Positions 1-64,000 of a stretch of DNA of 64,000 nt are shown here, piece by piece. The notes below the pieces were generated by a model. That model saw nothing but the letters and a program-made list of their open reading frames with translations. It ran no database searches and had not been told where the DNA came from. The DNA is from an uncultured Bacteroidota bacterium (GTDB taxonomy: Bacteria; Bacteroidota; Ignavibacteria; Kryptoniales; JAKASW01): contig OY969815.1 of assembly GCA_963703365.1 (NCBI GenBank), forward strand, positions 1,227,263 to 1,291,262, written 5' to 3'. Positions within the stretch are counted from its first letter, which is position 1. Each line of letters starts with the position of its first letter. Made by a program: the position numbers and the translations under genes.

Positions 1-57
1 TTGATGATCTTCTTCGGTGAAGAAGATGCACTTGAATGGCTAAAGGAAACCAAGTGA
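1..57 (+). CDS. 3' end of a cassette ORF running off the window (…IFFGEEDALEWLKETK*), resembling STAS/SEC14 (SpoIIAA-like) C-termini
   Basis: Open frame from base 1 to TGA at 55-57; F-x2-EEDALEWL motif; followed by attC1. Confidence 0.5.
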   Translation: MMIFFGEEDALEWLKETK

Positions 58-145
58 GATAGATGGGTAATAATCAAAGAAAAGATCATGAAAAGGGAAA
101 CTGGCCGCGTGGATATTTCTATCTGGACAAGCCATGATAATTGTG

Positions 146-303
146 GCCCAACCAGGCGCTCAAGCTGACCAAATCAGCTGACTGCGATTTAACATTGCGG
201 ATAAAGTTTTTGTGCTTAATAATTTAGTTATTAGTTTGAACTCGGTTTCTTTAGCGCATTACGAAAATATTCAATGTGGCGGCTTAGCGCCGGTCCGTTA
301 GGC
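146..303 (+). repeat. attC site 1 (158 bp)
   Basis: GCCCAAC-CAGGCGCTCAAGCTGAC … GCGGCTTAGCGCCGGTCC-GTTAGGC. Confidence 0.9.
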
Positions 304-331
304 GCCAAAACATTATTTTGGAGAATTATTA

Positions 332-847
332 ATGAAAATATTTTTAAAGATTTTCGTACTAGTTGGTTTAGTTTCTTTATCTGTTTCAGCGCAACAAAAG
401 ACATTTCAGGATTCCTTACTTGATCACTTTATCGGGAAGTGGGTCTTGCAAGGTACCATAGAAGGAAAAGAGACGACGCATGATGTTATTGTAGAGTGGG
501 TGCTGGGTCATCAATATGTGCAATTTCATGAAGTATCACGTGAAAAGAATAGTAACGGTGAAGCGATGTATGAAGCAATCGTATTCATTGGATGGGACCA
601 ATCGTCGGATCAGTATGCATGTTTCTGGCTTGATGGAACCAGTGGCAATGGACTCTCGAATCAGGTCATTGGTCATGCAAAACGGAACGGCGATAAGATT
701 GCATTCTTATTCAAGTTTAGTGACAGTAGTCTCTTCCACACAATATTTTTGTACGATAGAAGTTCTGATACTTGGCAGTGGTTGATGGATGATGAAGAGA
801 ATGGGAAGCTACAACCTTTTTCACGAGTGAAACTGACAAGACAATAA
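332..847 (+). CDS. Cassette-borne secreted protein, DUF1579-like
   Basis: Signal peptide (…SVSA|QQ), GKW motif, beta-rich; GGAGA RBS; flanked by attC sites. Confidence 0.7.
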   Translation: MKIFLKIFVLVGLVSLSVSAQQKTFQDSLLDHFIGKWVLQGTIEGKETTHDVIVEWVLGHQYVQFHEVSREKNSNGEAMYEAIVFIGWDQSSDQYACFWLDGTSGNGLSNQVIGHAKRNGDKIAFLFKFSDSSLFHTIFLYDRSSDTWQWLMDDEENGKLQPFSRVKLTRQ

Positions 848-874
848 TCATATGGTTAATAAAATCTATTTGGC

Positions 875-1025
875 TCCTAACTAGCGGCTCAAGCTGACAG
901 AACCAGCCGTCGACGATTTTGCCGGGCGCTAAAAAAATTTTTTAAGGAAATGGCATGCCTGCCGCGCGTATATTCTACAGGGAACTGACTGCACGTCGCC
1001 GCAGCTCAGCTCTGGTTCGTTAGGC
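875..1025 (+). repeat. attC site 2 (151 bp)
   Basis: TCCTAAC-TAGCGGCTCAAGCTGAC … GCAGCTCAGCTCTGGTTC-GTTAGGC. Confidence 0.9.
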
Positions 1026-1052
1026 AACAAGCATAAAGAAGGAGAAATCAAA

Positions 1053-1460
1053 TTGAAAGCAAAGGGAACATATGGAGTAAAGAAGTGGGAGGAGAATGTG
1101 TACGAGCAAATCTCCGCGGAAATGAAAATGACCAAAGCATCGGTTGAATATACGATGAGCGGAGAGATTAATGGTAAGTCTCTTGTAGAATATTTGATGT
1201 TCTATAAATATTACAATGCAAACGACCAACATAAATCATCTGCTATCTATATTGGGATAATGAGATTTATCGGTAGTATGTTAGGAAAAGAAGGAAGTTT
1301 TGCGATTGAAGACCACGGCACATTTGAGAATGGCGAAGCAAATTCCACATTGCAAATTATTGCTGGTTCAGGCATGGGTGAACTTAAAAGTATACAAGGG
1401 ACTGGTCGGTATAGTGCTAATCAAGATGGTGCTCAAATAGAATTGAATTACACGCTATAA
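1053..1460 (+). CDS. Cassette-borne DUF3224-family protein
   Basis: A-x-G-T-Y-x-V-x-x-W-E-E start, F-x-G-x-x-x-G-K-E-G-S-F and GSGMGELKSIQGTG motifs; AGGAG RBS before TTG. Confidence 0.75.
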   Translation: MKAKGTYGVKKWEENVYEQISAEMKMTKASVEYTMSGEINGKSLVEYLMFYKYYNANDQHKSSAIYIGIMRFIGSMLGKEGSFAIEDHGTFENGEANSTLQIIAGSGMGELKSIQGTGRYSANQDGAQIELNYTL

Positions 1461-1474
1461 AGCAAATGCTTGTT

Positions 1475-1626
1475 GCCTAACCAGTCGCTCAAGGTGACGG
1501 AATGAGCGCGGGTGCATTTTACCGTGCGACAAAGTTTATGAACATCATAAAAAATATTAGTGTACACGCGACAGTCGTTGTAAGGGAAGGTTCACGTTTC
1601 CGCAGCTTAGCCGCATTCCGCTAGAA
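1475..1626 (+). repeat. attC site 3 (152 bp), core site reads GCTAGAA instead of GTTAGAA
   Basis: GCCTAAC-CAGTCGCTCAAGGTGAC … GCAGCTTAGCCGCATTCC-GCTAGAA. Confidence 0.85.
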
Positions 1627-1633
1627 ATAACAA

Positions 1634-2080
1634 ATGAAAACTAAGTGCAAGAAGAAATTAAAAACTAAAAAGGCAAAGCCCCGAATTCTTTGCTATAACG
1701 ATCATTGGTGGGAATACTTTGAGAGAGAAGAAGAAGAACTGTATGAAATAACCGGAAAATATCTATTCTTCTCCCCTCACCGAGAAAGACTTGTGAAAAT
1801 CGCAAAGGACGAAATACAAAACGACGATTTTTATTCCGCCAAAATACCTCTGGAAGGAAACAATTTAGGAAAAGATTATGTCTTGTGTTTATATTATGAA
1901 AATGACTCAAAGAAAAAATTCCTAGCTGAAAAATATAGAAAACTTGAAAAAGAAGGAATCAAATATAGGTACTGGAAAAGCGATGAGGCAACCTTATCGG
2001 GAGATTATTCAAAACAGTTTCTAGGAAAACTATCTAGAGATGACCAGAAAATATTTAAAAAGAAAAGGAAAAAGAAATAA
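1634..2080 (+). CDS. Cassette-borne Lys-rich hypothetical protein, weakly DUF1917-like (TGKYLFF … SAKI … VLCLYY)
   Basis: ORF fills the cassette; very AT-rich; family call is by motif resemblance only. Confidence 0.55.
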   Translation: MKTKCKKKLKTKKAKPRILCYNDHWWEYFEREEEELYEITGKYLFFSPHRERLVKIAKDEIQNDDFYSAKIPLEGNNLGKDYVLCLYYENDSKKKFLAEKYRKLEKEGIKYRYWKSDEATLSGDYSKQFLGKLSRDDQKIFKKKRKKK

Positions 2081-2081
2081 T

Positions 2082-2143
2082 TTCTAACAGAATACTCCAG
2101 CCGATGGCGAAAAAACCGCCACCGCTGACCTAAACCGTTAGGT
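2082..2143 (+). repeat. attC site 4, short 62-bp type unlike the others
   Basis: TTCTAAC … CAGCCGATGGCG-AAAAAAC-CGCCACCGCTG … GTTAGGT. Confidence 0.8.
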
Positions 2144-2166
2144 GGCACAAGAAAGGACTCAACCAA

Positions 2167-2346
2167 ATGAATTCAGAGTGGCACAACAAACATCCAATGC
2201 CTACAAGACCAACACTCGAAAAGCGCATTGAGTGGCACCTCGACCATGCGAAGAATTGCGGATGCCGACCAATTCCGTCGATACTGATGGCGAAAATCGA
2301 ATCTCACAGAAAGAACGGTGGAAATAAAACGAAGCGTGCCACCTAA
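2167..2346 (+). CDS. 59-aa His/Cys-rich cassette peptide MNSEWHNKHPMPTRPTLEKRIEWHLDHAKNCGCRPIP… (below the ORF-track cutoff)
   Basis: AAAGGA RBS, ATG at 2167, TAA inside the inverse core of attC5 (ACCTAAC); sole ORF of the cassette. Confidence 0.75.
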   Translation: MNSEWHNKHPMPTRPTLEKRIEWHLDHAKNCGCRPIPSILMAKIESHRKNGGNKTKRAT

Positions 2347-2492
2347 CTACTGGCTCAACCTGACGGAACCAGCGGTCAATGAATTCACCGCCCGAGAACC
2401 CATAAATCTGAAAATCGTTACATTAACTTCCCCGCAACGAACTACCAACTAAATGCGGTACGTTGCCGCAGGTTTGCTCCGGTCCGTTAGCT
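2341..2492 (+). repeat. attC site 5 (152 bp)
   Basis: ACCTAAC-TACTGGCTCAACCTGAC … GCAGGTTTGCTCCGGTCC-GTTAGCT. Confidence 0.88.
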
Positions 2493-2559
2493 GGCACAAC
2501 GAACTGTATCTAATTAAACTTTGAACAAACCGATAGCTATTTCAAGAGGAACATATTCC

Positions 2560-2790
2560 ATGAAAGTCTGGGCTTACGTATTCATCACCACGAGACAGCC
2601 TCGCAAGGCTGTGCAAGCAATTCGGCACATTACCGGTGTCATAAAAGCAGATGCACTCTTCGGTACACCTGACGCAATCGCAATAGTCGAAGGAGACGAC
2701 ATCGTATCAATGGACGCCGTTATCGACAAGATCGTAGAGGTTCCAGAGGTAACAGGCACCGATTCAAAAGTTGCACGCTGGATTCAATGA
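2560..2790 (+). CDS. Stand-alone Lrp/AsnC ligand-binding (RAM) domain protein
   Basis: AYVFI … I-x-GV-x-x-A-x-ALFG-x-x-DAIA-x-VE … I-x-x-V-x-x-V-x-x-T pattern; no HTH; AGAGGA RBS before ATG 2560. Confidence 0.75.
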   Translation: MKVWAYVFITTRQPRKAVQAIRHITGVIKADALFGTPDAIAIVEGDDIVSMDAVIDKIVEVPEVTGTDSKVARWIQ

Positions 2791-2807
2791 TGCAATCATT
2801 TCGTACG

Positions 2808-2847
2808 GGCTAACCCGTCGCTCAAGCTGACGGAATGAACCCCGAAA
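2808..2847 (+). repeat. Truncated attC site 6 (left arm only)
   Basis: GGCTAAC-CCGTCGCTCAAGCTGACGGAATGA matches the attC3 left arm; no right arm or GTTAG core follows. Confidence 0.75.
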
Positions 2848-3058
2848 AAGAATGCTGGGTAAACTCTGGCGCATTTTGCATGGCCTGCAGGGTTGCATTA
2901 CAGAGCACCACCTTGGCCTAAAGTTTTTGATATGCACTATGTCCACCTTTTTCTTCTATCCTGCACATTGAGAGCTGCAATAATTGTTTCACTCCCAGCT
3001 TGCAATCTGTAATTACTCATACGATATTAAGAATACCTTACAAAAGAGAGGAATAGAA

Positions 3059-5278
3059 ATGGCTGCCATATTGCATAAGCCGCATATAGTTATATCATAT
3101 AAATCAATATTTGAGATTATAAGTTTACTTATTCTTGTTATTGTCATTGTTGTACCAGTTTCATCTCAGCCAAAGGCTGATGAGCCTCAGGCTCAGAAAG
3201 GACAATCTTTGAAGTATCCGGATACCAATAGAGACAGCGTCGTGAACCATTATTTCGGCACGAAAGTACCGGCCCCGTATCAATGGATGGAGGACCAAAA
3301 CAGTCCGGAGGTTGAATCGTGGGTCGAAGCCGAAAACAAGGTGACGTTCGAATACCTAGATAAGATTCCTATTCGAAAGTGGATCAACGAGAAAATCACA
3401 AAGCTGTGGAATTACGAAAAGGTCGGCGTTCCATCCCAGCATGAAGGGCAGCTCTTCTACAACAAGAACACGGGATTGCAAAACCAAAGCCCGGTTTACA
3501 TGCAGAAGTCGGTGCAGGGAAAACCGAAGATGATCCTCGATCCGAACAAACTTTCACCGGACGGCTCCATTGCCATGCTCGACCATGAAGTTTCACCGGA
3601 CGGCAAATACCTGTGCTATGGCCTTTCACAAGGTGGAGCGGACTGGGAGGAATTACACGTGCTGGATATATCAACCGGCAAGGACCTGGCCGACACCGTG
3701 CACTGGGTAAAGGCCTCCGTCATCGCGTGGACGAACGATAACAAAGGATTTTTCTATTCGCGTTTTCCTGAGCCGAAGAAGGGTGAGGCTCTAACCTCTG
3801 TAGATGCCGGGCATGAACTGTTCTATCACAAACTCGGCACGCCGCAGAGTGAAGACAAGCTTTACTATGATCTGAAAGGCTATCCCGGATGGTACGTCAA
3901 CGGCGGTGTGACGGACGATGGCCGCTACCTTTTCATATTTCTCCAAAGAGGGGATGAATCAAACAAGCTTTTATACGTTGACCTAAAAGACTCAAAGCAC
4001 CCTGACCTTTCGTCCCCCGTTGTTCCACTATTCGAGAAAGACGATGCAGAGTACTATCCCCTCGGGAACGTCGGTACCACAATCTATTTGCAGACTACGC
4101 TCGATGCTCCGAACCGCCGCATAGTGTCTTTCGATATCAACAACCATGACACAACAAACTGGAAGATTGTCGTGCCGGAGTCGAAGAACGTGATTGAAAA
4201 CGCTCTGTTAGCCGGCAGGCACGTCGTTGTCGATTATCTTGTCGACGCGAAAAGCGAAGTGGAAATCTACTCTCTCGACGGCAAACACCAAGGGAATCTG
4301 AAGCTCCCCGGAATTGGCACGGTCGGAGAACTCAATGGCCGATACGATTCGCCGGATTTGTTCTATGCGTTCACATCTTTCTTGTATCCAACGACGGTGT
4401 TCCACTATAGTTTCAAAACAGGAAAGAACACTGCCTTCCATGCGCCGCATGTGGATTTCGACCCGAAGGGATACGAGACGAAGCAGGTTTTCTATAATTC
4501 GAAGGATGGAACGCGGATTCCGATGTTCATCACAATGAAAAAGGGCAAGAAGCCGAACGGAGAGAATCCGACACTTCTTTACGGTTACGGCGGCTTCAGT
4601 ATCAGCATCACACCATCGTACAGTTCCACGACCATCGCGTGGCTGGAAATGGGAGGTATCTACGCTGTGGCAAATCTTCGGGGCGGTGAAGAATACGGTG
4701 AGGCATGGCATCATGCCGGCATGCTCGACAAGAAGCAGAACGTATTTGACGACTTCATTGCCGCGGCGGAGTATTTGATAAAAGAGAAATATACATCGAC
4801 AGCTAAGTTAGGCATAGAGGGATACTCGAATGGCGGTCTTCTCGTTGGCGCGTGCGAGACGCAGCGTCCGGATCTCTACGGTGCCGCGTATGCTGGAGCA
4901 GGTGTTATGGACATGCTGCGTTACCACAAATTCTCGGCCGGAGTAGGATGGGTCCCCGAATACGGCGCACCCAGCGATTCGACAGCCTTTCCGTACCTAA
5001 GCAAGTATTCACCGGTGCAGAACATAAAACCGGGCTTGTGCTATCCGCCTACGATCGTCACGACGGCAGACCACGATGATAGAGTAGTGCCGAGCCATTC
5101 TTACAAGTTCATCGCAGAGATGCAGCACGATCAGTCTTGTGGTAATCCCGTTCTGATTCGAGTTGAGACGAAGACGAGTCACAACTACATGCCGACCGAC
5201 AAACGCATCGCACAGGCAGCGGACGTATTGGCATTCATGGCATATAATCTTGGAATAAACAAGGTACCGACGGATTGA
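3059..5278 (+). CDS. Secreted prolyl oligopeptidase (S9A)
   Basis: GYSNGGL nucleophile, DHDDRV, C-terminal His (SH), LLYGYGGF, NLRGGEEYG; N-terminal hydrophobic signal; start taken from the GAGAGG RBS. Confidence 0.93.
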   Translation: MAAILHKPHIVISYKSIFEIISLLILVIVIVVPVSSQPKADEPQAQKGQSLKYPDTNRDSVVNHYFGTKVPAPYQWMEDQNSPEVESWVEAENKVTFEYLDKIPIRKWINEKITKLWNYEKVGVPSQHEGQLFYNKNTGLQNQSPVYMQKSVQGKPKMILDPNKLSPDGSIAMLDHEVSPDGKYLCYGLSQGGADWEELHVLDISTGKDLADTVHWVKASVIAWTNDNKGFFYSRFPEPKKGEALTSVDAGHELFYHKLGTPQSEDKLYYDLKGYPGWYVNGGVTDDGRYLFIFLQRGDESNKLLYVDLKDSKHPDLSSPVVPLFEKDDAEYYPLGNVGTTIYLQTTLDAPNRRIVSFDINNHDTTNWKIVVPESKNVIENALLAGRHVVVDYLVDAKSEVEIYSLDGKHQGNLKLPGIGTVGELNGRYDSPDLFYAFTSFLYPTTVFHYSFKTGKNTAFHAPHVDFDPKGYETKQVFYNSKDGTRIPMFITMKKGKKPNGENPTLLYGYGGFSISITPSYSSTTIAWLEMGGIYAVANLRGGEEYGEAWHHAGMLDKKQNVFDDFIAAAEYLIKEKYTSTAKLGIEGYSNGGLLVGACETQRPDLYGAAYAGAGVMDMLRYHKFSAGVGWVPEYGAPSDSTAFPYLSKYSPVQNIKPGLCYPPTIVTTADHDDRVVPSHSYKFIAEMQHDQSCGNPVLIRVETKTSHNYMPTDKRIAQAADVLAFMAYNLGINKVPTD
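3166..3195 (+). repeat. 30-bp twin-hairpin element, in frame within the peptidase (QPKADEPQAQ)
   Basis: TCAGCC-AAA-GGCTGA + TGAGCC-TCA-GGCTCA. Confidence 0.85.
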
Positions 5279-5287
5279 TCAACCAAG

Positions 5288-5310
5288 GCGGACATATCGT
5301 CCGTTTTTTT
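5288..5310 (+). terminator. Rho-independent terminator
   Basis: GCGGAC-ATATC-GTCCGT followed by a T run just after the stop codon. Confidence 0.7.
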
Positions 5311-5358
5311 CTGGAGGTGTCCTAATTTGGATTCAGTTCGCAAACTCTAGATATATTC

Positions 5359-5450
5359 TTAACCGTAAGGGTTGCAAAGACGCGCTAGGTATTTTTACCA
5401 ATTTTCTTTTGACCTGAGCCTTTGCGCACATTCGCGCTCTTCGCAGTTTA
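5359..5450. repeat. Degenerate intergenic inverted repeat (AACCGCAAAG…/…CTTTGCG…GTT family)
   Basis: Similar to copies at 30237-30330 and 33561-33657. Confidence 0.55.
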
Positions 5451-5596
5451 TTTGATCCCCTTTTGAAGTAGAATTCAAATTGGGATACTACCGACTTTTT
5501 TCTTTATTATTTCTCTGCAAGAGTTTATCTTGTCAAGCGTTGAAGGCAATACGGAGATCAGTACAACTAATCCAGAAAAAACTGACAACATTGGCA

Positions 5597-6895
5597 ATGC
5601 ATATTGAAAGAGAAATACCGGATAAGATTGTTCTATTCTGTAAAGCTATAATTTTGCTTATTGCCTGTCTATTGAACATCGGTTTCTCTCAAACGAAGTC
5701 CGATACATCAGGGATAAAAGCAAGTTTTCATTTTCAGCAGACCATGATAGAGGAAGCGCATAACAATTTCCCCTCGCCCTACATCGGGAAAAACAGCTTA
5801 CTTCCTAAAGAACCACCGGCGATGTCAGTGACGTCAACGTTCTATTTCGGTCTTTCGTTACCCGGGCTGTTCAATGTCGAAATCGATCCTGAACTTAGCG
5901 GCGGAAAAGGATTGAGCGGGACAGTAGGGATTGCAGGATTCCCGAACGGGGAAATATATCGGGTCGGCGACCCAACCCCAAGACTTGCGCTCGCACGGTG
6001 TTACCTTCAAAGAACTGTCCAGCTTGCCAACGCTGAACAATTGAACATTGTTGCCGGTTTATTCAGTATGGCGGATTATTTCGACGCAAGCACTTACAGC
6101 AACAGCGCTCGAACGCAATTCATGAACTGGGCGATTATGAACGACGGTGCATGGGATTATCCGGCAGACACTCACGGGTATACAGAAGGACTTGTTGCCG
6201 AATACATAAAAGATAAACTCGCACTAAGACTTGCTGCAGTACTGGAGCCGACATCTGCCAACGGACCAGATCTTGATTCCCATATTTCGAAAGCGCATGG
6301 TGAAGCTTTGGAGGGAGAATATGGCTACGACTTACTCAGCCATGACGGCAAGGTGAGACTGCTGTTGTATTTGAACACTGCAAAAATGGGCAATTATAAT
6401 GAAGCGACATACGATTCCATCTACGACCATGACATTACGCTGACCAGACAATATTCGAGGAACAAATACGGATTCGGCATAAACATGGAACAAAGCTTGG
6501 GCGACAACACAGGTACATTCCTTAGAATAGGATGGAATGACGGACAAGACGAGACATGGACATACACGGAGATCGACAGAACTGTTTCAGGCGGAGTGAC
6601 AACAAAAATGCAAATTATCGGGCGTGAGGAAGACAGTTTCGGAGTTGCATTTACGATTGATGGGATTTCCGCCGCTCACCAAGCTTATCTAAACAGCGGA
6701 GGATACGGCTTCTTAATCGGCGACGGCAAATTGCCGCAATATGGATTGGAGAGCATAATGGAAACATACTACCTGTTTCAGCTTAACAAACTACTTGGCA
6801 TTAGCCTCGACTACCAGTTTGTCGTAAACCCGGCATACAACGAGGATCGCGGACCTGTGAATATCTTCAGCATAAGGGAACATTTGGGGTTGTAA
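5597..6895 (+). CDS. Outer-membrane porin, OprB/carbohydrate-porin (MnoP-like) family
   Basis: PELSGGKGLSGTVGIAGFPNGE, RTQFMNW, GAWDYPADT, YL-x-x-GG-x-GFLIGDG-x-L, NPAYN-x-DRGPV motifs; start uncertain (ORF track gives 5480). Confidence 0.8.
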   Translation: MHIEREIPDKIVLFCKAIILLIACLLNIGFSQTKSDTSGIKASFHFQQTMIEEAHNNFPSPYIGKNSLLPKEPPAMSVTSTFYFGLSLPGLFNVEIDPELSGGKGLSGTVGIAGFPNGEIYRVGDPTPRLALARCYLQRTVQLANAEQLNIVAGLFSMADYFDASTYSNSARTQFMNWAIMNDGAWDYPADTHGYTEGLVAEYIKDKLALRLAAVLEPTSANGPDLDSHISKAHGEALEGEYGYDLLSHDGKVRLLLYLNTAKMGNYNEATYDSIYDHDITLTRQYSRNKYGFGINMEQSLGDNTGTFLRIGWNDGQDETWTYTEIDRTVSGGVTTKMQIIGREEDSFGVAFTIDGISAAHQAYLNSGGYGFLIGDGKLPQYGLESIMETYYLFQLNKLLGISLDYQFVVNPAYNEDRGPVNIFSIREHLGL

Positions 6896-7082
6896 GTGGG
6901 AACCATTTCTCATTTCTTGATGGATTAAGCCCTTTGGCCTTTGTGAATATGTCCTTTGCGTAATCTTCATCTCTACATCCTTTGCATGAAATCTTCACCG
7001 CTCTGTGGAGAGTGGAATTAGAGGAAAAAAAGCTAATTCCCTTAAACCATTCTGTGCCCCAATAGCCACTTTTTTCTCGTTC

Positions 7083-7133
7083 TTTACACTTTTTTTACGG
7101 TTTTGACTCTTCTTTTTATACTTCTTTGATTGC
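7083..7133 (+). promoter_or_regulatory. Candidate KdpE-type operator upstream of the PII-porin genes
   Basis: TTTACA-N5-TTTACG … TTTATA; 34/51 ungapped identity to 8680-8730; resembles the E. coli KdpE box TTTATACTTTTTTTACA. Confidence 0.65.
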
Positions 7134-7168
7134 AATACATACCGTGCAGTAATCATATTTTTCTCGTT

Positions 7169-7513
7169 ATGAAAAAGATAGAAGCTATTATCAGACCTGA
7201 AAAGATTTACGATGTCTGCGAGGTGCTCCATGATATGGGCATCTGCGGAATGATCATAACGGAAACGAATGGCAGCGATGTGACAACCGTACAGCATTCT
7301 CTCAGTGAAGAACGTAAAACCGGCATCGCACCACAAATGAAGTTAGTGTTCACTACCGCTGATTCGCTCCTTCAACCGGTTATATCTGTTATTGTTCACG
7401 AGGCCAGGACCGGAAGTGCCGGTGATGGAAGAATCATCGTGTCGTCCATAGAGAAAGTTATCCACGTGGAAGACGAGGAGATCGATGAAAGCGTATTACA
7501 CTGGTTTCAATAA
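7169..7513 (+). CDS. Degenerate PII-family (GlnB/GlnK-like) protein
   Basis: MKKIEAIIRP start and ARTG-x-x-GDG-x-I B-loop; canonical T-loop absent. Confidence 0.85.
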   Translation: MKKIEAIIRPEKIYDVCEVLHDMGICGMIITETNGSDVTTVQHSLSEERKTGIAPQMKLVFTTADSLLQPVISVIVHEARTGSAGDGRIIVSSIEKVIHVEDEEIDESVLHWFQ

Positions 7514-7531
7514 GAAAATAAAGGATCAATT

Positions 7532-8662
7532 ATGAAGAACATTTACATATTGGCTGCAATCGTTGTGGCACTTCTTTTTTCAGTACCGGCATTGGCAGCA
7601 GATTCCACCTCCACCCCTGCTCCAGCTCCGCCGAAAATAACATGGAATGCCTTCGTTGACGTTTACTATACAAGAAACTTCAACGATCCATCCAATCGTA
7701 TGAACGACCTTAGAAATTTCGACATCAACGAAAACCAGATAACACTGAGCCTTGCTGATCTAACAATACAGGAACAAGCACAACCTGTCGGATTCAAAGT
7801 GGAACTTGGCTTTGGTACGACCAGCGACTTTGTTAATACTGCTTCAACATTTGGAACCGTTAGCCCTTCATTAGCAAATGTAATGCAGGCTTATGGTACG
7901 GTCATCGTTCCGATTGGTGCCGGGCTGACTATCGACGCCGGGAAATTCGTGACCCACATGGGAAACGAGGTGATCGTTTCACAAAGCAACTGGAATTACA
8001 GTAGGTCCTATTTATTTGCCTATGCTATTCCGTATTACCACACGGGAGTTCGCTTGACTTATCCCGTAGCAAGCAATCTCTCGGCTACACTTCACATTCT
8101 GGACGGATGGAATTCTGTTATAGATAATAACAAGTTCCTGTCGCTGGGTGGAACGCTGAACTATTCACCTGACTCCACCACCAATATTGTCTTCAACGGC
8201 ATTTGGGGTCACGAAAATATTACCGCAATTGAAAATGGTGCACGAGATGTTTACGATTTCATCGTGACACAGCAATTGTCAGATGCATTCCAAGTTGCTG
8301 TTAATGCTGACTACGGGCAAGCTGGCACAACAAGAGGTCTAGCTTTATGGAAAGGTGTTGCCCTCTACGGCAGATACGCGCTCACATCTAAGTGCGCCCT
8401 CGCCGCACGCGGGGAGGTTTATTATGACCCGTCGTTCGGAGGTTATACCACCGGAGCAGGATTTAGGAAGGCAACATTCCAGGAATACACACTGACGTAT
8501 GAATATCATCCATACGATCCGCTTCTGATACGTATTGAAGCGCGCGACGATTTCGCGAACGGTAAAACGTTTGTGTCCGCAAGTTCATCAGCAGAATTAG
8601 GCTATCCGCCCACAAAGAGTTCGCAGCCGACGCTTACTGTTGGTGTTGTAACATCGTTTTGA
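7532..8662 (+). CDS. Outer-membrane beta-barrel porin (BBP2/DUF1597-like)
   Basis: Signal peptide; FVDVYY, DAGKFVTHMG-x-EVI, NWNYSRSYLF, PYYHTGVR motifs; C-terminal Phe. Confidence 0.85.
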   Translation: MKNIYILAAIVVALLFSVPALAADSTSTPAPAPPKITWNAFVDVYYTRNFNDPSNRMNDLRNFDINENQITLSLADLTIQEQAQPVGFKVELGFGTTSDFVNTASTFGTVSPSLANVMQAYGTVIVPIGAGLTIDAGKFVTHMGNEVIVSQSNWNYSRSYLFAYAIPYYHTGVRLTYPVASNLSATLHILDGWNSVIDNNKFLSLGGTLNYSPDSTTNIVFNGIWGHENITAIENGARDVYDFIVTQQLSDAFQVAVNADYGQAGTTRGLALWKGVALYGRYALTSKCALAARGEVYYDPSFGGYTTGAGFRKATFQEYTLTYEYHPYDPLLIRIEARDDFANGKTFVSASSSAELGYPPTKSSQPTLTVGVVTSF

Positions 8663-8679
8663 GGCGATCGGATGCTGTA

Positions 8680-8730
8680 TTTACAAAATCTTTACGGTTT
8701 CATGGCTCTCTTTTATAGTCTCTTTATTGC
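8680..8730 (+). promoter_or_regulatory. Candidate KdpE-type operator upstream of the kdp operon
   Basis: TTTACA-N5-TTTACG … TTTATA-N5-TTTAT; same spacing as 7083-7133. Confidence 0.7.
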
Positions 8731-8812
8731 CATTGTAGAGTACAACGGTGAAATTAATCTCGCAAAGTTTCAGAAGTATGAATATTAATCTAAACAAAAA
8801 AAGGAGTCTCAA

Positions 8813-8914
8813 ATGGAAATGAATCTTCTGATCTGGTTACCCGCAATGTTTTTATTAGGCATAGCCTTGATGGGATTGTGTTATCTCTTCATGGAAGCCT
8901 GTGAGAAAATCTAA
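8813..8914 (+). CDS. 33-aa membrane peptide upstream of kdpF (MEMNLLIWLPAMFLLGIALMGLCYLFMEACEKI)
   Basis: AAGGAG RBS, one hydrophobic helix, C-E-K-I end; not in the ORF track. Confidence 0.75.
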   Translation: MEMNLLIWLPAMFLLGIALMGLCYLFMEACEKI

Positions 8915-8939
8915 CTTAAAAAAATGAGGTGATCAAGAA

Positions 8940-9020
8940 ATGATCTATTTAACTGCAGTTGTTGCATTGTTTCTTTTCGTTTATCTGGTCGTTGCGCTTT
9001 TAAGGCCTGAAAAGTTTTAA
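8940..9020 (+). CDS. kdpF: K+-transporting ATPase subunit F
   Basis: MIYLTAVVALFLFVYLVVALLRPEKF; YL-x-x-AL-x-x-PE-x-F signature; GAGGT RBS. Confidence 0.92.
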   Translation: MIYLTAVVALFLFVYLVVALLRPEKF

Positions 9021-9060
9021 GCGAAGGATCAGAAATTGAAGCAAACAGGGAGATTATAAA

Positions 9061-10857
9061 ATGACTATTCAAATTTGGTTTTTACCGTTCCTCCTCCTCG
9101 CCACGGCGACACTCTTAGCGTTCCCGCTAAGTCGTTACATGGCGTGGATCATAGAAGGGGATTATAGACCGCCGCGGATTTTTGCGTGGTTTGAGAGGCG
9201 CCTGGACAGCGGATATCAAAACTGGAAACAGTATGTCGGCTCGCTACTGATCTTCAATACTGCGCTTTTCATCTTCGGCTTCATCGTTCTAGCGCTCCAG
9301 CAATGGATGCCGCTTAATCCGATGCAGAGGCCGATGATAGCACCGAGCACTATCTTCAATAGCGTGATTTCCTTTATGACGAATACAAATCTCCAGCACT
9401 ATTCGGGAGATCAGAATTTTTCAAATTTCAGTCAGATTTTCTTTGACATCTCGAATATGTTTATGTCGGCTGCAATAGGTTTGTGTGCCTTGACGGCAAT
9501 CATACGGGCTCTGCGAAGCGATTCACATATAGGAAATTTCTTTTTAGACATGTGGCGCGTATTGATTTATATGTTCATCCCGGCGGCGTTTATCATCAGT
9601 GTGATCTTCATCTCGCAGGGAAGTCCGATGACCCTCCAGAGTGTCTACCACATTGCCGGGCTTGAGTCAAATCAGCAGAATATTATTGTAGGGCCTGTAG
9701 CGGCACTTGAGTCAATTAAGATGCTTGGCACAAATGGAGGCGGTTTCTTTGGAATGAACTCTGCGCATCCATTTGAAAATCCGACTGCGCTTTCAAACTT
9801 CTTCGACACACTATCCATGATGATTTTCCCCTTTGCGCTTGTGCTGATGTACGGCCGCATGCTGAAAAAAATGCGCCATGCTTACATCATTTTTTCCGTG
9901 ATGTTATTTCTAATGGCGGGCACTATCGTTTGGTCGATCTTTTTCGATACATATTCGCCTAACCCGGCATTCACCAGCCACTCCGTATCGCGAACGTATG
10001 AAGTTCCCAGTGCAACTGCGCCGGATGGCAAACGGACTGTGATATTACCCTCAGTAGGTGGATTGCCGGTTGATCAGCATCTCGGCAACCTCGAAGGCAA
10101 GGAAATGCGCTTTGGAACTTCCGCAGGCGCTACGTTTGCCGCACTGACGACAGATGTAACGTGCGGTGCAGTGAATTCTGAACATGACAGCCTAAATCCA
10201 CTTGCGGCGTTGTCGCCAATGGTGGGGATGTGGCTGAACTGCATCTTCGGCGGAAAAGGAGTCGGCATGATTAACATGCTTCTCTTCGTTATAATCGGGA
10301 TTTTCATCGCCGGCATGATGGTTGGACGAACACCGGAATACTTAGGCAAGAAAATCGGCGCGCGTGAAGTGAAGTTAGCAGTTATCGCACTGTTGATTCA
10401 TCCGCTTATGATTCTTATGCCGACAGGCTTATTCGCTGCCACTGACTGGGGAATGAAAGCAGTCAGCAATTCCGGTCCGCACGGACTTTCACAAATGTTT
10501 TATCAGTTCTCGTCCGCGTCGGCGAATAATGGCTCAGCCTTCGATGGTCTGGGAGTTACTTATGGTTTCTACAATAACCCGAGTCCGGCGCCTGAAGCGG
10601 CAGCATGGGACATCGCTGCAGGAATAGTTATGCTGATCAGTCGCTTCATCCCGATAATTGCACCCGTTGCCATGGCTGTCTATCTCGGAAAAAAGAAGAC
10701 TAGCCCGTTTAGTCTTGGGACTTTGCGCATCGATACGTCCACGTTCGGCTATCTTTTATTGGGTACGATTCTTATTATCGGCGCATTACTCTTTCTCCCG
10801 ATTGCAGTGCTCGGGCCGCTTGCTGAGCATTTAGGTCCAATTCCGTTTGGTGGATGA
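9061..10857 (+). CDS. kdpA: K+-transporting ATPase subunit A (copy 1)
   Basis: SFMTNTNLQHYSG, LGTNGGGFF, NSAHPFENP, EGKEMRFG, TCGAVN, GRTPEYLGKKI, SANNGSAF. Confidence 0.96.
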   Translation: MTIQIWFLPFLLLATATLLAFPLSRYMAWIIEGDYRPPRIFAWFERRLDSGYQNWKQYVGSLLIFNTALFIFGFIVLALQQWMPLNPMQRPMIAPSTIFNSVISFMTNTNLQHYSGDQNFSNFSQIFFDISNMFMSAAIGLCALTAIIRALRSDSHIGNFFLDMWRVLIYMFIPAAFIISVIFISQGSPMTLQSVYHIAGLESNQQNIIVGPVAALESIKMLGTNGGGFFGMNSAHPFENPTALSNFFDTLSMMIFPFALVLMYGRMLKKMRHAYIIFSVMLFLMAGTIVWSIFFDTYSPNPAFTSHSVSRTYEVPSATAPDGKRTVILPSVGGLPVDQHLGNLEGKEMRFGTSAGATFAALTTDVTCGAVNSEHDSLNPLAALSPMVGMWLNCIFGGKGVGMINMLLFVIIGIFIAGMMVGRTPEYLGKKIGAREVKLAVIALLIHPLMILMPTGLFAATDWGMKAVSNSGPHGLSQMFYQFSSASANNGSAFDGLGVTYGFYNNPSPAPEAAAWDIAAGIVMLISRFIPIIAPVAMAVYLGKKKTSPFSLGTLRIDTSTFGYLLLGTILIIGALLFLPIAVLGPLAEHLGPIPFGG

Positions 10858-10921
10858 AAGAAGCCAATAATGCAAATCATGCTTCAATAATTTGTGATAA
10901 AAAAATCTTAAGGAGTTAAAC

Positions 10922-13090
10922 ATGAGTGAAGTTCAAAACATAGAACAAAATGCCGAAAAGGTTGTAGGAAGCCTTTCTTCGAAATCAACAAAGCCTCCGC
11001 GTCGTGTTAAGCGGAGGGCGTTGCTCGAGAAAAAGACCGCACTACCTGCGTTTAAGCAGTCGTTCGTAATGCTGCGTCCGGACATACAGTGGAAAAATCC
11101 TGTGATGTTTGTGGTGGAGGTCGGTGCAATATTAACGCTTCTGTATGTGCTGGCAGCGGCATTCGGCAATCAAGTAAGCCAGGTGCCCATAACATATTTC
11201 ATCGCGCTTGACGCATGGCTTTTCCTCACCGTGTTGTTTGCGAACTTCGCAACGGCTCTTGCAGAGGCACGCGGCAAAGCACAGGCAGATTCGCTGAAGA
11301 AGGCACGCCGCGACACGGTAGCGCATCGGTTGATTGCTGCTGGAAAGACCGAGCAGGTTTCCTCGACAGAACTTAAACCCGGCGATCGCGTAGTGGTACA
11401 GGCTGGGCAGATGATACCCGGAGACGGAGAGATCATTGAAGGAATTGCCTCTGTTGATGAGTCTGCGATTACAGGGGAATCCGCACCAGTAATTCGAGCT
11501 GCACATAGCGACGCATCGGGAGTAACCGGCGGAACCTATGTCCTCTCGGATAAGATAGTCGTAGAAATTACTAGCGGTGTAGGTGAATCATTCCTTGATA
11601 GGATGATCGCTCTCGTTGAGGGAGCCATCCGGCAGCGCAGTCCAAACGAGATTGCTCTGACACTCGTCCTATCGGCATTCACGTTGATCTTTTTAATTGT
11701 TGTCGTTCCACTTTGGCCGATGGCATGGAATGCGGAACAATATATGGCGGGCTACCTCGGAATTTCCGAGCCGCTGAAAAGTCTCGGTACGGATGTGCCT
11801 ACTTTGATTGCACTTTTAGTTTGTCTTATTCCGACAACAATCGGAGCGTTGCTTGCAGCGATCGGAATTGCCGGAATGGATCGTGCCTTGCAGGCAAATA
11901 TCATATCCAAGAGTGGAAAAGCAGTCGAGTTGGCAGGCGACATAGATGTCGTGTTGCTTGATAAGACCGGGACAATCACACTTGGAAATAGACATGCAAC
12001 CACATTCTTCCCAGTAGGAAGGTACAAAGAGGCAGATCTGGCGCGGCTCGCTGCACTGTCGTCTGCTGCTGATGAAACCCCGGAAGGCAAAAGCATAGTG
12101 AAGCTTTACGAAAAGCAAAGCAAAGATCCGGTCAATGTGCCGACAGATTCGGTGTTTGTGCCATTTACCGCACAGACTCGTATGAGCGGCATCGACTTCT
12201 CAGGTGGGCGACAGATACGAAAAGGAGCCCCGGATGCAGTGTTTCAATTTGTTCAGGATAATCATGGTGCAGTTCCTTCTGAGATTAATTCAATAATCAA
12301 CGATGTCGCCAGAAAGGGTGCGACTCCTTTAGTTGTGGCAGACGACTCTCATGTAGTTGGCGTGATCTCTCTTGAGGATATATTGAAGCCTAACATGAAA
12401 GAGCGATTTGACCAGTTGAGAAAGATGGGTCTGCGAACCGTAATGATAACCGGCGACAACCCTATTACTGCTGCGGCTATTGCGGCGCAGGCTGGAGTTG
12501 ATGACTATCTTGCGCAAGCGACACCCGAAACAAAACTTGAGTTTATACGAAAAGAACAAGCTGAGGGGAAACTCGTAGCCATGATGGGTGACGGCACGAA
12601 CGACGCGCCAGCTCTTGCTCAGGCCGACGTTGCATTGGCGATGAATGCGGGTACGCAGGCAGCTAAGGAAGCAGCTAACATGGTCGATCTCGACAGCGAT
12701 CCGACAAAATTGCTCGAAGTCGTTCATGTCGGGAAACAGCTTTTAATAACCCGAGGCGCTTTGACGACTTTTTCGATAGCAAATGATGTCGCGAAGTACT
12801 TCGCAATCATACCCGCACTTTTTGCTGGCACGCTGCCGTGGTTGAAAGCAGTTGATATCATGAACCTGCATTCACCGACATCTGCCATTTTGTCTGCGGT
12901 CATATTCAATGCTTTGATTATTCCTGCATTGATTCCGGTGGCACTTAAAGGTGTCAAGTACCGCATCATGGGTGCGGATGATTTGCTTAAGAGAAACCTG
13001 TTTAACTGGGGACTCGGAGGAGTCATTCTGCCGTTCATTGGCATCAAATTGATCGATATGATCATGGTAGCTTTACATTTAGTGAGTTAA
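10922..13090 (+). CDS. kdpB: K+-transporting P-type ATPase subunit B
   Basis: [45 protein letters not shown]. Confidence 0.97.
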
Positions 13091-13102
13091 GGTTTAATAA
13101 AA

Positions 13103-14134
13103 ATGGAGGACATGAAAATGTTTAAGATTATTTCGAAAAGTTTCCTGCTTCTGCTATTCGCGGTGGTTATATGCTGCATCATTTATCCACTTGTATTATT
13201 GGCAATTGGACAGGGCTTCTTCCCATTCCAGGCTAATGGCAGCATGGTGAATGGTCCAGATGGGAAGCCCGTCGGTTCACTGTTGATAGCGCAGCCGTTT
13301 ACCAAGGATGAGTATTTCCAGCCACGCCCATCTGCGGCGTCGTATGATGGAACGGCGTCATCATCGTCTGCCTTGGCGGCGTCCAACTATGCACTGCGTG
13401 ACCGCGTGGCCCGCACGCTTGGCCCGATAGTGAAGTATGCTGATGGACCCAGATCAGGACAACTTGTTGCACCTGATATCGAAAACTGGTTCCAACATGA
13501 TACGTACCAGAGTAGTCCACATATAGTTGCTCAATGGGCATCCATGCATACATCAGACGCTCAAGCATGGGTTAACACGGATTCGCTGCATACAGCATAC
13601 ATAAGCGATTGGGAGAAGACTCATCCTGATATCGTATCGCAGTTTATAAAGAGCAACCCGAGCACGCCGCAGCCGGCACCGTCTGATCTTGCTGTGACTT
13701 TTTTCCAAAGTTTCTCAAATGACAATCCAGGCAAGTTTCTCTCAGCCATAACTGATACCGGTGCTGATGGCAAACCTGAAACAGTAATCAAACCTATCAG
13801 CACCGGTTCAGACATCCAGTCGATCTTTTTTGATATGTGGCGGCTGGATCATCCGAACGACAGTCTTCAGAATATTCCCGGTGACATGGTCACCACGTCT
13901 GGTTCCGGTCTCGACCCTGATATCACGATGCAGAATGCCAACTACCAGCTCGATCGCGTTTCTTCAAAATGGGCTGCCGATTTGAAACGGAATCCTGTTG
14001 AAATCCAAAAAGTGATTGGAGATATCCTGGAGAAGAATTCATTTGCTCCTCTTGACGGATTGGCAGGAGAGAAGATGGTCAATGTTCTTCAAGTCAATCT
14101 TGCTCTTCGCAGTCAGTTTGGAACACCGCAATAG
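13103..14134 (+). CDS. kdpC: K+-transporting ATPase subunit C with a large internal insertion (343 aa)
   Basis: FPFQANGS, GS-x-LIAQ-x-F-x-x-x-x-YFQPRPSA, DMVTTSGSGLDP, VNVL-x-VNLAL. Confidence 0.9.
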   Translation: MEDMKMFKIISKSFLLLLFAVVICCIIYPLVLLAIGQGFFPFQANGSMVNGPDGKPVGSLLIAQPFTKDEYFQPRPSAASYDGTASSSSALAASNYALRDRVARTLGPIVKYADGPRSGQLVAPDIENWFQHDTYQSSPHIVAQWASMHTSDAQAWVNTDSLHTAYISDWEKTHPDIVSQFIKSNPSTPQPAPSDLAVTFFQSFSNDNPGKFLSAITDTGADGKPETVIKPISTGSDIQSIFFDMWRLDHPNDSLQNIPGDMVTTSGSGLDPDITMQNANYQLDRVSSKWAADLKRNPVEIQKVIGDILEKNSFAPLDGLAGEKMVNVLQVNLALRSQFGTPQ

Positions 14135-14201
14135 CCTGCGGTTTGCTTATAGTAAAGTTCTTTAAGAAATATGGCATATAAGTTTTACAAAACAGAGAGT
14201 C

Positions 14202-14232
14202 GAAGCGTGCCTTCCGGCTCGCGGCACGCTTC
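14202..14232. other. 10-bp-stem hairpin between kdpC and the second kdpA
   Basis: GAAGCGTGCC-N11-GGCACGCTTC; no U tract on the + strand. Confidence 0.5.
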
Positions 14233-14433
14233 AATATATTGAGATCCGCCCTGGTATGTTCTATCCAAGGGAGATGGATAGAAAGAAAGTATCGAAGGAT
14301 CCATTGAGCCATCAGGAATAGCTTCGTTAGGTTTTGACATAGTAAGGTTTTGTAAGTGACGGCAGCTTGGATTAGAAAGTATACACGCTTTCGTTGCTAC
14401 GAACGTTTTAAAACAAAATAAGGAGCTATTAAA

Positions 14434-16281
14434 ATGTTTGGTTCAATTGGTTTCTTCGGACAGACATGGTTGTTGCCTACCGCAATTCTCATTGTCACGG
14501 CGGTGCTTGCTTTTCCGCTCGGCCGTTATTTGGCCTGGATAATGAACGGGAAATACAAACCTCTGCCGTTCTTTGAGTGGTTCGAAAAGCGCTTGAACAG
14601 CGGACCGCAGAACTGGAAGCAGTACGTCGGCTCAATGCTTATTTTCAACACCGTACTTTTTGTCTTCGGATTCATTGTCCTTTCGCTTCAACCGTTGATG
14701 CCGCTGAACCCAAGCGGCAAAACGCTTCTCGCACCGACCACGATACTTCATACAGTCATATCCTTCATGACAAATACGGACTTGCAACATTATTCCGGCG
14801 ACCAACATCTATCTAACTTCAGCCAGATATTTTTCTGTCTCACTAACTTCTTCCTGTCCGCGTCGATCGGATTCTGCGGCTTGACCGCAATTATCCGGGC
14901 ATTGCGAAGCGATTCCCATCTTGGGAACTTCTTCGTAGACATGTGGCGTGTTGTCGTTTACATGTTTCTTCCTATTTCTTTTGTGCTCGGATTGGTATTC
15001 CTGCAACAGGGAAGTCCGATGACATTGCAAAGCTCACATCAAGTTTCAACTCTTGAGTCTACAGCTATGGGGCTCAATAGCGATGGTTCCGCTAAACCTC
15101 AGAATATCGTAGTCGGACCTTTGGCGGCGTTTGTGCCGATGAAACAGCTCGGAACGAACGGTGGCGGGTTCTATGGAATGAACTCTGCTCATCCGTTTGA
15201 GAACCCGACCGCGCTCACAAATTTCCTGTCATGCGTCGCGATGATGCTCTTTCCTTTTTCGCTCGTGTTTATGTACGGGCGAATGCTGGGACGGTTGAAA
15301 CACGGCTATGTCATCTTTTCTGTAATGATGACCCTGATGATAGGAACAATTGTTTGGTCTGTTTACTTTGACACATTGAAACCAAATCCTGGGTTGACAG
15401 GCCAAGCTGTTACAAGAACGTATGAAGTTTCAAGTGCCACTGCTCCCGGCGGCAAACGAAGTGTAATATTGCCGGCAGTGTCAAGTCTGCCTGTCGATCA
15501 ACATCTCGGAAATCTCGAAGGTAAGGAAATGCGGTTCGGTACTTCGGCGGGCGCGACATTTGCCGCGTTGACTGTTGACGTGACCGACGGTGCAGTGAAC
15601 TGCGAACATGACAGCATGAACCCGATTGCAGGTATATCGCCCATGGTTGGAATGTGGCTGAACTGCATTTTCGGTGGAAAAGGAGTCGGAATGATAAACA
15701 TGCTCCTATTTATCATACTCGGGATATTCATTGCAGGTATGATGGTCGGTAGGACGCCGGAGTACCTCGGAAAGAAAATCGGTCTCAAAGAGGGAAAGCT
15801 CGTTGTATTAGCTATCCTAGTTCACCCACTCATGATACTCATGCCTACAGGTCTGTTTGCAGCCACGGACTGGGGAATGAAAGCTGTCGCCAATCCTGGT
15901 CCGCATGGCTTCTCTGAAATGTTTTACCAATTCTCATCAGCCTCAGCAAATAACGGCTCTGCTTTCGATGGTCTCGGAGTGACATACGGTTTCTATAACA
16001 ACCCAAGCCCTGGACCGGAAGCAGCCGCATGGGACATTGCTACGGCTATTGTCATCATAATCAGCCGGTTCATACCTATAATAGCTCCGACTGCCATGGC
16101 AGCATATCTTGGTAGTAAGAAGTCAAGTCCGTTTGGGTTAGGAACACTCCGTACCGACACTCCAACATTCGCGTTCTTGTTGCTCGGGACAGTTTTGATA
16201 ATTGGAGCGCTCCTCTTTCTTCCGATTGCAGTCCTTGGACCGCTTGCAGAGCACCTCGGACCTATTCCGTTTGGCGGGTAA
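14434..16281 (+). CDS. kdpA: K+-transporting ATPase subunit A (copy 2, altered filter motifs)
   Basis: Full-length paralog of 9061-10857, but with TNTDLQ and VTDGAV; AAGGAG RBS. Confidence 0.95.
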   Translation: MFGSIGFFGQTWLLPTAILIVTAVLAFPLGRYLAWIMNGKYKPLPFFEWFEKRLNSGPQNWKQYVGSMLIFNTVLFVFGFIVLSLQPLMPLNPSGKTLLAPTTILHTVISFMTNTDLQHYSGDQHLSNFSQIFFCLTNFFLSASIGFCGLTAIIRALRSDSHLGNFFVDMWRVVVYMFLPISFVLGLVFLQQGSPMTLQSSHQVSTLESTAMGLNSDGSAKPQNIVVGPLAAFVPMKQLGTNGGGFYGMNSAHPFENPTALTNFLSCVAMMLFPFSLVFMYGRMLGRLKHGYVIFSVMMTLMIGTIVWSVYFDTLKPNPGLTGQAVTRTYEVSSATAPGGKRSVILPAVSSLPVDQHLGNLEGKEMRFGTSAGATFAALTVDVTDGAVNCEHDSMNPIAGISPMVGMWLNCIFGGKGVGMINMLLFIILGIFIAGMMVGRTPEYLGKKIGLKEGKLVVLAILVHPLMILMPTGLFAATDWGMKAVANPGPHGFSEMFYQFSSASANNGSAFDGLGVTYGFYNNPSPGPEAAAWDIATAIVIIISRFIPIIAPTAMAAYLGSKKSSPFGLGTLRTDTPTFAFLLLGTVLIIGALLFLPIAVLGPLAEHLGPIPFGG

Positions 16282-16318
16282 AGTCTATGATAAGGACTAT
16301 TAACACGAAAGCCTTGCC

Positions 16319-16627
16319 TTGCGTCAGTTAGCATTCTTGATAACTGCGGCTTTGTTGGAAGTCGGAGGAGATGCGTTGGTAAGGTGGGGATTGAAAGGTG
16401 GCCGCATCTTAGGTTTTGTCCTGGGCGCGGTCACCCTTTTTGCTTATGGTGTGATTGTGAATACACCGAAGTGGGATTTCGGGAGGTTGCTTGGAATCTA
16501 TATCGCAATCTTTTTCGTCGTATCTCAAGTTCTATCGGTTGTTGTTTTCCGCGAGGGACTTCGTGTCCAGACGTTAATAGCTGGTGTTCTCATCTCTTCA
16601 GGCGGAATTATCCTAACTTTTTTTTGA
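16319..16627 (+). CDS. Small 4-TM membrane protein, SMR/YnfA-like
   Basis: AALLEVGGDA with the TM1 Glu; FGRLLG-x-YIA-x-FF. Confidence 0.75.
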   Translation: MRQLAFLITAALLEVGGDALVRWGLKGGRILGFVLGAVTLFAYGVIVNTPKWDFGRLLGIYIAIFFVVSQVLSVVVFREGLRVQTLIAGVLISSGGIILTFF

Positions 16628-16749
16628 AGTTTGGTAATTGGAGGCCCCAACGGTATTCAGATCAAGATTGAAATTAGGAATGATGTCACTAGGTGGACTC
16701 TAATAGGGAACAGGCTTATGGGGTTTGCACCCAAAAAGGAGAATAGATA

Positions 16750-16965
16750 ATGGCTAAGATGGTAGGGCAATCTGAACAAGGGTTTGTTTTTAAGGAACTG
16801 GAAGTGATGGATAAGGATATTAGGGAACTTGTGTACATTTATCGTGACGTTCTGAAGACCGGGCACATGAATATTCCAAGGCTGGTACAATTACAGCTTA
16901 TGCAATTGCAGATGTTGCGAGCGCTCAAAAACATCGAAAGCTTGCTATATCTTTATAAGGACTGA
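16750..16965 (+). CDS. Hypothetical 71-aa protein
   Basis: Strong AAGGAG RBS and ATG; no recognisable motif. Confidence 0.45.
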   Translation: MAKMVGQSEQGFVFKELEVMDKDIRELVYIYRDVLKTGHMNIPRLVQLQLMQLQMLRALKNIESLLYLYKD

Positions 16966-17063
16966 CAATTATAAAGTTTCTTTGTCGAATAACCTAAAGC
17001 GAGGATTTACACATAAGTTTTGTGAATCTGCTCTCCCGAATTGAGAATAATTCCTTTTCTTCT

Positions 17064-20000
17064 TCAGGCTTTCAACACTTCATGCACTTTCTTTGCAAGT
17101 ACATAAGGAGTGAATGGCTTTTGGATGAAGTCAATGCCCTCATCCAACACTCCTTGGTGTGCAATGACGTCTGCAGTGTAGCCCGACATGAAGATAGTCT
17201 TAATGTTAGGCTTTATAGTTTGGATTGTATCTCGAAGCTCTTTCCCGTTCATCGTGGGCATGATAACATCCGTCAGGAGCAAATGTATCTCACTCTCGTA
17301 GGTTTCGCAGAGCAGGATGCCCTCTTCCGGATTCAACGCAGTGAGTACTTTGTAGCCATATTCCTCCAAACTATTCTTGGCAAGTTCGAGCAAGTCGGCC
17401 TGATCCTCAACTATTAGAACCGTCCCACTACCACTTATTGGCTTCTCCATTTGAATTGCTTCAGGCTCTTCAACTTCGCCTTGATAACGCGGCAAGTAAA
17501 TCTTGAACGTCGTTCCTACGCCCATTTCACTGTAAACGTTTATACTTCCACCATTTTGTTTTACGATCCCGTACACGGTTGAGAGTCCAAGCCCCGTTCC
17601 CTGGCCCTTCGATTTCGTCGTGAAGAACGGCTCGAAAATATTCTTCATCGTCTCTTTGCTCATTCCTTTGCCAGTATCCGTAAAGCTTATCACCAGGTAT
17701 TCACCCGAAGAAAAGTCAATGCGGTTCTGAGTGTAAGCTTCATCTATGGAGGCGTTTGATGTTTCAATAGTTATTGTACCTACGTCGTCTATGGCGTCTC
17801 TCGCATTAGTTGCCAGGTTAACTAGTATTTGGTCAAGCTGGGTCTGATCTATTTTTATTTTCCATATATTCTTTTCGGGGAGGAACATCAGCTTTATGTT
17901 TTCCCCAATCAATCTCTGGAGCATTTTCTCGAGCGACTCAATCGCCTTATTTGGGTCTAACACACAGGGGGAAATGATCTCTCTTCGCGCGAACGCAAGT
18001 AGCTGCCTCGTAATATCTGCTCCACGTTTTGCGGCGGAGGCAATGAGCTCAACATAACGGTACACCGGCTCGGCATTATTCATTTTCTTCATTATCAAAT
18101 CGCTATACCCAATGATGACGCCAAGCATGTTGTTATAATCGTGCGCAACACCTCCTGCGAGTCTGCCGATGCCCTCCATCTTTTGTGCTTGTACCAATTG
18201 CTCCTCGAGTTTTTTCCTATCAGATATGTCGTATGCCGAAGCGATTATAGCATGCTTTCCCTGATAGTCTATCGCCGCGCCGCTAAAGTCTATCCATATA
18301 GCCTCTCCGGATTTCTTCATTATCTGGTATTCATAATGTTTCGGGACATCCTTGCCTCCCATGCGTTCCCCCGATCGATTCATTACAAATTCCCGATGGT
18401 CGGGATGAACAATCTCCATGGGAGCTAGCCGATAGAGCTCCTCGGCTGTATAGCCTGACATTTCCAGCGCGGCAGGATTTGCGTAAAGGAATCGTTTGCC
18501 ATCGTGGATCCAGATGGCTGCTGCCGAACCTTCAACGAGGCCGCGGAACTTTTCTTCGCTTTCACGCAGTGCGATCTCTGCATTCTTGCGCTCTGTGATG
18601 TCACGATCAATGCCAATCGTGTGTGACTTTCCTCGCCATGTAATCGGCATACCCACATACTCAATAATATTATCCTTTCCATCCGGTCGAATCCACGAGA
18701 AGGAGCCCTGATATACCATTCCCTTAGCAAGGGATTCCAAGCGATTGATATTTGCCGTGTCTTCGAGTGTTATCTGGAGTCCTAGCGTGCTTCCGAGCTG
18801 GAGCAGTTCCTCGCGACTTCGGCCTGCCATGGCAGCGTACCGTTCATTACACTCGATGAGTCTTCTCTTATAGGGATCAGGATCTTCGATGTAAATGCTA
18901 ATGCCGTCAAACACATTCTCAAACACCATGCGAAACCTCTGTTCTGACTCCCGAACCTTTTCCTCCGAGAGTTTGCGCTCGGTGATGTCACGTGAGATCC
19001 CAACGATGCCGGTGATTTCGCCCGCTTGGTCGTGCAATGGCACCTTCGTTACGGAAACCCAAGTGGGAGGGCGGTCAGTCCACAATTCCTGAGTTTCTAC
19101 GTCCACCAGAGGCTTGTGCGTTCTAATTATCTCCTGTTCTTGCTCATAAATTTCCTGTGCACCCTCTTTCGTGAAAAAGTCAAAGTCGGTTTTACCAAGA
19201 AGCTGGTCGACACTGGTCAATCCACGTTTGGCCACCATGGATGCACTCACCCGCGTGAAGTGCCCTTCTGTATCTTTGAAGTAAATGGAGTCCATCGTGT
19301 TCTCCAGAAGAGCATTTAAAAGGTATCGCTCATATGCTAACAGTAACGCAGCCTGTTTCGCATCCGTCACATCTTCATATGTCCCAAGTACGCCGACGAT
19401 CTCACCTTCAGCACTCCTTAAAGGTACCTTGTTTGTCCTGAGCCATCTAATGCCCTTATCGAAGGATTGTGGTTCCTCATAAGCTAATTTTGGAATGCTA
19501 CTCTCGATTACCTGCAGGTCGTCAGCGCGATAAAGTTCAGCCTGCTCACGCCAACCCATCTGAAAATCGTTCTTGCCGATGATTTCACCAGGTGATTCAA
19601 ATCCGGAATCCTTGGCGCAAGGCAAATTGCAGCCAAGATAAACGCCATTCCTATCTTTCCAGAAAACACGCACTGGTACAGTGTCCAAAACTGTTCTCAG
19701 CATTTGCTGCGATTCACGAAGAGCAATCTCTGCATTCTTACGCTTGGTGATGTCGCGATCAATACCAATCACCATCTCATGTCCCCCTATATTGACAATC
19801 GATGTAGAGAACTCGACAAGAAGGATATGTCCATCTTTATGGCGGTGGGGGGTCTCCATGTGGATAGTACCTTCTTGCCTAAGGTTCTTAAAATAGGTGA
19901 TGCGCTCCTCACGTGTTCCCCTTGTTACATTGAGTATATCAATGGACTGGCCGATCAGTTCTTCACGTGTGTAACCATTCATCTTACAGGCTGCTTCATT

Positions 20001-21548
20001 GCAGTCGACGATCGGCCATGAGATGGTTGGATTATTGGGATCGATTAATACGATGGCATCAGGCGAGGCATTGAACAAACCTCGGAATAACTGTTCCCCT
20101 TCACGCAGCGCTTTCTCTGCGCGCTTGCTCTCAGTAATATCGTGTACTGACCCGACAAGATGCGTACATCGTCCTCCAGCGTCAAGAACAGGGGCAATAC
20201 TTACATCACCGGTCAATTGTCCGTTTGGGTATTCAGAAGTCTCTTCCCATCGGACAATTGAATTCTCTTCAATTGCCTGCCGATATTTTGCCAGAACCAT
20301 CGAAAGAGAGGGCTCGGGGATAATTTCGTTGACCAATTTTCCGACTACCATTTCCTCGTTCAATCCTGTGACGTTACGGAATGCCTGGTTAACCGAAATA
20401 AACCGATAACTGCCGTTGGCCTCAACTGCCAAGCGAAAAATTACATCCCCGACAGTATCGTAGATGGAGGAAAGTTGACGTTCGCTTTTCTGCAATGCTT
20501 CTTCTGCCCGCTTCCGTTCATGCTCAGCTTGGTACATCTTCCGATAGGTGCCGGCCTGTCTGTGACGGTAAGCGTAAGCGGTCGCAGTGACCGAAATGGC
20601 GATGAAGAGGACTACGAGGAGCATCGCTACGCCGCCTCGATACTTTGCCTCGGCAAGAATTTCATTTGCGTCAACTTTCGCGACCATAAACCATGGGGTG
20701 TTCGAAACGGGGCGAAGATCTGCGAGGACTTCCTCTCCTCGATAGTCCTTTCCTTCAAACATTCCGACCTTTCCCAATGCCGCTTGCACCGCCGGTATCG
20801 TTGTTGAGGTGAGGGGCATGCTGAGTGAAAGCGCGGCGCCCGGATTATACCGCAGGTTGTTTAAAAAGACGACATGATCTCCTCTTTTCTCCAGCAGAAG
20901 CGTCTCGGCACTCCGACTTGGTATCGGCCATGAATTAATAAGAGGGTAAAGGAATTTATCTGCATCGCTTCGCAGAACGACGACAGCAGCAGTCTTGCCT
21001 GATTCGCCAAGGATGGGAGCCATGGCGTCTATATGGACTGTTCCGCTTACTCCGCGGAAGAGATCAGTCATTACCGGTTTGCGTTCTAAAACCGCTTCAT
21101 TGAAGGCATCTTTCTCGGATGCATCCATAACAGATGGTGGGAGGCCGGCAGAGACAAGTGTTTGACGGGCTGTATCGAGGATAAATGCGTCGCTGTAGAG
21201 CCCGACCGTGTCTTCCAGATCGAGTCGTTCCTGAACGGATCTGCGGAGTTGCGGATTAGCTGGTGCGTTGACCAAATTAAGAATAGCCCTTGCGTAAAAC
21301 GGACTTCTTGAAAGCACGCTCGCGTCGGCAAGCCGCTCCAAACGCCAGCTTTCGATTTGCCTGACTTTCAGTTCTGCAACAGAGGCTATCTCGTCATACT
21401 TCTCGCGGCGAATTCTGTCTTTCTCTGCGCGGTAGTATAAAAACCCAGCTACGATAAGCGCAATGCTAATGAGAAGCAAAAAGGGAATCCAAATTCGTCG
21501 CATCAGGGATGTACCTTGATTCGTTCGTTCCATGGTCAGCAATTCCAA
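17064..21548 (-). CDS. Membrane hybrid sensor histidine kinase: Cache-like periplasmic domain, about six PAS/PAC domains, HisKA/HATPase and REC
   Basis: Two TM helices; repeated DIT-x-RK PAC ends; GRLAGGVAHDYNN, NLATNARDA, FEPFFTTK, GTGLGL; REC LLLTDVIMP…KPF; true start probably a few codons inside. Confidence 0.93.
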   Translation of the reverse strand: MELLTMERTNQGTSLMRRIWIPFLLLISIALIVAGFLYYRAEKDRIRREKYDEIASVAELKVRQIESWRLERLADASVLSRSPFYARAILNLVNAPANPQLRRSVQERLDLEDTVGLYSDAFILDTARQTLVSAGLPPSVMDASEKDAFNEAVLERKPVMTDLFRGVSGTVHIDAMAPILGESGKTAAVVVLRSDADKFLYPLINSWPIPSRSAETLLLEKRGDHVVFLNNLRYNPGAALSLSMPLTSTTIPAVQAALGKVGMFEGKDYRGEEVLADLRPVSNTPWFMVAKVDANEILAEAKYRGGVAMLLVVLFIAISVTATAYAYRHRQAGTYRKMYQAEHERKRAEEALQKSERQLSSIYDTVGDVIFRLAVEANGSYRFISVNQAFRNVTGLNEEMVVGKLVNEIIPEPSLSMVLAKYRQAIEENSIVRWEETSEYPNGQLTGDVSIAPVLDAGGRCTHLVGSVHDITESKRAEKALREGEQLFRGLFNASPDAIVLIDPNNPTISWPIVDCNEAACKMNGYTREELIGQSIDILNVTRGTREERITYFKNLRQEGTIHMETPHRHKDGHILLVEFSTSIVNIGGHEMVIGIDRDITKRKNAEIALRESQQMLRTVLDTVPVRVFWKDRNGVYLGCNLPCAKDSGFESPGEIIGKNDFQMGWREQAELYRADDLQVIESSIPKLAYEEPQSFDKGIRWLRTNKVPLRSAEGEIVGVLGTYEDVTDAKQAALLLAYERYLLNALLENTMDSIYFKDTEGHFTRVSASMVAKRGLTSVDQLLGKTDFDFFTKEGAQEIYEQEQEIIRTHKPLVDVETQELWTDRPPTWVSVTKVPLHDQAGEITGIVGISRDITERKLSEEKVRESEQRFRMVFENVFDGISIYIEDPDPYKRRLIECNERYAAMAGRSREELLQLGSTLGLQITLEDTANINRLESLAKGMVYQGSFSWIRPDGKDNIIEYVGMPITWRGKSHTIGIDRDITERKNAEIALRESEEKFRGLVEGSAAAIWIHDGKRFLYANPAALEMSGYTAEELYRLAPMEIVHPDHREFVMNRSGERMGGKDVPKHYEYQIMKKSGEAIWIDFSGAAIDYQGKHAIIASAYDISDRKKLEEQLVQAQKMEGIGRLAGGVAHDYNNMLGVIIGYSDLIMKKMNNAEPVYRYVELIASAAKRGADITRQLLAFARREIISPCVLDPNKAIESLEKMLQRLIGENIKLMFLPEKNIWKIKIDQTQLDQILVNLATNARDAIDDVGTITIETSNASIDEAYTQNRIDFSSGEYLVISFTDTGKGMSKETMKNIFEPFFTTKSKGQGTGLGLSTVYGIVKQNGGSINVYSEMGVGTTFKIYLPRYQGEVEEPEAIQMEKPISGSGTVLIVEDQADLLELAKNSLEEYGYKVLTALNPEEGILLCETYESEIHLLLTDVIMPTMNGKELRDTIQTIKPNIKTIFMSGYTADVIAHQGVLDEGIDFIQKPFTPYVLAKKVHEVLKA

Positions 21549-21964
21549 AATTCAAACGCTCGATTCATCTCGGACGTTCCCGCAACGAACCGCTCCCGTG
21601 ATAGTAACACGTTTGCAGTGTTCGTCAGCCACAATACATAGGCAAGTTTTGCGTTCGGCGCTTTGTTGATGTCAATTTCAGCCCAGTTGCCTAAGGCTGC
21701 CAATTCGACAAAACTAGCATTTGCCGAAACGGACGCGCTTGTGAAATTGGTTATGAACCTGACGATAATCGTAGATCCAATTTGCGGGGAAGTTATGTTT
21801 GTAAGATCGGTAATATATCGGTCATTGCCTGGAATAAAGCTTCTTGGCTTTCGACAGACAAAAGTTTTTCCTCTCCCATGGTAAAATATGATATCGCCAA
21901 GCGAGCCGCTCAATTTACCTAGTAATGTTTCGTCTACCTGTGCCATCCTAATCTTCTTTTCCAA
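21536..21964 (-). CDS. Hypothetical protein or remnant; N-terminus resembles the G-x-LSG-x-x-G-x-x-x-FY-x-x-x-GKT motif of Bacteroidota DUF6266-like proteins
   Basis: LLGKLSGSLGDIIFYHGRGKTFVCRKP; the remainder is unrecognisable. Confidence 0.4.
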   Translation of the reverse strand: MEKKIRMAQVDETLLGKLSGSLGDIIFYHGRGKTFVCRKPRSFIPGNDRYITDLTNITSPQIGSTIIVRFITNFTSASVSANASFVELAALGNWAEIDINKAPNAKLAYVLWLTNTANVLLSRERFVAGTSEMNRAFEFWNC

Positions 21965-22428
21965 AACGCATCTTTTCGTTATGGAGTACCTCTGCCTGAG
22001 GCAGTTATTCCCAACTTTACAGGCTAATTTAACCTTAAGATATGACTAATTAAAGCGCAAGGTGAGCAAAATCACAATGCAAGTATCGGAAGTTAATGCG
22101 GAACATAACGACGTGAAAGGCCGAAGAAGATGTCTGCAATGAGGAGAGAAACGGGTATATTGCTTCCCATGGAGATGAGACAAATAGATGGTTCAGAGAA
22201 CGCCTTATCAAGTGTATCACGAAATGTGGGGATATTCATTCGCTATTATAATATGGCAGTCCTGTAGATTAAATCTCCTCAATGCGTTCTTTGTACAGGG
22301 CAAAATCTGGATTTTGGCGAGTAACACATAATAAAGGAGGTGTAACGATGAACTATATTATTAATGGAGTCGTGAAAATGGGTTAACTTTGGTTGGCGCC
22401 TCGAAGATTCGGCAGTGCTTCGGGTTAG

Positions 22429-23506
22429 TTACTTTGGCGGAAATGCAAGAACGATATTCATTTCAGTATCAGTGGCAAACTCAACTTCTTTCGTCCGGAC
22501 TGGAACTAGAAACTTGCTCCCTAATTTCAAGTCGTGTCGGTCCTTTCCACTCGTAATCGTCCCGGCTCCCACTAGTGACGATACCCACATAGAAAGTATT
22601 TGAGCTCCTAATAAATCGACTCGTCACCTTTAGGCGATTCACGGAGAAACACCTAATCTGTCTTTCGTCTATCAGAATACTCTCCACGCCGCCGTCCTGT
22701 TGAGTCAGCGTTCTCGGAGGGCAAAAATAGTCTTGCCTGATCTGCTTCAATTTACGGGGTGAGAAATCAATCATGTCCATCGCAAAATCTATGCTGCGAC
22801 CCATGAATCGCGCTGCCTCAGGTAGGATGTATCCGCCTCTCTCGAACTCTAACCTAACAACGAAGTCGGTGGGTTCCATTATCTCGATCATGAATATGCC
22901 CTCACCAATGGCATGGGGCAGCCCACCGGGGACAATGAAGACATCGCCCGTCCGGACCGGAATTTTCTCGAAGCATGAAAGCAGTTTTGTTGTGTCTTGG
23001 TTCATTACCGCATTCTTGAATTCTTCCCTTGGAATGGGATGTTGGAACCCCAGATAGATGAATGGCTCCTCAATATCCTTGCGGCTTCCAAGAATAATGT
23101 ATGCTTCGGTCTTCCCTGAATTGCTTTGTAGATATTTCCCGGCAAATTCAACGGTCGGATGGGCCTGGATATGTAAGCGAATGACGGAGTCGAGGAGCTT
23201 AACGAGGAATTGGGAATTCGCTCCATACTTCCGAAAGTGTTCAGGTCCTAACAGATCGTCAGGAAAGCGTTCCATGATATCTTTCAGTTTATGTACCACT
23301 CCGTCGATCTCGACCATGGAGAGCCCTTCTTCCTGAATATTTTCCCTACCTGCATTTACAGCAAGCGTCGTCGACGCAATCCAATCTTCAGGAAAATGAC
23401 CGTCTTTCGGATTGATTTTTCCCTCGAGGGTATCGAGAGTCTTCCCTCCGAGATACGTCCGCCAGACCCTGTTCGGCGGCAGCATGATGATATCGGGTAT
23501 TCTCAT
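22429..23506 (-). pseudogene. Class I mannose-6-phosphate-isomerase-like cupin with a +1 frameshift near the C-terminus
   Basis: LVKLLDS-x-IRLHIQAHP, GKTEAY, PGGLPHAIG, EI-x-EPTD; removing one base at 22568-22570 restores SGAGTI…LKLGSKFLVP…FPPK*. Confidence 0.75.
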
Positions 23507-23516
23507 AGAGCCATGG

Positions 23517-25733
23517 TCACTGGATAAAGAAAACCATCACGCCGTTCTTTGGAACGTTCAAGGGTATCGATACAATTTCACCATCTTTTTTGAATGGAAT
23601 GTTTTCATTAGTGAGAATTTCTTTCAGGCTCGCGACTTTCAATTTTCCAACATTAATCTCCAAAGTTCCCGACTTTGGCAGATCGTCTGAGTTGATTAGG
23701 TAGACGACAATCTTGTCTTTGAAAGTGTGTACCTTAAGGCTGACAAATTCATAATCATCTGAAATGAATCTCGCGTCCTGAGTTACGCCGGCATTGGAAG
23801 CCAAATCAAGTATCAGCTTGTTGACAGGGTTGTCCGGCATATCTAAGTAGCTGGCGCCCAGCGAAACGGCACTCAAAACGGCAGTTCCTTTCCCGAAATG
23901 GTTTTCGATGACGGCCGGTGTACTGTCGTCGGCAAAAGTGCCCAGAACTGTGACACTTTCTATCGGTTGCAGTTGATCTCTAAAATACTTTCCGTCAAAC
24001 TGAAAATCTTGTTCGCCGGGCAGATGCATTTTGACTGTGAAGTATGTTTTCCGGCCGATCCAATCTGGCCTCACCGCGCCGAACAGTGAATCCAATCCGG
24101 CACCGGGGCTGGTTTTATATGCAAAGTCAAGCTCATCTATCGTTGCAGTTCGGGCGTCGGCGACGAGGCAGCCACCTTGTCGAACATACTCTTTGAGCAT
24201 GTCCGCAATCTCACGACGCATCACAATCTGGAATGGAAGATAAATGATCTTGTACTGCTTCAGAGTTTCCAGTGTGATTGCTCGATCCATCCTAAGGAAG
24301 TCGACTGAAATATTTCCCTCGAACAGTGCTTTGAACAATCCGGCGTTGCTTTCGTACATGAACTTATTGGTCGCCATTTCTGTGGTTTGCTCGAGCGTCT
24401 TCAAAAGTCCGACCATATCGACGAGGATTGCAACCTGCGCCTTCTTCGGCTGTGCCTGATAGAGATCGCTTCCGTACTGTTCCATGGCGGCGCCCAATTC
24501 CTTCACTGCCTCGCCTCGGGGAGCAAGTTCGCCGTCGACTTGGCATAGTCCTCTTCCAAGCGATTGCCGCCCGCGCATGAACGGAGACCATTTCCAGTAG
24601 ATCATGCCTTTGCAGTCATTTGCCAATGCGGTCCATGCGAGGAGCTTCACGAAATCTTTCGTGAGGTAGCCGTTCAGCGCAAGACCGTTTTGGGAATTCG
24701 TGTAGAGTTCCGTCAGGATATAGCTTTTCGTCCTGGCTGAAGACCGGATCGTGTTAAACGTAAGATTGTGCAGCCAGAAGGGCATCGGCTCCAGATTGTG
24801 GTCGCGTTCCCAGATATCCGGATAGTATGAGATGCCATGGATATCGTTCTCGTCGGCAATGGGAAGGTCATCGATATTATATCCTCCGAACGAGTTGAAG
24901 TTCGCCCAGGGAGTGCTAACCGGATTCGCTGTGATTGGATGAAGAGTATCGTACTTCCTCAATGTTTGCTTCAGTTCTCCGAGTAGTATACCATTCAGAT
25001 CGTTCCTAAATAATATCCAGTCGATCTGGGGCATGGAAGAATCCCAGTTATCATTCAGAAAGGGAGTCACCTCATCCCAGCTTGTGTATTCTTTTCCCCA
25101 TGCTCTTCGGAGTGCCGCGAGAGTTGCGTATTTTTGCTTGAGCCATTCGTGGAATCTCGTAATGACATGGTTTGCATCTGAACTGTAATGAGGTTCATTC
25201 CAGATGTTGTAGAAACTAAGCGCCGGGCTTTTTCCGTATCTCTGGATCACGGCTTTGAAGTATTCTTCGATGAACGGAAAAACTCTCTGGTCGGCGAAGT
25301 CAACGTTTTCGCGGTTGTTCCTGTTGCCATTGTCCAGGTCGTACTCCTCCCACATTCCCGGAATATCCTTGAATTTCCAGATCGGGAAGTAGTGGCTACA
25401 CTGTTCCTCCTTCAGCATTAAAGGAACGAATTTCATCCCCGACTCTTCGATTTTCTTTATCAGGTAATCCGTCCTGGTCCAAAGGAGTTTCTTTGTACCC
25501 GGATTCCATTGGCTCATAGGGAAAATCATGACATCCGTGATATGAGATGCCTTCATCAGAGCAATGTCCCTATCTACTTGCGCGAAGAACTTCGCGTCCG
25601 TTGAAAATTCTTCGTGAAAAATATTGTAGACTGTGCCGACGATTATCGTCTCAGGCGTCTGTGCCAATACCAGCGCTCCAGGGAGCAAGCACATGAATGC
25701 CAAAATGATTTTAAATAAATTTCTCATTCTCAT
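23517..25733 (-). CDS. Secreted GH42-like beta-galactosidase with trimerisation domain
   Basis: Signal peptide; YNIWNEP acid/base, LTEL nucleophile; F-x-x-WL-x-x-KY-x-TL-x-x-L-x-x-AWG; N-x-x-GKG-x-A. Confidence 0.85.
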   Translation of the reverse strand: MRMRNLFKIILAFMCLLPGALVLAQTPETIIVGTVYNIFHEEFSTDAKFFAQVDRDIALMKASHITDVMIFPMSQWNPGTKKLLWTRTDYLIKKIEESGMKFVPLMLKEEQCSHYFPIWKFKDIPGMWEEYDLDNGNRNNRENVDFADQRVFPFIEEYFKAVIQRYGKSPALSFYNIWNEPHYSSDANHVITRFHEWLKQKYATLAALRRAWGKEYTSWDEVTPFLNDNWDSSMPQIDWILFRNDLNGILLGELKQTLRKYDTLHPITANPVSTPWANFNSFGGYNIDDLPIADENDIHGISYYPDIWERDHNLEPMPFWLHNLTFNTIRSSARTKSYILTELYTNSQNGLALNGYLTKDFVKLLAWTALANDCKGMIYWKWSPFMRGRQSLGRGLCQVDGELAPRGEAVKELGAAMEQYGSDLYQAQPKKAQVAILVDMVGLLKTLEQTTEMATNKFMYESNAGLFKALFEGNISVDFLRMDRAITLETLKQYKIIYLPFQIVMRREIADMLKEYVRQGGCLVADARTATIDELDFAYKTSPGAGLDSLFGAVRPDWIGRKTYFTVKMHLPGEQDFQFDGKYFRDQLQPIESVTVLGTFADDSTPAVIENHFGKGTAVLSAVSLGASYLDMPDNPVNKLILDLASNAGVTQDARFISDDYEFVSLKVHTFKDKIVVYLINSDDLPKSGTLEINVGKLKVASLKEILTNENIPFKKDGEIVSIPLNVPKNGVMVFFIQ

Positions 25734-25866
25734 TTACCTCGATATCTGTTGAGTCGTATCCGGATTGAAATCGGAACCATGTCATAGTGTATCGTAAATT
25801 TGTCTGCCGATTTCATGGCTGGAGCGTATTGGGAGCGCACTTATACCTCATAGTCTCTGTCCGGAC

Positions 25867-26817
25867 TTATATACCATTTTTTCCCGATTCCAGTTCTTTA
25901 TAATAATCCAAATGTTCCAGGATCTTGTTCCATGGATCGAATTCGAGTCCGAAATCATTTTTCATGTCGGAGACGTCGAATAGAGTTACCTTTTCGCTCC
26001 ATCCTCTGTCTTCGACCTCGATCTTACTCTTCGAATTGAATCTTCTGATCGCCTCATTTCCTATCTTTTCCCAGGGGACGAAATCCTTCGATAGCCCGAA
26101 GTACGTTTTTCTGTTTACCTCGCTTTCCAAAATTTTCAAATAGAGCTTTGCCAGATCTCCCGCCCAAATGAATTGTGTGCCATCATTCTTTGTAACCTTT
26201 ACTGGTTTATTATTGATTACGTTGCTGACTATTTGCCGGAACCTCGTCTCTCCCTGAGTGCTGCCTCCTTTGATTACCGGGTTTCCGAAGGTGTATCCGG
26301 GTCTGATAATGTTTATTCGCATCTTTGATTGATACGACTGCGCCAAAAGAAAATTCTCGCTCGCTGCTTTTGTCGCGCCATAGAACGTTGTCGGATGCTG
26401 CTTCGTTGTCGTATGCACATTGCCTATCAGTCCGCTGGTCTTGTTTTCCTCAATCATATATACGTTGTCATTCACCGCGGTGGACGATGTATAAATAAAA
26501 TGTTTTACTCCGGCTTTTGTGGCCATGTCGGAAATGAAAACCGTTGGAAGAGTGTCGTCCTCCAGAACTTCCCAACCTGTTTTTCGGGTATACTTCAGCG
26601 CAACGAGAATGCAGGCGTCCTTGCCGCGAACCATGTCCTGGATCACTTGTCTGTTGGAAATGTCTGCCTCAACAATCTCAATTCCCTTCACTTTGTTAAG
26701 CTCGGGCACTTTATTTTTATTCCTTGCCAGTATCGATACTTTGTGGCCGTGCTTGACAAGTTCCATTGCAACATACGATCCGATAAAACCGGTTCCTCCA
26801 GTTAAAAAGACATCCAT
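25867..26817 (-). CDS. NAD-dependent epimerase/dehydratase (extended SDR)
   Basis: TGGTGFIG, YTSS, YGATK. Confidence 0.9.
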   Translation of the reverse strand: MDVFLTGGTGFIGSYVAMELVKHGHKVSILARNKNKVPELNKVKGIEIVEADISNRQVIQDMVRGKDACILVALKYTRKTGWEVLEDDTLPTVFISDMATKAGVKHFIYTSSTAVNDNVYMIEENKTSGLIGNVHTTTKQHPTTFYGATKAASENFLLAQSYQSKMRINIIRPGYTFGNPVIKGGSTQGETRFRQIVSNVINNKPVKVTKNDGTQFIWAGDLAKLYLKILESEVNRKTYFGLSKDFVPWEKIGNEAIRRFNSKSKIEVEDRGWSEKVTLFDVSDMKNDFGLEFDPWNKILEHLDYYKELESGKNGI

Positions 26818-27088
26818 GAATTGCTCCTTTAGTATTGCTGTTCTTTTGCATTAAGTTAACAACACGCCATGTTGAATAAAACGACACGGCATCTTGTCTT
26901 ACAAAACCGGGAATCGAGCAATCTGATAACATAAATCTTCCGAGTCTCCAGTTGCTTCTTAAACTCTGGATTTGTAATATCTTCCGTTGGAAAATTATTG
27001 ATTTCACCCAAGATACTTTTCATCATGGTCGCCGGAGAGGATCTCTCAAAAGGTTCTCGCTGGCCGAAACTCACGGAGGAAATATCCC

Positions 27089-28636
27089 ATGAAAATGATA
27101 CTGAATAAATTAATCCCTATTCTTCTTGTCTGTCTCGTATCAATCCCAATGTCACTTCGGGCACAATCTTCGGATACTCTGATCATTCAAAACACCGGTG
27201 CAGATGCCTTGGCAAATGCAATAATGGGTGATACGCTGGCAAATGGCCAGCGCGCGAACCTGAACAGGGTTTATGTATTATTGAGGGGTCAACGATATAT
27301 CAACAGCGTATCGATCTCAACCAATGGCTATCATCTACGGATTATGGGACAGCCGGCCCTGGCGACCGGCTCTGATCCGGGACCTGCTGTGGTGCAACAT
27401 GGACCGGACAGCACAAATCATTATGACAATGACAGATTTCTTGATCTCCATGGTGATCTCAGTCTAAAGAATGTCTGGGTGTTGGCATGGATAGCGGACG
27501 GGCATCAAATGTGGGAACCGATTCTGGAAGAAACGGACAGTTCACACCTTTGGATAGATCATTGCATCTTTGAGTGGATGCGAGGTCCGGCAGTCCACGT
27601 TACCGGAAACTGGACAACGATCTACTTGACTAACAGCCTCGTCCGCAACGCAAATTACACCAACGAGTGGTGGGCTGGGCGCGTCATCTATTATACTGCA
27701 CCCGCCGACAGCCTGATAGAAATAAACAACACCGTCGAGAATGTCGGCTTCGGGCTTGTGCAGAGTCAGGGTATAGGGCTGAATTATTTCTTCTGCGACC
27801 ACAACACAGTTGTGAATTGCGCCAAGTTCTGCTTTCTCGAGAGCTATTGCTCTAATGCCTACATCGCCAACAATCTTTTTGTGAATTGTCACTTCGCTGG
27901 CGAACGGATGCAGGACCGTCCGCGACAGGATCCCGATTTACTCTTATACGGTCAAACTATAAACATAGATACTTTAAAGGCTGACGCAAGAAAATTGAGT
28001 CCCGCAGAAGCAGTTAAACTCTTCGGGACTGATGCTATTGTATTCGTTAACGGAAAAACATTGAGTCCGACTGACCCGCGGGAGCTCAATCGTATCATCG
28101 TTTACGGAAACAACGCGACCTATTTTGATACAACAGACTTCTATCCATTTTACCGTTTATATAATGATACAGTTGCATCTCAATCGGGAGACATTCTCCC
28201 GGAGCCGGTAATGAACTCAAGGACGGTAAGTATGTTCTCGTGGCATCCACGTATGATTAAGGTCGGCTCTGTCGATGGACAAAATCCCAATTTTGTTAAG
28301 ATGCCGCAGAACATGGCGTTGATCCTTGCGTTCCTAACCGACAGATATTCTCCAAATCCGAAGAATGACATTCTGTGGGGTTATGACCCGGACAGCCTGA
28401 ATGATCCCTCAGCACGTATGTCTTCGCGGAATATGACCATGGTTTATAGCAACTCTTCCGGCGGAACGTACCCCACTCCCGAGGATTTCTCCTACACCAA
28501 TCCACAACTCCGGACTGCAGGGACCAACGGCTTTCCAGTTGGCGACCTTAATTGGTTCCCGGGCAGGATGTCAAAGTGGAATCTGAAAGACGATGTCTCG
28601 GCATTTGGGAAGATTCTCATCAAGTCAGGACCCTGA
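27089..28636 (+). CDS. Secreted parallel beta-helix protein, no T9SS CTD
   Basis: Signal peptide; Asn ladders (NNT, DHNTVVN, ANNLFVN); AGTNGFPVGDLNWFP end motif. Confidence 0.65.
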   Translation: MKMILNKLIPILLVCLVSIPMSLRAQSSDTLIIQNTGADALANAIMGDTLANGQRANLNRVYVLLRGQRYINSVSISTNGYHLRIMGQPALATGSDPGPAVVQHGPDSTNHYDNDRFLDLHGDLSLKNVWVLAWIADGHQMWEPILEETDSSHLWIDHCIFEWMRGPAVHVTGNWTTIYLTNSLVRNANYTNEWWAGRVIYYTAPADSLIEINNTVENVGFGLVQSQGIGLNYFFCDHNTVVNCAKFCFLESYCSNAYIANNLFVNCHFAGERMQDRPRQDPDLLLYGQTINIDTLKADARKLSPAEAVKLFGTDAIVFVNGKTLSPTDPRELNRIIVYGNNATYFDTTDFYPFYRLYNDTVASQSGDILPEPVMNSRTVSMFSWHPRMIKVGSVDGQNPNFVKMPQNMALILAFLTDRYSPNPKNDILWGYDPDSLNDPSARMSSRNMTMVYSNSSGGTYPTPEDFSYTNPQLRTAGTNGFPVGDLNWFPGRMSKWNLKDDVSAFGKILIKSGP

Positions 28637-28727
28637 TAGCCATGGTACGAGGAGCAATACACTCAGAGGAAGAAATGGATGATATTTGGAAGTAGAAGCT
28701 TTTGATTTTCTGCTCCTGAAGGGATTT

Positions 28728-28781
28728 TCAGCTAAGGCCGGATGAGCCTTCCACCGAAAAGATGGCGGACGAGTCGGCTCA
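28728..28781 (+). repeat. Degenerate twin-hairpin element interrupted by a second ~24-bp hairpin
   Basis: TCAGCTAAGGCCGGA-TGAGCCT[TCCACCGAAAAGATGGCGGACGAG]TCGGCTCA. Confidence 0.55.
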
Positions 28782-28833
28782 GCCCCCCAACCATCAGAAA
28801 AAACCTCAAGAATCCGGAGCCAAGTGATGAGAG

Positions 28834-28907
28834 TGCGCCTGGAGGGATTCGAACCCCCAACCCTCAGATCCGTAGTCTGATGCTCTATCCAATTGAGCTA
28901 CAGGCGC
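28834..28907 (-). tRNA. tRNA-Arg(ACG), CCA not encoded
   Basis: GCGCCTG acceptor stem, TAGCTCAATTGGATAGAGC D-arm, TCAGA-CTACGGA-TCTGA anticodon arm, GGTTCGAATCC T-arm. Confidence 0.97.
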
Positions 28908-29226
28908 AGTATGATTAAATTAGCATTCGGAAAACAAAATTCAAACAGTTTGAAACCACTGGTAGTGGCTCAGTTTAAATCAAGCCGCTATCCTTTCCTG
29001 TCCATAATTTAAGAAATCTTTCTACGTCATTGAATGCCTACTGATTCCCGCCTCCATGGCTGGCGTAGCTCTAACCGTTTCCTCAATACGCATGAAATTA
29101 TAATGGAAGAAGTGCAAAGCGATTTATTTGTAAAAATATTTGCTGGGTTTCTTGCCTTGTGGATGTACTTGAAATTTTAACGTTGAACTGCGAAATTAAA
29201 AATCTAGGATTGACACAGGGTATTTA

Positions 29227-30093
29227 ATGAGCCAACAAAGTCAGGAACCGCCCAAAATACAAACCAAGAACGAAGGCGGCAATTATCAGAAAAGCAATGT
29301 CGGAGGGAGAGAGTATATTGCCTACTCTCTAGGAGCTGTCGGTACTATTGCCTTTGTTTACGTGACCTTTTTCGATCATGATATTAGCCTTTGGATAGCG
29401 TTTTTTGGGGGATTCATTGTATTAACAGGTATTGTTGTGGGGTTGCATGGCAAAGTGAAGTCAACTCTTTTATATCCCATCCTTTTTATATTAGTCATGA
29501 TTTTGCTTTTAGTCACGCTTTCTTTGCGGAGCGGAAATAAGCCTTCGCAAACCTCCACTACTTTAATTGTTTCAAAAGATTCACTCCAAAGCACAAAAGC
29601 CTTTCTGATTTCTGCCGAATCAACAATGGCAAACGCTAATCATAAGTTAGCGCTGGCTCAGAAATATTTTGAAGTTGGAAACAAACCATATATTGACATT
29701 TCAATTAATGATGTGGTTTTAGAGAAAGGAGCCCCCATTTCCCTAAACCTAAAGTTAGAAAATATTGGTAAATCGCCGGCATATCACTTTTTCAACATGA
29801 CTCGTTTATGTATAGATTCGGTTACAGATAATGACTCTATTGATGTGCTAACGATCGCAAAGCGACATAAAAGAGATAATGTTAGTCCTCTTGTAAAAGA
29901 ATTTAATCTCACAAAGACTCTTTTTCATTCACTTTCTGAAACACAGTTTAGTTACTTCTCAAATAAAACTCTTTTTGTGTTGGGCGCCATAAGTTACTAT
30001 GATGATCCGGGCAAGTATCACTTGTTCTTTTTCTGTTATAAACTTCTAAAGAATAAATATGAAGACTACGCGAAATATAATTCTGGACATTAA
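29227..30093 (+). CDS. AT-rich hypothetical membrane protein (3 N-terminal TM helices plus a soluble domain)
   Basis: 288-aa ORF with hydrophobic segments; visibly lower GC than its neighbours. Confidence 0.65.
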   Translation: MSQQSQEPPKIQTKNEGGNYQKSNVGGREYIAYSLGAVGTIAFVYVTFFDHDISLWIAFFGGFIVLTGIVVGLHGKVKSTLLYPILFILVMILLLVTLSLRSGNKPSQTSTTLIVSKDSLQSTKAFLISAESTMANANHKLALAQKYFEVGNKPYIDISINDVVLEKGAPISLNLKLENIGKSPAYHFFNMTRLCIDSVTDNDSIDVLTIAKRHKRDNVSPLVKEFNLTKTLFHSLSETQFSYFSNKTLFVLGAISYYDDPGKYHLFFFCYKLLKNKYEDYAKYNSGH

Positions 30094-30236
30094 ACTCCTT
30101 TCGCTTGTAAAAATCAAATTGAGCCACCTAGTCATAAACTGAGCCTTTACCAAACTATTTCAATTTACTTGCAGAAAAAGATTTCCCGATCCGCAGGGCG
30201 GTTTAATCCTGATAGACCCACACAAAATTTATGGAG

Positions 30237-30330
30237 AAACCACGAAGAGCGCTAAGACACGCCAAGATAATTGATGTTAAAAATTCTTTGACCATTATTT
30301 CCTGTGCGTTGCTTGCGATTTTAGCGGTCA
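30237..30330. repeat. Degenerate intergenic inverted repeat (same family as 5359-5450)
   Basis: AACCACGAAGAGCGCTAAGACACGCCAAG … CTGTGCGTTGCTTGCGATTTTAGCGGT. Confidence 0.55.
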
Positions 30331-30436
30331 GATTTTTTATGTCGCTCTCTAAACGAATATTTCCAAAGATATTACGGCTTCAAGTAAACTCGGAAGTGAG
30401 CTTGAATAACTCATTGTGAATCTATAAATTCCAAAA

Positions 30437-33400
30437 GTGAAAATTGCAGAGATAATCATTTTTGTCGCACTAGTTGAGGGATTTCCATCTATATCGCTGT
30501 GCCAGGTTGCCGGTGGTAAGGTCGAGGAACAGCAAGATTATTCGTTTGCCGTCGGCTTATACCGCGACGGCCAGTACGAGTTAGCACTTCAACAATTCAG
30601 GTCGTTACTGAAAAATTATCCAAACTCTCAACGAATCGATGAAATAACTTTTTTGTCAGGCGAATGTCTCATCCAAATGAAGATGTACGACAGCGCGCTG
30701 ATCGACTACCGGAATGTGATGGAAAACTATCCAGGTTCAAGTTACTTCACGCGTTCCGAGCTGCGATCCGGTGAAGTGTCTGTGCAGCTTAACGAGTTCG
30801 ACAAAGCCGAAAAACTCTTAAAAGAAGTTTTGTCCGGAAATACTGACGATGCTTTGAAAGGTGAAGCATCTTATAAGTTAGGACAAATGTTTGTGGACAA
30901 AGAGGACTACACGAACGCAATAAAATATTTTCAACTTTCTTATGAAGGATACAAGAATTCCGGTTTTGCCGATTACGCTCTGTATGGCAAAGCGTGGTGC
31001 ACTGGGAAGCTCAGCGAATACACGGAAGCCAAAGAAGAATTTCAAGAGATGCTTGCCGATTATCCCGATTCAAAGCTGAAGGCAGACGCTACAGAAAAAA
31101 TCGGCGAGTGCGATTTCTTTCAAGGAAATTACCAGAAGGCAATTCAAGAATTTTCAAATTCTACCGCAATTTCTTCGGAAGAGCAAGTTGCTGAACCGGC
31201 ATTGTATTACGAGGGCAGATCTTATGAAGCTGCAGATTTGCCGGACAGCGCCGGCTCGGTTTACACTGAATACATGAACAAGTTTCCTTCGGGCGATCAT
31301 TCCGATGAAGTGAGAGTTTTTCTTTCTAAAATTTTGATTGCAGAGAAAAGTCATGCGCGCGAAGCTCTGGAGCTTCTGAGCAAAGTGGAGCACAAGAATC
31401 CGGTTTACTTTGATGCAAGATTGGAAACTGCTCATGCTTATGAAACTGCCGGGTCCCCCGATTCCGCAGAATTGACTCTCAATGAATTGACCAAGCCCCC
31501 GAATTCTCTAAGAGAAATTTCCAGTGCTTATTATGAATTGGGAAAACTGTATTACAATGAGAAGTCGTATTCCAAAAGTGTGGAATCCTTTTTAAATGCT
31601 TCCCCCGATACTTCATTGTACCCCGAAGCCATGAAAAATGCAGCTATCTCTGCAGCTGCGGGGGGAGATTACAAAAATGCCAAGGTCTATTTCCTTAATG
31701 CTATTATGAAACTTCAAAGAGAGGAGCTGCTGACCGCACATTTTGATTATGCAGCAGCGTTGTATGCGACAAAGGATTACGACGGCGCGGCGCAAATATA
31801 TTTGGCTGCAGAAAAACTTGCGTCTTCTCCGCCTGAGGCGGATGCGCCTTTGGCGCACGATAAAGAACAATCTGAAGCATTATATATGGCGGCAGAATCT
31901 TTCTATGGCGCAAAAAATTATTCGTCATCGTTGACTGATTACAAAAAATATCTTCAAGCTTATCCTAACGGCACTCACTCGGCAACCGCCCTCTTTGGAG
32001 TAGGGTACTCTTACTATTTTTCCAATGAATTCACAAACGCCGCTCATATATTTCAACAATTTGTCGATTCATATCCGAACTCACCGCTGCTTTCAGACGC
32101 TTATCTCAGACTTGGTGATGCTTACTTCTACAACAAAGATTACGAAAAAGCACTCGGTGTTTATCAAGAGGCGGCGACAAAATTTCAGGCTGATACGTCG
32201 ACGGCGTACGCCGTCTATCAAGTCGGCGAATCTAATTTTTGGTTAGGACGATTAGATGCCGCGACGGCTGCATTTAGATCGCTGCTGAAAAATTATCCTG
32301 AATCGTCAATTGTGTCTGATGCTCAATTTGCGATCGGCTGGGTTTATTTTTCCCAGAAGCAATATCCGCAAGCAATTTCAGAGTTTAAAAATACTGTTTT
32401 GAATTACCCGAACAGTGCTGCCGCTGCGAGAGCGCTTTACAGCCAAGGCGATGCATATTACAATCTTCAAAATTATGATGATGCACTTGCGAGTTATCAG
32501 AGGCTCCTCGCAAAATATCCGACAAGCGATTATGTCGATAACGCGATAGTCGGGATGCAATATTGTCTGACAGTTTTGGGAAGAACGAAAGAAGCTGAGA
32601 CCGTGACGGATGATTTCGTTCGCGCTCATCCGCAGCTCGCGCACATCGACAGGATCTATTATAAAAAAGCGGAATATGGTTTGAACCAAAAACACTACAC
32701 CGAAGCCGAACGCGACTTGAGAGAGTTCATTGTTAAATTTCCGAAAAGTGAAATATTAGGAAAGGCTCTTTATAACCTTGCACTTGTAGAAATAAATTTA
32801 GGAAGAGAAAAGGCTGCTATAGGTATACTATCTGACTTAATTGACAAGCAGCCGTGGGATGAATATACTGACGCCGGAAGGATTAAGCTTGCTGAGATTT
32901 ATCAAGGACAAAAAGAATACACGGTAGCTCAGAAACTTCTTGAGAATGCTGCGGCGTCAGGTGATGTGTATGGCACGAAAGCGCAAACCGATCTTGGAAA
33001 ACTTTATCTTGCGGAAGGTGATACTCTGAAAGCGGAATCAACTCTTTCAAAGGCAGCCCTCACACAGTCTGATTCTTCTGCGCTGGAGGTGCATCAACCT
33101 CCGGCTGAAAATAATGAAGACCGGGATGAAGCAAAAATTTTGTTAAGCAGCATATATTTCAATCGCGGACGAAGTGAGGACGCAATTTCTTTGGCGAATT
33201 CGGTGGCGAAGACGCGTGATGATACTGTCGGGGCTGATGCACAGCTCAAAGTTGCCGAATATTATTGCGACTACGGCGACACCTCCAACGCAGTGCTTTC
33301 TTTTCTACGCGTGAAATATGTGTATGCAAGCTTCACGGACATAGTCGCAGAGTCGCAGCTTGAGCTTGCCGATTGCCTGGCAAAGTCAGGAAACAAGCGC

Positions 33401-33499
33401 GAAGCGCGAGCTCTTCTTCGTGATTTTATCAAAGGGAGGGCGGACGATTCGTTTACGAAATTGGCAAGAGAGAAATTGGAAGAATTTGGTGCGGATTAA
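30437..33499 (+). CDS. Large periplasmic TPR protein (BamD/CpoB-like repeats)
   Basis: Many A-x-Y-x-x-G…A-x-x-x-F-x-x-x-x-x-x-YP-x-S repeats; signal peptide. Confidence 0.9.
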   Translation: MKIAEIIIFVALVEGFPSISLCQVAGGKVEEQQDYSFAVGLYRDGQYELALQQFRSLLKNYPNSQRIDEITFLSGECLIQMKMYDSALIDYRNVMENYPGSSYFTRSELRSGEVSVQLNEFDKAEKLLKEVLSGNTDDALKGEASYKLGQMFVDKEDYTNAIKYFQLSYEGYKNSGFADYALYGKAWCTGKLSEYTEAKEEFQEMLADYPDSKLKADATEKIGECDFFQGNYQKAIQEFSNSTAISSEEQVAEPALYYEGRSYEAADLPDSAGSVYTEYMNKFPSGDHSDEVRVFLSKILIAEKSHAREALELLSKVEHKNPVYFDARLETAHAYETAGSPDSAELTLNELTKPPNSLREISSAYYELGKLYYNEKSYSKSVESFLNASPDTSLYPEAMKNAAISAAAGGDYKNAKVYFLNAIMKLQREELLTAHFDYAAALYATKDYDGAAQIYLAAEKLASSPPEADAPLAHDKEQSEALYMAAESFYGAKNYSSSLTDYKKYLQAYPNGTHSATALFGVGYSYYFSNEFTNAAHIFQQFVDSYPNSPLLSDAYLRLGDAYFYNKDYEKALGVYQEAATKFQADTSTAYAVYQVGESNFWLGRLDAATAAFRSLLKNYPESSIVSDAQFAIGWVYFSQKQYPQAISEFKNTVLNYPNSAAAARALYSQGDAYYNLQNYDDALASYQRLLAKYPTSDYVDNAIVGMQYCLTVLGRTKEAETVTDDFVRAHPQLAHIDRIYYKKAEYGLNQKHYTEAERDLREFIVKFPKSEILGKALYNLALVEINLGREKAAIGILSDLIDKQPWDEYTDAGRIKLAEIYQGQKEYTVAQKLLENAAASGDVYGTKAQTDLGKLYLAEGDTLKAESTLSKAALTQSDSSALEVHQPPAENNEDRDEAKILLSSIYFNRGRSEDAISLANSVAKTRDDTVGADAQLKVAEYYCDYGDTSNAVLSFLRVKYVYASFTDIVAESQLELADCLAKSGNKREARALLRDFIKGRADDSFTKLAREKLEEFGAD
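31828..31857 (+). repeat. 30-bp twin-hairpin element, in frame in the TPR gene (PPEADAPLAH)
   Basis: TCCGCC-TGA-GGCGGA + TGCGCC-TTT-GGCGCA. Confidence 0.88.
33079..33108 (-). repeat. 30-bp twin-hairpin element, reverse orientation, in frame in the TPR gene (ALEVHQPPAE)
   Basis: Reverse complement reads TCAGCC-GGA-GGTTGA + TGCACC-TCC-AGCGCA. Confidence 0.75.
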
Positions 33500-33560
33500 A
33501 TTTATTGATAAACCTCAGTCTCCTGGAAATGCATTTTGTTAAATAAAAGCAAAAATATTT

Positions 33561-33686
33561 TTAACCGTAGAGGACGTGGAGACACGCAAAGGCGATTGAT
33601 TGGAATATGCTTTGATCATTTATTTCCTTGGGGACCCTTTGCAGTCTTAGCAGTTAATTTGTTTGGTTGCGGCTATGCCGCGTTAG
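33561..33686. repeat. Degenerate inverted repeat followed by a small REP-like hairpin TTGGTTGCGGC-TAT-GCCGCGTTAG
   Basis: TTAACCGTAGAGGACGTGGAGACACGCAAAGG … CCTTGGGGACCCTTTGCAGTCTTAGCAGTTAA. Confidence 0.6.
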
Positions 33687-33698
33687 GAGAATAATTGA

Positions 33699-34133
33699 AT
33701 GAATAAGACCGCGGTCTATTATGGCACACTCGTTACAATAATTATTCTGGCGTTGATTGTTTCCTCTAATTTGAATAAAACGCCGGATTTAAAACCTAAA
33801 TTTGCAGACGATGTGACTAGCCAGATATTAAGTCCTGATTCAAACAACACCTTCGGCGACAACCTGAAAGTCCTTCACGGCATCCATTCGCGCGATCAGT
33901 TATTGAACGTAATGCGCGGCTTCACAGAAGCGCTCGGGGTAAAATGCGATTTTTGCCACAACTCAGATAATTTCTCAAGTGATGAAAAGATCCAGAAGAG
34001 AACCGCGCGCGTTATGATTAAGATGGTTGCGAACATGGATGAAAATTATTTAGTCGGTCAGCAAACCGAGAAAGCGACTTGTTTCACATGCCATCGTGGA
34101 GCTAGCATTCCAAAATTGGTAGCGGGAAGGTGA
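33699..34133 (+). CDS. Membrane-anchored di-heme c-type cytochrome (reaction-centre cytochrome c subunit-like family)
   Basis: CDFCH and CFTCHRG; NLKVL, M-x-x-F-x-x-ALGV-x-C, AR-x-MI-x-M. Confidence 0.85.
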   Translation: MNKTAVYYGTLVTIIILALIVSSNLNKTPDLKPKFADDVTSQILSPDSNNTFGDNLKVLHGIHSRDQLLNVMRGFTEALGVKCDFCHNSDNFSSDEKIQKRTARVMIKMVANMDENYLVGQQTEKATCFTCHRGASIPKLVAGR

Positions 34134-35794
34134 GAAATAGGATTGCTGAAATATTATCTATGATATTTGCTCTCGTGTCGATAGCGCATGCACAGGGATT
34201 GGAGTCACCACCAGTAACTATCTTTAAGCCGGACACCTCGCTTCCAAAAATGAATGTCCCTGAATTTGTGATAACCGGCAAGGCACAAGTTGATCTGCCG
34301 GAGCCGGAGAAGCAATCGATCGAGATTGATTCATCCTATTTTCAAGGACAGAACCTTCAAGGGATCGGAATAAATGTACCGATGAATTCATTCAGCAGTC
34401 AAGGGATAGGGGCTTCGGAGAATCTACCAAGTCTTTTTGCGCGGGTTTCAATGGGAAGTTACACAACGACAAATTATTTACTCTCAGGCGGCGGGGATGC
34501 AAACGGATATTTATTGCACGGCAGTCTGTTGGGCAATTATACTTCCGGTTTTATCCCTTATACGATCAAGCGCAACTTCGCGATTCAAGCCGGGGTAGAA
34601 AAAGATTTTGAGGTTGATCAAGGCACAAAGATAGGAAATTCACTGGATATTGGATATTCTCGCGACAGCTATTTCCTTTATGGCGAAAATCATACTTTGG
34701 AATTTCCTGCTAGGATGACTGAGCATTTTACCGCAGGCATTAGTTCTGATTTAAGTTTCGGTGAGTTACCGTTTTCGATTGGACTCGGCTTCGAGAGATT
34801 TTCGATGAATAATATTTGGAACGGAATTCAATCTGCATTGAAGCTTCAAGCATCTACGTACGTTGATGTGTCATCTGGTTCGATTGGGATCGATGGTTCA
34901 GTGAGGATTGGGAATCACGAAATTAGTGACCAGAGCATTGCTGGTCTGCCAGGAGAGTCTTTTAATAAACCATTTTACAATTTGAGAGTTGGTGCTGATT
35001 ACAGCAATACCTTAGGGGATTTTTCGTATTCCTTGGGACTGAATTATTTCCAGTATGAAGATGATTCGTCGAACGGAATCGCAAGGCTCTACCCCGACCT
35101 GCGCGCGAATTACAAAGTGAATGATGAGCTGTCTCTATTTGCGACATTCCATGGTACAATCAATGAGCCGGAGCTGTCGAGTTTTGTTTCAACAAATAAT
35201 TATATTGATGGGGCGCTTCCGCTTCAGGACACTCAAGATTTTGCAGATTTTACTCTTGGAGGAAAAGGTGCGGCGACGAACGAATTGGCAATTATTCCGC
35301 AGATCAATATTGAATCTGCGAAATATCTCCCAGTATTTGTTTCGGATCCCTATTATAATGAAGGATTCCTTTTCTACGCCAATAGGGCAACCATCTTCAC
35401 TGCTTCGGTCACAATGGAATACAAGAATGACCAGTTCAGTGCTAACGCAATCTTGGATTGGCGAACTGGCACAGCAGATTCTTTAAATCCCATTCCGAAT
35501 CTTGCTCCGTTTGACGTGAATGCGAACGCAAATTATCAGATCATGCCGCAATTCAGCCTGAGCGCGTCTCTTCTTATGCTTTCACCACGATATTACTATT
35601 TGGTATTGATCAACAAACTTAGTTCGTCATGGCTTCTCGGCTTTCGTCTCTCATACGATCTGTCAGTTGGACAAATGCCGCTTGAGTTTTTCGCAGAAGG
35701 AAACAATTTGCTGAATCAAAAATATTATATATGGCAAGGTTATCAGGAATTCCCATTGACTCTTTCTCTCGGAATCAGCGGCAAAATCCTATGA
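34130..35794 (+). CDS. Outer-membrane beta-barrel protein (TonB-dependent-receptor-like C-terminus)
   Basis: Signal peptide; PEFVITG; NNLLNQKY-x-x-W-x-GY end motif. Confidence 0.7.
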   Translation: MRNRIAEILSMIFALVSIAHAQGLESPPVTIFKPDTSLPKMNVPEFVITGKAQVDLPEPEKQSIEIDSSYFQGQNLQGIGINVPMNSFSSQGIGASENLPSLFARVSMGSYTTTNYLLSGGGDANGYLLHGSLLGNYTSGFIPYTIKRNFAIQAGVEKDFEVDQGTKIGNSLDIGYSRDSYFLYGENHTLEFPARMTEHFTAGISSDLSFGELPFSIGLGFERFSMNNIWNGIQSALKLQASTYVDVSSGSIGIDGSVRIGNHEISDQSIAGLPGESFNKPFYNLRVGADYSNTLGDFSYSLGLNYFQYEDDSSNGIARLYPDLRANYKVNDELSLFATFHGTINEPELSSFVSTNNYIDGALPLQDTQDFADFTLGGKGAATNELAIIPQINIESAKYLPVFVSDPYYNEGFLFYANRATIFTASVTMEYKNDQFSANAILDWRTGTADSLNPIPNLAPFDVNANANYQIMPQFSLSASLLMLSPRYYYLVLINKLSSSWLLGFRLSYDLSVGQMPLEFFAEGNNLLNQKYYIWQGYQEFPLTLSLGISGKIL

Positions 35795-35894
35795 AATTTA
35801 GCATTTTCAAATGTGCCATCATACATATTGCATCAATTGAAAATATTTAGCATTTTGAGTGTGAAATGTTAAACCAATCGAGGAGGATCGTAAA

Positions 35895-36431
35895 ATGGGT
35901 AACTTGAACTTTCAGGACGAGCACGACGCCAAATCTCAGCAGCCGGCTCCTCCTGCTCATCACACCGATGAACCCGAAGCGGAAGACATATTTGCTGATG
36001 AGCCGACAACGGGCTCTAAATTTCTTTGGGGTGCGATTGTTGTGATAGTTATTGCCGGCATAGTGGGCGGACTATACTTGCTGAACAAACACGGCTACTT
36101 AAATTTTAGGAGCAAGCATGAGGCAGCGGCGGTTGTAAATGAATCAGCCCCCACTCCACCGCCAAACAACTTTGCACCACCAGCCAAACCGTCAGGCAAA
36201 TTTGCGCTGCAAGTTTCTGCATTCAGAACAAAGCTTCTTGCAGATAATTACGTAGCGAAGTTAAAGATGAAAGGGATCGATGCGTATGTGTTTTCCGGAG
36301 ATACTCCGGATGAGGTGAAATGGTTTAAAGTTTGTGTAGGATCATTCGATACAAAACTCCGCGCGATAGCTGCAACTGAAGAGTTGAAGAGGAAGGTTGG
36401 AACAGATGTCTGGGTTGTACCAGCGCAATGA
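35895..36431 (+). CDS. SPOR-domain membrane protein
   Basis: TM helix; FALQVSAF…WFKV-x-VG-x-F. Confidence 0.85.
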   Translation: MGNLNFQDEHDAKSQQPAPPAHHTDEPEAEDIFADEPTTGSKFLWGAIVVIVIAGIVGGLYLLNKHGYLNFRSKHEAAAVVNESAPTPPPNNFAPPAKPSGKFALQVSAFRTKLLADNYVAKLKMKGIDAYVFSGDTPDEVKWFKVCVGSFDTKLRAIAATEELKRKVGTDVWVVPAQ

Positions 36432-37326
36432 TGAGCGTGGAAGCGTTGCCGGGTCATACTATTATCGGCAGTATGAAATAAGAAGAATTTATTCTCGAAA
36501 TTTTTATCGAGGCTTATTCATCGCATTGGCAGTCCATGCGGCTTTTATATTTCTTCTTTTTTTATACGAGCCAATCTACAAACAGCCGCCGGACATCGAA
36601 AAACTTCTTCCACCTCTGAATACCAATTATGAACTGATCGAAGTGAGAATTGCGGGACAGAATGCAGCAGGTATGGATGTTAAAGGTTCAGGTGGAGGAG
36701 AAGGTACAATCAAGGAAAACGCGGGAGCAGCATTCGGAAATGTAAATCTTGCTCCCGTATCAAATGAAAATACGATAAATCCTAATGCCTCGATTGTTCC
36801 TCACTCGCTCCAAGGACCGGGGATGAATGATATTGTCGGGACCAACCGCAATCCTGACTACTTTGACACCGTTAGTGGGTATAATGGTACGGCACAAAAC
36901 GGGGAAGGGTCCGGCGGGGGAAAGGGCAATGGAATTGGCAACAAAAGCGGCAATGGTGCAGGCTTTACGGATAAGCCGGGATTCGGTGGAGGATTTGGAG
37001 ATAAGTACGTGCCCGGCAACCCTGCGAACAATTCTGCAACTGGTACCCCGTATCAGATTTCGTGGAATGGAGTATCGAGAGCTTTAGTTGCCGGCGACAG
37101 ACCACAATTCCCGGACGGTGTTCAGCATGGGGGTACGGTAAAAATAAGGATAACGGTTGACCCGTCGGGAAATGTGCTTGCGATGGTACCTATTCAAAAA
37201 GCCGATTCGCGTCTCGAAGAAGCAGCAATGGCTGCAATTCGTACATGGAGGTTTAGCAAACTTGCCAGAAATTATTCTCAGATCGAACAGCAAGCTACAG
37301 CGACATTTGTTTTTAAACTTGAGTAA
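36397..37326 (+). CDS. TonB-family energy transducer-like protein
   Basis: TM helix with His, Gly-rich linker, G-x-V-x-I-x-ITVD-x-x-G-x-V…A-x-x-AIRTWRF; start uncertain. Confidence 0.8.
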   Translation: MEQMSGLYQRNDERGSVAGSYYYRQYEIRRIYSRNFYRGLFIALAVHAAFIFLLFLYEPIYKQPPDIEKLLPPLNTNYELIEVRIAGQNAAGMDVKGSGGGEGTIKENAGAAFGNVNLAPVSNENTINPNASIVPHSLQGPGMNDIVGTNRNPDYFDTVSGYNGTAQNGEGSGGGKGNGIGNKSGNGAGFTDKPGFGGGFGDKYVPGNPANNSATGTPYQISWNGVSRALVAGDRPQFPDGVQHGGTVKIRITVDPSGNVLAMVPIQKADSRLEEAAMAAIRTWRFSKLARNYSQIEQQATATFVFKLE

Positions 37327-37367
37327 GAAGAGACTATCTGAAAAGATTAAATTCAGATAAAAATTCC

Positions 37368-38099
37368 TTGAACATCCGACCGAGGTTAGAAGTCGTAACA
37401 TCAAAATTACGAAACTCATTTCGGGTCCCGCATCGTAAACGCAAGCTGCCGGATCCGCTTGAACTTCTCATAGCGACCATATTGTCACAGAATACAAACG
37501 ACGTGAACAGCCACAGAGCTTTCACAAATCTAAAGAATGCTTATCCAAACTTTTTATCTCTCTCAAATGTCCAGCCGCGAAGAATAGAGTCGTTAATAAG
37601 AATCGGCGGAATCGCGAATAAGAAAAGCAAAACCATAGTTCACATTGTCAAAGAGATAAAATCAAATTTCGAGAAATTCGATCGAAGAAATTTACGGCGT
37701 TTTTTAAGGGAAAATCTCATTGAGAAACTCTGTAACATGAATGGCGTCGGATACAAAACTGCTGCATGCGTATCTCTATTTGCCCTTGGCGACGACGATG
37801 CTTTTCCGGTTGATACGCACGTGCATCGGATTCTCAACAGACTCGGCATAGTTGAAGAGAAAACCCCGGACAAAACTTATTTACGAGTTAAAGATTCGAT
37901 ACCAGAACATCGCGGCTATGAGCTTCATATAAACCTGATAAAGTTCGGAAGAAAAACCTGCACAGCGCATAAGCCCAAATGCTACGAATGTCTTTTATTT
38001 GATCTGTGCAATTGGAAGGAAAAGGCGCTTCAAATGCCGGACAAAGCCGCAAAGATCGATAAGGAAAAAGTCGAATTTATGCTCCTTGAAAAAGTTTGA
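37368..38099 (+). CDS. nth: Endonuclease III-like HhH-GPD glycosylase
   Basis: LIATILSQNT, GVG-x-KTA, FPVDTHV-x-R, C-x6-C-x2-C-x5-C. Confidence 0.88.
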   Translation: MNIRPRLEVVTSKLRNSFRVPHRKRKLPDPLELLIATILSQNTNDVNSHRAFTNLKNAYPNFLSLSNVQPRRIESLIRIGGIANKKSKTIVHIVKEIKSNFEKFDRRNLRRFLRENLIEKLCNMNGVGYKTAACVSLFALGDDDAFPVDTHVHRILNRLGIVEEKTPDKTYLRVKDSIPEHRGYELHINLIKFGRKTCTAHKPKCYECLLFDLCNWKEKALQMPDKAAKIDKEKVEFMLLEKV

Positions 38100-38179
38100 A
38101 ATCTCACGTTGTCCTCATTTTTCAAAGGGATATTCATAGGGATTCAGTTATTGCATTTTAATTGACTTTTGATTAAGTA

Positions 38180-39166
38180 ATGATGATGGAACCAAGAGAA
38201 CAACCGCGGGCACCAATGATAAGCGGAATAAATGTCATCGGAGAAAATGTAGATGTCGATTATTCCGCAAATCTGGTAAACATAGTCCTATTTTTTGATT
38301 CCGTTTCGAGAATTTCTCTTGAAAGTTTGGACACGGTTCAACTTTTTGCGCAGCGCTATGAGAAATTGTCGGTAGGATTCTGGTACGTGATGGAGCCGAG
38401 ACTCTCCTGCATGTATCGAGGAAATATTGCGCGAGCCGCATTGGAAAGATTGGGCTTGTTTGCAAACGCAGTCTTTGATGCTAATAGCATGATTGTCTTG
38501 CGGGCAGGGATTAAAGTGGTTCCGGCGGTGATGGTAATAGATTCAAACTCATTCATCAGATCACAGTACGAAGGAGAAATAAGTTTTCGTGAGATAGAGC
38601 GTGCCATTCAAGCGCGCCTTGCTCTATCAGGATACAGGGATGATCTGCCGACAGTTGGAGGGATGGAATTCCATATTTCTCGTTTGCGTGGTGGATCGGT
38701 AATGCGGCAATTGGGTTACGCGACGGGCGATTATTTATTCACGAGCTTGGTTGTCCCCGAATCCGATCAGCAATTCTCGCTCCCCGACTTTTGTTTGCCC
38801 GACGCAATCTATCCGTGCGGTCCGTGGTTTGTTGGAAGAGATTTCATTGAAGGCAAAACTGGAAGCACAGTCTATATCAGTTGCTCGAAAGACGAATCGG
38901 TTCATATCTTTGCCGGGTCTGAAGAGAACGCCGCCGTGAAAATTCACACCTCTATCGAATCGGATCAGCATATCATTCTCGGAAAAGATGTGGCAAGAAA
39001 CGGCAATGCTATCGAAATAGCTATTGATGACTTCCGTTCGTATGAAGTGCTTGCAGCTTCCGGAGACGCGGATGTCCTGATTAGTTTACAAGTGTGCTCC
39101 GGGTCGGTGAAATTATATTGTGTAGAGTATTGCCAACACAATCCAGTCGTTCATATCAATATTTGA
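38180..39166 (+). CDS. DipZ-like thioredoxin-fold protein lacking CxxC
   Basis: Aligns by eye to the DipZ redoxin and C-terminal beta domains; FFDSVSRIS replaces FW-x-x-x-C-x-x-C. Confidence 0.65.
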   Translation: MMMEPREQPRAPMISGINVIGENVDVDYSANLVNIVLFFDSVSRISLESLDTVQLFAQRYEKLSVGFWYVMEPRLSCMYRGNIARAALERLGLFANAVFDANSMIVLRAGIKVVPAVMVIDSNSFIRSQYEGEISFREIERAIQARLALSGYRDDLPTVGGMEFHISRLRGGSVMRQLGYATGDYLFTSLVVPESDQQFSLPDFCLPDAIYPCGPWFVGRDFIEGKTGSTVYISCSKDESVHIFAGSEENAAVKIHTSIESDQHIILGKDVARNGNAIEIAIDDFRSYEVLAASGDADVLISLQVCSGSVKLYCVEYCQHNPVVHINI

Positions 39167-39306
39167 TAGTCCACAAATTTTCGAAAGTTTTTCCAGTCCA
39201 ATAATCCGTTATTCGAATGACGAAACTTTCCGAAGGTTACATGTCATTGCCCTTTCCGCGGCCAAACGTTAGATTATAACCATTCTTTCACAAAAAATCT
39301 AAAGCT

Positions 39307-40287
39307 ATGGAAACTAGACTTATTGAATCAATTAAATCAAAAGCAAAAACATTGAATCGCCACATCGTATTGCCCGATGCGATGGACGAACGTGCCATAA
39401 TTGCAGCACGCAAAATTACGGATCAGTCAATAGCCAGAATTTCTCTCATCGGCAAAGAAAAGGACGTTCGCAAAAAATCGGAAGAAGCTGGTGCTAACCT
39501 TAACGGAATTGCCGTCGTTGATCCCGAAAATCACGATAATGCGGAACGATATGCAAAGACTTTCTATGAAATGAGGAAATCGAAAGGCATTACTCCCGAA
39601 CAAGCAGTTGAGACCATGAAGCACCCTCTCTTTTTCGGGGCCATGATGCTTAAAGATGGGATTGCCGATGGAAGCGTTGCAGGTTCTCTTTCAACAACTG
39701 GTGATGTGCTGCGTGCGGGAATTCAAGTGATTGGGATGCAAGATGGAATTTCGATTGTATCAAGTTTTTTCTTAATTATTTTTCCACATAAGGTTTATAC
39801 GTTTGCCGATTGCGGTGTTGTTCCGTATCCTACCGTGGAACAGCTTGCCGACATTGCAATCACTACAGCGGAAAATCACCGCAAAGTAGTCGGTGAGGAG
39901 CCGCGGGTCGCAATGCTTTCATTCTCGACCAAGGGAAGTGCCAAGCACGAGATGGTTGATAAGGTGGTACAAGCGACCGAAGTAGCAAAGAAGAAAGCGC
40001 CGCATTTGAAGATCGACGGCGAGCTTCAACTTGATGCTGCAATCGTTCCTGATGTCGCGAAGAGAAAGGCGCCGGCAAGTGCCGTTGCCGGTGAAGCGAA
40101 CGTTCTGATTTTTCCGAACCTCGATGCGGGCAATATCGGTTATAAGATGGCACAGCGTATGGGCGGCGCAGACGCGCTCGGACCACTTGTGCAAGGATTG
40201 AAAAAACCCGCATTTGACCTTTCACGCGGATGCAGCGTCCAGGATATTGTTGACGTTGTTGCGGTCAATTGTGTAATGGGAGTGTAA
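39307..40287 (+). CDS. pta: Phosphate acetyltransferase
   Basis: FADCGV, PRVAMLSFSTKGSA, DGELQLDAA, FPNLDAGNIGYK, DLSRGCS. Confidence 0.95.
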   Translation: METRLIESIKSKAKTLNRHIVLPDAMDERAIIAARKITDQSIARISLIGKEKDVRKKSEEAGANLNGIAVVDPENHDNAERYAKTFYEMRKSKGITPEQAVETMKHPLFFGAMMLKDGIADGSVAGSLSTTGDVLRAGIQVIGMQDGISIVSSFFLIIFPHKVYTFADCGVVPYPTVEQLADIAITTAENHRKVVGEEPRVAMLSFSTKGSAKHEMVDKVVQATEVAKKKAPHLKIDGELQLDAAIVPDVAKRKAPASAVAGEANVLIFPNLDAGNIGYKMAQRMGGADALGPLVQGLKKPAFDLSRGCSVQDIVDVVAVNCVMGV

Positions 40288-40415
40288 GAGGAACCATGGG
40301 TGATCGTCCCTCCGAAGATAGCGGTCGCCTTATCGCCTGCTTTTTTTCTCGCTATGCGTGTGCTAATTTCTTATTTAGATAAGGCAAATCAAACCGGATC
40401 AAAATTTTTGATTAG

Positions 40416-41240
40416 ATGACAAAAGAAATATCTATCTGTAAAATAAAAATCGGTAACGGCAATCCGCTCGTTATAATTGCCGGTCCATGCGTTGTCGAAA
40501 GCCGGGAGCTTGCCTTGAAAGTTGCACGGGATGCGAAAAAGATAACCGGAAACCTTGGCTTGCCGTATATTTACAAGTCGAGTTATAAGAAAGCGAATCG
40601 CACCAGTGGGAAATCTTTTGTCGGAATTGGAATGGATCAAGCTTTGAAAATTCTCGAGGAAGTAAAAAGAGAATTTGATCTGCCGATCCTGACGGATGTT
40701 CATTCCGAAGCTGAAGTTGAAGCAGCATCGGAAGTCGCCGACGTCCTCCAAATTCCGGCGTTCCTTTGCAGACAGACTGATCTTTTACAAACTGCCGGCA
40801 AAACAGGGAAAGCTGTAAACATAAAGAAGGGCCAATTCATGGCGCCGGAAGATATGCAGCTTCAAGCGGAAAAAATTGTTATAGTAGGAAATTCCAGAGT
40901 GATGTTGACAGAACGGGGCACAAGCTTCGGTTATCATAATCTTATTGTGGATATGAGGTCGCTGGTGATAATGCGGGAGAGCGGTTTCCCTGTCATACTT
41001 GACATAACTCATTCTCTCCAGTTGCCGGGTGGTGAGAAAGATAAGACAGGAGGCCAGCCGGAATATATTTTCCCGATTGCGCGCGCAGGTGTTGCTGTTG
41101 GTGTCGACGGAATTTTTCTCGAAACTCATCCCGAGCCGGCTAAAGCGCTGAGCGACGTTTCAACTCAATTACCATTTGATAAGTTTGCACTTCTTCTTGA
41201 GCAGGTGAAGAAGATTGATTTGCTGAGACGCGAACTGTGA
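40416..41240 (+). CDS. kdsA: KDO-8-phosphate synthase
   Basis: IAGPCVVES, KANRTS, QIPAFLCRQTDL, KKGQF, ERGTSFGY. Confidence 0.97.
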   Translation: MTKEISICKIKIGNGNPLVIIAGPCVVESRELALKVARDAKKITGNLGLPYIYKSSYKKANRTSGKSFVGIGMDQALKILEEVKREFDLPILTDVHSEAEVEAASEVADVLQIPAFLCRQTDLLQTAGKTGKAVNIKKGQFMAPEDMQLQAEKIVIVGNSRVMLTERGTSFGYHNLIVDMRSLVIMRESGFPVILDITHSLQLPGGEKDKTGGQPEYIFPIARAGVAVGVDGIFLETHPEPAKALSDVSTQLPFDKFALLLEQVKKIDLLRREL

Positions 41241-41264
41241 AATGTTTCGATAGGATGAACATAA

Positions 41265-41771
41265 ATGACTAAACTTCAGTCTCTCCTTCCGAAATTAAAA
41301 AAGATCAAGGCAATTTTTCTTGATGTTGACGGCGTTCTGACCGACGGAACTGTTATTTACGGCAACGATGGCCTCGAGCTAAAAGTTTTCGATTCCCAAG
41401 ATGGTTTCGGTATAACAAGCGCAATACAGAGCGGTATAAAAGTGGGGATAATAACTGGACGAAAATCGGATGTTGTTAAGAGGCGGGCGGCTGAACTTGG
41501 CATAGTGGATCTTTACCAAGGCTCCATCGATAAAGTTACTCCACTCGAAGAAATAAAAAGTGTGCATTCACTCGACGAGTCAGAGATTGCCTACGTTGGG
41601 GATGACATTCTAGATCTGCCGATTCTGATGAAAGTTGGGTTCAGTGCAGCACCGGCAAATTCTGTGCATAAAGTGAAGATGAGAGTTGACTATGTGAGCA
41701 AGGCGCGAGGTGGTCAGGGTGCGGTTCGTGAGGTGATCGATTTGATTTTGAACGCGCAAAAGAAGTTGTGA
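41265..41771 (+). CDS. kdsC: KDO-8-phosphate phosphatase
   Basis: DVDGVLTDG, ITGR, YVGDD-x-x-D, GG-x-GAVRE. Confidence 0.95.
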   Translation: MTKLQSLLPKLKKIKAIFLDVDGVLTDGTVIYGNDGLELKVFDSQDGFGITSAIQSGIKVGIITGRKSDVVKRRAAELGIVDLYQGSIDKVTPLEEIKSVHSLDESEIAYVGDDILDLPILMKVGFSAAPANSVHKVKMRVDYVSKARGGQGAVREVIDLILNAQKKL

Positions 41772-41833
41772 ACAACTTTATATTTCAAATTTTTGTTTCG
41801 GCTTAGTAGAATCAGAATCTAAGGTTTAGAATT

Positions 41834-42811
41834 ATGGACACTATTAAAAAAGGGAAAGAAGTCGTTAGGATCGAAGCCGAGGCGGTGCGCGCCCTCGAAA
41901 GCAAAATCAATGGCGCATTTGCTGGCGCAGTCGATCTGATTGAAAAAATAAATGGACGCGTCGTCATTACAGGAATGGGAAAATCAGGTCTTATTGCACG
42001 CAAGATCGTTGCGACAATGAACTCAACCGGGACACCTGCAATTTACATGCACACGAGCGATGCAATCCACGGCGATTTGGGAATGGTCAGGCCTGACGAT
42101 GTAGTTATATGCGTTTCGAAAAGCGGCGATACCGATGAAATCCTTCAGCTTATTCCGATGTTCAAAAGGATAGGAGTGTCGGTTATCTCAATAATCGGAA
42201 GCAAAAATTCCAAGTTGGGTAGGGAAAGCGAATTTGTTCTTGATGCAAGTGTTGAGCAGGAAGCTTGTCCATACGGCTTGGCTCCGACTGCTTCCACAAC
42301 TGCCGCGCTCGTCATCGGTGATGCACTTGCAATCGCACTGCTTGATCGGAAGAATTTCACCGAGGAAGAATTTGCAATGTTCCATCCGGGCGGAAACATC
42401 GGGAAAAGACTCTTCCTAAAAGTTGAAGACTTGATGGTGAAGGGAAAAGACATGCCGAAAGTTTTGAACACAGCGACGCTAAGGGAAACAATTCTCGTGA
42501 TGACTTCCGGGAGACTGGGTGCCACTTGCGTTGTCAATTCTTCCGGCGAACTTGCAGGAATTATAACGGACGGTGATTTGCGGCGGCTTCTTCAAAAGAA
42601 TGTTGATTTTTCGCAGATGACCGTGGATGATGTGATGACGAAAACCCCTAAGGTGATCAGACAAAACAGTTTGGCTGTTGCTGCGATAGAGGAGATGGAA
42701 AACTTTAATATTACTCAATTGATCGTGGTAGATGATATTCATCATCCTGTCGGCATGCTCCATCTCCATGATCTCGTTAAAGCCGGGCTTTCTTCGAAAT
42801 CCGAATCATGA
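41834..42811 (+). CDS. kdsD: Arabinose-5-phosphate isomerase (KpsF/GutQ, SIS + CBS)
   Basis: GMGKSG, HGDLG, EACP-x-x-LAPTAST, FHPGG, ITDGDLRR. Confidence 0.95.
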   Translation: MDTIKKGKEVVRIEAEAVRALESKINGAFAGAVDLIEKINGRVVITGMGKSGLIARKIVATMNSTGTPAIYMHTSDAIHGDLGMVRPDDVVICVSKSGDTDEILQLIPMFKRIGVSVISIIGSKNSKLGRESEFVLDASVEQEACPYGLAPTASTTAALVIGDALAIALLDRKNFTEEEFAMFHPGGNIGKRLFLKVEDLMVKGKDMPKVLNTATLRETILVMTSGRLGATCVVNSSGELAGIITDGDLRRLLQKNVDFSQMTVDDVMTKTPKVIRQNSLAVAAIEEMENFNITQLIVVDDIHHPVGMLHLHDLVKAGLSSKSES

Positions 42812-43368
42812 GGAACATTCCCCCGAAGATTTTTCTGATTCTTATATTGACTTTCAGCTATGAGCTATTAGCCACGAGCTTTTGGGGATGCGAGGAAAAA
42901 TTAAAACCGACGATTGTGTCGGTTCACGGAAAATTACCCGATCAGGAAAGCTGGAACTCTACAATTCAGTTCAGCGACAGTGGAGTAACGAAGGGTATCC
43001 TGAAAGCCGGACACGTTTTAGTCTTTAATAACGATAACATGACTTACCTAGGCGATAGCATTCGAGTGGACTTTTTCGACGACTCAGGAAACCATACAAG
43101 TTATCTCACCGCCGACAGCGGTATCGTGAATAGTCAAACTAATGACCTCGAAGCAATTGGAAACGTTTATACTCACAGCGATAGTGGAACATCTCTCTGG
43201 ACACAGCAACTGTTTTGGAACAACAAGACTCAGAAGGTCACTTCAGATGTTTTCGTGAGAATTGTTTCACCGAAAGAAACATTGCAAGGTATGGGATTCG
43301 AATCCGACCGCGATCTTCGCAATTATAGGATATTCAATGTTAGCGGCGAGGCAAAAGGTTCGCAATGA
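42808..43368 (+). CDS. lptC: LPS export protein LptC
   Basis: PDQESW, LTADSG, L-x-T-x-x-L-x-W, G-x-GFESD; located between kdsD and lptA/lptB. Confidence 0.85.
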   Translation: MRNIPPKIFLILILTFSYELLATSFWGCEEKLKPTIVSVHGKLPDQESWNSTIQFSDSGVTKGILKAGHVLVFNNDNMTYLGDSIRVDFFDDSGNHTSYLTADSGIVNSQTNDLEAIGNVYTHSDSGTSLWTQQLFWNNKTQKVTSDVFVRIVSPKETLQGMGFESDRDLRNYRIFNVSGEAKGSQ

Positions 43369-44738
43369 ATTTGATTCGGTGGCAGGGAAGATATGATAAG
43401 CCGGAAGCCAGAAGTCAGATAGGCCCATTTATTTTCTATTTCTTACTCCTTACCTCATATTTTATACTTCCTGCTTCAGGTAATGCACAAGAGCAGCCTG
43501 TTCGATTGATTCACGCCGACAGTTTGATAGGTTACACAATTGGTGTAGATAATTACCGCGAGTTGATCGGGCACGTAACGATGCAGCATGAGAATACGAT
43601 TCTCAACTGCGACCGCGCTGTTCAGAATTTCACTCAAGACATCGTCGACCTTTACGGCAGCGTGAATGTGAAAGACGATACCCTTACGTTGATTACTAAG
43701 CAAGCTCGCTATTTCGCAAAAGCAAAAACCGTTTCGAGCGACAGCGCGGTCTATCTTAACGACAGGCGGCGCACACTGACCGCTGACAGAGGAACTTATA
43801 ACACCGATACTAAAGTGGCACAGTTTTACGGCAATGTGTTCGTTCGCGACTCGTCATCTCAATTAACCTCCGAGCAGTTCGTTTATTATCGTAACGAAGG
43901 GAAAACCATTGCTGATGACGACGTCAAGATCAGGATCCTCGACAATAATGTCAGGGTCTATGGCTCTCATTTTGAAGATTACGATAAGAAGAATTACAGC
44001 TTAATGACAGGAGAGCCGCTGCTTGTGAAGATCGACACGAGTTCCGATGGTAAGATTGACACTCTTATGATCACATCACGGACAATGGCGGCGTACCGCG
44101 ACAGTGCCAACGAACGCTTCATTGCGGAAGACAGTGTTCAGGTTATTCACGATTCATTATCGGCTCGCTGCGGCCATGGAACATATTTTTCAAAAGACAG
44201 TATCGTGGTATTGCAAAGAAGTCCCGTCGTTTGGTATGGAGATAACCAGCTTACCGGCGATAGTATTGCAGTTTACATTCGCGACAAAAAAATAGATCAC
44301 GTAGATGTTGTAGAATCGGCATTCGCGGTTTCCCAAAGCGATTCGATTTACACGGACAGGTTCAACCAGATTAAAGGAAGAAGACTTACAATGTTTCTCT
44401 TAGACAGAAAGGTTGACCGCATCGTCGTTGAAAATAATGCTACCAGTTTGTATTATCTCTACGACAAAAATAGACCGAACGGACTCAACAAAGTGAGCGG
44501 CGACCGTGTCATTATGTACTTCAAAGATGGAAAAATCGACAGAATCGCTGTTGTAAGCGGGGTGGAAGGGAATTACTATCCGGAAAAACTTGTGAAGAAT
44601 AAGATATCCTTGTATAACCTTGCGGGCTTTGTGTATTACGAGAACAGGCCCGTGAAAAATGAATTTCCATTTCCGTCCGAAAAAATTCCGCCAGAAAGGA
44701 AACCCCAATTAAAATCAGCGCAAGTTAGAAATGGTTGA
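43365..44738 (+). CDS. OstA/LptA-like LPS transport protein
   Basis: LIHADSL, L-x-CDRA, repeated beta-jellyroll motifs; directly upstream of lptB. Confidence 0.85.
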   Translation: MNLIRWQGRYDKPEARSQIGPFIFYFLLLTSYFILPASGNAQEQPVRLIHADSLIGYTIGVDNYRELIGHVTMQHENTILNCDRAVQNFTQDIVDLYGSVNVKDDTLTLITKQARYFAKAKTVSSDSAVYLNDRRRTLTADRGTYNTDTKVAQFYGNVFVRDSSSQLTSEQFVYYRNEGKTIADDDVKIRILDNNVRVYGSHFEDYDKKNYSLMTGEPLLVKIDTSSDGKIDTLMITSRTMAAYRDSANERFIAEDSVQVIHDSLSARCGHGTYFSKDSIVVLQRSPVVWYGDNQLTGDSIAVYIRDKKIDHVDVVESAFAVSQSDSIYTDRFNQIKGRRLTMFLLDRKVDRIVVENNATSLYYLYDKNRPNGLNKVSGDRVIMYFKDGKIDRIAVVSGVEGNYYPEKLVKNKISLYNLAGFVYYENRPVKNEFPFPSEKIPPERKPQLKSAQVRNG

Positions 44739-45519
44739 TCATTTGGTGCAAGAAGAAAATTCTGTTCTGACTTCCACGAATGTCGGTAGCAGTATTCTTT
44801 ATTCCAGCAGTCTTCAAAAGCGCTATAAGAAAAGATATGTTGTGAACCAAGTTTCTGTTGAAGTGCGGCAAGGAGAAGTTGTCGGTTTGCTCGGGCCAAA
44901 CGGCGCGGGTAAGACGACGACTTTTTACATGATGGTTGGGATGATAAAGCCGAATTCCGGCAGTGTGTTTATTGACAATACAGAGATTACAAGTCTTCCG
45001 ATGTACAAGAGGGCGCGCCTTGGTATCGGTTACCTGCCGCAGGAAGCTTCAATCTTCAGAAAGATGACAGTTGAAGATAACATCATGGCTGTTCTTGAAT
45101 ACATGAAGATGAATCTCGAAGAGAGAAAAGAGCGGTGCGTTACACTCCTCGACGAGCTTGGGATCTCTTCCATTCGCAAGGCGCTTGGTTACGCTTTGAG
45201 CGGCGGTGAACGGCGGAGGACCGAGATCGCGCGTGCTCTTGCTTCTCAGCCAAAGTTCATGCTTTTGGACGAGCCGTTTGCCGGAATAGACCCACTTGCA
45301 GTGGAAGATATTATGAAGATTGTAGTCAATTTGAAAAAGCGTGGAATTGGAGTTTTGATAACCGACCATAATGTCCACGAGACACTTTCGATTGTGGACA
45401 GAGCATATCTTTTATTTGAAGGAAAAATTTTAAAATCGGGCACTTCGGAATTCCTTGCGAATGATCCTGAGACAAGAAAACTATATCTCGGAGAAAATTT
45501 CAGGCTGGATAGATACTGA
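44731..45519 (+). CDS. lptB: LPS export ABC ATPase
   Basis: GPNGAGKTTTFY, GYLPQEASIF, LSGGERRR, DEPFAG-x-DP, ITDHNV. Confidence 0.97.
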   Translation: MVDHLVQEENSVLTSTNVGSSILYSSSLQKRYKKRYVVNQVSVEVRQGEVVGLLGPNGAGKTTTFYMMVGMIKPNSGSVFIDNTEITSLPMYKRARLGIGYLPQEASIFRKMTVEDNIMAVLEYMKMNLEERKERCVTLLDELGISSIRKALGYALSGGERRRTEIARALASQPKFMLLDEPFAGIDPLAVEDIMKIVVNLKKRGIGVLITDHNVHETLSIVDRAYLLFEGKILKSGTSEFLANDPETRKLYLGENFRLDRY

Positions 45520-45587
45520 AGTAGCAGTAGATATCGAATTACTTATAATATTTTTGTTTTAACTCCAACAAATTCATTTTTCATAAA

Positions 45588-46292
45588 CTAGATTACTGAG
45601 TCGAAGTTCGTGATCGTTATTGCCTCGGTCGTCCAAAATGGTTCAGCATACCGGACTCCTGCCTGCCTGCCATAGTATCTCATTCTCCCAAGAAGGTATT
45701 CCATGAATTCAGGAGTTGAAAGCGCGGTTTCCGGGTCTTTGCTCGAAGGGTTGAAGAATTGCGACCTATGTGCTTTGATCGCGGCGACTTTCGTATCGAA
45801 GTCATTTGAGATATCGACGTAAAGCGTCGGAACAAATGTTCTATGTTGCATGTAATAAAATGCTCGTTTCGGTCTGTGAGGAAAAAGTTTTGCCGTCTTG
45901 AGTTTTCTTAAACCGGAATAAAAAATTGCTTCACTGACAAGCTGGTACACGTGAACATGGTCGGGATGCCTCTCTTCGCGGTATGGAGCAAATACTATTT
46001 CAGGCTGAAACTTTCTTATGACTTCTACAACTTTCAGAAGATTCCTGCGATTGATCTCAACGTTTGAATCGGCGATGCCCAGGTTAATGCGAACGTCGGC
46101 GCCGAGAATCTTTGCGGCATCATTTGCTTCAGTAGCCCGTATGGTTGCGTTGCCACGTGTTCCCATTTCGCCGCGTGTGAAGTCAACGATTCCGAACGGT
46201 TTTCCGTTTCTGTAAAGCATGGACAATGTTCCTCCGCAACTCATTTCCGCATCGTCGGGATGAGCACCGAAGGCAAGTGCAAAAAGTTTCAT
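45588..46292 (-). CDS. bshB1: Bacillithiol biosynthesis deacetylase (PIG-L family)
   Basis: GAHPDDAE, TRGEMGTRG, RHPDH, AHRSQF. Confidence 0.9.
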   Translation of the reverse strand: MKLFALAFGAHPDDAEMSCGGTLSMLYRNGKPFGIVDFTRGEMGTRGNATIRATEANDAAKILGADVRINLGIADSNVEINRRNLLKVVEVIRKFQPEIVFAPYREERHPDHVHVYQLVSEAIFYSGLRKLKTAKLFPHRPKRAFYYMQHRTFVPTLYVDISNDFDTKVAAIKAHRSQFFNPSSKDPETALSTPEFMEYLLGRMRYYGRQAGVRYAEPFWTTEAITITNFDSVI

Positions 46293-46462
46293 ATCTTTCT
46301 TGTCCTCAGAAAATATATTTAAAATTAATTATTATGGGATCATAACAGATCCGTAATGATCTAAGAATTTAGTTCAACGAAATCAAAATTCAAAAGTCAA
46401 AGGCTAAACGCGGAGTCAAGAATCAAATCGGCTATTGCTCCTTGACCTTTAGTAAAGCATCA

Positions 46463-46491
46463 TTGAAAATATCGGTTGAATATCTTATATT
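46463..46491 (+). promoter_or_regulatory. sigma70-like promoter
   Basis: TTGAAA-N17-TATATT upstream of 46559. Confidence 0.5.
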
Positions 46492-46558
46492 CATCCAAAA
46501 TGAACAGTTGGCGCGTCACCTTCCCGCAGACGGGATCTTAGATTTGTAAATTCCACGC

Positions 46559-48328
46559 ATGAATGAACAACCCCAAAAACCAGTAAAGCGGTACGTTTTC
46601 GATGACATTAGCTCGGAGTATTATGCCGAGTACGAAGAGCCGCAGGTGGTTTCCAGAAAAGACTCCTCCGGACTTCCCGAAAAAGAACTTGTCCCGCATA
46701 CGGGTTCTTCAACACGCCAGCCACAACTTTCCGTTGCACCTGAGCCTCAAAGAACTTTTGTGCCTAAGAAAGAAGGACCGCGGTTCAATATCATCGACAC
46801 ATTTTATTTCAAACCGGAGGAGCAATCTCCGGCAGAACCGAGAGCCGAATTCCATTCGATCCTTCACAAACTTTTGGAGTTAACACAAGAAGTCCTTTTT
46901 GCGAACACAACAGTTTTGTTTTGGGTTAACAAGGAGAAGCAATTATTGGCTCTTGCCGATAAAATGACAAACTCAAGTGCCTTCACGAAAGAATTGCGCC
47001 TGCCGATTGGTAACGATGTCATAAGCAGAATTGCAATGAGCGGCAAGCCGGAGATCATTTCAGAGATAAATCCTGCTGCTGAAGTCGACGTTGTACCATA
47101 TTATGAAGCGCCTGGTGGAGTAAAAAGTTTGATAGGTGTGCCGATATTTTATCGCGATGACGTGATTGCAGTCCTCGCCGCCGATAGTCTCACAGACGAA
47201 GGTTTCGGAAGAGAAACGGTTCCACTGTTGGGCAATTTCACGCGCTTGTTCTCAGCAATCTTGCGTGCTTTGGCTGACAAGTATGATCTTGGTGTGATCA
47301 AGACAACTTTCAATTCGCTAAAGTGGTTGGCGAACGAATTAATATCGAAAAGCGATCTGACTTCCGTTCTAACAACTTTGGTAACTGCCGTCTCGGACAT
47401 GGTTGATGCAGAATTCGTGGCCCTCATTAGTTCCAGAGGATCATCAGGGCAGAGTGATCTTCATTTTCCCGGCACGTTATCTTCGCCTTGGAGTGTATCT
47501 CGCGTGGTGAAACGTTCGGGAACCGAATACGTAGAAGAAGGCTGTAAGGTCAGCATCAGTGACACACTCATAGGAAAAGCGATGCGTGAGAATAGAGCGC
47601 TTTATTTGGAAGACCTGTCGAGGGTTGAAGAGCACCGGTTTAACCAAAGTGAACCGTCAGGTAAAGGTTCTTTCATGGTTATTCCCATTTCAGGCGTGAA
47701 CACATGCTTCGGCGCGATCGCGGTCGAAAGCCTGATGACCGCAAGATTTTCTTCACTTGAAGTGGATGGAATTAAACAGCTCGTAAATCTAGGTGCATTT
47801 GCGGCGGAAGTTAGCTCGGTTAACCAGCTTCTTGACAGATTTGTTGTGTTCGATAAGATAACCGGAACTCTGAATAAAAAATTTTTTCTCGAGAGACTTG
47901 AGGAAGAAATCGGCAGAGCTGCTGACCTCGGAATCAAAAGTGCTCTTGTCCTAATGGGACTTGACAGAGTCGATGATATAAGAAATAGATTTTCAATGGA
48001 AGGTGTCGATTACATACTTTCAGATGTTGCGGAGATGGTACGCGGATGGTTGAAACCCTACGATGCGATTGGAAAAGTTTCAGCTCATTCTTTCGGCATT
48101 CTCTTGGAAGGATTTTCACAGCATGAAGCATTAGCATGGGGAGAAAAATTCAGAAAAAATTTAGCTACAAAAGTTTACCCGATAGGAAGTAGAAACTACA
48201 TGGCAACGATCAGTGTTGCTGTTTTAAATGTAGATGGGAAAAACAATCCATCCGAGCTTCTTATGACGGCTCAGAAAGTTCTTCAGCGTGGTCACACAAG
48301 CGGCGGAAATGTCGTAAAAATTTTATAA
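46559..48328 (+). CDS. GAF-GAF-degenerate GGDEF protein
   Basis: Two GAF-like segments; D-x-x-TG-x-LN start of the GGDEF domain, but SAHSF at the active-site motif. Confidence 0.8.
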   Translation: MNEQPQKPVKRYVFDDISSEYYAEYEEPQVVSRKDSSGLPEKELVPHTGSSTRQPQLSVAPEPQRTFVPKKEGPRFNIIDTFYFKPEEQSPAEPRAEFHSILHKLLELTQEVLFANTTVLFWVNKEKQLLALADKMTNSSAFTKELRLPIGNDVISRIAMSGKPEIISEINPAAEVDVVPYYEAPGGVKSLIGVPIFYRDDVIAVLAADSLTDEGFGRETVPLLGNFTRLFSAILRALADKYDLGVIKTTFNSLKWLANELISKSDLTSVLTTLVTAVSDMVDAEFVALISSRGSSGQSDLHFPGTLSSPWSVSRVVKRSGTEYVEEGCKVSISDTLIGKAMRENRALYLEDLSRVEEHRFNQSEPSGKGSFMVIPISGVNTCFGAIAVESLMTARFSSLEVDGIKQLVNLGAFAAEVSSVNQLLDRFVVFDKITGTLNKKFFLERLEEEIGRAADLGIKSALVLMGLDRVDDIRNRFSMEGVDYILSDVAEMVRGWLKPYDAIGKVSAHSFGILLEGFSQHEALAWGEKFRKNLATKVYPIGSRNYMATISVAVLNVDGKNNPSELLMTAQKVLQRGHTSGGNVVKIL

Positions 48329-48345
48329 TAAAAGGAGAAAATAAA

Positions 48346-48543
48346 ATGGCAAAGACAACAAGTTTCGCAGAAAAAGCAGCCAAAGCAATGGCTGGTAAAA
48401 AAGGTTCGGAATGCCCAAAATGCGGTGGGATTATGCAAAACGTTCTCGTCATCTCGGCAGAGAAGAGCGAGAAAGCGAGTTACAAATACAACCAGCACCT
48501 CGTGAAAGTCTGCAAGTGTAACGAAAAGCAAGTTTATGCGTAG
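48346..48543 (+). CDS. Small basic zinc-ribbon-like protein
   Basis: AAGGAG RBS; CPKC … CKC. Confidence 0.75.
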   Translation: MAKTTSFAEKAAKAMAGKKGSECPKCGGIMQNVLVISAEKSEKASYKYNQHLVKVCKCNEKQVYA

Positions 48544-48548
48544 AACAC

Positions 48549-48610
48549 ATAGCTCATAACGGATGGCTGATGGCTCTTAATTATTTTATGAGCCATGAAT
48601 TATCAGATAT
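48549..48610. repeat. Inverted heptamer repeats (ATAGCTC/ATGGCTG … GAGCCAT/CAGATAT)
   Basis: Period-7 units in opposite orientations around a short AT-rich spacer. Confidence 0.6.
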
Positions 48611-48734
48611 TATGGGAGCACAATACAAATATTTTTTGTTAATAAATACACGATGGTTGATGTAAAGCGAAGTATGCGCAAAGAAGATAAACACGGAAAA
48701 TTTGGTCGCAGTGAAAAACAAATGAGGAAAATAG

Positions 48735-49592
48735 ATGATAAAAGTCGGTAAGCAATATCCTTCCCGCGAGAACCAAACGATCGATAAATATTTGCAGGAA
48801 ATTGGCAAAGTCGATCTCTTAACGCCGGAGGAGGAAATTGAGCTTGCGATTAAGGTTAGAGATAACGATCAGAAATCTCTGGAAAAATTGATCAAGGCAA
48901 ATTTGAGATTCGTGGTCAGCGTTGCGAAACAGTATCAAAACCAAGGACTATCGCTTGGCGATTTGATTAACGAAGGTAACCTCGGTTTGATAAAAGCGGC
49001 AAAGCGTTTTGATCCGACGCGGGGATTTAAATTCATCTCATACGCGGTATGGTGGATCAGGCAATCTATTTTACAGGCGCTGGCGGAACAATCGAGGATT
49101 GTACGTCTGCCGCTAAACCGCGTCGGCGCGCTGAATAAAATCGGAAAGAAATTCAGCGAACTCGAACAGGAATTCGAACGTGAGCCGAGCCCGTCCGAGA
49201 TAGCCGAGCAGCTTGACATGAGCCTTTATGAAGTTGACAAAACTCTTCAGATTTCCGGTAGACACCTTTCTGTGGACCAGCCGTTCGTTCAGGGAGAAGA
49301 TAACAAACTTCTTGATGTCATGGCTGATGACAACCAGCTTCCTCCTGATTACATATTAATGAAGGAATCGTTGCGAGCTGAAGTCGAACACGCTCTGAAG
49401 TCTTTGACCGATAGGGAAGCCGAGGTAATAAGGTTGTATTTTGGAATTGAACGCGAACATCCGCTGACGCTTGAAGAAATAGGCGAGAAATTTAATCTCA
49501 CCCGCGAGCGAGTGAGACAAATCAAAGAGAAAGCAATTCGCCGACTGAGACACGCCACAAGGAGCAAGGCACTGAGAGCGTACTTAGGATAG
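48735..49592 (+). CDS. rpoD: RNA polymerase sigma factor, RpoD/SigA family (short, no region 1.1)
   Basis: [20 protein letters not shown]-x-[19 protein letters not shown]…TRERVRQI. Confidence 0.93.
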
Positions 49593-49603
49593 TTCATAGC
49601 TCT

Positions 49604-51466
49604 ATGTTTTCTGCTCTGCAGGCAGCCAACATATTACTCTTAGAAGATTCGATGGAGTTGCGGAATGAATTATCGCGGCTCTTGCATTCTTCGAAGTTTG
49701 GATTTTCTGTTGACTCGCTGCCGAGCTCAGTAGGATTTACTAAAAGGCTGAGCTCAGGAAAATACCATGCCATGATCGTCGATTACGACCTTTCGGTTGG
49801 GGATGTGTCTGCACTCTTCAAGACAGCTAAAGAGATAGATCCATTTCTTCCAACCATCTTAATCTCAAAAATTTTTTCCGACGGCATTTTCAAGGAAGCA
49901 CCGCAGATGGACGCAGATGCTTATGTCCCATTAACCAGCATTTCCAGGAAAATGTTTCCCAAAATTGTGATGAAGGCAATCAAAGGGAAAAGCTTTGCCC
50001 GAGAAGCACTGGATTATGGATCCCGATCGGTTCTGAAATCATACCAGATAGATATCATAGCCTCTCTGGTTCGGAAGATGGTCGAGACCGGCGATTTGAA
50101 ATCTGTAATGCAGGAGCATGCGGAACAGGTTGTCAAAAAACTCGACATGAAAGTTGTAAGCCTACAGAGATTTTTTGAACGCGAAAATGGATTCGCAGTG
50201 TATGGAATTTATCCGCGGGGTAAATTGGTGAAACTTGCACAAAAGTTTTTCGGGGTTTCTCTGGATAACTTTGTATTTCCCTTTGATCCTGAGCATTGTG
50301 TGGTTGATCAATACACCGCTTCAAGAAAACCGTGAGTCGGGGCAGATTTCGCGGATGTATTCGGCACGACAATGCCATCTCAAGCCGCGAGGATGATCCA
50401 AAAATTTGCAGGTGTCAAGTCTATTTACAATGCTCCATTTTACGGCAACGATCATTTGTTGGGCGGAATTGTTGTCGGGAATATTCGCGAAAGTTTTACT
50501 GCCGAAGAACTGGAAGCATTCGCTGCAATTGTACACGTAAGCTCGCTTTTATTCGAATACAACGAAAGTGTCAAGTCTCAAATTATTCAGAACCAGAAAC
50601 TCAAAGCGATCCATGAAATCAGTATACAACTGCATGAACAGTTTGAGCCCGGTAAGCTATTTCAAATCATTCACGAAAAGCTTAGCAGTTTGATTCCGTC
50701 CGATGTTTTTCGACTTTTTCTTTATGATGAACAGAAGCAGCTTCTCAGTGAAGAGAAAGGAGCTATCCACGAACGGAAAGCTTCTCGCTTCACACCGTCG
50801 GAGATTCCTTTTGGGAACGGCTTGATAGGCGGGGCCGCCGCAGAAATTAGATCTGTCATTGAGAATGACGCTCATTTAAATCCGCTGTCAGTATTTGCAT
50901 CCGGGAGACCAAAGCTCGAGCACTTGTTAGCCGTTCCGGTTACACACGGCGGCAGGTTTCTTGGAATGATTGCTCTGGAGCGTCTTAGGGGTAGACCGTT
51001 TGAAAAATCCGATCTGTTTGTCCTTGAAATATTTGCTTCACAGTTAGCCACGGCGCTTCACAATTCTCGTTTGTACGACAACCTTTTGCGAAGTGAAAAT
51101 CTGTACCGTCTTGTTCTAAACAACGTGAATGATTCTGCTGTTTTGTTGGGAACGGATAAAAAATTTTTATTTGTCAATCCAAAGTTTGAAGATGCATCGG
51201 GGTACAAGCCGGAAGAAGTGCTTGGCAGAGAGTTTGACTTTCTTATTCACCATGACGATCTTCCCATTATAAAGAATTATTACAAAGAACGAATCGACGG
51301 AAGGAATGCCCCCAACCAGTATAGTTTTCGGTTTGTGAAAAAGAATGGAGAAGTAAGGACTGTTGAGTACAATGTCGCTGCGATCTCCGAAAGAGGAAAA
51401 ATAGCGGGGCTCCTTGGAGTTGCTAGAGATATTACAAACAGCTTATATCGCATAAATGATATCTAA
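49604..51466 (+). pseudogene. REC-GAF-GAF-PAS signalling protein split by one in-frame TGA (50333-50335)
   Basis: ORFs 49604-50335 and 50372-51466 share a frame and the 36 nt between them are open (VGADFADVFGTT); the stop falls inside a GAF-like domain. Confidence 0.7.
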
Positions 51467-51944
51467 CCTGGTGCAGGGAAGTCAAAGTAAGATAAGTGAT
51501 ATTGTTCACTTAATTTATTTAAAATCCATAAAAAACGCCTTTTTTAGAAGATTTTTCTCCTCGGGATTTTCATTTTTTTGTACCATCATTTGCATTTAAT
51601 ACTCTGAAAGAGTTATCATATATATGCAAATAACAGTACACCGTTGTTTGCGCCATGCTGCGAAAGCGGCAGCCGCATTCTTGGAAAATTATTGAGCGGC
51701 AGTGATGATTCGGTCATCTCTTTTATAGGTTGTAGCTGCACGTGGTAAGACTCCGGAGAGTTTTGGGTTTTACCAGATGTAATTCCCCGTGTGTTGGCTC
51801 CGTTGCACGGATTCTACACGAGGCGCAGCATCGCATGCAGAGGTGAAGGAAGAAATTCTTTCATCAGCAATTCTGTATTAGCCAAGAACATCTGGCGCGA
51901 CGGCTCGGGTACATTTTTAGAAACATTATCGAAAGGATCCAGCA

Positions 51945-52145
51945 ATGGAGCAAGGAACCGTGAAGTGGTTCAATGCAACCAAAGGATACGGCTTCATCTC
52001 TCGCGAAGGCGGGGACGATGTGTTCGTTCATTTCAAAGCCATTATCGGCGACGGCTATAAGACTTTGAAAGAAGGCGACAAGGTTCAATTTGAAGTTGAA
52101 CAAGGCCCCAAAGGTTTGCAAGCGGCCAAAGTTAAGAAAATCTGA
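51945..52145 (+). CDS. cspA: Cold-shock protein
   Basis: GTVKWFN-x-x-KGYGFI, DVFVHF, GPKG-x-QA. Confidence 0.95.
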
Positions 52146-52183
52146 AACCGCCAAAGCTTCTGTCGAAGTAGCTACTTCGAAGG

Positions 52184-52220
52184 AATCCCGATTGACAAGC
52201 TGTCAGTCGGGATTTTTTTT
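52184..52220 (+). terminator. Rho-independent terminator after cspA
   Basis: AATCCCGATTGACA-AGC-TGTCAGTCGGGATT followed by a T run. Confidence 0.85.
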
Positions 52221-52320
52221 CGGGATTTTGACTCCGAATGACAATTGGGCGATGAATCTGCGAAATAATCAAGTAACATTTGATCCGTTGTATCGTAACT
52301 CTCTAAAAAGGAGTTCGAAT

Positions 52321-52779
52321 ATGGAACGCAGGTTATATCGTTCGAGAAAGAACAAGATCATTGCGGGAGTGGCTGGCGGACTCGGCGAGTATTTTGACAT
52401 CGACCCGGTATTCGTGAGAGTTATTTTTGTCGTGGCAACTCTCGCAGGCGCATCTGGTTTATTGGCCTATATCATTCTATGGATTGTAGTGCCGAGAGAA
52501 AGAATAATATTTCAACCAACAACACAAACGGCGCAAGGAGAAAGTAATATGGAACAGAAAAATATGAATTACAATTATGGATCCCGAAGACATCGCGGCA
52601 GCATCGTTGGCGGGATTGTCTTAGTAGTTCTTGGCGGGCTTTTCTTGGCTGACAATTATCTACCGCATTTCAGTTTTTCCGATACGTGGCCGTTGATTCT
52701 TGTTGCGATCGGAATCGGTCTGATCTTCAATTCCGTGCGAAGAGAGGAAGAGAAAGGGGAACATCATGAGAGTCAGTAG
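52321..52779 (+). CDS. PspC-domain membrane protein with a LiaI/LiaF-like TM hairpin
   Basis: RLYRSRKNKIIAGVAGGLGEYFDIDP; AAGGAG RBS before ATG 52321. Confidence 0.9.
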   Translation: MERRLYRSRKNKIIAGVAGGLGEYFDIDPVFVRVIFVVATLAGASGLLAYIILWIVVPRERIIFQPTTQTAQGESNMEQKNMNYNYGSRRHRGSIVGGIVLVVLGGLFLADNYLPHFSFSDTWPLILVAIGIGLIFNSVRREEEKGEHHESQ

Positions 52780-53674
52780 AATTTTTGCAGGCTTGTTGAT
52801 AATACTTCTCGGCATTGCATTGTTTTTATCAAACTTTGATGTCTTGACGATGAACTGGCATTTTATCTTCAGGCTTTGGCCAATACTCCTTGTGTTTGCG
52901 GGAATATCCGTGCTTGTTTCAAATTCAAAATTAAAAGCTGTGTTGTATGCGGTTACTGCCATTCTCGTCCTCGTTTGGGTCTTTTCAGTAGCCTCGGCCG
53001 GCTGGGGAAACTTCCATGGTATCTTCCACGGCGGATTGAGACATGCGCACTTGCAGCACTTCACTGAGAATTTCGACAAGGATGTCCGTCGTGCTGTCCT
53101 GACTATAAATGCGGGCGCGGGATCGATTTTTATTAATGACACCACGAATGAGTTGCTCGACGCAAACACCGAATCCAATATCGGTAACTATTCTTTGGAT
53201 GTAGACAAGAACGTTCACACCGAAAATTTAGATTTGACAATGGAGAAAAGAGAAGAGCACTGGTTTTTCGAAAGCGAGAAGAACAAGGTCGATATTAAAC
53301 TAAATCCAATTCCCGATTGGAAATTGGACATGGATGTTGGCGCTTGTTCCTTGGATTTTGATCTAAGCCCGTATGTTATCAGTTCGGCAGATCTGAAAGC
53401 GGGAGCCTCCTCGATAAAAATTCGGTTAGGCGACAGATCAGACACGACACAACTCAGCATAAACGCCGGCGTTTCATCAATTTCGATTTATGTTCCCGAA
53501 AGTTCGGGATGTCAAATTAGAGATGAAGCAAAACTGTCGAGCAAATCATACACGGATTTTGTGAAATTTGATGACGGCTTATACAAAACCGCAAACTTCG
53601 AAAGCTCAAAAAAGAAAATATTTATTGATATAGAAGCGGGTGTGTCTTCGATAAAGGTCAGTCGGTATCAATAA
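52766..53674 (+). CDS. LiaF/DUF5668-like membrane protein with a beta-solenoid (toast-rack) domain
   Basis: WP-x-LL TM motif; repeated I-x-AG-x-x-SI-x-I. Confidence 0.75.
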   Translation: MRVSRIFAGLLIILLGIALFLSNFDVLTMNWHFIFRLWPILLVFAGISVLVSNSKLKAVLYAVTAILVLVWVFSVASAGWGNFHGIFHGGLRHAHLQHFTENFDKDVRRAVLTINAGAGSIFINDTTNELLDANTESNIGNYSLDVDKNVHTENLDLTMEKREEHWFFESEKNKVDIKLNPIPDWKLDMDVGACSLDFDLSPYVISSADLKAGASSIKIRLGDRSDTTQLSINAGVSSISIYVPESSGCQIRDEAKLSSKSYTDFVKFDDGLYKTANFESSKKKIFIDIEAGVSSIKVSRYQ

Positions 53675-53772
53675 TGCAAGCGTACATGCAAAAAGAATTG
53701 AGGCACGTAAATGTAAAGAAGCATTTCGTGCCTTTGTTCATTTGAGCCATTCTTCTTATTTTTTATAAAACC

Positions 53773-56700
53773 ATGGAGATGTTAATGAAGAAAATTGTTG
53801 TTCTGCTTGCCCCACTGCCGTTTCTGTTCTTGAATGCTTTTGCTGCCAATGAAGCGAGGCTCCTAAGATTTCCAACTATTTACAATGACAAAGTCGCATT
53901 TGTATATGCCGGGGATATCTACGAAGTCTCCTCGCAAGGTGGAACAGCACGACGGCTCACTTCCGATCCGGGGCTCGAATTATTTCCTCGATTTAGTCCC
54001 GACGGCAAGTGGATCGCATTCACCGGACAATACGACGGCAATTTCAATGTCTATGTTATGCCGAGTGAAGGGGGACAACCAAAACAATTAACATTTAGAC
54101 AAGATGCTGAACAAGTTCCGGAAAGATTCGGACCAAACGACGAAGTCATATCATGGACTCCAGACGGAAACAATATTTTATTCCTTTCACGAAACGAGGC
54201 ATTTACATCATGGTTCGGAAAACTTTTCACTGTTTCGCTTAACGGCGGAATGCCAGTTGAATTTCCCGTTCCAAAAGGCGGCTTGCTGAGCTTCTCGCCG
54301 GATGGGAATAAATTTGCATACAACCGTATTTTCAGAGATTTTCGAACGTGGAAAAGATATTACGGTGGGCTTGCACAGGACATTTACATCCATGATATGA
54401 AAACTATGGATGAAGAAAAAATCACCGACTGGAAGGGAACCGACAAGAATCCAATGTGGTACAAAAATACGATTTACTTTCTCTCGGATCGTGATACTGA
54501 CCATCGCATGAACATTTGGGCTTACGACGTGAACTCGAGGCAAACAATACAAGTAACCACTTTCACGGATTACGATTGCAACTGGGCATCGCTTGGACTG
54601 GACGCTATTGTATTCGAAAACGGTGGTTATCTTTATGTGCTCAATTTGGCAGACGAGAAAGTTCACAGGCTTGAAATCTCAATCCCGAACGACGAAACGC
54701 TCGGAATGTCGAACTGGGTCGATGCGAGCAAGAACATCAACAGCTTTGATATTTCGCCTGATGGTGAGCGGGCGGTATTTGAGGCAAGGGGGGACATCTT
54801 TACTCTGCCGAAGGAAAACGGCAACACGCGCGATATAACAAATACATCAGACGCTGACGAAAAAAACCCTTCCTGGTCGCCCGATGGAAAATATGTTGAG
54901 TACATTTCCGACAAGACCGGCGAAGAGGAAATTTATTTGCGCGAAGATAAACCGAACTCAGACGAAATTCAGATTACCCACGATAACAAGGCTTATCTTT
55001 ACCAGCCACTTTGGTCCCCGGATAGCAAGAAATTGTTGTATTCGGATGCAAGCTTGAACTTGTGGTACGTTGATATTACAAATAAGGAGAAAGTCCTGAT
55101 CGACAGAGATTCCGTTCAGGAGTTCACCGATTATTCATGGTCTCCCGACAGCCGCTTTGTAACTTACGCGAAGCATCACAAGACAGGTTTTACATCGATA
55201 AATATTTATTCTTTGCAAGACAAGAAAATCCATGAGGTAACGAATGGTTTCACAAATGATTACGATCCGATTTTCGATTCGGCAGGAAAGTACCTAATAT
55301 TTTTGTCCGACCGAAAATTTAACGGCGTAATCGGAAGTTTTGATATGGAGTTCACCGACACCAAGACAACCGGAATTTACATCGCGACTTTGCAGGCAGA
55401 CAGCGCGTCGCCATTTGCGCCGAAGAATGATGAAGTGAAGGTGACCAGCCCGAAGCCTGAGAAGGCAAGCGCGGATACACAGACGCAAGCGGCAAAGACC
55501 AAGAAACCAAGTGATATACATATTGATTTCGAAAATCTCGGTGGACGTGCTGTTGAGGTTCCTATTCCGGCGAACAATGTTGCGGGTTTGAGAGAAGCAT
55601 CGAGCAAAATATTTTACATGACCCAACCGACATCAGGGTTATCAGGCAATGCTTCCGGTGAAAAGCCAGCGCTGCACTGCTATGATCTTGGTGAAAGAAA
55701 AGATACGGAGATGCTTTCGCCGATCGATGGATATGATCTATCATCAAACGGCGAGAAAATAATTTATAAAAGTGATAAGACTTACGGGATAATCGACGCA
55801 AAGCCAGACGAACACAAAGTCGGCGACGGAGGACTGAGTCTTTCGAACATGAAAAAGTTTGTGAATTTCCACGACGAGTGGACGGAAATGTTCGATCAAG
55901 TATGGCGTCTCGAAAGACAATTTTTCTATTCGCCCGAAATGAACGGTGTGGATTGGAAAGCAATCAAGAAAAAATACGAAGTGCTTTTGCCTTATGTGAA
56001 CAACAGGTATGATTTGACTTATATCATCGGTGAGATGATCGGCGAGCTTGGGAATTCACACACTTATGTCGGCGGCGGATATTATCCCGAAAAAGAAAAG
56101 ATTGAGACGGGATTGTTAGGCGCCGATTATGTTCTCGACCAATCAAGCGGCTATTACAGGATAGATAAGATTCTGGTTGGGCTTAACACTGACCCGAATC
56201 GGCGGTCGCCGCTGACGATGCCGGGAATGAACGTCCATGAAGGTGATTACATTTTATCGATCAATAATTCACCGGCAAAATTTCCTGTCAGCATAGATAG
56301 CCTTCTTGAAAATACCGTCCGTTCGACAGTAACGCTGCTTGTCAACTCCAAACCCGATGCGAAAGGTGCATGGACTGTCGAAGTTAATCCAATAGCGAGC
56401 GAATTAACCTTGCGCTACAACGATATGATCGTTCACAACCGTGAACTTGTCGATAGTATTTCCGGCGGAAAAATCGGATACGTGTATCTTCCGGATATGG
56501 ATGCCGACGGTCTAAACGCATTTGTGGAGCAATTTTATCCGCAAGTTCGCAAAGACGGATTGATAATTGATGAGCGATACAATGGCGGTGGTTTCGTGGA
56601 TCAACTGATTCTCGAAAGGCTCAGACGAATTCTTGTTGGAATGGAGATGTCACGCAATGGTGAACCCGGTACAACGCCTGCACCGGTCTTTGATGGTTAC

Positions 56701-57081
56701 ATGGCATGTTTGATAAACGAGTATTCCGCATCGGACGGTGATGTTTTCCCTTATTATTTCCGCAAATATAATCTCGGCCCGCTGATTGGTAAGAGAACTT
56801 GGGGCGGTGTGAGAGGGATTCGCGGATACACATCGCTAGTCGATGGCGGCTATGTCACGATGCCTGAATTCTCTACGTATGGCCTAAAGAGCGAGTGGAT
56901 AATGGAGAACCACGGCGTCAATCCTGACATTGAAGTCGATCAAACTCCGAAGCTTGTCATGGAGGGAAGCGATCCGCAAATGGAAACGGCAATCAAATAT
57001 TTGTTGGATGAAATTAAGAAAGCTCCGAAGCAACTTCCGCCATTGCCGCCTTACATGCCGGCGTATCCACCGGAAAAGTGA
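53773..57081 (+). CDS. Tricorn protease (S41) homolog
   Basis: PD40 propeller repeats, GEL-x-x-SH, PDZ, D-x-RYNGGG, SASDGD, RTWGGV, ENHGV-x-PD. Confidence 0.95.
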   Translation: MEMLMKKIVVLLAPLPFLFLNAFAANEARLLRFPTIYNDKVAFVYAGDIYEVSSQGGTARRLTSDPGLELFPRFSPDGKWIAFTGQYDGNFNVYVMPSEGGQPKQLTFRQDAEQVPERFGPNDEVISWTPDGNNILFLSRNEAFTSWFGKLFTVSLNGGMPVEFPVPKGGLLSFSPDGNKFAYNRIFRDFRTWKRYYGGLAQDIYIHDMKTMDEEKITDWKGTDKNPMWYKNTIYFLSDRDTDHRMNIWAYDVNSRQTIQVTTFTDYDCNWASLGLDAIVFENGGYLYVLNLADEKVHRLEISIPNDETLGMSNWVDASKNINSFDISPDGERAVFEARGDIFTLPKENGNTRDITNTSDADEKNPSWSPDGKYVEYISDKTGEEEIYLREDKPNSDEIQITHDNKAYLYQPLWSPDSKKLLYSDASLNLWYVDITNKEKVLIDRDSVQEFTDYSWSPDSRFVTYAKHHKTGFTSINIYSLQDKKIHEVTNGFTNDYDPIFDSAGKYLIFLSDRKFNGVIGSFDMEFTDTKTTGIYIATLQADSASPFAPKNDEVKVTSPKPEKASADTQTQAAKTKKPSDIHIDFENLGGRAVEVPIPANNVAGLREASSKIFYMTQPTSGLSGNASGEKPALHCYDLGERKDTEMLSPIDGYDLSSNGEKIIYKSDKTYGIIDAKPDEHKVGDGGLSLSNMKKFVNFHDEWTEMFDQVWRLERQFFYSPEMNGVDWKAIKKKYEVLLPYVNNRYDLTYIIGEMIGELGNSHTYVGGGYYPEKEKIETGLLGADYVLDQSSGYYRIDKILVGLNTDPNRRSPLTMPGMNVHEGDYILSINNSPAKFPVSIDSLLENTVRSTVTLLVNSKPDAKGAWTVEVNPIASELTLRYNDMIVHNRELVDSISGGKIGYVYLPDMDADGLNAFVEQFYPQVRKDGLIIDERYNGGGFVDQLILERLRRILVGMEMSRNGEPGTTPAPVFDGYMACLINEYSASDGDVFPYYFRKYNLGPLIGKRTWGGVRGIRGYTSLVDGGYVTMPEFSTYGLKSEWIMENHGVNPDIEVDQTPKLVMEGSDPQMETAIKYLLDEIKKAPKQLPPLPPYMPAYPPEK

Positions 57082-57160
57082 TTTGCAGGTAAGTAATAGA
57101 CACAAGAGGGACATGAGCACAAAGTCATGTCATGCCTCTTTGTGTCCCTTGTGCCTCGTA

Positions 57161-57190
57161 TGAGCCGTAGGCTCACCAGCCTCGGGCTGA
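57161..57190 (-). repeat. 30-bp twin-hairpin element, intergenic, reverse orientation
   Basis: TGAGCC-GTA-GGCTCA + CCAGCC-TCG-GGCTGA. Confidence 0.85.
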
Positions 57191-57203
57191 GAAGATCGAA
57201 TCA

Positions 57204-57917
57204 ATGAAAAAACTTCGTAACGATTTCAAAAAACTCTTTGTCAATTGGGGAAAGTATTACGCTCTTCCGGCTCATTGGAAGAAAACACAATGGCTTTTGT
57301 TTGTTGGCTTTCTTTTTACAGTAGTTGTATCGTCATGTTTCGATGAGCCGATTCGATATTTATTCCTTTCGATTCACAGTCCGGCGGCGGATGCGGTATT
57401 CAAGTTCGCGCATTGGTTCGGTACAGGCTATCCGACGCTATATATATTCCTCGGTCTTTATGTCGGCGGCTTAGCGTTTAGTTCTGAAAAGACCCGGCTT
57501 GGAGGGCTGATGTTATTACAGTCGTATCTGTATTCGGGTGCAATCACTAATTCTCTGAAATCAATTATTGGAAGGTGGAGACCGTCGGCAGGACATGGGC
57601 ACTTAACTTTCACGCCGATGACAACCACTCCAAACGCCCATCTTTCGTTCCCATCGGGCGATGTGGCAGTCGTATTCTCCCTCGCGATCGTCATGGCTGG
57701 ACTGTGCCAGCCGAAGGCTGATGCGCCTTTGGCGCAGAAGACTATTATATGGATCTGGAAAGCTCTGTGGATTATTCTCGCCGTGCTGACGTCGCTATCG
57801 AGAATTTATTACGATGCGCATTGGTTTTCGGATGTTGTATTCTCAACGGTGAACGCGGTTGTGGCAGGGTTGTGGGTTGTGAAGAAATATAAAAGTGAAA
57901 CTGGAATAGTGGGGTAA
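57204..57917 (+). CDS. PAP2-family phosphatase
   Basis: K-x6-RP, SFPSG(D), SRIY-x-x-x-HW-x-SD. Confidence 0.85.
   Translation: MKKLRNDFKKLFVNWGKYYALPAHWKKTQWLLFVGFLFTVVVSSCFDEPIRYLFLSIHSPAADAVFKFAHWFGTGYPTLYIFLGLYVGGLAFSSEKTRLGGLMLLQSYLYSGAITNSLKSIIGRWRPSAGHGHLTFTPMTTTPNAHLSFPSGDVAVVFSLAIVMAGLCQPKADAPLAQKTIIWIWKALWIILAVLTSLSRIYYDAHWFSDVVFSTVNAVVAGLWVVKKYKSETGIVG
57707..57736 (+). repeat. 30-bp twin-hairpin element, in frame in the PAP2 gene (QPKADAPLAQ)
   Basis: CCAGCC-GAA-GGCTGA + TGCGCC-TTT-GGCGCA. Confidence 0.88.
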
Positions 57918-57971
57918 GAATCCACCGTTTCCATCCATGGTGTGACGGGCGGCACACAGCGCCCACCAAAG

Positions 57972-58000
57972 TTGACAATCATAGAGAAATAATTTATATT
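57972..58000 (+). promoter_or_regulatory. sigma70-like promoter
   Basis: TTGACA-N17-TATATT. Confidence 0.7.
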
Positions 58001-58118
58001 CCTCCACAACGATCGTCGATGACCACCGCTGTTCATTGCTCATGCCGTCAGCGGCACGAAATCTAAGGCATTCATTCAAAACGGCATCATGAACTCATTG
58101 TAAAAGGAGGATTTCGTT

Positions 58119-59186
58119 ATGCGAAAAATTACCTACGTCTCAACATTTCTTTTCATCTTCAGCGTTGCTCAAGCCTCGGCCAAGGTTTGGGTAGTCAACG
58201 CGAATGGCACGGGGAATTTCACCACTCTTACCGCAGCGATCGACTCCGCAGCGAGCGGTGATACACTTTTTGTGGCGCCGGGAGGGTATGTGGAGTCACC
58301 ATCTGCAACGAGCAAGACGTTGACGGTATTGGGTATCGGGTTTAGCTCGGATTCAGCGACTACATGGAGCATAATATTGAATTCCCCACTCGCTCTCGGT
58401 GCCGGTTCAGTTGTCTCAGGCCTTGAGTTGCGCGGGATTGCGAACCCGGCCATGATAAACGTCAACTCCCCAAATACAGTGGTAGAAAAGTGCCATATAG
58501 CAGCAAACGGCCATGATGGCATTGACGTCGCTGCGGATTCATGTGTTGTTCGGCAAAATGTCTTTGAAAATATCCTTCCAACCACCGCTAATGGAGTGAC
58601 TGTAACAGGGTCGCATCTGGGCATAACGATTCTCAACAATGCAATATCCAATTTTAACAATGGGATCATGCTCAATAACGGCGGTGATGAAATAGTCGCG
58701 AATAATGCCATTTTTTTTGCCTACAATGCTGCAGTCAGCTTTGGGAGCGGCACATTCGCTGGAAAAATTTTTAGCAACATTTTCGATGAAGACAACCTAG
58801 CAATTGCGGCAACGAGCCCGCCCTACTATTGTGGTTACAACGATTACTGGCAAGATCCATATGGAGGCACTCCATCCTTTGACGTCGGTTCCATCTCGAG
58901 TAACCCGGAGTTTGTCAATTATTCAAGCACCACTGGTTATGTTTACGGTACCTCGAACCTTCATTTGGCCCCTGGTTCTCCCTGCATTGATGCCGGAGAG
59001 CTCAATGTCGGAAACAACGACCGCGACGGCTCGCGGAACGATATGGGGATTTATGGCGGTCCGGGAATGTTTGATGATACTGGCACACCTATCTATCCTT
59101 GCGTCATCACCGTTGTCGTTTCTCCTTATGCAGCCCCGCTCAACGGGACAATCACTATCAAAGTACTTGGGAGGATAGGGCAATGA
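58119..59186 (+). CDS. Secreted right-handed beta-helix protein
   Basis: Signal peptide; F-x-TL-x-x-AID-x-A-x-x-GDT; L-x-x-GSPCIDAG; D-x-DGSRNDMG-x-YGGP. Confidence 0.8.
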   Translation: MRKITYVSTFLFIFSVAQASAKVWVVNANGTGNFTTLTAAIDSAASGDTLFVAPGGYVESPSATSKTLTVLGIGFSSDSATTWSIILNSPLALGAGSVVSGLELRGIANPAMINVNSPNTVVEKCHIAANGHDGIDVAADSCVVRQNVFENILPTTANGVTVTGSHLGITILNNAISNFNNGIMLNNGGDEIVANNAIFFAYNAAVSFGSGTFAGKIFSNIFDEDNLAIAATSPPYYCGYNDYWQDPYGGTPSFDVGSISSNPEFVNYSSTTGYVYGTSNLHLAPGSPCIDAGELNVGNNDRDGSRNDMGIYGGPGMFDDTGTPIYPCVITVVVSPYAAPLNGTITIKVLGRIGQ

Positions 59187-60244
59187 TTTCTTCAATCAGA
59201 AAACGGTCATCGCATCTCTCACTCTTGCCGTTCCTGATTCTCTTGTTTTTCTCTGTGGCAGCGAATGCACAGAACTCTGTCGTGAATGCCGAGTACTTCT
59301 TCGACAAAGATCCCGGCCCAGGATCAGGGTTCGGACTCACACTCGCATCGAACACGACCATCAGCGCAAGTCAGTTAGCCTCTGTTTCCAGCTTGAGTCC
59401 GGGTAGACACGTTGTCTATGTCAGATTGAAAAGTCAAGAAGGGAATTGGGGTTCACCTGTCGGCTATAAATTCCTGGTAACCGATTCAATCGGTCACCCA
59501 TTTATAAAACAGGCGGAATATTTCTTAGATCGGGATCCCGGTCAGGGGAAAGGGAATTTCCTTCCCGTCCCTGGCTCCCTTTCCTTCCAGAACATAACGA
59601 CAACCGCCTCGACAGCCGGTTTCTCCGTCTCAAGCCATCGCTTATTCGTGCGTTTCCTAGATGACAGGGCTCGCTGGAGCGCAGCGATCGGTGTTTCGTT
59701 TTGCGTCGTAAGAACCACTTATATCGCTGGCGCAGAATTTTTTATCGATTCGCTTGGTCTGCCCGGGACAGGGAGAGCGATGAGTGCTCTGGACTCGGTT
59801 TTTAACAGTCCTTCTGAATATGCCGTGGCACAGGTTGACACATCTAACGTTCACGCGGGGTATCATACAGTATTTGTTCAAGTGCAAAGTTCAGACGGAC
59901 GTTGGAGCAGCATCGCAAAGGATTCTCTTTTCTTCAATAGGGCGCTGACAGTTGTCGAATCGGATTCAGTCGAAGTTCCCAAGAAATTCAACCTTTCGCA
60001 GAACTATCCGAACCCATTCAATCCATCGACCATAATTAGCTATGATGTTCCAAAGTTGTCTCATGTCACTCTCACCATCTATGACATTCTCGGAAGGCAA
60101 GTGGCAACTCTTGTGAACGAGGAGAAGCAACCTGGCAGTTACCAAATGACCTTTGATGGGTCATGGTTAGCAAGTGGAGTCTACTTCTATAGACTTCAAG
60201 CGGGAACTTACAGTAATACAAAGAAACTTTTGCTCCTGAAATGA
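59183..60244 (+). CDS. T9SS type-A sorting-domain protein with three AEYF-x-D-x-DPG repeats
   Basis: ATGA overlap with the upstream stop; signal peptide; LSQNYPNPFNPST…SGVYFY…KKLLLLK. Confidence 0.88.
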   Translation: MISSIRKRSSHLSLLPFLILLFFSVAANAQNSVVNAEYFFDKDPGPGSGFGLTLASNTTISASQLASVSSLSPGRHVVYVRLKSQEGNWGSPVGYKFLVTDSIGHPFIKQAEYFLDRDPGQGKGNFLPVPGSLSFQNITTTASTAGFSVSSHRLFVRFLDDRARWSAAIGVSFCVVRTTYIAGAEFFIDSLGLPGTGRAMSALDSVFNSPSEYAVAQVDTSNVHAGYHTVFVQVQSSDGRWSSIAKDSLFFNRALTVVESDSVEVPKKFNLSQNYPNPFNPSTIISYDVPKLSHVTLTIYDILGRQVATLVNEEKQPGSYQMTFDGSWLASGVYFYRLQAGTYSNTKKLLLLK

Positions 60245-60307
60245 ATGGGCAACCGCAACTAATTGGCGAAACGACGGCAATTGAAACGTCGTCGATTTCG
60301 CCAAGCC

Positions 60308-62683
60308 TTATTCTTTCATCCGCGCTAAATCTTCCCGCCGCCGTCGCCATGTTACAATAAATCCGATGATCATAACAATCACGCCTGACCACACCAAATT
60401 AATAAACGGCTTTATCGTGGCTTCAAGAACCAAAACTTGTTTCTTCTCCTGTGGTTGGGAAGCGTGCATCAAGAGTGAGGCGTCCGGTGAATTCTTCGAC
60501 GGCAAGTAACCTATCATGACCGATGCTTCCTTCGTCTTGTCATCGACATGCATATCCGTGATCGTAAACTGATCGCCGGATTTCGTGGTCACCGTGTTGA
60601 GTTGACCTTGTCCGCCGGGGCTGATCTTGTTTGTCGGTGTAATCTCCTCGACCTTGCCATCTGTTGTCGCTAAATCTATTGTCGAGCCAAGTTCAAATGC
60701 CTGTCCTGCTACCATGGCTTGCTGCTGATCGTCGGCAACATGAAATCCTTTGAATGTCAATGTATATCTACCCAATTTCACCGGGCCGTTTAGATTTAGT
60801 GGTACAGAAATTCCGTACTGGCTTACCTGCGGTTCATTTCCGCCTTCTTCTTCGAGCGCCTGCGGCGATAGGTATAGATCGCGAGTTAACATATTTTTTC
60901 CTATGAACCCCAATAATGCAGGGTGGCTGAATATATCATAGTTGACGAGACTGAAGATGTAAGGATTGCGCATGATGGCGCCGCCGTTGTAAGAGCTTGC
61001 GTACATGACAAGAGGCGCGTTGAATTTGCTGCCGCCGTTGTCGACGGTGACATTATAAGCTGTCTTCTCCTCATCGAGCTGCGAAGTTCCAACATACGTT
61101 AGCTTGTATCCGAATGCATCTGCAGATCCGCCGAGCGGCAGGGAAAGGGTAACATGTTTGTCGTAGCGCGCCGACGCAATTATCCCGATGAATAATAACG
61201 ATACGCCGATGTGTGCGAGCGACGAGCCCATAAATTTCGGGTTACCTTTTGCGATCTTGTACGCGATTTGAAGGTTCACAAAGAAGGCGAACGAACTGGC
61301 CAAAAAGAACAATATCATCGCTGGATCATACATTCCGGCGAATGCAACGATTGCTGTCAAGATGGCAGCTCCGGAAAGGGGAACCCGTATCGTCTTTAGC
61401 AAAGTTTGTGAATTAGATTTTTTCCACCAAAAGAGCTGTCCTAATCCTATCATGGCAGCCATCAAAATTGCCAACGGAAGATTTGTTTTAACATAATAGC
61501 TCGTGTCAATCGCACTGGCTTGTCCCTTCAAAATATTAGAGATAAGCGGCGCGCTCGTGCCAATCAAAGTGAATCCTGCTACGACCACCAACGATGCGGC
61601 TCCGAGAAAGAGCGCAAACTCCCGTGAAGTTAGTGTGTAATTTATTTTTTGTTTGGGAATGTCTTTCACACGAATGAAATATAAAGTCAATCCGAGAATT
61701 ACGAAGAATCCAATCAACGCGACGAGAAGTATATAAACCCACATGCCCGGCGTTTCGAAACTATGAACCGAAGTATCGCCGAGAACCCCGCTTCGTGTGA
61801 GAAAAGTGCTATAAAGGACTAAAAGAAATGGGAGCATTCCCATTATGAAATTCGCTCTCAAGAATCCTCCGGTACGCCGCTGTACCAGTAAAGTATGAAC
61901 GGATGCCACTGCGACAAGCCAAGGAATGAATGAAGAGTTTTCGACCGGATCCCATCCCCAGAAGCCGCCCCAGCCTAATGTTTCATAAGCCCAAAAACCG
62001 CCAAGCGTAATCCCAAATCCGAGAATCGCCGATGTGAAAAGTGTCCATGGTACAGCAACGTTAGTCCAGTTTTTGTAGTCTTTTCTCAGAAGCCCCGATA
62101 TCGCATGCGCAAATGGAACGGCAGTTGAAGCGAAGCCGAGAAATAATATCGGTGGATGAATTACGATCCAAAAATTTTGCAAGAGTGGATTTAATCCTCT
62201 TCCGTCATCCGGGATAAAGCCTGCTTGAGCGTTCTGCGGCCATGTTTGCCAGACATGCTCGAAAGGATTTTTTAAAACCGCGAGCATGATTAAGAATGAA
62301 GCTATTGCGGAATAAATTCCCATGACGGAGGATTCGTAATAATGTTTTCGTGAATAGTTCATCAAAATCAATCCGATGATGCAAGTGTACATCGTCCACA
62401 GCATGAAGCTTCCTTCTTGTCCGACGTAGAAAGTCGAAACCAAAAGTGCGGAAGGAAGTTGGAGAGAGCTGTAGTCCCAGACATAAGTATATTGGAATTG
62501 ATGGGTGAGGAGCAGGTTCATGAAATAACCCGCGGTGAGTATGATGGATGTTGCGCCTACGTGATATCCGATGCGCGCAATTTTTAGGAACTTCTCATCC
62601 TTGTTGAAGAAACTATATGTATATGAAAATGCGGCAGTCAGCATTCCGCCGAACGCTGCGAATGTAAATAAACGGCCAATCAT
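60308..62683 (-). CDS. ccmF: Cytochrome c biogenesis heme lyase CcmF
   Basis: GQEGS, G-x-GLNPLLQN, IHPP, WAYETLGWGGFWGWDPVEN, TRSG…SVHSF. Confidence 0.95.
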   Translation of the reverse strand: MIGRLFTFAAFGGMLTAAFSYTYSFFNKDEKFLKIARIGYHVGATSIILTAGYFMNLLLTHQFQYTYVWDYSSLQLPSALLVSTFYVGQEGSFMLWTMYTCIIGLILMNYSRKHYYESSVMGIYSAIASFLIMLAVLKNPFEHVWQTWPQNAQAGFIPDDGRGLNPLLQNFWIVIHPPILFLGFASTAVPFAHAISGLLRKDYKNWTNVAVPWTLFTSAILGFGITLGGFWAYETLGWGGFWGWDPVENSSFIPWLVAVASVHTLLVQRRTGGFLRANFIMGMLPFLLVLYSTFLTRSGVLGDTSVHSFETPGMWVYILLVALIGFFVILGLTLYFIRVKDIPKQKINYTLTSREFALFLGAASLVVVAGFTLIGTSAPLISNILKGQASAIDTSYYVKTNLPLAILMAAMIGLGQLFWWKKSNSQTLLKTIRVPLSGAAILTAIVAFAGMYDPAMILFFLASSFAFFVNLQIAYKIAKGNPKFMGSSLAHIGVSLLFIGIIASARYDKHVTLSLPLGGSADAFGYKLTYVGTSQLDEEKTAYNVTVDNGGSKFNAPLVMYASSYNGGAIMRNPYIFSLVNYDIFSHPALLGFIGKNMLTRDLYLSPQALEEEGGNEPQVSQYGISVPLNLNGPVKLGRYTLTFKGFHVADDQQQAMVAGQAFELGSTIDLATTDGKVEEITPTNKISPGGQGQLNTVTTKSGDQFTITDMHVDDKTKEASVMIGYLPSKNSPDASLLMHASQPQEKKQVLVLEATIKPFINLVWSGVIVMIIGFIVTWRRRREDLARMKE

Positions 62684-62775
62684 AATCTTATCTCAATTAA
62701 TTTATGGTACAGTGAAACGGCGGCACTGTTCGGCCTTAAAAATAAAAGGACGATACCCTGCCTACTTTTCACCGC

Positions 62776-63189
62776 TCAGTAGTTTGCGCTGCTTGTTGTG
62801 GTTTGCGCTGAAGCTTGAGGTCCTGTTTTCGACTGGTATTTGGAAGGACACTTTGTCAAAACATCGCTGGCATAGAACACACCATTTTCATATTTGCCTT
62901 TTGCTACAATGTCGTTTGCAATTTCAAAATTGTTCGGCTTCGCTCCTGCAAGAACAACAGGTAGAATAGTTTTGTTGTCATCGCTCATGAAGAAATGAAA
63001 TGTGTTCGTATGTGGATCATAGAAACTTTGCATGTTTTTCACCCAGACGCCTTTCACTTGAACAGTCCGGTGTGTTTGCTCCGCAGCTTTTGCGGTCACA
63101 TATTCAATATTGTTTTGCATGAATGAAATTGCGCCAAAGATGATAAAGGCTACAATCACAATGCCTGCAATTATATACTTCGCTTTCAC
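62776..63189 (-). CDS. ccmE: Heme chaperone CcmE (CxxxY variant)
   Basis: N-terminal TM helix; VLTKCPSKY. Confidence 0.92.
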   Translation of the reverse strand: MKAKYIIAGIVIVAFIIFGAISFMQNNIEYVTAKAAEQTHRTVQVKGVWVKNMQSFYDPHTNTFHFFMSDDNKTILPVVLAGAKPNNFEIANDIVAKGKYENGVFYASDVLTKCPSKYQSKTGPQASAQTTTSSANY

Positions 63190-63368
63190 TTTACGTTCTC
63201 CTTTTCAGATTCGTTCCCGCGAACAGGATCTTTGATTTTCTCACACAACCTATTAACCCTCTTATCTAACCTAAGTAAGTAGATAAAAATTCCCAGCCAA
63301 ATGACGAGAACAATTATCAAAACTACATAAAGTGAATGCGCATCAAGGAAATTATATAATGAATCCAT
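63186..63368 (-). CDS. ccmD: CcmD-family small membrane protein
   Basis: One TM helix, then YL-x-RLD-x-R; located between ccmC and ccmE. Confidence 0.8.
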   Translation of the reverse strand: MDSLYNFLDAHSLYVVLIIVLVIWLGIFIYLLRLDKRVNRLCEKIKDPVRGNESEKENVK

Positions 63369-64000
63369 TTATTCATTCTCCATGTGATTATTGTAAGCCA
63401 ACAGCCCGATTTTTGTTCTCAATTGAAATAACCAAATATATAGGACACTGAACCCGAGCAATGAAGCATAGAAAACATACCGCATATTCATATCCAAGTA
63501 CATTTTTCCGTTCGTATTCACTATAGGAGCTGCTGAAGCTCCGCCGCCTGGATGGAGACTAAACATTATTCGAGGCATAATGAATACAAAAAACGGAACG
63601 GTAACAAACGCAACAATCGAATACACAGCCGAAAGGGAAGCTCGCCGCTCTTCGGTTTCGAGTGCACTGCGAAGGGAAAAATAAGCGCCGTAAATCAGGA
63701 GCAACACAAAAATTGAGGTCTCTCTTGGATCCCAGTTCCAGAAGCTCCCCCAGTTGAACTTTGCCCAGATTGAGCCGGTGACTGTGGCCAGAACACTGAA
63801 GATGAAACCAAGCTCTGCAGCGGCGGCCGATTTGATGTCGAATTTAATTTCCTTCTTTCGCAGATAAGTGATGCCGTACCACATTGACATAAAAAACGCA
63901 AGCACAGCAAGCCATGACATCGGCACGTGGAAAAATATTATACGCGCTTTGGAGCCGAGTCCAGGTATGTCGCCTATCGGCATTGCAATTCCGAATGCGA
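63369..64000 (-). CDS. ccmC: Heme exporter CcmC (5' end outside the window)
   Basis: IFFHVP, TGSIWAK-x-x-WG-x-x-W-x-WDPR, SLHP. Confidence 0.93.
   Translation of the reverse strand, partial: AFGIAMPIGDIPGLGSKARIIFFHVPMSWLAVLAFFMSMWYGITYLRKKEIKFDIKSAAAAELGFIFSVLATVTGSIWAKFNWGSFWNWDPRETSIFVLLLIYGAYFSLRSALETEERRASLSAVYSIVAFVTVPFFVFIMPRIMFSLHPGGGASAAPIVNTNGKMYLDMNMRYVFYASLLGFSVLYIWLFQLRTKIGLLAYNNHMENE

Follow-up and report, generated by a model that had tools for sequence, protein, structure and literature searches.

Palindrome-associated elements derived from IS200/IS605 insert beside a short specific sequence without duplicating their target and carry hairpins at their ends, in which they appear to resemble the element described here. 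Free-standing GIY-YIG homing endonuclease cassettes and nucleases of the Slx1 type share with a gene discussed below the minimal GIY-YIG domain and the cassette organization; we know of no homing endonuclease or Slx1 relative that spreads a separate 30-bp hairpin module. Double-hairpin elements of mitochondria were reportedly described originally in Allomyces. Together with GC clusters and repetitive hairpin-forming elements, they are, like the element here, very short mobile sequences of one or two hairpins, located between genes and occasionally within genes (excerpts of PMC4478555 and PMC2800124). These elements are, however, organellar and have a different sequence, and they are not known to be connected with GIY-YIG cassettes at tRNA genes.

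In Proteobacteria, REP and REPIN sequences with their RAYT genes offer a further parallel. They are short, GC-rich hairpin repeats in tens to hundreds of copies, with conserved stems and variable loops, which are inherited mostly vertically over long periods and flank a single nuclease-type gene (in part from excerpts of PMC3116915, PMC3337134 and bioRxiv 10.1101/2021.07.10.451892). Rickettsia palindromic elements (RPE) are palindromic repeats lying in frame in unrelated protein genes and translated as extra peptide segments; an excerpt of a paper that also covers miniature elements gives their length as about 150 bp and counts 44 insertions in R. conorii, nearly half of them in ORFs (PMC10969869). 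The same excerpt defines MITE by terminal inverted repeats and a target-site duplication, with a typical length of 50-500 bp (PMC10969869).

The window, i.e., the whole stretch of 64,000 nucleotides that was analysed, derives from the genome of an uncultured Bacteroidota bacterium (G000) and contains several copies of a repeat (Table 1) that quite probably belongs to a family of mobile DNA elements, non-autonomous and 30 bp long, which insert in either orientation and without target duplication. The element is built from two 15-bp hairpins that abut, TCMGCC-NNA-GGCKGA (hairpin A) and TGMGCC-TNN-GGCKCA (hairpin B). The genome scan proposed in the initial annotation, with the pattern YCMGCC-N3-GGCKGR-TGMGCC-N3-GGCKCA, gave 31 exact matches, and 88 sites lie within 4 mismatches of the consensus, where shuffles predict 0. 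The reversed pattern, used as a control, was matched in none of the sets of 41 and 401 genomes searched. Four annotated window copies (3166+, 31828+, 57161- and 57707+) match the pattern without mismatches, and 100 dinucleotide-preserving shuffles yielded no match; the copy at 57161 has one mismatch to the stricter form TCMGCC-N3-GGCKGA-TGMGCC-N3-GGCKCA. As single-stranded DNA, these four fold into two abutting hairpins with stems of 5-6 bp and loops of 3 nt (z -2.2 to -3.3). The annotated reverse copy at 33079 is present but decayed. The four peptides assigned to genic window copies, and their codon start at base 2 of the element, were likewise recovered. In Rfam, the sole match of the window was a tRNA, and in the literature open to search, i.e., outside subscription-only papers and supplementary files, we found no description of the element or of repeats in Kryptonia.

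Table 1. Copies of the 30-bp element, their host genes and a neighbouring tRNA gene in the window
Feature	Position	Strand	Remarks
Host gene, prolyl oligopeptidase (Peptidase_S9_N + Peptidase_S9)	2984..5278	+	
Twin-hairpin copy, 0 mismatches	3166..3195	+	In prolyl-oligopeptidase gene; QPKADEPQAQ after N-terminal hydrophobic segment
Possible relic	28728..28791	.	Hairpin-B arms TGAGCC/GGCTCA 27 nt apart; poor hairpin A; downstream of tRNA gene
tRNA-Arg gene beside possible relic	28834..28907	-	Rfam 71 bits; ARAGORN tRNA-Arg(acg), genome 1256095-1256169
Host gene, TPR protein, 1020 aa, two copies	30437..33499	+	
Twin-hairpin copy, 0 mismatches	31828..31857	+	In TPR gene; PPEADAPLAH; recent, G000-specific
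Decayed copy, 3 mismatches	33079..33108	-	In same TPR gene; ALEVHQPPAE; no twin-hairpin fold left
Intergenic copy	57161..57190	-	13 bp upstream of PAP2 start codon
Host gene, PAP2-family membrane protein	57204..57917	+	
Copy, 1 mismatch to strict consensus	57707..57736	+	In PAP2 gene; QPKADAPLAQ

The compensatory stem changes noted in the window extend to the whole family. Among the 88 copies, stem pair 3:13 is A:T in 45, C:G in 24, G.T in 12 and otherwise in 7, and pair 18:28 is C:G in 49, A:T in 32 and otherwise in 7. Among exact single hairpins, matched pairs outnumber mixed ones by 58 to 1 for hairpin A and by 52 to 0 for hairpin B. The loops vary: no 30-mer occurs twice among the 88 copies, and 24 different loop pairs are found in the 28 perfect ones. 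It is therefore impossible to name the donor of any recent insertion. Across families of one bacterial class, the same 24 stem positions are retained, and copies are present in independent assemblies as well as in contigs derived from short reads. The claim that structure rather than peptide is conserved holds for the family; at individual loci it does not, as old genic copies decay.

Three other definitions of the unit were considered and rejected. A single 15-bp hairpin is contradicted by 68 clusters that are pairs at exactly 15-bp spacing, with few well-paired solitary hairpins. Nor is the element part of a larger composite, as the flanks of the 88 copies are similar only within two small groups and otherwise unique. 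Pairing between the loops, as a 30-nt long hairpin or as kissing loops, was dismissed too, complementarity of positions 7-24 and 8-23 being at chance level (24, 26 and 9 observed versus 26, 24 and 8.6 in shuffles).

Comparison of genome sequences shows that the 30-bp element is mobile. Over the first 2.8 Mb of contig 1, 14 genic copies of G000 correspond to an exact 10-codon (30-bp) empty site in the related genome G001, to which the PAP2 copy, with a 12-codon gap, can be added; conversely, seven clean insertions in G001 have empty sites in G000. In-silico excision restores the sequence of the relative exactly at 1713692 (GTGGAG|GAAGAAGAT) and at 2692218 (TCG AAG). A duplication of the target was seen at no exact empty site, in line with what the initial annotation had reported for the window. 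Its proposal that a mobile element, very short and non-autonomous, adds 10-residue peptides in frame is thus supported by clean 30-bp presence and absence in orthologues and by a motif frequency far above chance.

The window copies differ in age. At 31828, all five orthologues (83-59% identity) show an exact 30-bp gap, and the empty site reads TAT TC|C GAT, as do the flanks in G000. In public metagenome data, contigs of two runs span the insert without any difference, and among the low-depth contigs of four runs covering window positions 22000-41000, none lacks the 30 bp there. A search for RNA data containing the stretch with the TPR gene gave no match. The second copy in the same gene, at 33079, is common to the two closest relatives (L031 and L035) and replaced by a 10-codon gap in three more distant ones. 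The insert in the prolyl oligopeptidase forms residues 61-70, ahead of the propeller domain, which starts at residue 79; it is an older insertion, because the site in G001 is also occupied, in decayed form. In the PAP2 protein, the insert comprises residues 168-177, within the PAP2 domain, in the loop that separates the PSGD motif from SRIYYDAHW. The closest relative, G021, has a decayed copy at this site, and 24 of the 25 orthologues of the genus have a 12-codon gap, which measures 36 bp in the DNA alignment of six of these 24. The intergenic copy at 57161 has no counterpart, even with 5 mismatches allowed, in the corresponding intergenic region at any of the 25 orthologous loci of the genus. 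Generally, older copies shared between genomes are decayed. A simple course of insertion followed by decay is nevertheless insufficient, since there are copies common to G000 and G001 that are decayed in the latter but perfect in the former.

According to crude gene calls, 42 of the 88 copies (~48%) lie within genes and 44 between genes. As 30 bp equal ten codons, genic insertions stay in frame. The codon start at base 2 is not a property of the element: the genic phases are distributed 28:9:5 over the genome, close to the 60:28:12% expected from target phase multiplied by a stop filter (chi-square p 0.61), whilst a uniform target is rejected as their source. The bias therefore stems from the codon phase of the target and the loss of stop-bearing insertions, and the genic copies are, for the same reason, probably translated. 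When the 46 non-genic copies were removed in silico, none of them proved to split a long ORF. Insertions carrying a stop codon would thus be lost, and the survivors would be translated as 10-residue loops, mostly of the form S/F-QP(K/E)AD(A/E)PxAQ-K or S-APEAHQPLAE. Active lineages would retain the stems, which would be needed for mobility, whilst the loops would drift and copies, once fixed, would later decay.

The preferred target is a loosely palindromic TCTTC|GAAGA with the core TTC|GAA. For 34 genic and 34 intergenic copies alike, the flanks give the consensus a-T-T-Y | R-A-a-G-a, which is already there in empty sites, several of which fit it on one side only. Neither replication (34 copies on the leading and 37 on the lagging strand) nor gene direction (19 with and 23 against) imposes an orientation. 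Like an RPE, the element inserts in frame into protein genes, but at 30 bp it is five times shorter, and size alone excludes membership of that group (roughly 100-150 bp); moreover, it belongs to a free-living lineage of the Bacteroidota/Kryptoniota kind and has a defined target motif, exact empty sites and a candidate nuclease partner. With this length, and without a duplication at the exact empty sites, it is not a MITE either. Among the viral contigs scanned, one stretch gave an exact match, so that nothing in them points to a phage as vector.

Just outside the window, a cassette for a small GIY-YIG nuclease of the Slx1-like kind lies behind a tRNA gene and is followed by a twin hairpin that splits the T-loop TTC|GAA of a tRNA fragment. 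The 84-aa protein encoded there matches the Pfam family GIY-YIG (PF01541; E 3.9e-15, 56.3 bits versus a curated cut-off of 22.6), and the nearest solved structures, 1zg2 and 1ywl (UPF0213), are Slx1-family proteins from bacteria (excerpt of PMC1564403). For relatives of Slx1, cutting of branched DNA is described (the same excerpt of PMC1564403 and abstracts). GIY-YIG cassettes often form tandem arrays directly behind tRNA genes. Among the best-scoring homologues, those in G000 (two), G011, G024 (two), G002, G001 (two) and G013 have twin hairpins 25-90 bp downstream, and that in G022 has a single hairpin instead of a twin; in each of these, GGTTC|GAATCC of a tRNA 3' fragment is split. The adjacency extends to other families (G405, three times, and G147), for which it rests on coordinates only, and to another class (G064). 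In the GIY-YIG tree, one clade (support 93/89) has this hairpin family in seven of its nine rows. Another clade is accompanied by a different twin hairpin (TCCC-N3-GGGA + CTCC-N3-GGAG), which is itself dispersed, with 11 copies in G017 and 10 in G018 against 0 for the control. Genomes with the linked clade have higher copy numbers (Mann-Whitney one-sided p 0.0012; Spearman rho 0.53; both statistics uncorrected for relatedness).

The small Slx1-like GIY-YIG nuclease is therefore put forward, tentatively and at somewhat less than even chances, as the candidate trans-acting enzyme. It might recognise structure and cut the extruded hairpins at their base, and likewise cut TTC|GAA-like sites, and blunt rejoining or short-homology repair might follow. 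Such cutting and rejoining would explain why exactly 30 bp are gained, why no duplication arises, why either orientation occurs and why this target is used. In the broader version, which we consider doubtful, each tRNA-linked GIY-YIG would own a cognate twin hairpin that is excised and inserted bluntly at TTC|GAA-like sites, in clade-specific systems of repeat and enzyme, and the 30-bp family would write 10-residue loops into proteins across a class. Several findings argue against a role of the nuclease. All 26 genomes of the genus have GIY-YIG genes, including five without a copy at one mismatch or less; G000, the genome with the most copies, has no more than two GIY-YIG genes, of which one contains an in-frame TAG; and in G023 (15 copies), G017 (10) and G010 (9) the best match falls outside the linked clade. 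Moreover, strand transfer is, to our knowledge, not known for GIY-YIG nucleases. In the literature open to search (again outside subscription-only papers and supplementary files), we found no link between GIY-YIG and REP-like elements; no paper searched contained both GIY-YIG and RAYT, and GIY-YIG and REPIN co-occurred only in an unrelated paper on restriction enzymes.

A serious competitor, if on balance not the probable one, is that the association with GIY-YIG is incidental: the element would simply prefer TTC|GAA, the tRNA 3' fragments beside tRNA-targeting GIY-YIG cassettes would be harmless carriers of this T-loop sequence, and another enzyme, of the host or of an element, would mobilise it. 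The target consensus is indeed the T-loop core, and twin hairpins also occur in tRNA fragments away from GIY-YIG genes (at 1021748, downstream of a tRNA-Lys, and in a D-loop fragment in L181). The GIY-YIG genes of copy-free genomes, and the copies of G023, G017 and G010, where the linked clade is absent among the best matches, fit this reading as well. However, the type of hairpin follows the GIY-YIG clade, other clades have other hairpins inserted at the same T-loop position, the second pair of clade and hairpin is dispersed too, and the adjacency is found across families and in one further class. A hairpin that belongs to the cassette would be expected to give such a pattern, which is hard to obtain via chance insertion.

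The element might also spread without a dedicated enzyme: in hairpin-stalled replication or break repair, template switching via the 3-5-bp microhomologies TCTTC and GAAGA, present around donor and target, would copy a resident element to a new site. This would be in keeping with conserved flanks that are target-derived and the same on both sides, with precise insertion, and with the lack of a target duplication and of any transposase family found. It is nevertheless improbable: the 88 copies, all distinct, include no donor with matching loops for any recent insert, several one-sided empty sites offer the consensus on a single flank, and the stem positions retained across the class point to a factor that reads sequence.

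The initial annotation had drawn an analogy to REP elements and had suggested a search for Y1/RAYT or other nuclease genes flanked by the motif. The likeness of the repeats stands, but the enzyme differs: with Y1_Tnp (PF01797, E <= 0.001), there was no match in the 97.4%-complete single-contig genome G000, whereas the same search was positive in 6 of 14 control genomes, and the gene flanked by the motif encodes GIY-YIG. A classical REP/REPIN or IS200/IS605-type system, in which a Y1 HUH transposase (RAYT or TnpA) acts on single-stranded hairpins, is accordingly very unlikely, even though the short hairpin repeats, the absent duplication, the conserved TTC just 5' of the element and the tolerance of G.T wobbles in stem A (12/88) would suit it. 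An equally strong GAAGA lies 3' of the element, so that the consensus is on both sides, and the lagging-strand bias of IS200/IS605 is absent. Guide and cleavage sequences would have no space, since the hairpins extend right to both ends of the element. Finally, the unit consists of two abutting 15-bp hairpins rather than two inverted REPs with a spacer, its target is palindromic, and it is not extragenic, as half of the copies are intragenic and orthologue alignments confirm their coding context. That the repeat is not mobile at all, but a motif of the host that is ancient or arose repeatedly, be it a structured regulatory site or a favoured linker peptide, or an assembly artefact, is hardly credible, because, despite a consensus conserved across a class and shared copies still perfect in G000, there are lineage-specific 30-bp insertions in both directions between G000 and G001, and copies are found in either orientation, in three reading frames, in intergenic DNA and in independent assemblies.

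The mobile element thus represents a natural process that puts a fixed 10-residue loop into unrelated proteins, i.e., a peptidase, a TPR protein, a PAP2 protein, a probable leucyl-tRNA synthetase and transporters. With its exact insertions and traceable losses, it offers a natural experiment on the tolerance of proteins to insertions and on the gain of loops. With it, the known range of REP-like elements comes to include an uncultured lineage, coding DNA and, possibly, a new class of enzyme. If the link with GIY-YIG were true, it would give the widespread, uncharacterised bacterial UPF0213/Slx1-like proteins a role and explain the odd position of their genes behind tRNA genes. In metagenome-assembled genomes, 30-bp insertions can mislead orthology assignment, indel-based phylogeny and gene calling.

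The tRNA genes themselves deserve mention. The intact T-loops in the 46 tRNA genes of G000 would have to escape cutting by the candidate nuclease, which speaks against its role. The element is not a tRNA intron: the T-loop copies sit in tRNA fragments, and in-silico removal of 85 twin sites in G000 and 38 in G001 never reconstituted a tRNA gene. The disrupted copy annotated at 28728 folds no better than shuffled sequences (z +0.37) and is statistically unsupported; it is retained in Table 1 as, at most, a possible relic, because fragments near tRNA genes are a recurrent home of these elements.

The window corresponds to G000:C1:1227263-1291262, and its source genome, hereafter G000, is a single contig of 3,151,091 bp with 45% G+C. 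The initial annotation described a 30-bp element composed of two abutting 15-bp hairpins, A and B, with the pattern YCMGCC-N3-GGCKGR-TGMGCC-N3-GGCKCA. Four copies in the window match this pattern without mismatches, and it is beyond chance, as no match was found in 100 dinucleotide-preserving shuffles. In single-stranded form, all four fold as two abutting hairpins whose stems have 5-6 bp and whose loops have 3 nt (z -2.2 to -3.3). The copy proposed at 33079 has three mismatches and a different fold, and the fold of the supposedly disrupted copy at 28728 is not superior to those of shuffles.

Copies of the element in the window with their host genes, and the adjacent GIY-YIG locus
Feature	Position	Details
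Prolyl oligopeptidase	copy at window 3166 (+)	insert is residues 61-70, ahead of the propeller domain
TPR protein, 1020 aa, site 1	copy at window 31828 (+)
TPR protein, 1020 aa, site 2	copy at window 33079 (-)	three mismatches
Intergenic spacer	window 57081-57204	copy at 57161 (-)
PAP2 protein	copy at window 57707 (+)	insert is residues 168-177
GIY-YIG locus	G000:C1:1292084-1292964	about 0.8-1.7 kb past the right end of the window
GIY-YIG gene 1	genome 1292324-1292557	in-frame TAG
GIY-YIG gene 2	genome 1292657-1292911	intact, 84 aa

An example of an insert-encoded peptide is SQPKADAPLAQK. The intergenic copy takes up most of a 122-bp spacer between a gene for a 1102-aa peptidase-like protein and the PAP2 gene, leaving 13 bp to the PAP2 ATG. 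Other intergenic copies, too, precede start codons by 12-17 bp in several cases, and GAGGAG-like sequences follow some of them; an effect on translation initiation is possible.

The whole genome contains 31 exact matches to the original pattern and, when up to four mismatches to TCMGCC-N3-GGCKGA-TGMGCC-N3-GGCKCA are allowed, 88 sites (28, 25, 16, 13, and 6 sites with 0, 1, 2, 3, and 4 mismatches, respectively). In a census of all perfect hairpins with a 6-bp stem and a 3-nt loop, TCAGCC, TGCGCC, TCCGCC, and TGAGCC were the four most frequent stems. The compensatory changes noticed in the window are borne out: each stem has one variable position, which switches between A:T and C:G only. Among exact single hairpins, with palindromic hits halved, 58 of type A have matched arms vs. 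1 with mixed arms, and the corresponding numbers for type B are 52 and 0. Across the 88 copies, pair 3:13 is A:T in 45, C:G in 24, G.T in 12, and another combination in 7, whilst pair 18:28 is C:G in 49, A:T in 32, and another combination in 7. The variants of both stems combine independently. The loops follow the rule NNA and TNN with the remaining bases free; no two of the 88 copies have the same 30-mer, the 28 perfect ones have 24 different loop pairs, and loop-to-loop complementarity in the G000 copies is at chance level. In 68 clusters, units are paired at a spacing of exactly 15 bp, and thus the 30-bp twin is the unit, with A+A and B+B combinations also found. The flanks of the copies are unique, save for two small groups inside larger repeats. 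Two repeat families, each with 100-150 bp of common flank, carry arrays of 3-4 such hairpin units (G000:C1:326252, 2750404, and 2899929, and G000:C1:1561191, 2077802, 2080294, and 2082285, respectively) and may be composites of the element or earlier versions of it.

Comparisons at three window sites and genome-wide show that the element is mobile. Clean 30-bp, i.e., 10-codon, gaps were found in orthologs, as would be expected of empty sites. TPR site 1 corresponds to an exact 10-codon gap in all five orthologs found (83-59% identity), and excision of the 30 bp from G000 leaves TCT TCC GAT, where the nearest relative has TAT TCC GAT. At TPR site 2, a decayed copy is common to the two nearest relatives and missing from three more distant ones, which indicates that older copies decay. 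The intergenic copy is missing from the same spacer in all 25 orthologous loci. Among 25 other PAP2 orthologs of the genus, only that of G021, the closest relative, has an extra segment, which is decayed; the other 24 have a gap of 12 codons in the protein alignment, which corresponds to 36 bp in a DNA alignment of six. When all ORF contexts of the 42 genic G000 copies were compared with 2.8 Mb of the congener G001, 14 had an exact 10-codon empty site, one (PAP2) a 12-codon gap, two were ambiguous, 10 were occupied in the same orientation by mostly decayed copies, and 15 had no spanning alignment. Conversely, among the 42 sites within four mismatches in G001, seven are clean insertions with empty G000 sites. 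Several shared copies are perfect in G000 yet decayed in G001, which suggests refreshment or re-insertion in G000. As stated in the initial annotation, target duplication is absent, here at any site compared. At 1713692, the flanks are the same with or without the element (GTGGAG|GAAGAAGAT), and its boundaries are therefore bases 1 and 30.

The flanks have the consensus a-T-T-Y on the 5' side and R-A-a-G-a on the 3' side, with no difference between genic and intergenic copies (34 each). Since these bases are already present in empty sites, they reflect a target preference for the loosely palindromic TCTTC|GAAGA; TCTTCGAAGA and TTCGAAGA would be examples of sites of this TTC|GAA type. With the origin at ~3.02 Mb and the terminus at ~1.34 Mb, as deduced from the GC skew of G000, no strand bias with respect to replication was found (34 leading vs. 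37 lagging), nor an orientation bias inside genes (19 with the gene vs. 23 against). Crude gene calling, which gave 2244 genes and a coding share of 83%, places 42 copies inside genes, 44 between genes, and 2 at gene edges. Genes are thus under-represented as insertion sites, yet far from avoided. A codon start at base 2 in all genic copies, as proposed for the window, does not hold genome-wide: codons start at base 2 in 28 copies, at base 1 in 9, and at base 3 in 5. Four of these last five fall within positions 0-6 of their ORF and probably precede the true start. The remaining bias is explained by the phase of the target motif combined with a filter for stop-free inserts. In G000 genes, TTYRAAGA occurs in the three phases at 379:38:224, and the share of element variants free of stop codons is only 22% for the base-1 phase vs. 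79% and 96% for the other two. Together, these values predict 28:12:60% (60, 28, and 12% for base 2, base 1, and base 3, respectively), which fits the observed numbers (chi-square p 0.61), whereas a uniform target phase is rejected by the data. In-silico removal of the 46 non-genic copies rejoined no long ORF, indicating that stop-bearing genic insertions are missing. Such a pattern would be expected of translated inserts, as opposed to spliced or bypassed ones, and we infer that the genic inserts are probably translated.

Just beyond the window lies a locus with the order tRNA-Ser(gga), tRNA-Ser(cga), GIY-YIG gene 1, tRNA 3' fragment with twin hairpin, GIY-YIG gene 2, and again tRNA 3' fragment with twin hairpin. 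After each GIY-YIG gene, ~28 nt of the tRNA 3' end are copied, and in both cases the T-loop GGTTC|GAATC is split by the twin hairpin. This arrangement resembles GIY-YIG cassettes that target tRNA genes and are repeated in tandem. The 84-aa protein matches Pfam GIY-YIG with 56 bits, and the closest proteins of solved structure are 1zg2 and 1ywl, both of the UPF0213 type. GIY-YIG genes are found in all 26 genomes of the genus, often in tandem, and among 30 loci fetched, 24 of 29 scanned with ARAGORN contain a tRNA gene, mostly ending just ahead of the GIY-YIG gene. Among these loci, a TSMGCC twin is located 25-90 bp downstream of the best-scoring homologs, in GGTTC|GA(A/G)TCC, in G000 (two), G011, G024 (two), G002, G001 (two), and G013; G022 has a single hairpin at this spot, and G021 a twin inside a tRNA 5' fragment. 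The family is missing from the lower-scoring paralogs (L185-L202 and L206), with the partial exception of L192, where a solo TCCGCC hairpin is present at a large distance upstream; several of these loci have different hairpin inserts at the same position of the T-loop. In a maximum-likelihood tree of 35 GIY-YIG rows, a clade of nine (support 93/89) carries TSMGCC hairpins in seven, and another group carries the twin TCCC-N3-GGGA + CTCC-N3-GGAG. This latter twin, of 22 bp, is likewise scattered through genomes, with 11 occurrences in G017 (C1:19622, C1:19962, and nine others), 2 of them directly behind GIY-YIG genes, and 10 in G018 vs. 0 in controls; since 22 is not divisible by three, its exclusion from genes would be expected. 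Coordinates place a hairpin by GIY-YIG genes in three further genomes: in G405, it is 3 bp downstream of two tandem genes, with a third gene 58 bp away, and in G147 and in G064, which belongs to another class, it is 19 bp away. The loci L177-L206 look like a widespread and apparently undescribed family of tRNA-linked cassettes in the class.

The stems and their A:T-to-C:G switch would persist because some factor recognizes them, in sequence as well as in hairpin structure. The stems admit G.T wobbles, the variable position is never G:C or T:A, and mixed arms are almost absent. Independent half-site binding on duplex DNA would not give this pattern of wobbles and rare mixed arms. Since the loops are free, long-lived active lineages differ in their loops, as described for REPIN populations. 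An Slx1-like GIY-YIG protein is a tentative candidate for the reading factor, to which we give somewhat less than an even chance. Such a protein would cleave extruded hairpins at their base, and also TTC|GAA-like sites, with blunt rejoining or short-homology repair to follow.

The strongest rival explanation is that the link to GIY-YIG genes is incidental and arises via the T-loop as a target. In five genomes, GIY-YIG genes occur but copies do not, and G023, G017, and G010 have 15, 10, and 9 copies while the linked clade is not among their best hits. On the other hand, the pairing of gene and hairpin is conserved, and copy number is higher with the linked clade (7 vs. 17 genus genomes, one-sided Mann-Whitney p 0.0012) and correlates with the best bit score (Spearman rho 0.53), both with the best locus per genome and uncorrected for relatedness. 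Enzyme-free template switching is a second alternative. Among the 88 copies, no donor with the same loops was found for any recent insert. A hidden HUH enzyme is a third, but the RAYT or Y1 gene flanked by the motif, as envisaged in the initial annotation, was not encountered: G000 has no Y1_Tnp/RAYT match. The absence of any mobility is contradicted by the empty sites. The comparisons show the exact gain of 30 bp at TTC|GAA-like sites, without duplication or bias in orientation or strand, as well as independent insertions in sister lineages and the decay of old copies.

At a maximum of one mismatch, the motif is found in 19 of 24 other genus genomes, with 1-30 hits each vs. 53 in G000, and in none of 12 sister-family genomes; reversed-pattern controls gave no hits in any genome searched. 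Of 401 genomes sampled evenly from the phylum, 22 contain exact matches: G000, one genus-mate, 19 members of further families in this class, and G064, which belongs to another class and has 7 copies. Only one of the viral contigs scanned has an exact match. Thus, the family is old, mostly low-copy, and expanded in G000.

In its workings, the element resembles REP/REPIN sequences, but it lacks their defining traits, as RAYT is missing and the element is not extragenic. Rickettsia palindromic elements likewise add in-frame peptides (PMC10969869), but the present element is five times shorter and its host is unrelated. Mitochondrial double-hairpin elements and GC clusters are also similar in form. 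A search of open-access main texts found no description of the element, of Kryptonia repeats, or of any connection of GIY-YIG with REP-like sequences. It is conceivable, though rather unlikely, that the element is the first case of a GIY-YIG-driven repeat system.

Small GIY-YIG genes are also repeated in tandem, up to ~14 times at intervals of ~300 bp (e.g., G016:C8:597112-598794 and G111:C2:365009-369130). Downstream of GIY-YIG in L186, L189, L190, L196, and L206 (G018, G006, G017, G014, and G013, respectively), tRNA-like modules are present with a normal D-arm and T-arm and an 'anticodon' stem of roughly 12 bp, ATCCCGATTCAA...TTGAATCGGGAG; one of them was called tRNA-Ser by ARAGORN. Tandem arrays of GGTTC-[twin hairpin]-GAGTC, 75-117 bp apart (G023:C41:7427-7612, G008:C141:4326-4464, G021:C57:24548-24691, and G001:C1:2975986-2976138), suggest repeated modules of tRNA fragment plus hairpin without GIY-YIG in between. 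Another repeat in G000:C1, AACCTT-N3-AAGGTT, 3-6 nt, AACCTT-N3-AAGGTT, is a longer palindrome with complementary loops. Its exact hairpins number 25, many of them paired with a neighbor (some 18 loci, such as 26931/26949, 30310/30329, 719237/719255, and 865485/865503), and 23 of the 25 are intergenic. The repeat looks like a second REP-like family. Finally, GC-rich hairpins, CCCCGCGAGCGGGG or CCCGCGAACGGG, adjoin several twins (flanks of G000:C1:2359760, 2686350, and 2080294) and may constitute a further small family, including a case inside a gene (peptide GTPAPRAGS).

Follow-up and report, generated by a model that had tools for sequence, protein, structure and literature searches.

Why should a single operon for a potassium pump encode its ion-selecting subunit in two versions? 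Textbooks present Kdp as a hybrid in which a channel-like subunit is joined to a P-type pump, with a fixed set of four subunits. [quoted passage not shown] The window, a 64,000-nucleotide stretch of DNA from an uncultured Bacteroidota bacterium, carries at positions 9061-16281 a cluster in which kdpA1, kdpB and an enlarged kdpC are followed by a second intact gene, kdpA2. The full operon reads X-kdpF-kdpA1-kdpB-kdpC-kdpA2, where X encodes a very small membrane peptide. The features of the region are as follows.

5480..6895, forward strand: OprB-family outer-membrane porin gene, given as context (PF04966, 103 bits)
7169..7513, forward strand: P-II-like gene (PF00543, 51.8 bits, cut-off 25); the listed reading frame starts at TTG 7130, and ATG 7169 matches the family start
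7532..8662, forward strand: BBP2 (OmpL-like) beta-barrel porin gene (PF07642, 269 bits)
8819..8914, forward strand: peptide X, a 31-aa single-helix membrane peptide and candidate fifth subunit (reading frame listed from 8813)
8940..9020, forward strand: kdpF, 26 aa (TIGR02115, 37.4 bits, cut-off 26.85)
9061..10857, forward strand: kdpA1, Asn-type (NC), 598 aa (PF03814, 642 bits; TIGR00680, 519 bits, cut-off 388)
10922..13090, forward strand: kdpB, P-type ATPase subunit, 722 aa (TIGR01497, 985 bits)
13103..14134, forward strand: kdpC, long form, 343 aa (PF02669, 168.8 bits, in two stretches)
14135..14433, forward strand: kdpC-kdpA2 spacer with hairpins and a Shine-Dalgarno (SD) sequence, aaggag, 8 nt 5' of the ATG
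14434..16281, forward strand: kdpA2, Asp-type (DD), 615 aa (PF03814, 617 bits; TIGR00680, 515 bits, cut-off 388)
16319..16627, forward strand: YnfA/UPF0060-like small membrane protein gene (family matches weak)

An earlier note on this DNA had described two diverged, intact kdpA genes around one kdpB and one kdpC, and both the gene calls and the profile scores bear this out. The two kdpA genes are open and full length, their products are 74% identical over 606 columns, and both KdpA proteins, KdpB and KdpF score above the curated cut-offs of the Pfam and NCBIfam profiles. No X or kdpF of its own accompanies kdpA2. The 299-nt spacer in front of it is structured (MFE -83.3 kcal/mol, z = -2.7), with a terminator-like hairpin at 14125-14142, where kdpC ends and the spacer begins; its length varies, being about 150 nt in L120, a relative that is about 90% identical. 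The same two-copy layout recurs in L120 and at many other loci, and it is no product of chance.

The two channel subunits differ at two of their four filter loops. KdpA1 reads TNTN / GTNGGG / VTCG / NNG and KdpA2 reads TNTD / GTNGGG / VTDG / NNG, with the differences lying at N110 (AAT, codon 9388-9390) and C368 (TGC, 10162-10164) of KdpA1, and at D116 (GAC, 14779-14781) and D385 (GAC, 15586-15588) of KdpA2. These residues, codons and motifs were exact on re-reading the sequence. An HMMER alignment to E. coli KdpA (6hra_A) likewise confirmed the loops given earlier for that protein (NTN / TNGGG / SCG / NNG) and paired N114 with D116 and C344 with D385. Loops 2 and 4 are thus the same in the window copies and in E. 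coli, and loops 1 and 3 vary, with N or D at E. coli position 114 and C or D at position 344. Below, NC denotes TNTN in loop 1 with VTCG in loop 3, and DD denotes TNTD with VTDG.

The earlier note had taken both aspartates to be what sets KdpA2 apart. This holds for loop 3, where Asp occurs in one of 91 diverse KdpA representatives, but not for loop 1, where it occurs in 22 of the 91 and in the majority (63 of 96) of the KdpA proteins of the subfamily described below. Loop-1 Asp is therefore ordinary in KdpA, so its effect may be small, whereas the rare loop-3 Asp defines a whole clade, DD, to which KdpA2 belongs and whose members are often the sole KdpA of their own operon. The reservation voiced earlier, that NTD/TDG might prove common in single-copy KdpA, is consequently justified in part: NTD is common, and NTD together with TDG is found in sole-copy proteins. 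KdpA1 falls in an NC clade that is sister in the tree to a clade of its genus with NTD/TCG, the motifs carried by its nearest single-copy relatives in the genus. Judged by these relatives, the copy that changed at loop 1 is KdpA1, not KdpA2.

By sequence comparison, the operon is a member of a tight and discrete 'long' Kdp subfamily that spans no fewer than 14 phyla, and the pairing of long-type copies recurs in many soil and wetland bacteria. The subfamily is marked by peptide X, encoded ahead of kdpF, by added periplasmic segments in both KdpA and KdpB, and by a domain of about 150 aa within KdpC. Among 1.84 billion representatives, clustering at 50% reduces the long type to a single full-length cluster or two (70% and 61% identical), beyond which full-length matches fall to 43% identity or less, and its clade has a support of 100. 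Our literature search found no paper describing this long Kdp variant with two channel subunits.

Peptide X is preceded by an SD-like aaaggag and has no match in the Pfam or NCBIfam profiles. It is conserved directly 5' of kdpF in long-type operons across many phyla: a strict pattern finds it at 65 of 91 kdpA copies, and variants judged by eye add six more. Residues W6, G14, F24, C28 and I31 do not vary among 34 sequences. In a model of the complex from which KdpB was left out, X contacts KdpA with an ipSAE of 0.81, versus 0.00 for the best control, which makes X a candidate fifth Kdp subunit. The AF2 model of KdpC has a mean pLDDT of 79.4, with 10-residue block means of 82-96 across residues 111-260. 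A Foldseek search matched the KdpC core to E. coli KdpC (E = 5e-5, TM 0.57 on the target) and found no PDB match for the insert, since only E. coli KdpC chains were hit, via the core. The protein scores under the NCBIfam KdpC equivalog cut-offs (136 vs 152.6 and 158 vs 178 bits), and its PF02669 match is split in two because a domain is inserted. In KdpA, an insertion of about 40 aa precedes pore helix 3, its periplasmic location being assigned by topology reading alone. KdpB carries 16 additional residues in the interval between its third and fourth membrane helices, and retains TGES, DKTGT, the M4 site VCLIPTTIG, the M5 Asp/Lys pair and the canonical-site Asn; when it is aligned to E. coli KdpB (6hra_B), a stretch of 24 residues and IFNALII are also kept. 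Across 70 long-type proteins these KdpB site motifs show no variation, whatever class of KdpA lies alongside.

Does KdpA2 work with the KdpB of its own operon? The genome also encodes a canonical kdpCFAB-kdpDE system, and KdpA2 could instead partner the canonical KdpB, whose gene lies at a distance of 128 kb, or act as a lone channel. The separate SD sequence and the structured 299-nt spacer of kdpA2 would permit the separate control that such an arrangement might use. However, KdpA2 shares only 41% identity with the canonical KdpA, it has the long-type periplasmic insertions that match the long KdpC and KdpB, and E. coli KdpA alone gave no K+ uptake according to PMC6255902. Moreover, in four loci (L064, L065, L097 and L181) the upstream kdpA is gone, leaving X-F-B-C-A(DD), and in three more (G013, L037 and L137) it has decayed, leaving X-F-[kdpA remnant]-B-C-A. 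These operons are otherwise intact and have no KdpA but the downstream copy, which therefore evidently works with the shared subunits. We accordingly regard a separate partner for KdpA2 as very improbable. A second kdpA without its own kdpB or kdpC is present in the window and at no fewer than 10 other distinct loci; the accessory copy usually lacks X and kdpF as well, and it can be of either type (DD in the window, NC in L066).

The earlier note had proposed surveying genomes for such pairs, and pairs of opposite loop-1 type did prove to recur, while the DD protein turned out often to be the only KdpA. Among 19 genomes or loci of the genome set with two long-type copies, 15 combine Asn with Asp, three are Asp+Asp (L085, L111 and G060) and one is Asn+Asn. 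Metagenome two-copy loci are Asn+Asp in 14 of 14 cases, at least three of which duplicate genome-set contigs. Wherever a DD copy has a readable partner (10 genome-set and 10 metagenome-set cases), that partner is NC; among non-DD copies, loop-1 Asp is about as frequent as Asn (34 DC and DA, 33 NC). Some NC operons, such as L183, have no visible partner in the available sequence. The sample was drawn with KdpA2 as query and related loci are not independent, and counted conservatively by lineage the excess of Asn/Asp pairs is only modest. On a tree built with the trait columns excluded, the Asn type requires ten changes, and a single NC clade is rejected by the AU test (delta lnL 337, p = 1.5e-5). 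The Asn type thus evolved repeatedly.

A second kdpA could nevertheless be a redundant remnant of operon duplication or horizontal gain, functionally the same as the first and later lost. Tandem complete long-type operons do exist (L080, L096, L104, L127, L135, L143 and L169), and many pairs include a decayed or frameshifted member (G013, L037/L122, L137, L072 and L118), so retention of both is evidently not always favoured. The long type is also patchy within the genus, where 4 of 25 genomes have it (the window's genome counted), and its proteins are 70-80% identical between phyla, which suggests transfer. Against this reading stand the substitution rates measured versus L120: omega is 0.055 for kdpA1, 0.053 for kdpA2, 0.050 for kdpB and 0.076 for kdpC, with dS near 1.0 for all four genes. 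Both window copies are under strong purifying selection and have co-diverged with kdpB while the layout was retained; relaxed selection on kdpA2, which the earlier note had named as fatal to its reading, is excluded. No RNA run was found to contain the locus. Opposite loop-1 types are paired far more often than like types, the Asn type arose more than once, and the changes specific to the DD clade cluster beside the filter, at positions 230, 238, 266-268 and 385. Redundancy is, in our judgement, unlikely.

We consider it probable that the operon encodes one pump with two alternative channel subunits that tune K+ affinity, pH response or selectivity. The cluster would then specify a distinct, long-type Kdp (P1A-type) ATP-driven K+ uptake pump, in which one KdpB is paired with either of two KdpA proteins and is joined by KdpF, X and the enlarged KdpC. 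An Asn-type complex would contain A1, with a filter resembling that of E. coli, and an Asp-type complex would contain A2, which would place two extra carboxylates at residues flanking filter sites S2 and S3. Assembly of both A1 and A2 with one KdpB is something we infer from the gene layout only, and a functional difference between them is an inference as well. The most likely difference would lie in apparent K+ affinity and pH dependence, and possibly in NH4+ discrimination. PMC12629597 reports that apparent affinity rises with negative charge at the filter mouth.

Might the Asp-type subunit instead change the cargo, so that complexes with KdpA2 carry NH4+ or another K+-sized monovalent cation while A1 stays with K+? 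In PMC12629597, KdpB is called promiscuous, and the filter substitution G232D of E. coli KdpA lowers affinity and admits Rb+ and NH4+, whose transport is coupled and accepted by KdpB; G232, however, is not the same position as N114 or C344. D385 aligns with C344, which together with T113 coordinates K+ through backbone carbonyls at the main site, S3 (bioRxiv 10.1101/2025.03.04.641403), and Asp is rare at this position, as noted above. Of 30 genomes that have a long-type system, 20 also retain a canonical KdpA, a point against simple redundancy. On the other side, the KdpB site motifs are the same in DD-only operons as in the rest, and KdpD-type K+ sensor genes, which lie beside many long-type operons, flank DD operons as they do others. 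No kdpDE lies beside the window operon.

The neighbouring genes bear on the same question, as the extended form of this proposal is an ammonium (or broad monovalent) pump that is perhaps under the control of the P-II-like protein. P-II-like genes do recur just upstream of long-type operons in several other phyla, but most loci lack one. The window's P-II-like protein scores far under the NCBIfam GlnB/GlnK equivalog cut-offs (60 vs 202 and 59 vs 181), the sequence at the place of the GlnB T-loop reads, as judged by eye, unlike the GlnB/GlnK motif, and neighbour clustering revealed no recurrent amtB or gln genes. We therefore rate a change of cargo as quite improbable. Other neighbours include an OprB porin homologue near the long-type cluster in genus relatives G001 and G006, a BBP2 porin homologue in 20 of 82 clustered sources (79 genome loci, the window and two genus loci), and a YnfA/UPF0060-like homologue 3' of the DD kdpA in L120 (85%) and L044 (68%). 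Long-type loci of Syntrophales have a sigma-54 activator, a kinase and a kinase-less KdpD N-domain protein; none of these is adjacent to the window operon.

For Kdp, these findings bring in a subfamily that is widespread and tight in sequence, whose operons encode a conserved membrane peptide as a fifth product and whose periplasmic KdpC is far larger. They also show a recurrent arrangement, one ATPase gene accompanied by genes for two channel subunits that differ at filter residues. Nature has further supplied an Asn/Asp switch at loop 1 that evolved repeatedly, and an Asp that defines a clade at the residue forming the main K+ site. Such variants allow direct tests of how the KdpA filter controls affinity, pH dependence and K+/NH4+ discrimination, and they offer a lead on K+ supply in bacteria of ion-poor soils and wetlands. 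In the bolder form, which we hold to be a long shot, exchangeable filter subunits of the Asp type, above all DD, would redirect the ATPase, most plausibly to NH4+, and P-II-like proteins would tie it to the nitrogen supply. As a primary (ATP-driven) pump for ammonium it would be without precedent, and so would a P-type ATPase that owes its choice of substrate to the exchange of a channel subunit.

Among the closest known systems is E. coli KdpFABC (PDB 5mrw, 6hra and 7nnl, among others), which has in common with the window operon the four subunit families (for KdpC by a split Pfam match and the fold of its core), the four KdpA filter loops and the KdpB motifs; PMC10654040 reviews Kdp as a four-subunit complex. 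The window operon departs from it in having two kdpA genes for one kdpB and kdpC, the addition of X, a KdpC of 343 rather than about 190 aa, the KdpA and KdpB insertions, and the lack of an adjacent kdpDE. Its KdpA proteins are only about 40% identical to E. coli-type proteins and read TNT[N/D]LQH at loop 1, where E. coli has TNTNWQS. Peptide X resembles the small accessories of P-type ATPases (FXYD/gamma and sarcolipin/phospholamban) in being a single helix, here encoded in a pump operon, but it shares no sequence kinship with them, and the model places it at KdpA rather than at the ATPase subunit. The long KdpC recalls the Na,K-ATPase beta subunit as an enlarged extracytoplasmic subunit, again without sequence kinship; PMC6255902 and PMC10654040 liken KdpC to beta subunits. 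As described in PMC9898762, TrkG and TrkH of E. coli are likewise two paralogous ion-selecting subunits with distinct transport activities in one organism. They belong to the same superfamily as KdpA, although Trk is not a P-type pump and the genes are not in one operon. Both use TrkA as their partner. Two complete kdp operons per genome have been reported for cyanobacteria such as Anabaena, and such genomes also hold more than one KdpA; in the window, by comparison, the second kdpA comes without its own kdpB or kdpC, and pairs of this kind differ systematically at loop 1.

The kdp operon of the window carries two channel-subunit genes, and open reading frames (ORFs), family scans and codons confirm what the earlier note had reported, namely two kdpA genes whose products differ in their filter residues. 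Gene calls were made from ORFs and family scans, and all genes of the cluster are co-directional:

Genes and spacer of the window cluster
5480-6895, + strand: OprB-type porin (ORF and family scan)
7169-7513, + strand: P-II-like protein (ORF and family scan)
7532-8662, + strand: BBP2 porin (ORF and family scan)
8819-8914, + strand: peptide X, 31 aa, hydrophobic (ORF)
8940-9020, + strand: kdpF (TIGR02115, above cut-off)
9061-10857, + strand: kdpA1 (passes curated KdpA cut-offs)
10922-13090, + strand: kdpB (ORF and family scan)
13103-14134, + strand: kdpC, 343 aa (ORF and family scan)
14135-14433: spacer of 299 nt between kdpC and kdpA2
14434-16281, + strand: kdpA2 (passes curated KdpA cut-offs)
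16319-16627, + strand: YnfA-like gene (ORF and family scan)

Neither kdpD nor kdpE adjoins this operon. A convergent gene at 17064-21548 (- strand) encodes a hybrid sensor kinase of 1494 aa that is not of the KdpD type and combines dCache, at least five PAS, HisKA, HATPase and receiver domains. At the Rfam gathering threshold no RNA element was found in the kdp region, the sole match in the window being a tRNA gene at 28834-28907 (- strand). Promoter and terminator scans of the window gave no excess over shuffles (20 vs 18.7; 12 vs 11.9), and a search of sequencing runs found no RNA run containing the locus.

The two products, KdpA1 and KdpA2, share 74% identity. The filter residues and codons reported for them are exact: N110 (AAT) and C368 (TGC) in KdpA1, and D116 (GAC) and D385 (GAC) in KdpA2. 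These loop-1 and loop-3 positions align with N114 and C344 of E. coli KdpA (6hra_A). In a simulation study (bioRxiv 10.1101/2025.03.04.641403), S3 is the main site, where K+ is coordinated by the carbonyls of N112, T113, T230, S343, C344, N466 and N467. Because the C344 carbonyl coordinates K+ at S3, D385 occupies an S3-forming residue; the D116 position lies one residue above T113, in strand 1.

How unusual these aspartates are depends on the loop. We aligned 91 full-length proteins (at least 520 aa) from the best 150 diverse KdpA representatives. The loop-1 position carries Asn in 56 of them and Asp in 22, followed by Gly (5), Thr (3) and Ser (3), with 2 gaps. At the loop-3 position Asn (34) and Thr (26) lead, ahead of Ser (14), Cys (5), Ala (4), one Asp and one Glu; the remaining proteins have other residues. 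Asp at loop 1 is therefore ordinary among KdpA proteins, whereas Asp at loop 3 is rare and marks a clade.

Both proteins belong to a discrete Kdp subfamily, here called the long type, which forms a clade with support of 100 and is separated from the canonical, E. coli-like type by a long branch. First, among 1.84 billion representatives clustered at 50% identity, the long type amounts to one or two full-length clusters (70% and 61% identity), and the next full-length matches in the same search reach at most 43%. Second, its distribution is broad: genome contigs with the long type bear at least 14 phylum labels, and close relatives are encoded in at least 240 stretches of species-representative genomes and more than 561 of metagenome contigs. 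In the window's genus, 4 of 25 genomes searched have it, the window's included. Third, its subunits are enlarged. KdpC is about 340 aa long, with an inserted helical and hairpin domain that is modelled with high confidence (means of 82-96 over 10-residue blocks, residues 111-260) and has no PDB match, a Foldseek search of the PDB having returned only E. coli KdpC. In KdpA some 40 aa are inserted ahead of pore helix 3, and in KdpB 16 aa between the third and fourth membrane helices. From known topology, all three insertions would be periplasmic.

A fourth hallmark is peptide X, a 31-aa membrane peptide encoded ahead of kdpF in long-type operons of many phyla (window 8819-8914; upstream of kdpF in loci within L038-L115 and L120-L199), with the consensus MNLxIWLPAMFxLGLxxMGLCYLFxxACEKI. 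Of the 91 long-type kdpA copies for which 400 nt or more of upstream DNA was available, 71 are preceded by kdpF; X was recognized by a strict pattern in 65 of these 71 and, as variant forms judged by eye, in the other 6. All 34 sequences compared keep W6, G14, F24, C28 and I31. Neither Pfam nor NCBIfam has a model for X, and its ESM Atlas matches are unnamed 31-aa clusters only. Three runs of a complex model of KdpA1, KdpC, KdpF and X gave X an ipSAE of 0.81, the best of three controls scoring 0.00; in the calibration, which holds only roughly here, this mark was attained by 58 of the 80 solved complexes and by 2 of the 110 mismatched pairs. The runs agree in at least 98% of contacts, the pLDDT of X is 84, and X touches KdpA1 at residues 56-103, 435-439 and 501-537. 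The model omits KdpB, and X may sit on a surface that KdpB covers. It thus supports, rather than proves, binding of X to KdpA.

The same genome also encodes a canonical Kdp system 128 kb upstream. Its KdpA, an open frame of 585 aa with the loops TNTNWQ and SNG, shares 41% identity with KdpA2; its neighbours are a 196-aa KdpC, kdpF and kdpB, with full-length kdpD and kdpE 4 kb further on. The order is kdpC-kdpF-kdpA-kdpB rather than F-A-B-C (locus L119, C1:1092000-1111000; 6324-11040 and 15108-18481), and the same C-A-B order occurs at locus L043. At L119, a Ser/Thr kinase gene and a sulfatase-modifying-factor-like gene lie on the other strand between the kdp genes and kdpD/kdpE.

We classed long-type KdpA proteins by their loop-1 and loop-3 residues as NC (KdpA1-like), DD (KdpA2-like), DC, DA or ND, and as Asn-type or Asp-type by loop 1. 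A set of 96, of which 92 come from 79 genome loci and two each from the window and from genus relatives, comprises 33 NC, 32 DC, 29 DD and 2 DA. The best 119 metagenomic relatives of KdpA2 (75-91% identity), a sample biased towards KdpA2, comprise 98 DD, 18 DC, 2 ND and 1 NC. DD-specific substitutions adjoin the filter (KdpA2 positions 139, 230, 238 and 266-268), and position 139 follows the loop-1 state: Met where loop 1 has Asn, Leu or Phe where it has Asp. The Asp residues come with no additional positive residue.

DD proteins form essentially one clade, which holds 29 DD proteins and one DC in FastTree (support 97) and 13 DD and one DC in IQ-TREE without the trait columns (SH-aLRT 97). The loop-1 state is labile, requiring ten changes on the latter tree, and a single NC clade is rejected by the AU test (delta lnL 337, p = 1.5e-5) for an NC group that was defined by residues but named after a first tree was seen. 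This lability fits the codons, as AAT to GAT or GAC begins with one transition and TGC to GAC takes two changes. NTD/TCG lineages are basal in FastTree and the root moved in IQ-TREE, so we assign no ancestral state.

KdpA1 lies in an NC clade, with the NTD/TCG proteins of three genus relatives (G001, G006 and G013) as its sister; in G001 and G006 that gene is the sole long-type copy. KdpA2 lies in the DD clade, nearest to the proteins of L044 (88%) and L120 (90%). At loop 1, then, KdpA1 departs from its nearest relatives and KdpA2 matches its own. A recent tandem duplication of kdpA1 as the source of kdpA2 is ruled out, because the genes fall in different deep clades. L120 and L044, the window's two closest relatives in this respect, also share a YnfA/UPF0060-like small membrane gene 3' of the DD kdpA (window 16319-16627; L120 9538-9837; L044 8203-8508), and G001 (locus L034) has two such copies, one on each side of its kdp operon.

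Loci in which one kdpB-kdpC is accompanied by two long-type kdpA genes recur in both the genome and the metagenome sets. Window proteins were mapped on all loci with up to 10 kb shown on each side; the sample was drawn with KdpA2 as query, and related genomes are not independent.

Loci with two long-type kdpA copies (the filter-type rows cover the 19 genomes or loci of the genome set)
Two kdpA, one kdpB-kdpC: window; L120, with the identical layout X-F-A[NC]-B-C-A[DD]-YnfA; L038; L041 and L045; L043 (with L129, L130); L066; L072 and L095; L085, L111, L199
Tandem complete operons: L054, L080, L096, L104, L127, L135, L142, L143, L169
Asn + Asp, 15/19: window; L038; L041; L043; L045; L052; L066; L095; L072 (DD copy broken at its start); L039 with L118 (Asn copy frameshifted); L054; L079 with L117; L080; L096; L104
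Asp + Asp, 3/19: L085; L111; L053 with L116
Asn + Asn, 1/19: L093/L094 (nearly identical contigs of one bin)

All 14 two-copy loci of the metagenome set are Asn + Asp (10 NC + DD, one NC + DA, one NC + DC and two with one loop unread). At a minimum, L123, L124 and L130 duplicate contigs of the genome set (L038, L066 and L043, respectively). Wherever the partner of a DD copy is readable it is NC, and such partners are drawn from three or more separate NC lineages. Either filter type occurs in either role, as the core gene behind X-kdpF or as the accessory gene without it.

Can the accessory gene serve the shared subunits? Only fragments of the upstream Asn-type kdpA remain in G013 (L036, G013:C26, 6492-7252: a frameshifted stretch of residues 1-224 and the final 19-33 residues), followed by an intact kdpB, kdpC and downstream kdpA. 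The pattern is the same in L037/L122 and L137, and four further loci (L064, L065, L097, L181) have the order X-F-gap-B-C-A[DD], the gap being measured at about 290 nt in three of them. In all these layouts, then, an otherwise intact operon has the kdpA placed after kdpC as its sole KdpA gene. Nor is kdpA2 under relaxed selection, an outcome that the earlier note had listed as refuting its proposal. Between the window and L120, omega is 0.055 for kdpA1, 0.053 for kdpA2, 0.050 for kdpB and 0.076 for kdpC, and dS is 0.99, 1.05, 0.97 and 1.14, respectively; these similar values indicate that kdpA2 was inherited with the operon under the same constraint as kdpA1 and kdpB. Base composition is likewise similar (0.488 for kdpA2, 0.484 for kdpA1), and kdpA2 has its own SD. 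The spacer at 14135-14433 folds more stably than shuffles (z = -2.7). One hairpin, of 10 bp, lies near 14203-14233, and another, terminator-like, at 14125-14142; the matching spacer of the closest relative, L120, is only about 150 nt, against 299 nt.

With regard to substrate, long-type KdpB has the same site motifs as E. coli (the M4 stretch with proline, the Asp/Lys pair, the canonical-site Asn and TGES), unvarying in 70 proteins irrespective of KdpA class. The unchanged KdpB site, which has a Lys built in, rules out a divalent cation. KdpD-type genes flank many long-type loci (domain content was confirmed for a few), the flanking regulators being full KdpD with KdpE, kinase-less KdpD N-domains, or pairs of a sigma-54 activator and a kinase. 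Together, the conserved site and these neighbours favour a K+-like monovalent cation as the most likely substrate. At L056 (Syntrophales contigs; 11419-13098), a kinase-less KdpD N-domain and Usp fused to PTS EIIA-2 is encoded directly 3' of the long-type kdpC, with a sigma-54 activator and a HAMP-PAS kinase upstream. P-II-like genes occur just upstream of long-type kdp genes in several phyla (window 7169-7513; L035, L036, L044, L068, L080, L091, L098, L109, L168, L180, L199), mostly with weak P-II scores and not GlnB/GlnK-like; their products may regulate the pump.

What the filter difference might do can be gauged from E. coli mutants described in one study (PMC12629597). There, negative charge at the mouth of the KdpA filter raises apparent affinity: Q116E resembles wild type, Q116R is much weaker and Q116H has a pH-dependent Km. 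Within the filter, G232D lowers affinity and admits Rb+ and NH4+, not Na+, and KdpB accepts Rb+ and NH4+. On this analogy, the Asp-type filter would be expected to have an apparent affinity and a pH response unlike those of the Asn-type, in a direction not readable from sequence, and perhaps to discriminate NH4+ differently.

Exchangeable channel subunits, predicted to share one KdpB-KdpC, are the best-supported reading of the operon, and the comparative evidence strengthens it. Our literature search, mostly of open-access papers, found no account of these features, be it duplicated kdpA genes or kdpA paralogues, a subfamily of Kdp or an additional subunit; older data on N114 or C344 mutants may exist beyond the papers covered. 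Kdp is presented in reviews and structure papers as a complex of four subunits that contains a single KdpA (PMC6255902, PMC10654040). Set against that picture, what appears to be new is a subfamily with X, a long KdpC and periplasmic insertions, together with the recurrent Asn/Asp pairing and a clade-defining Asp at loop 3, rather than Asp at loop 1 as such.
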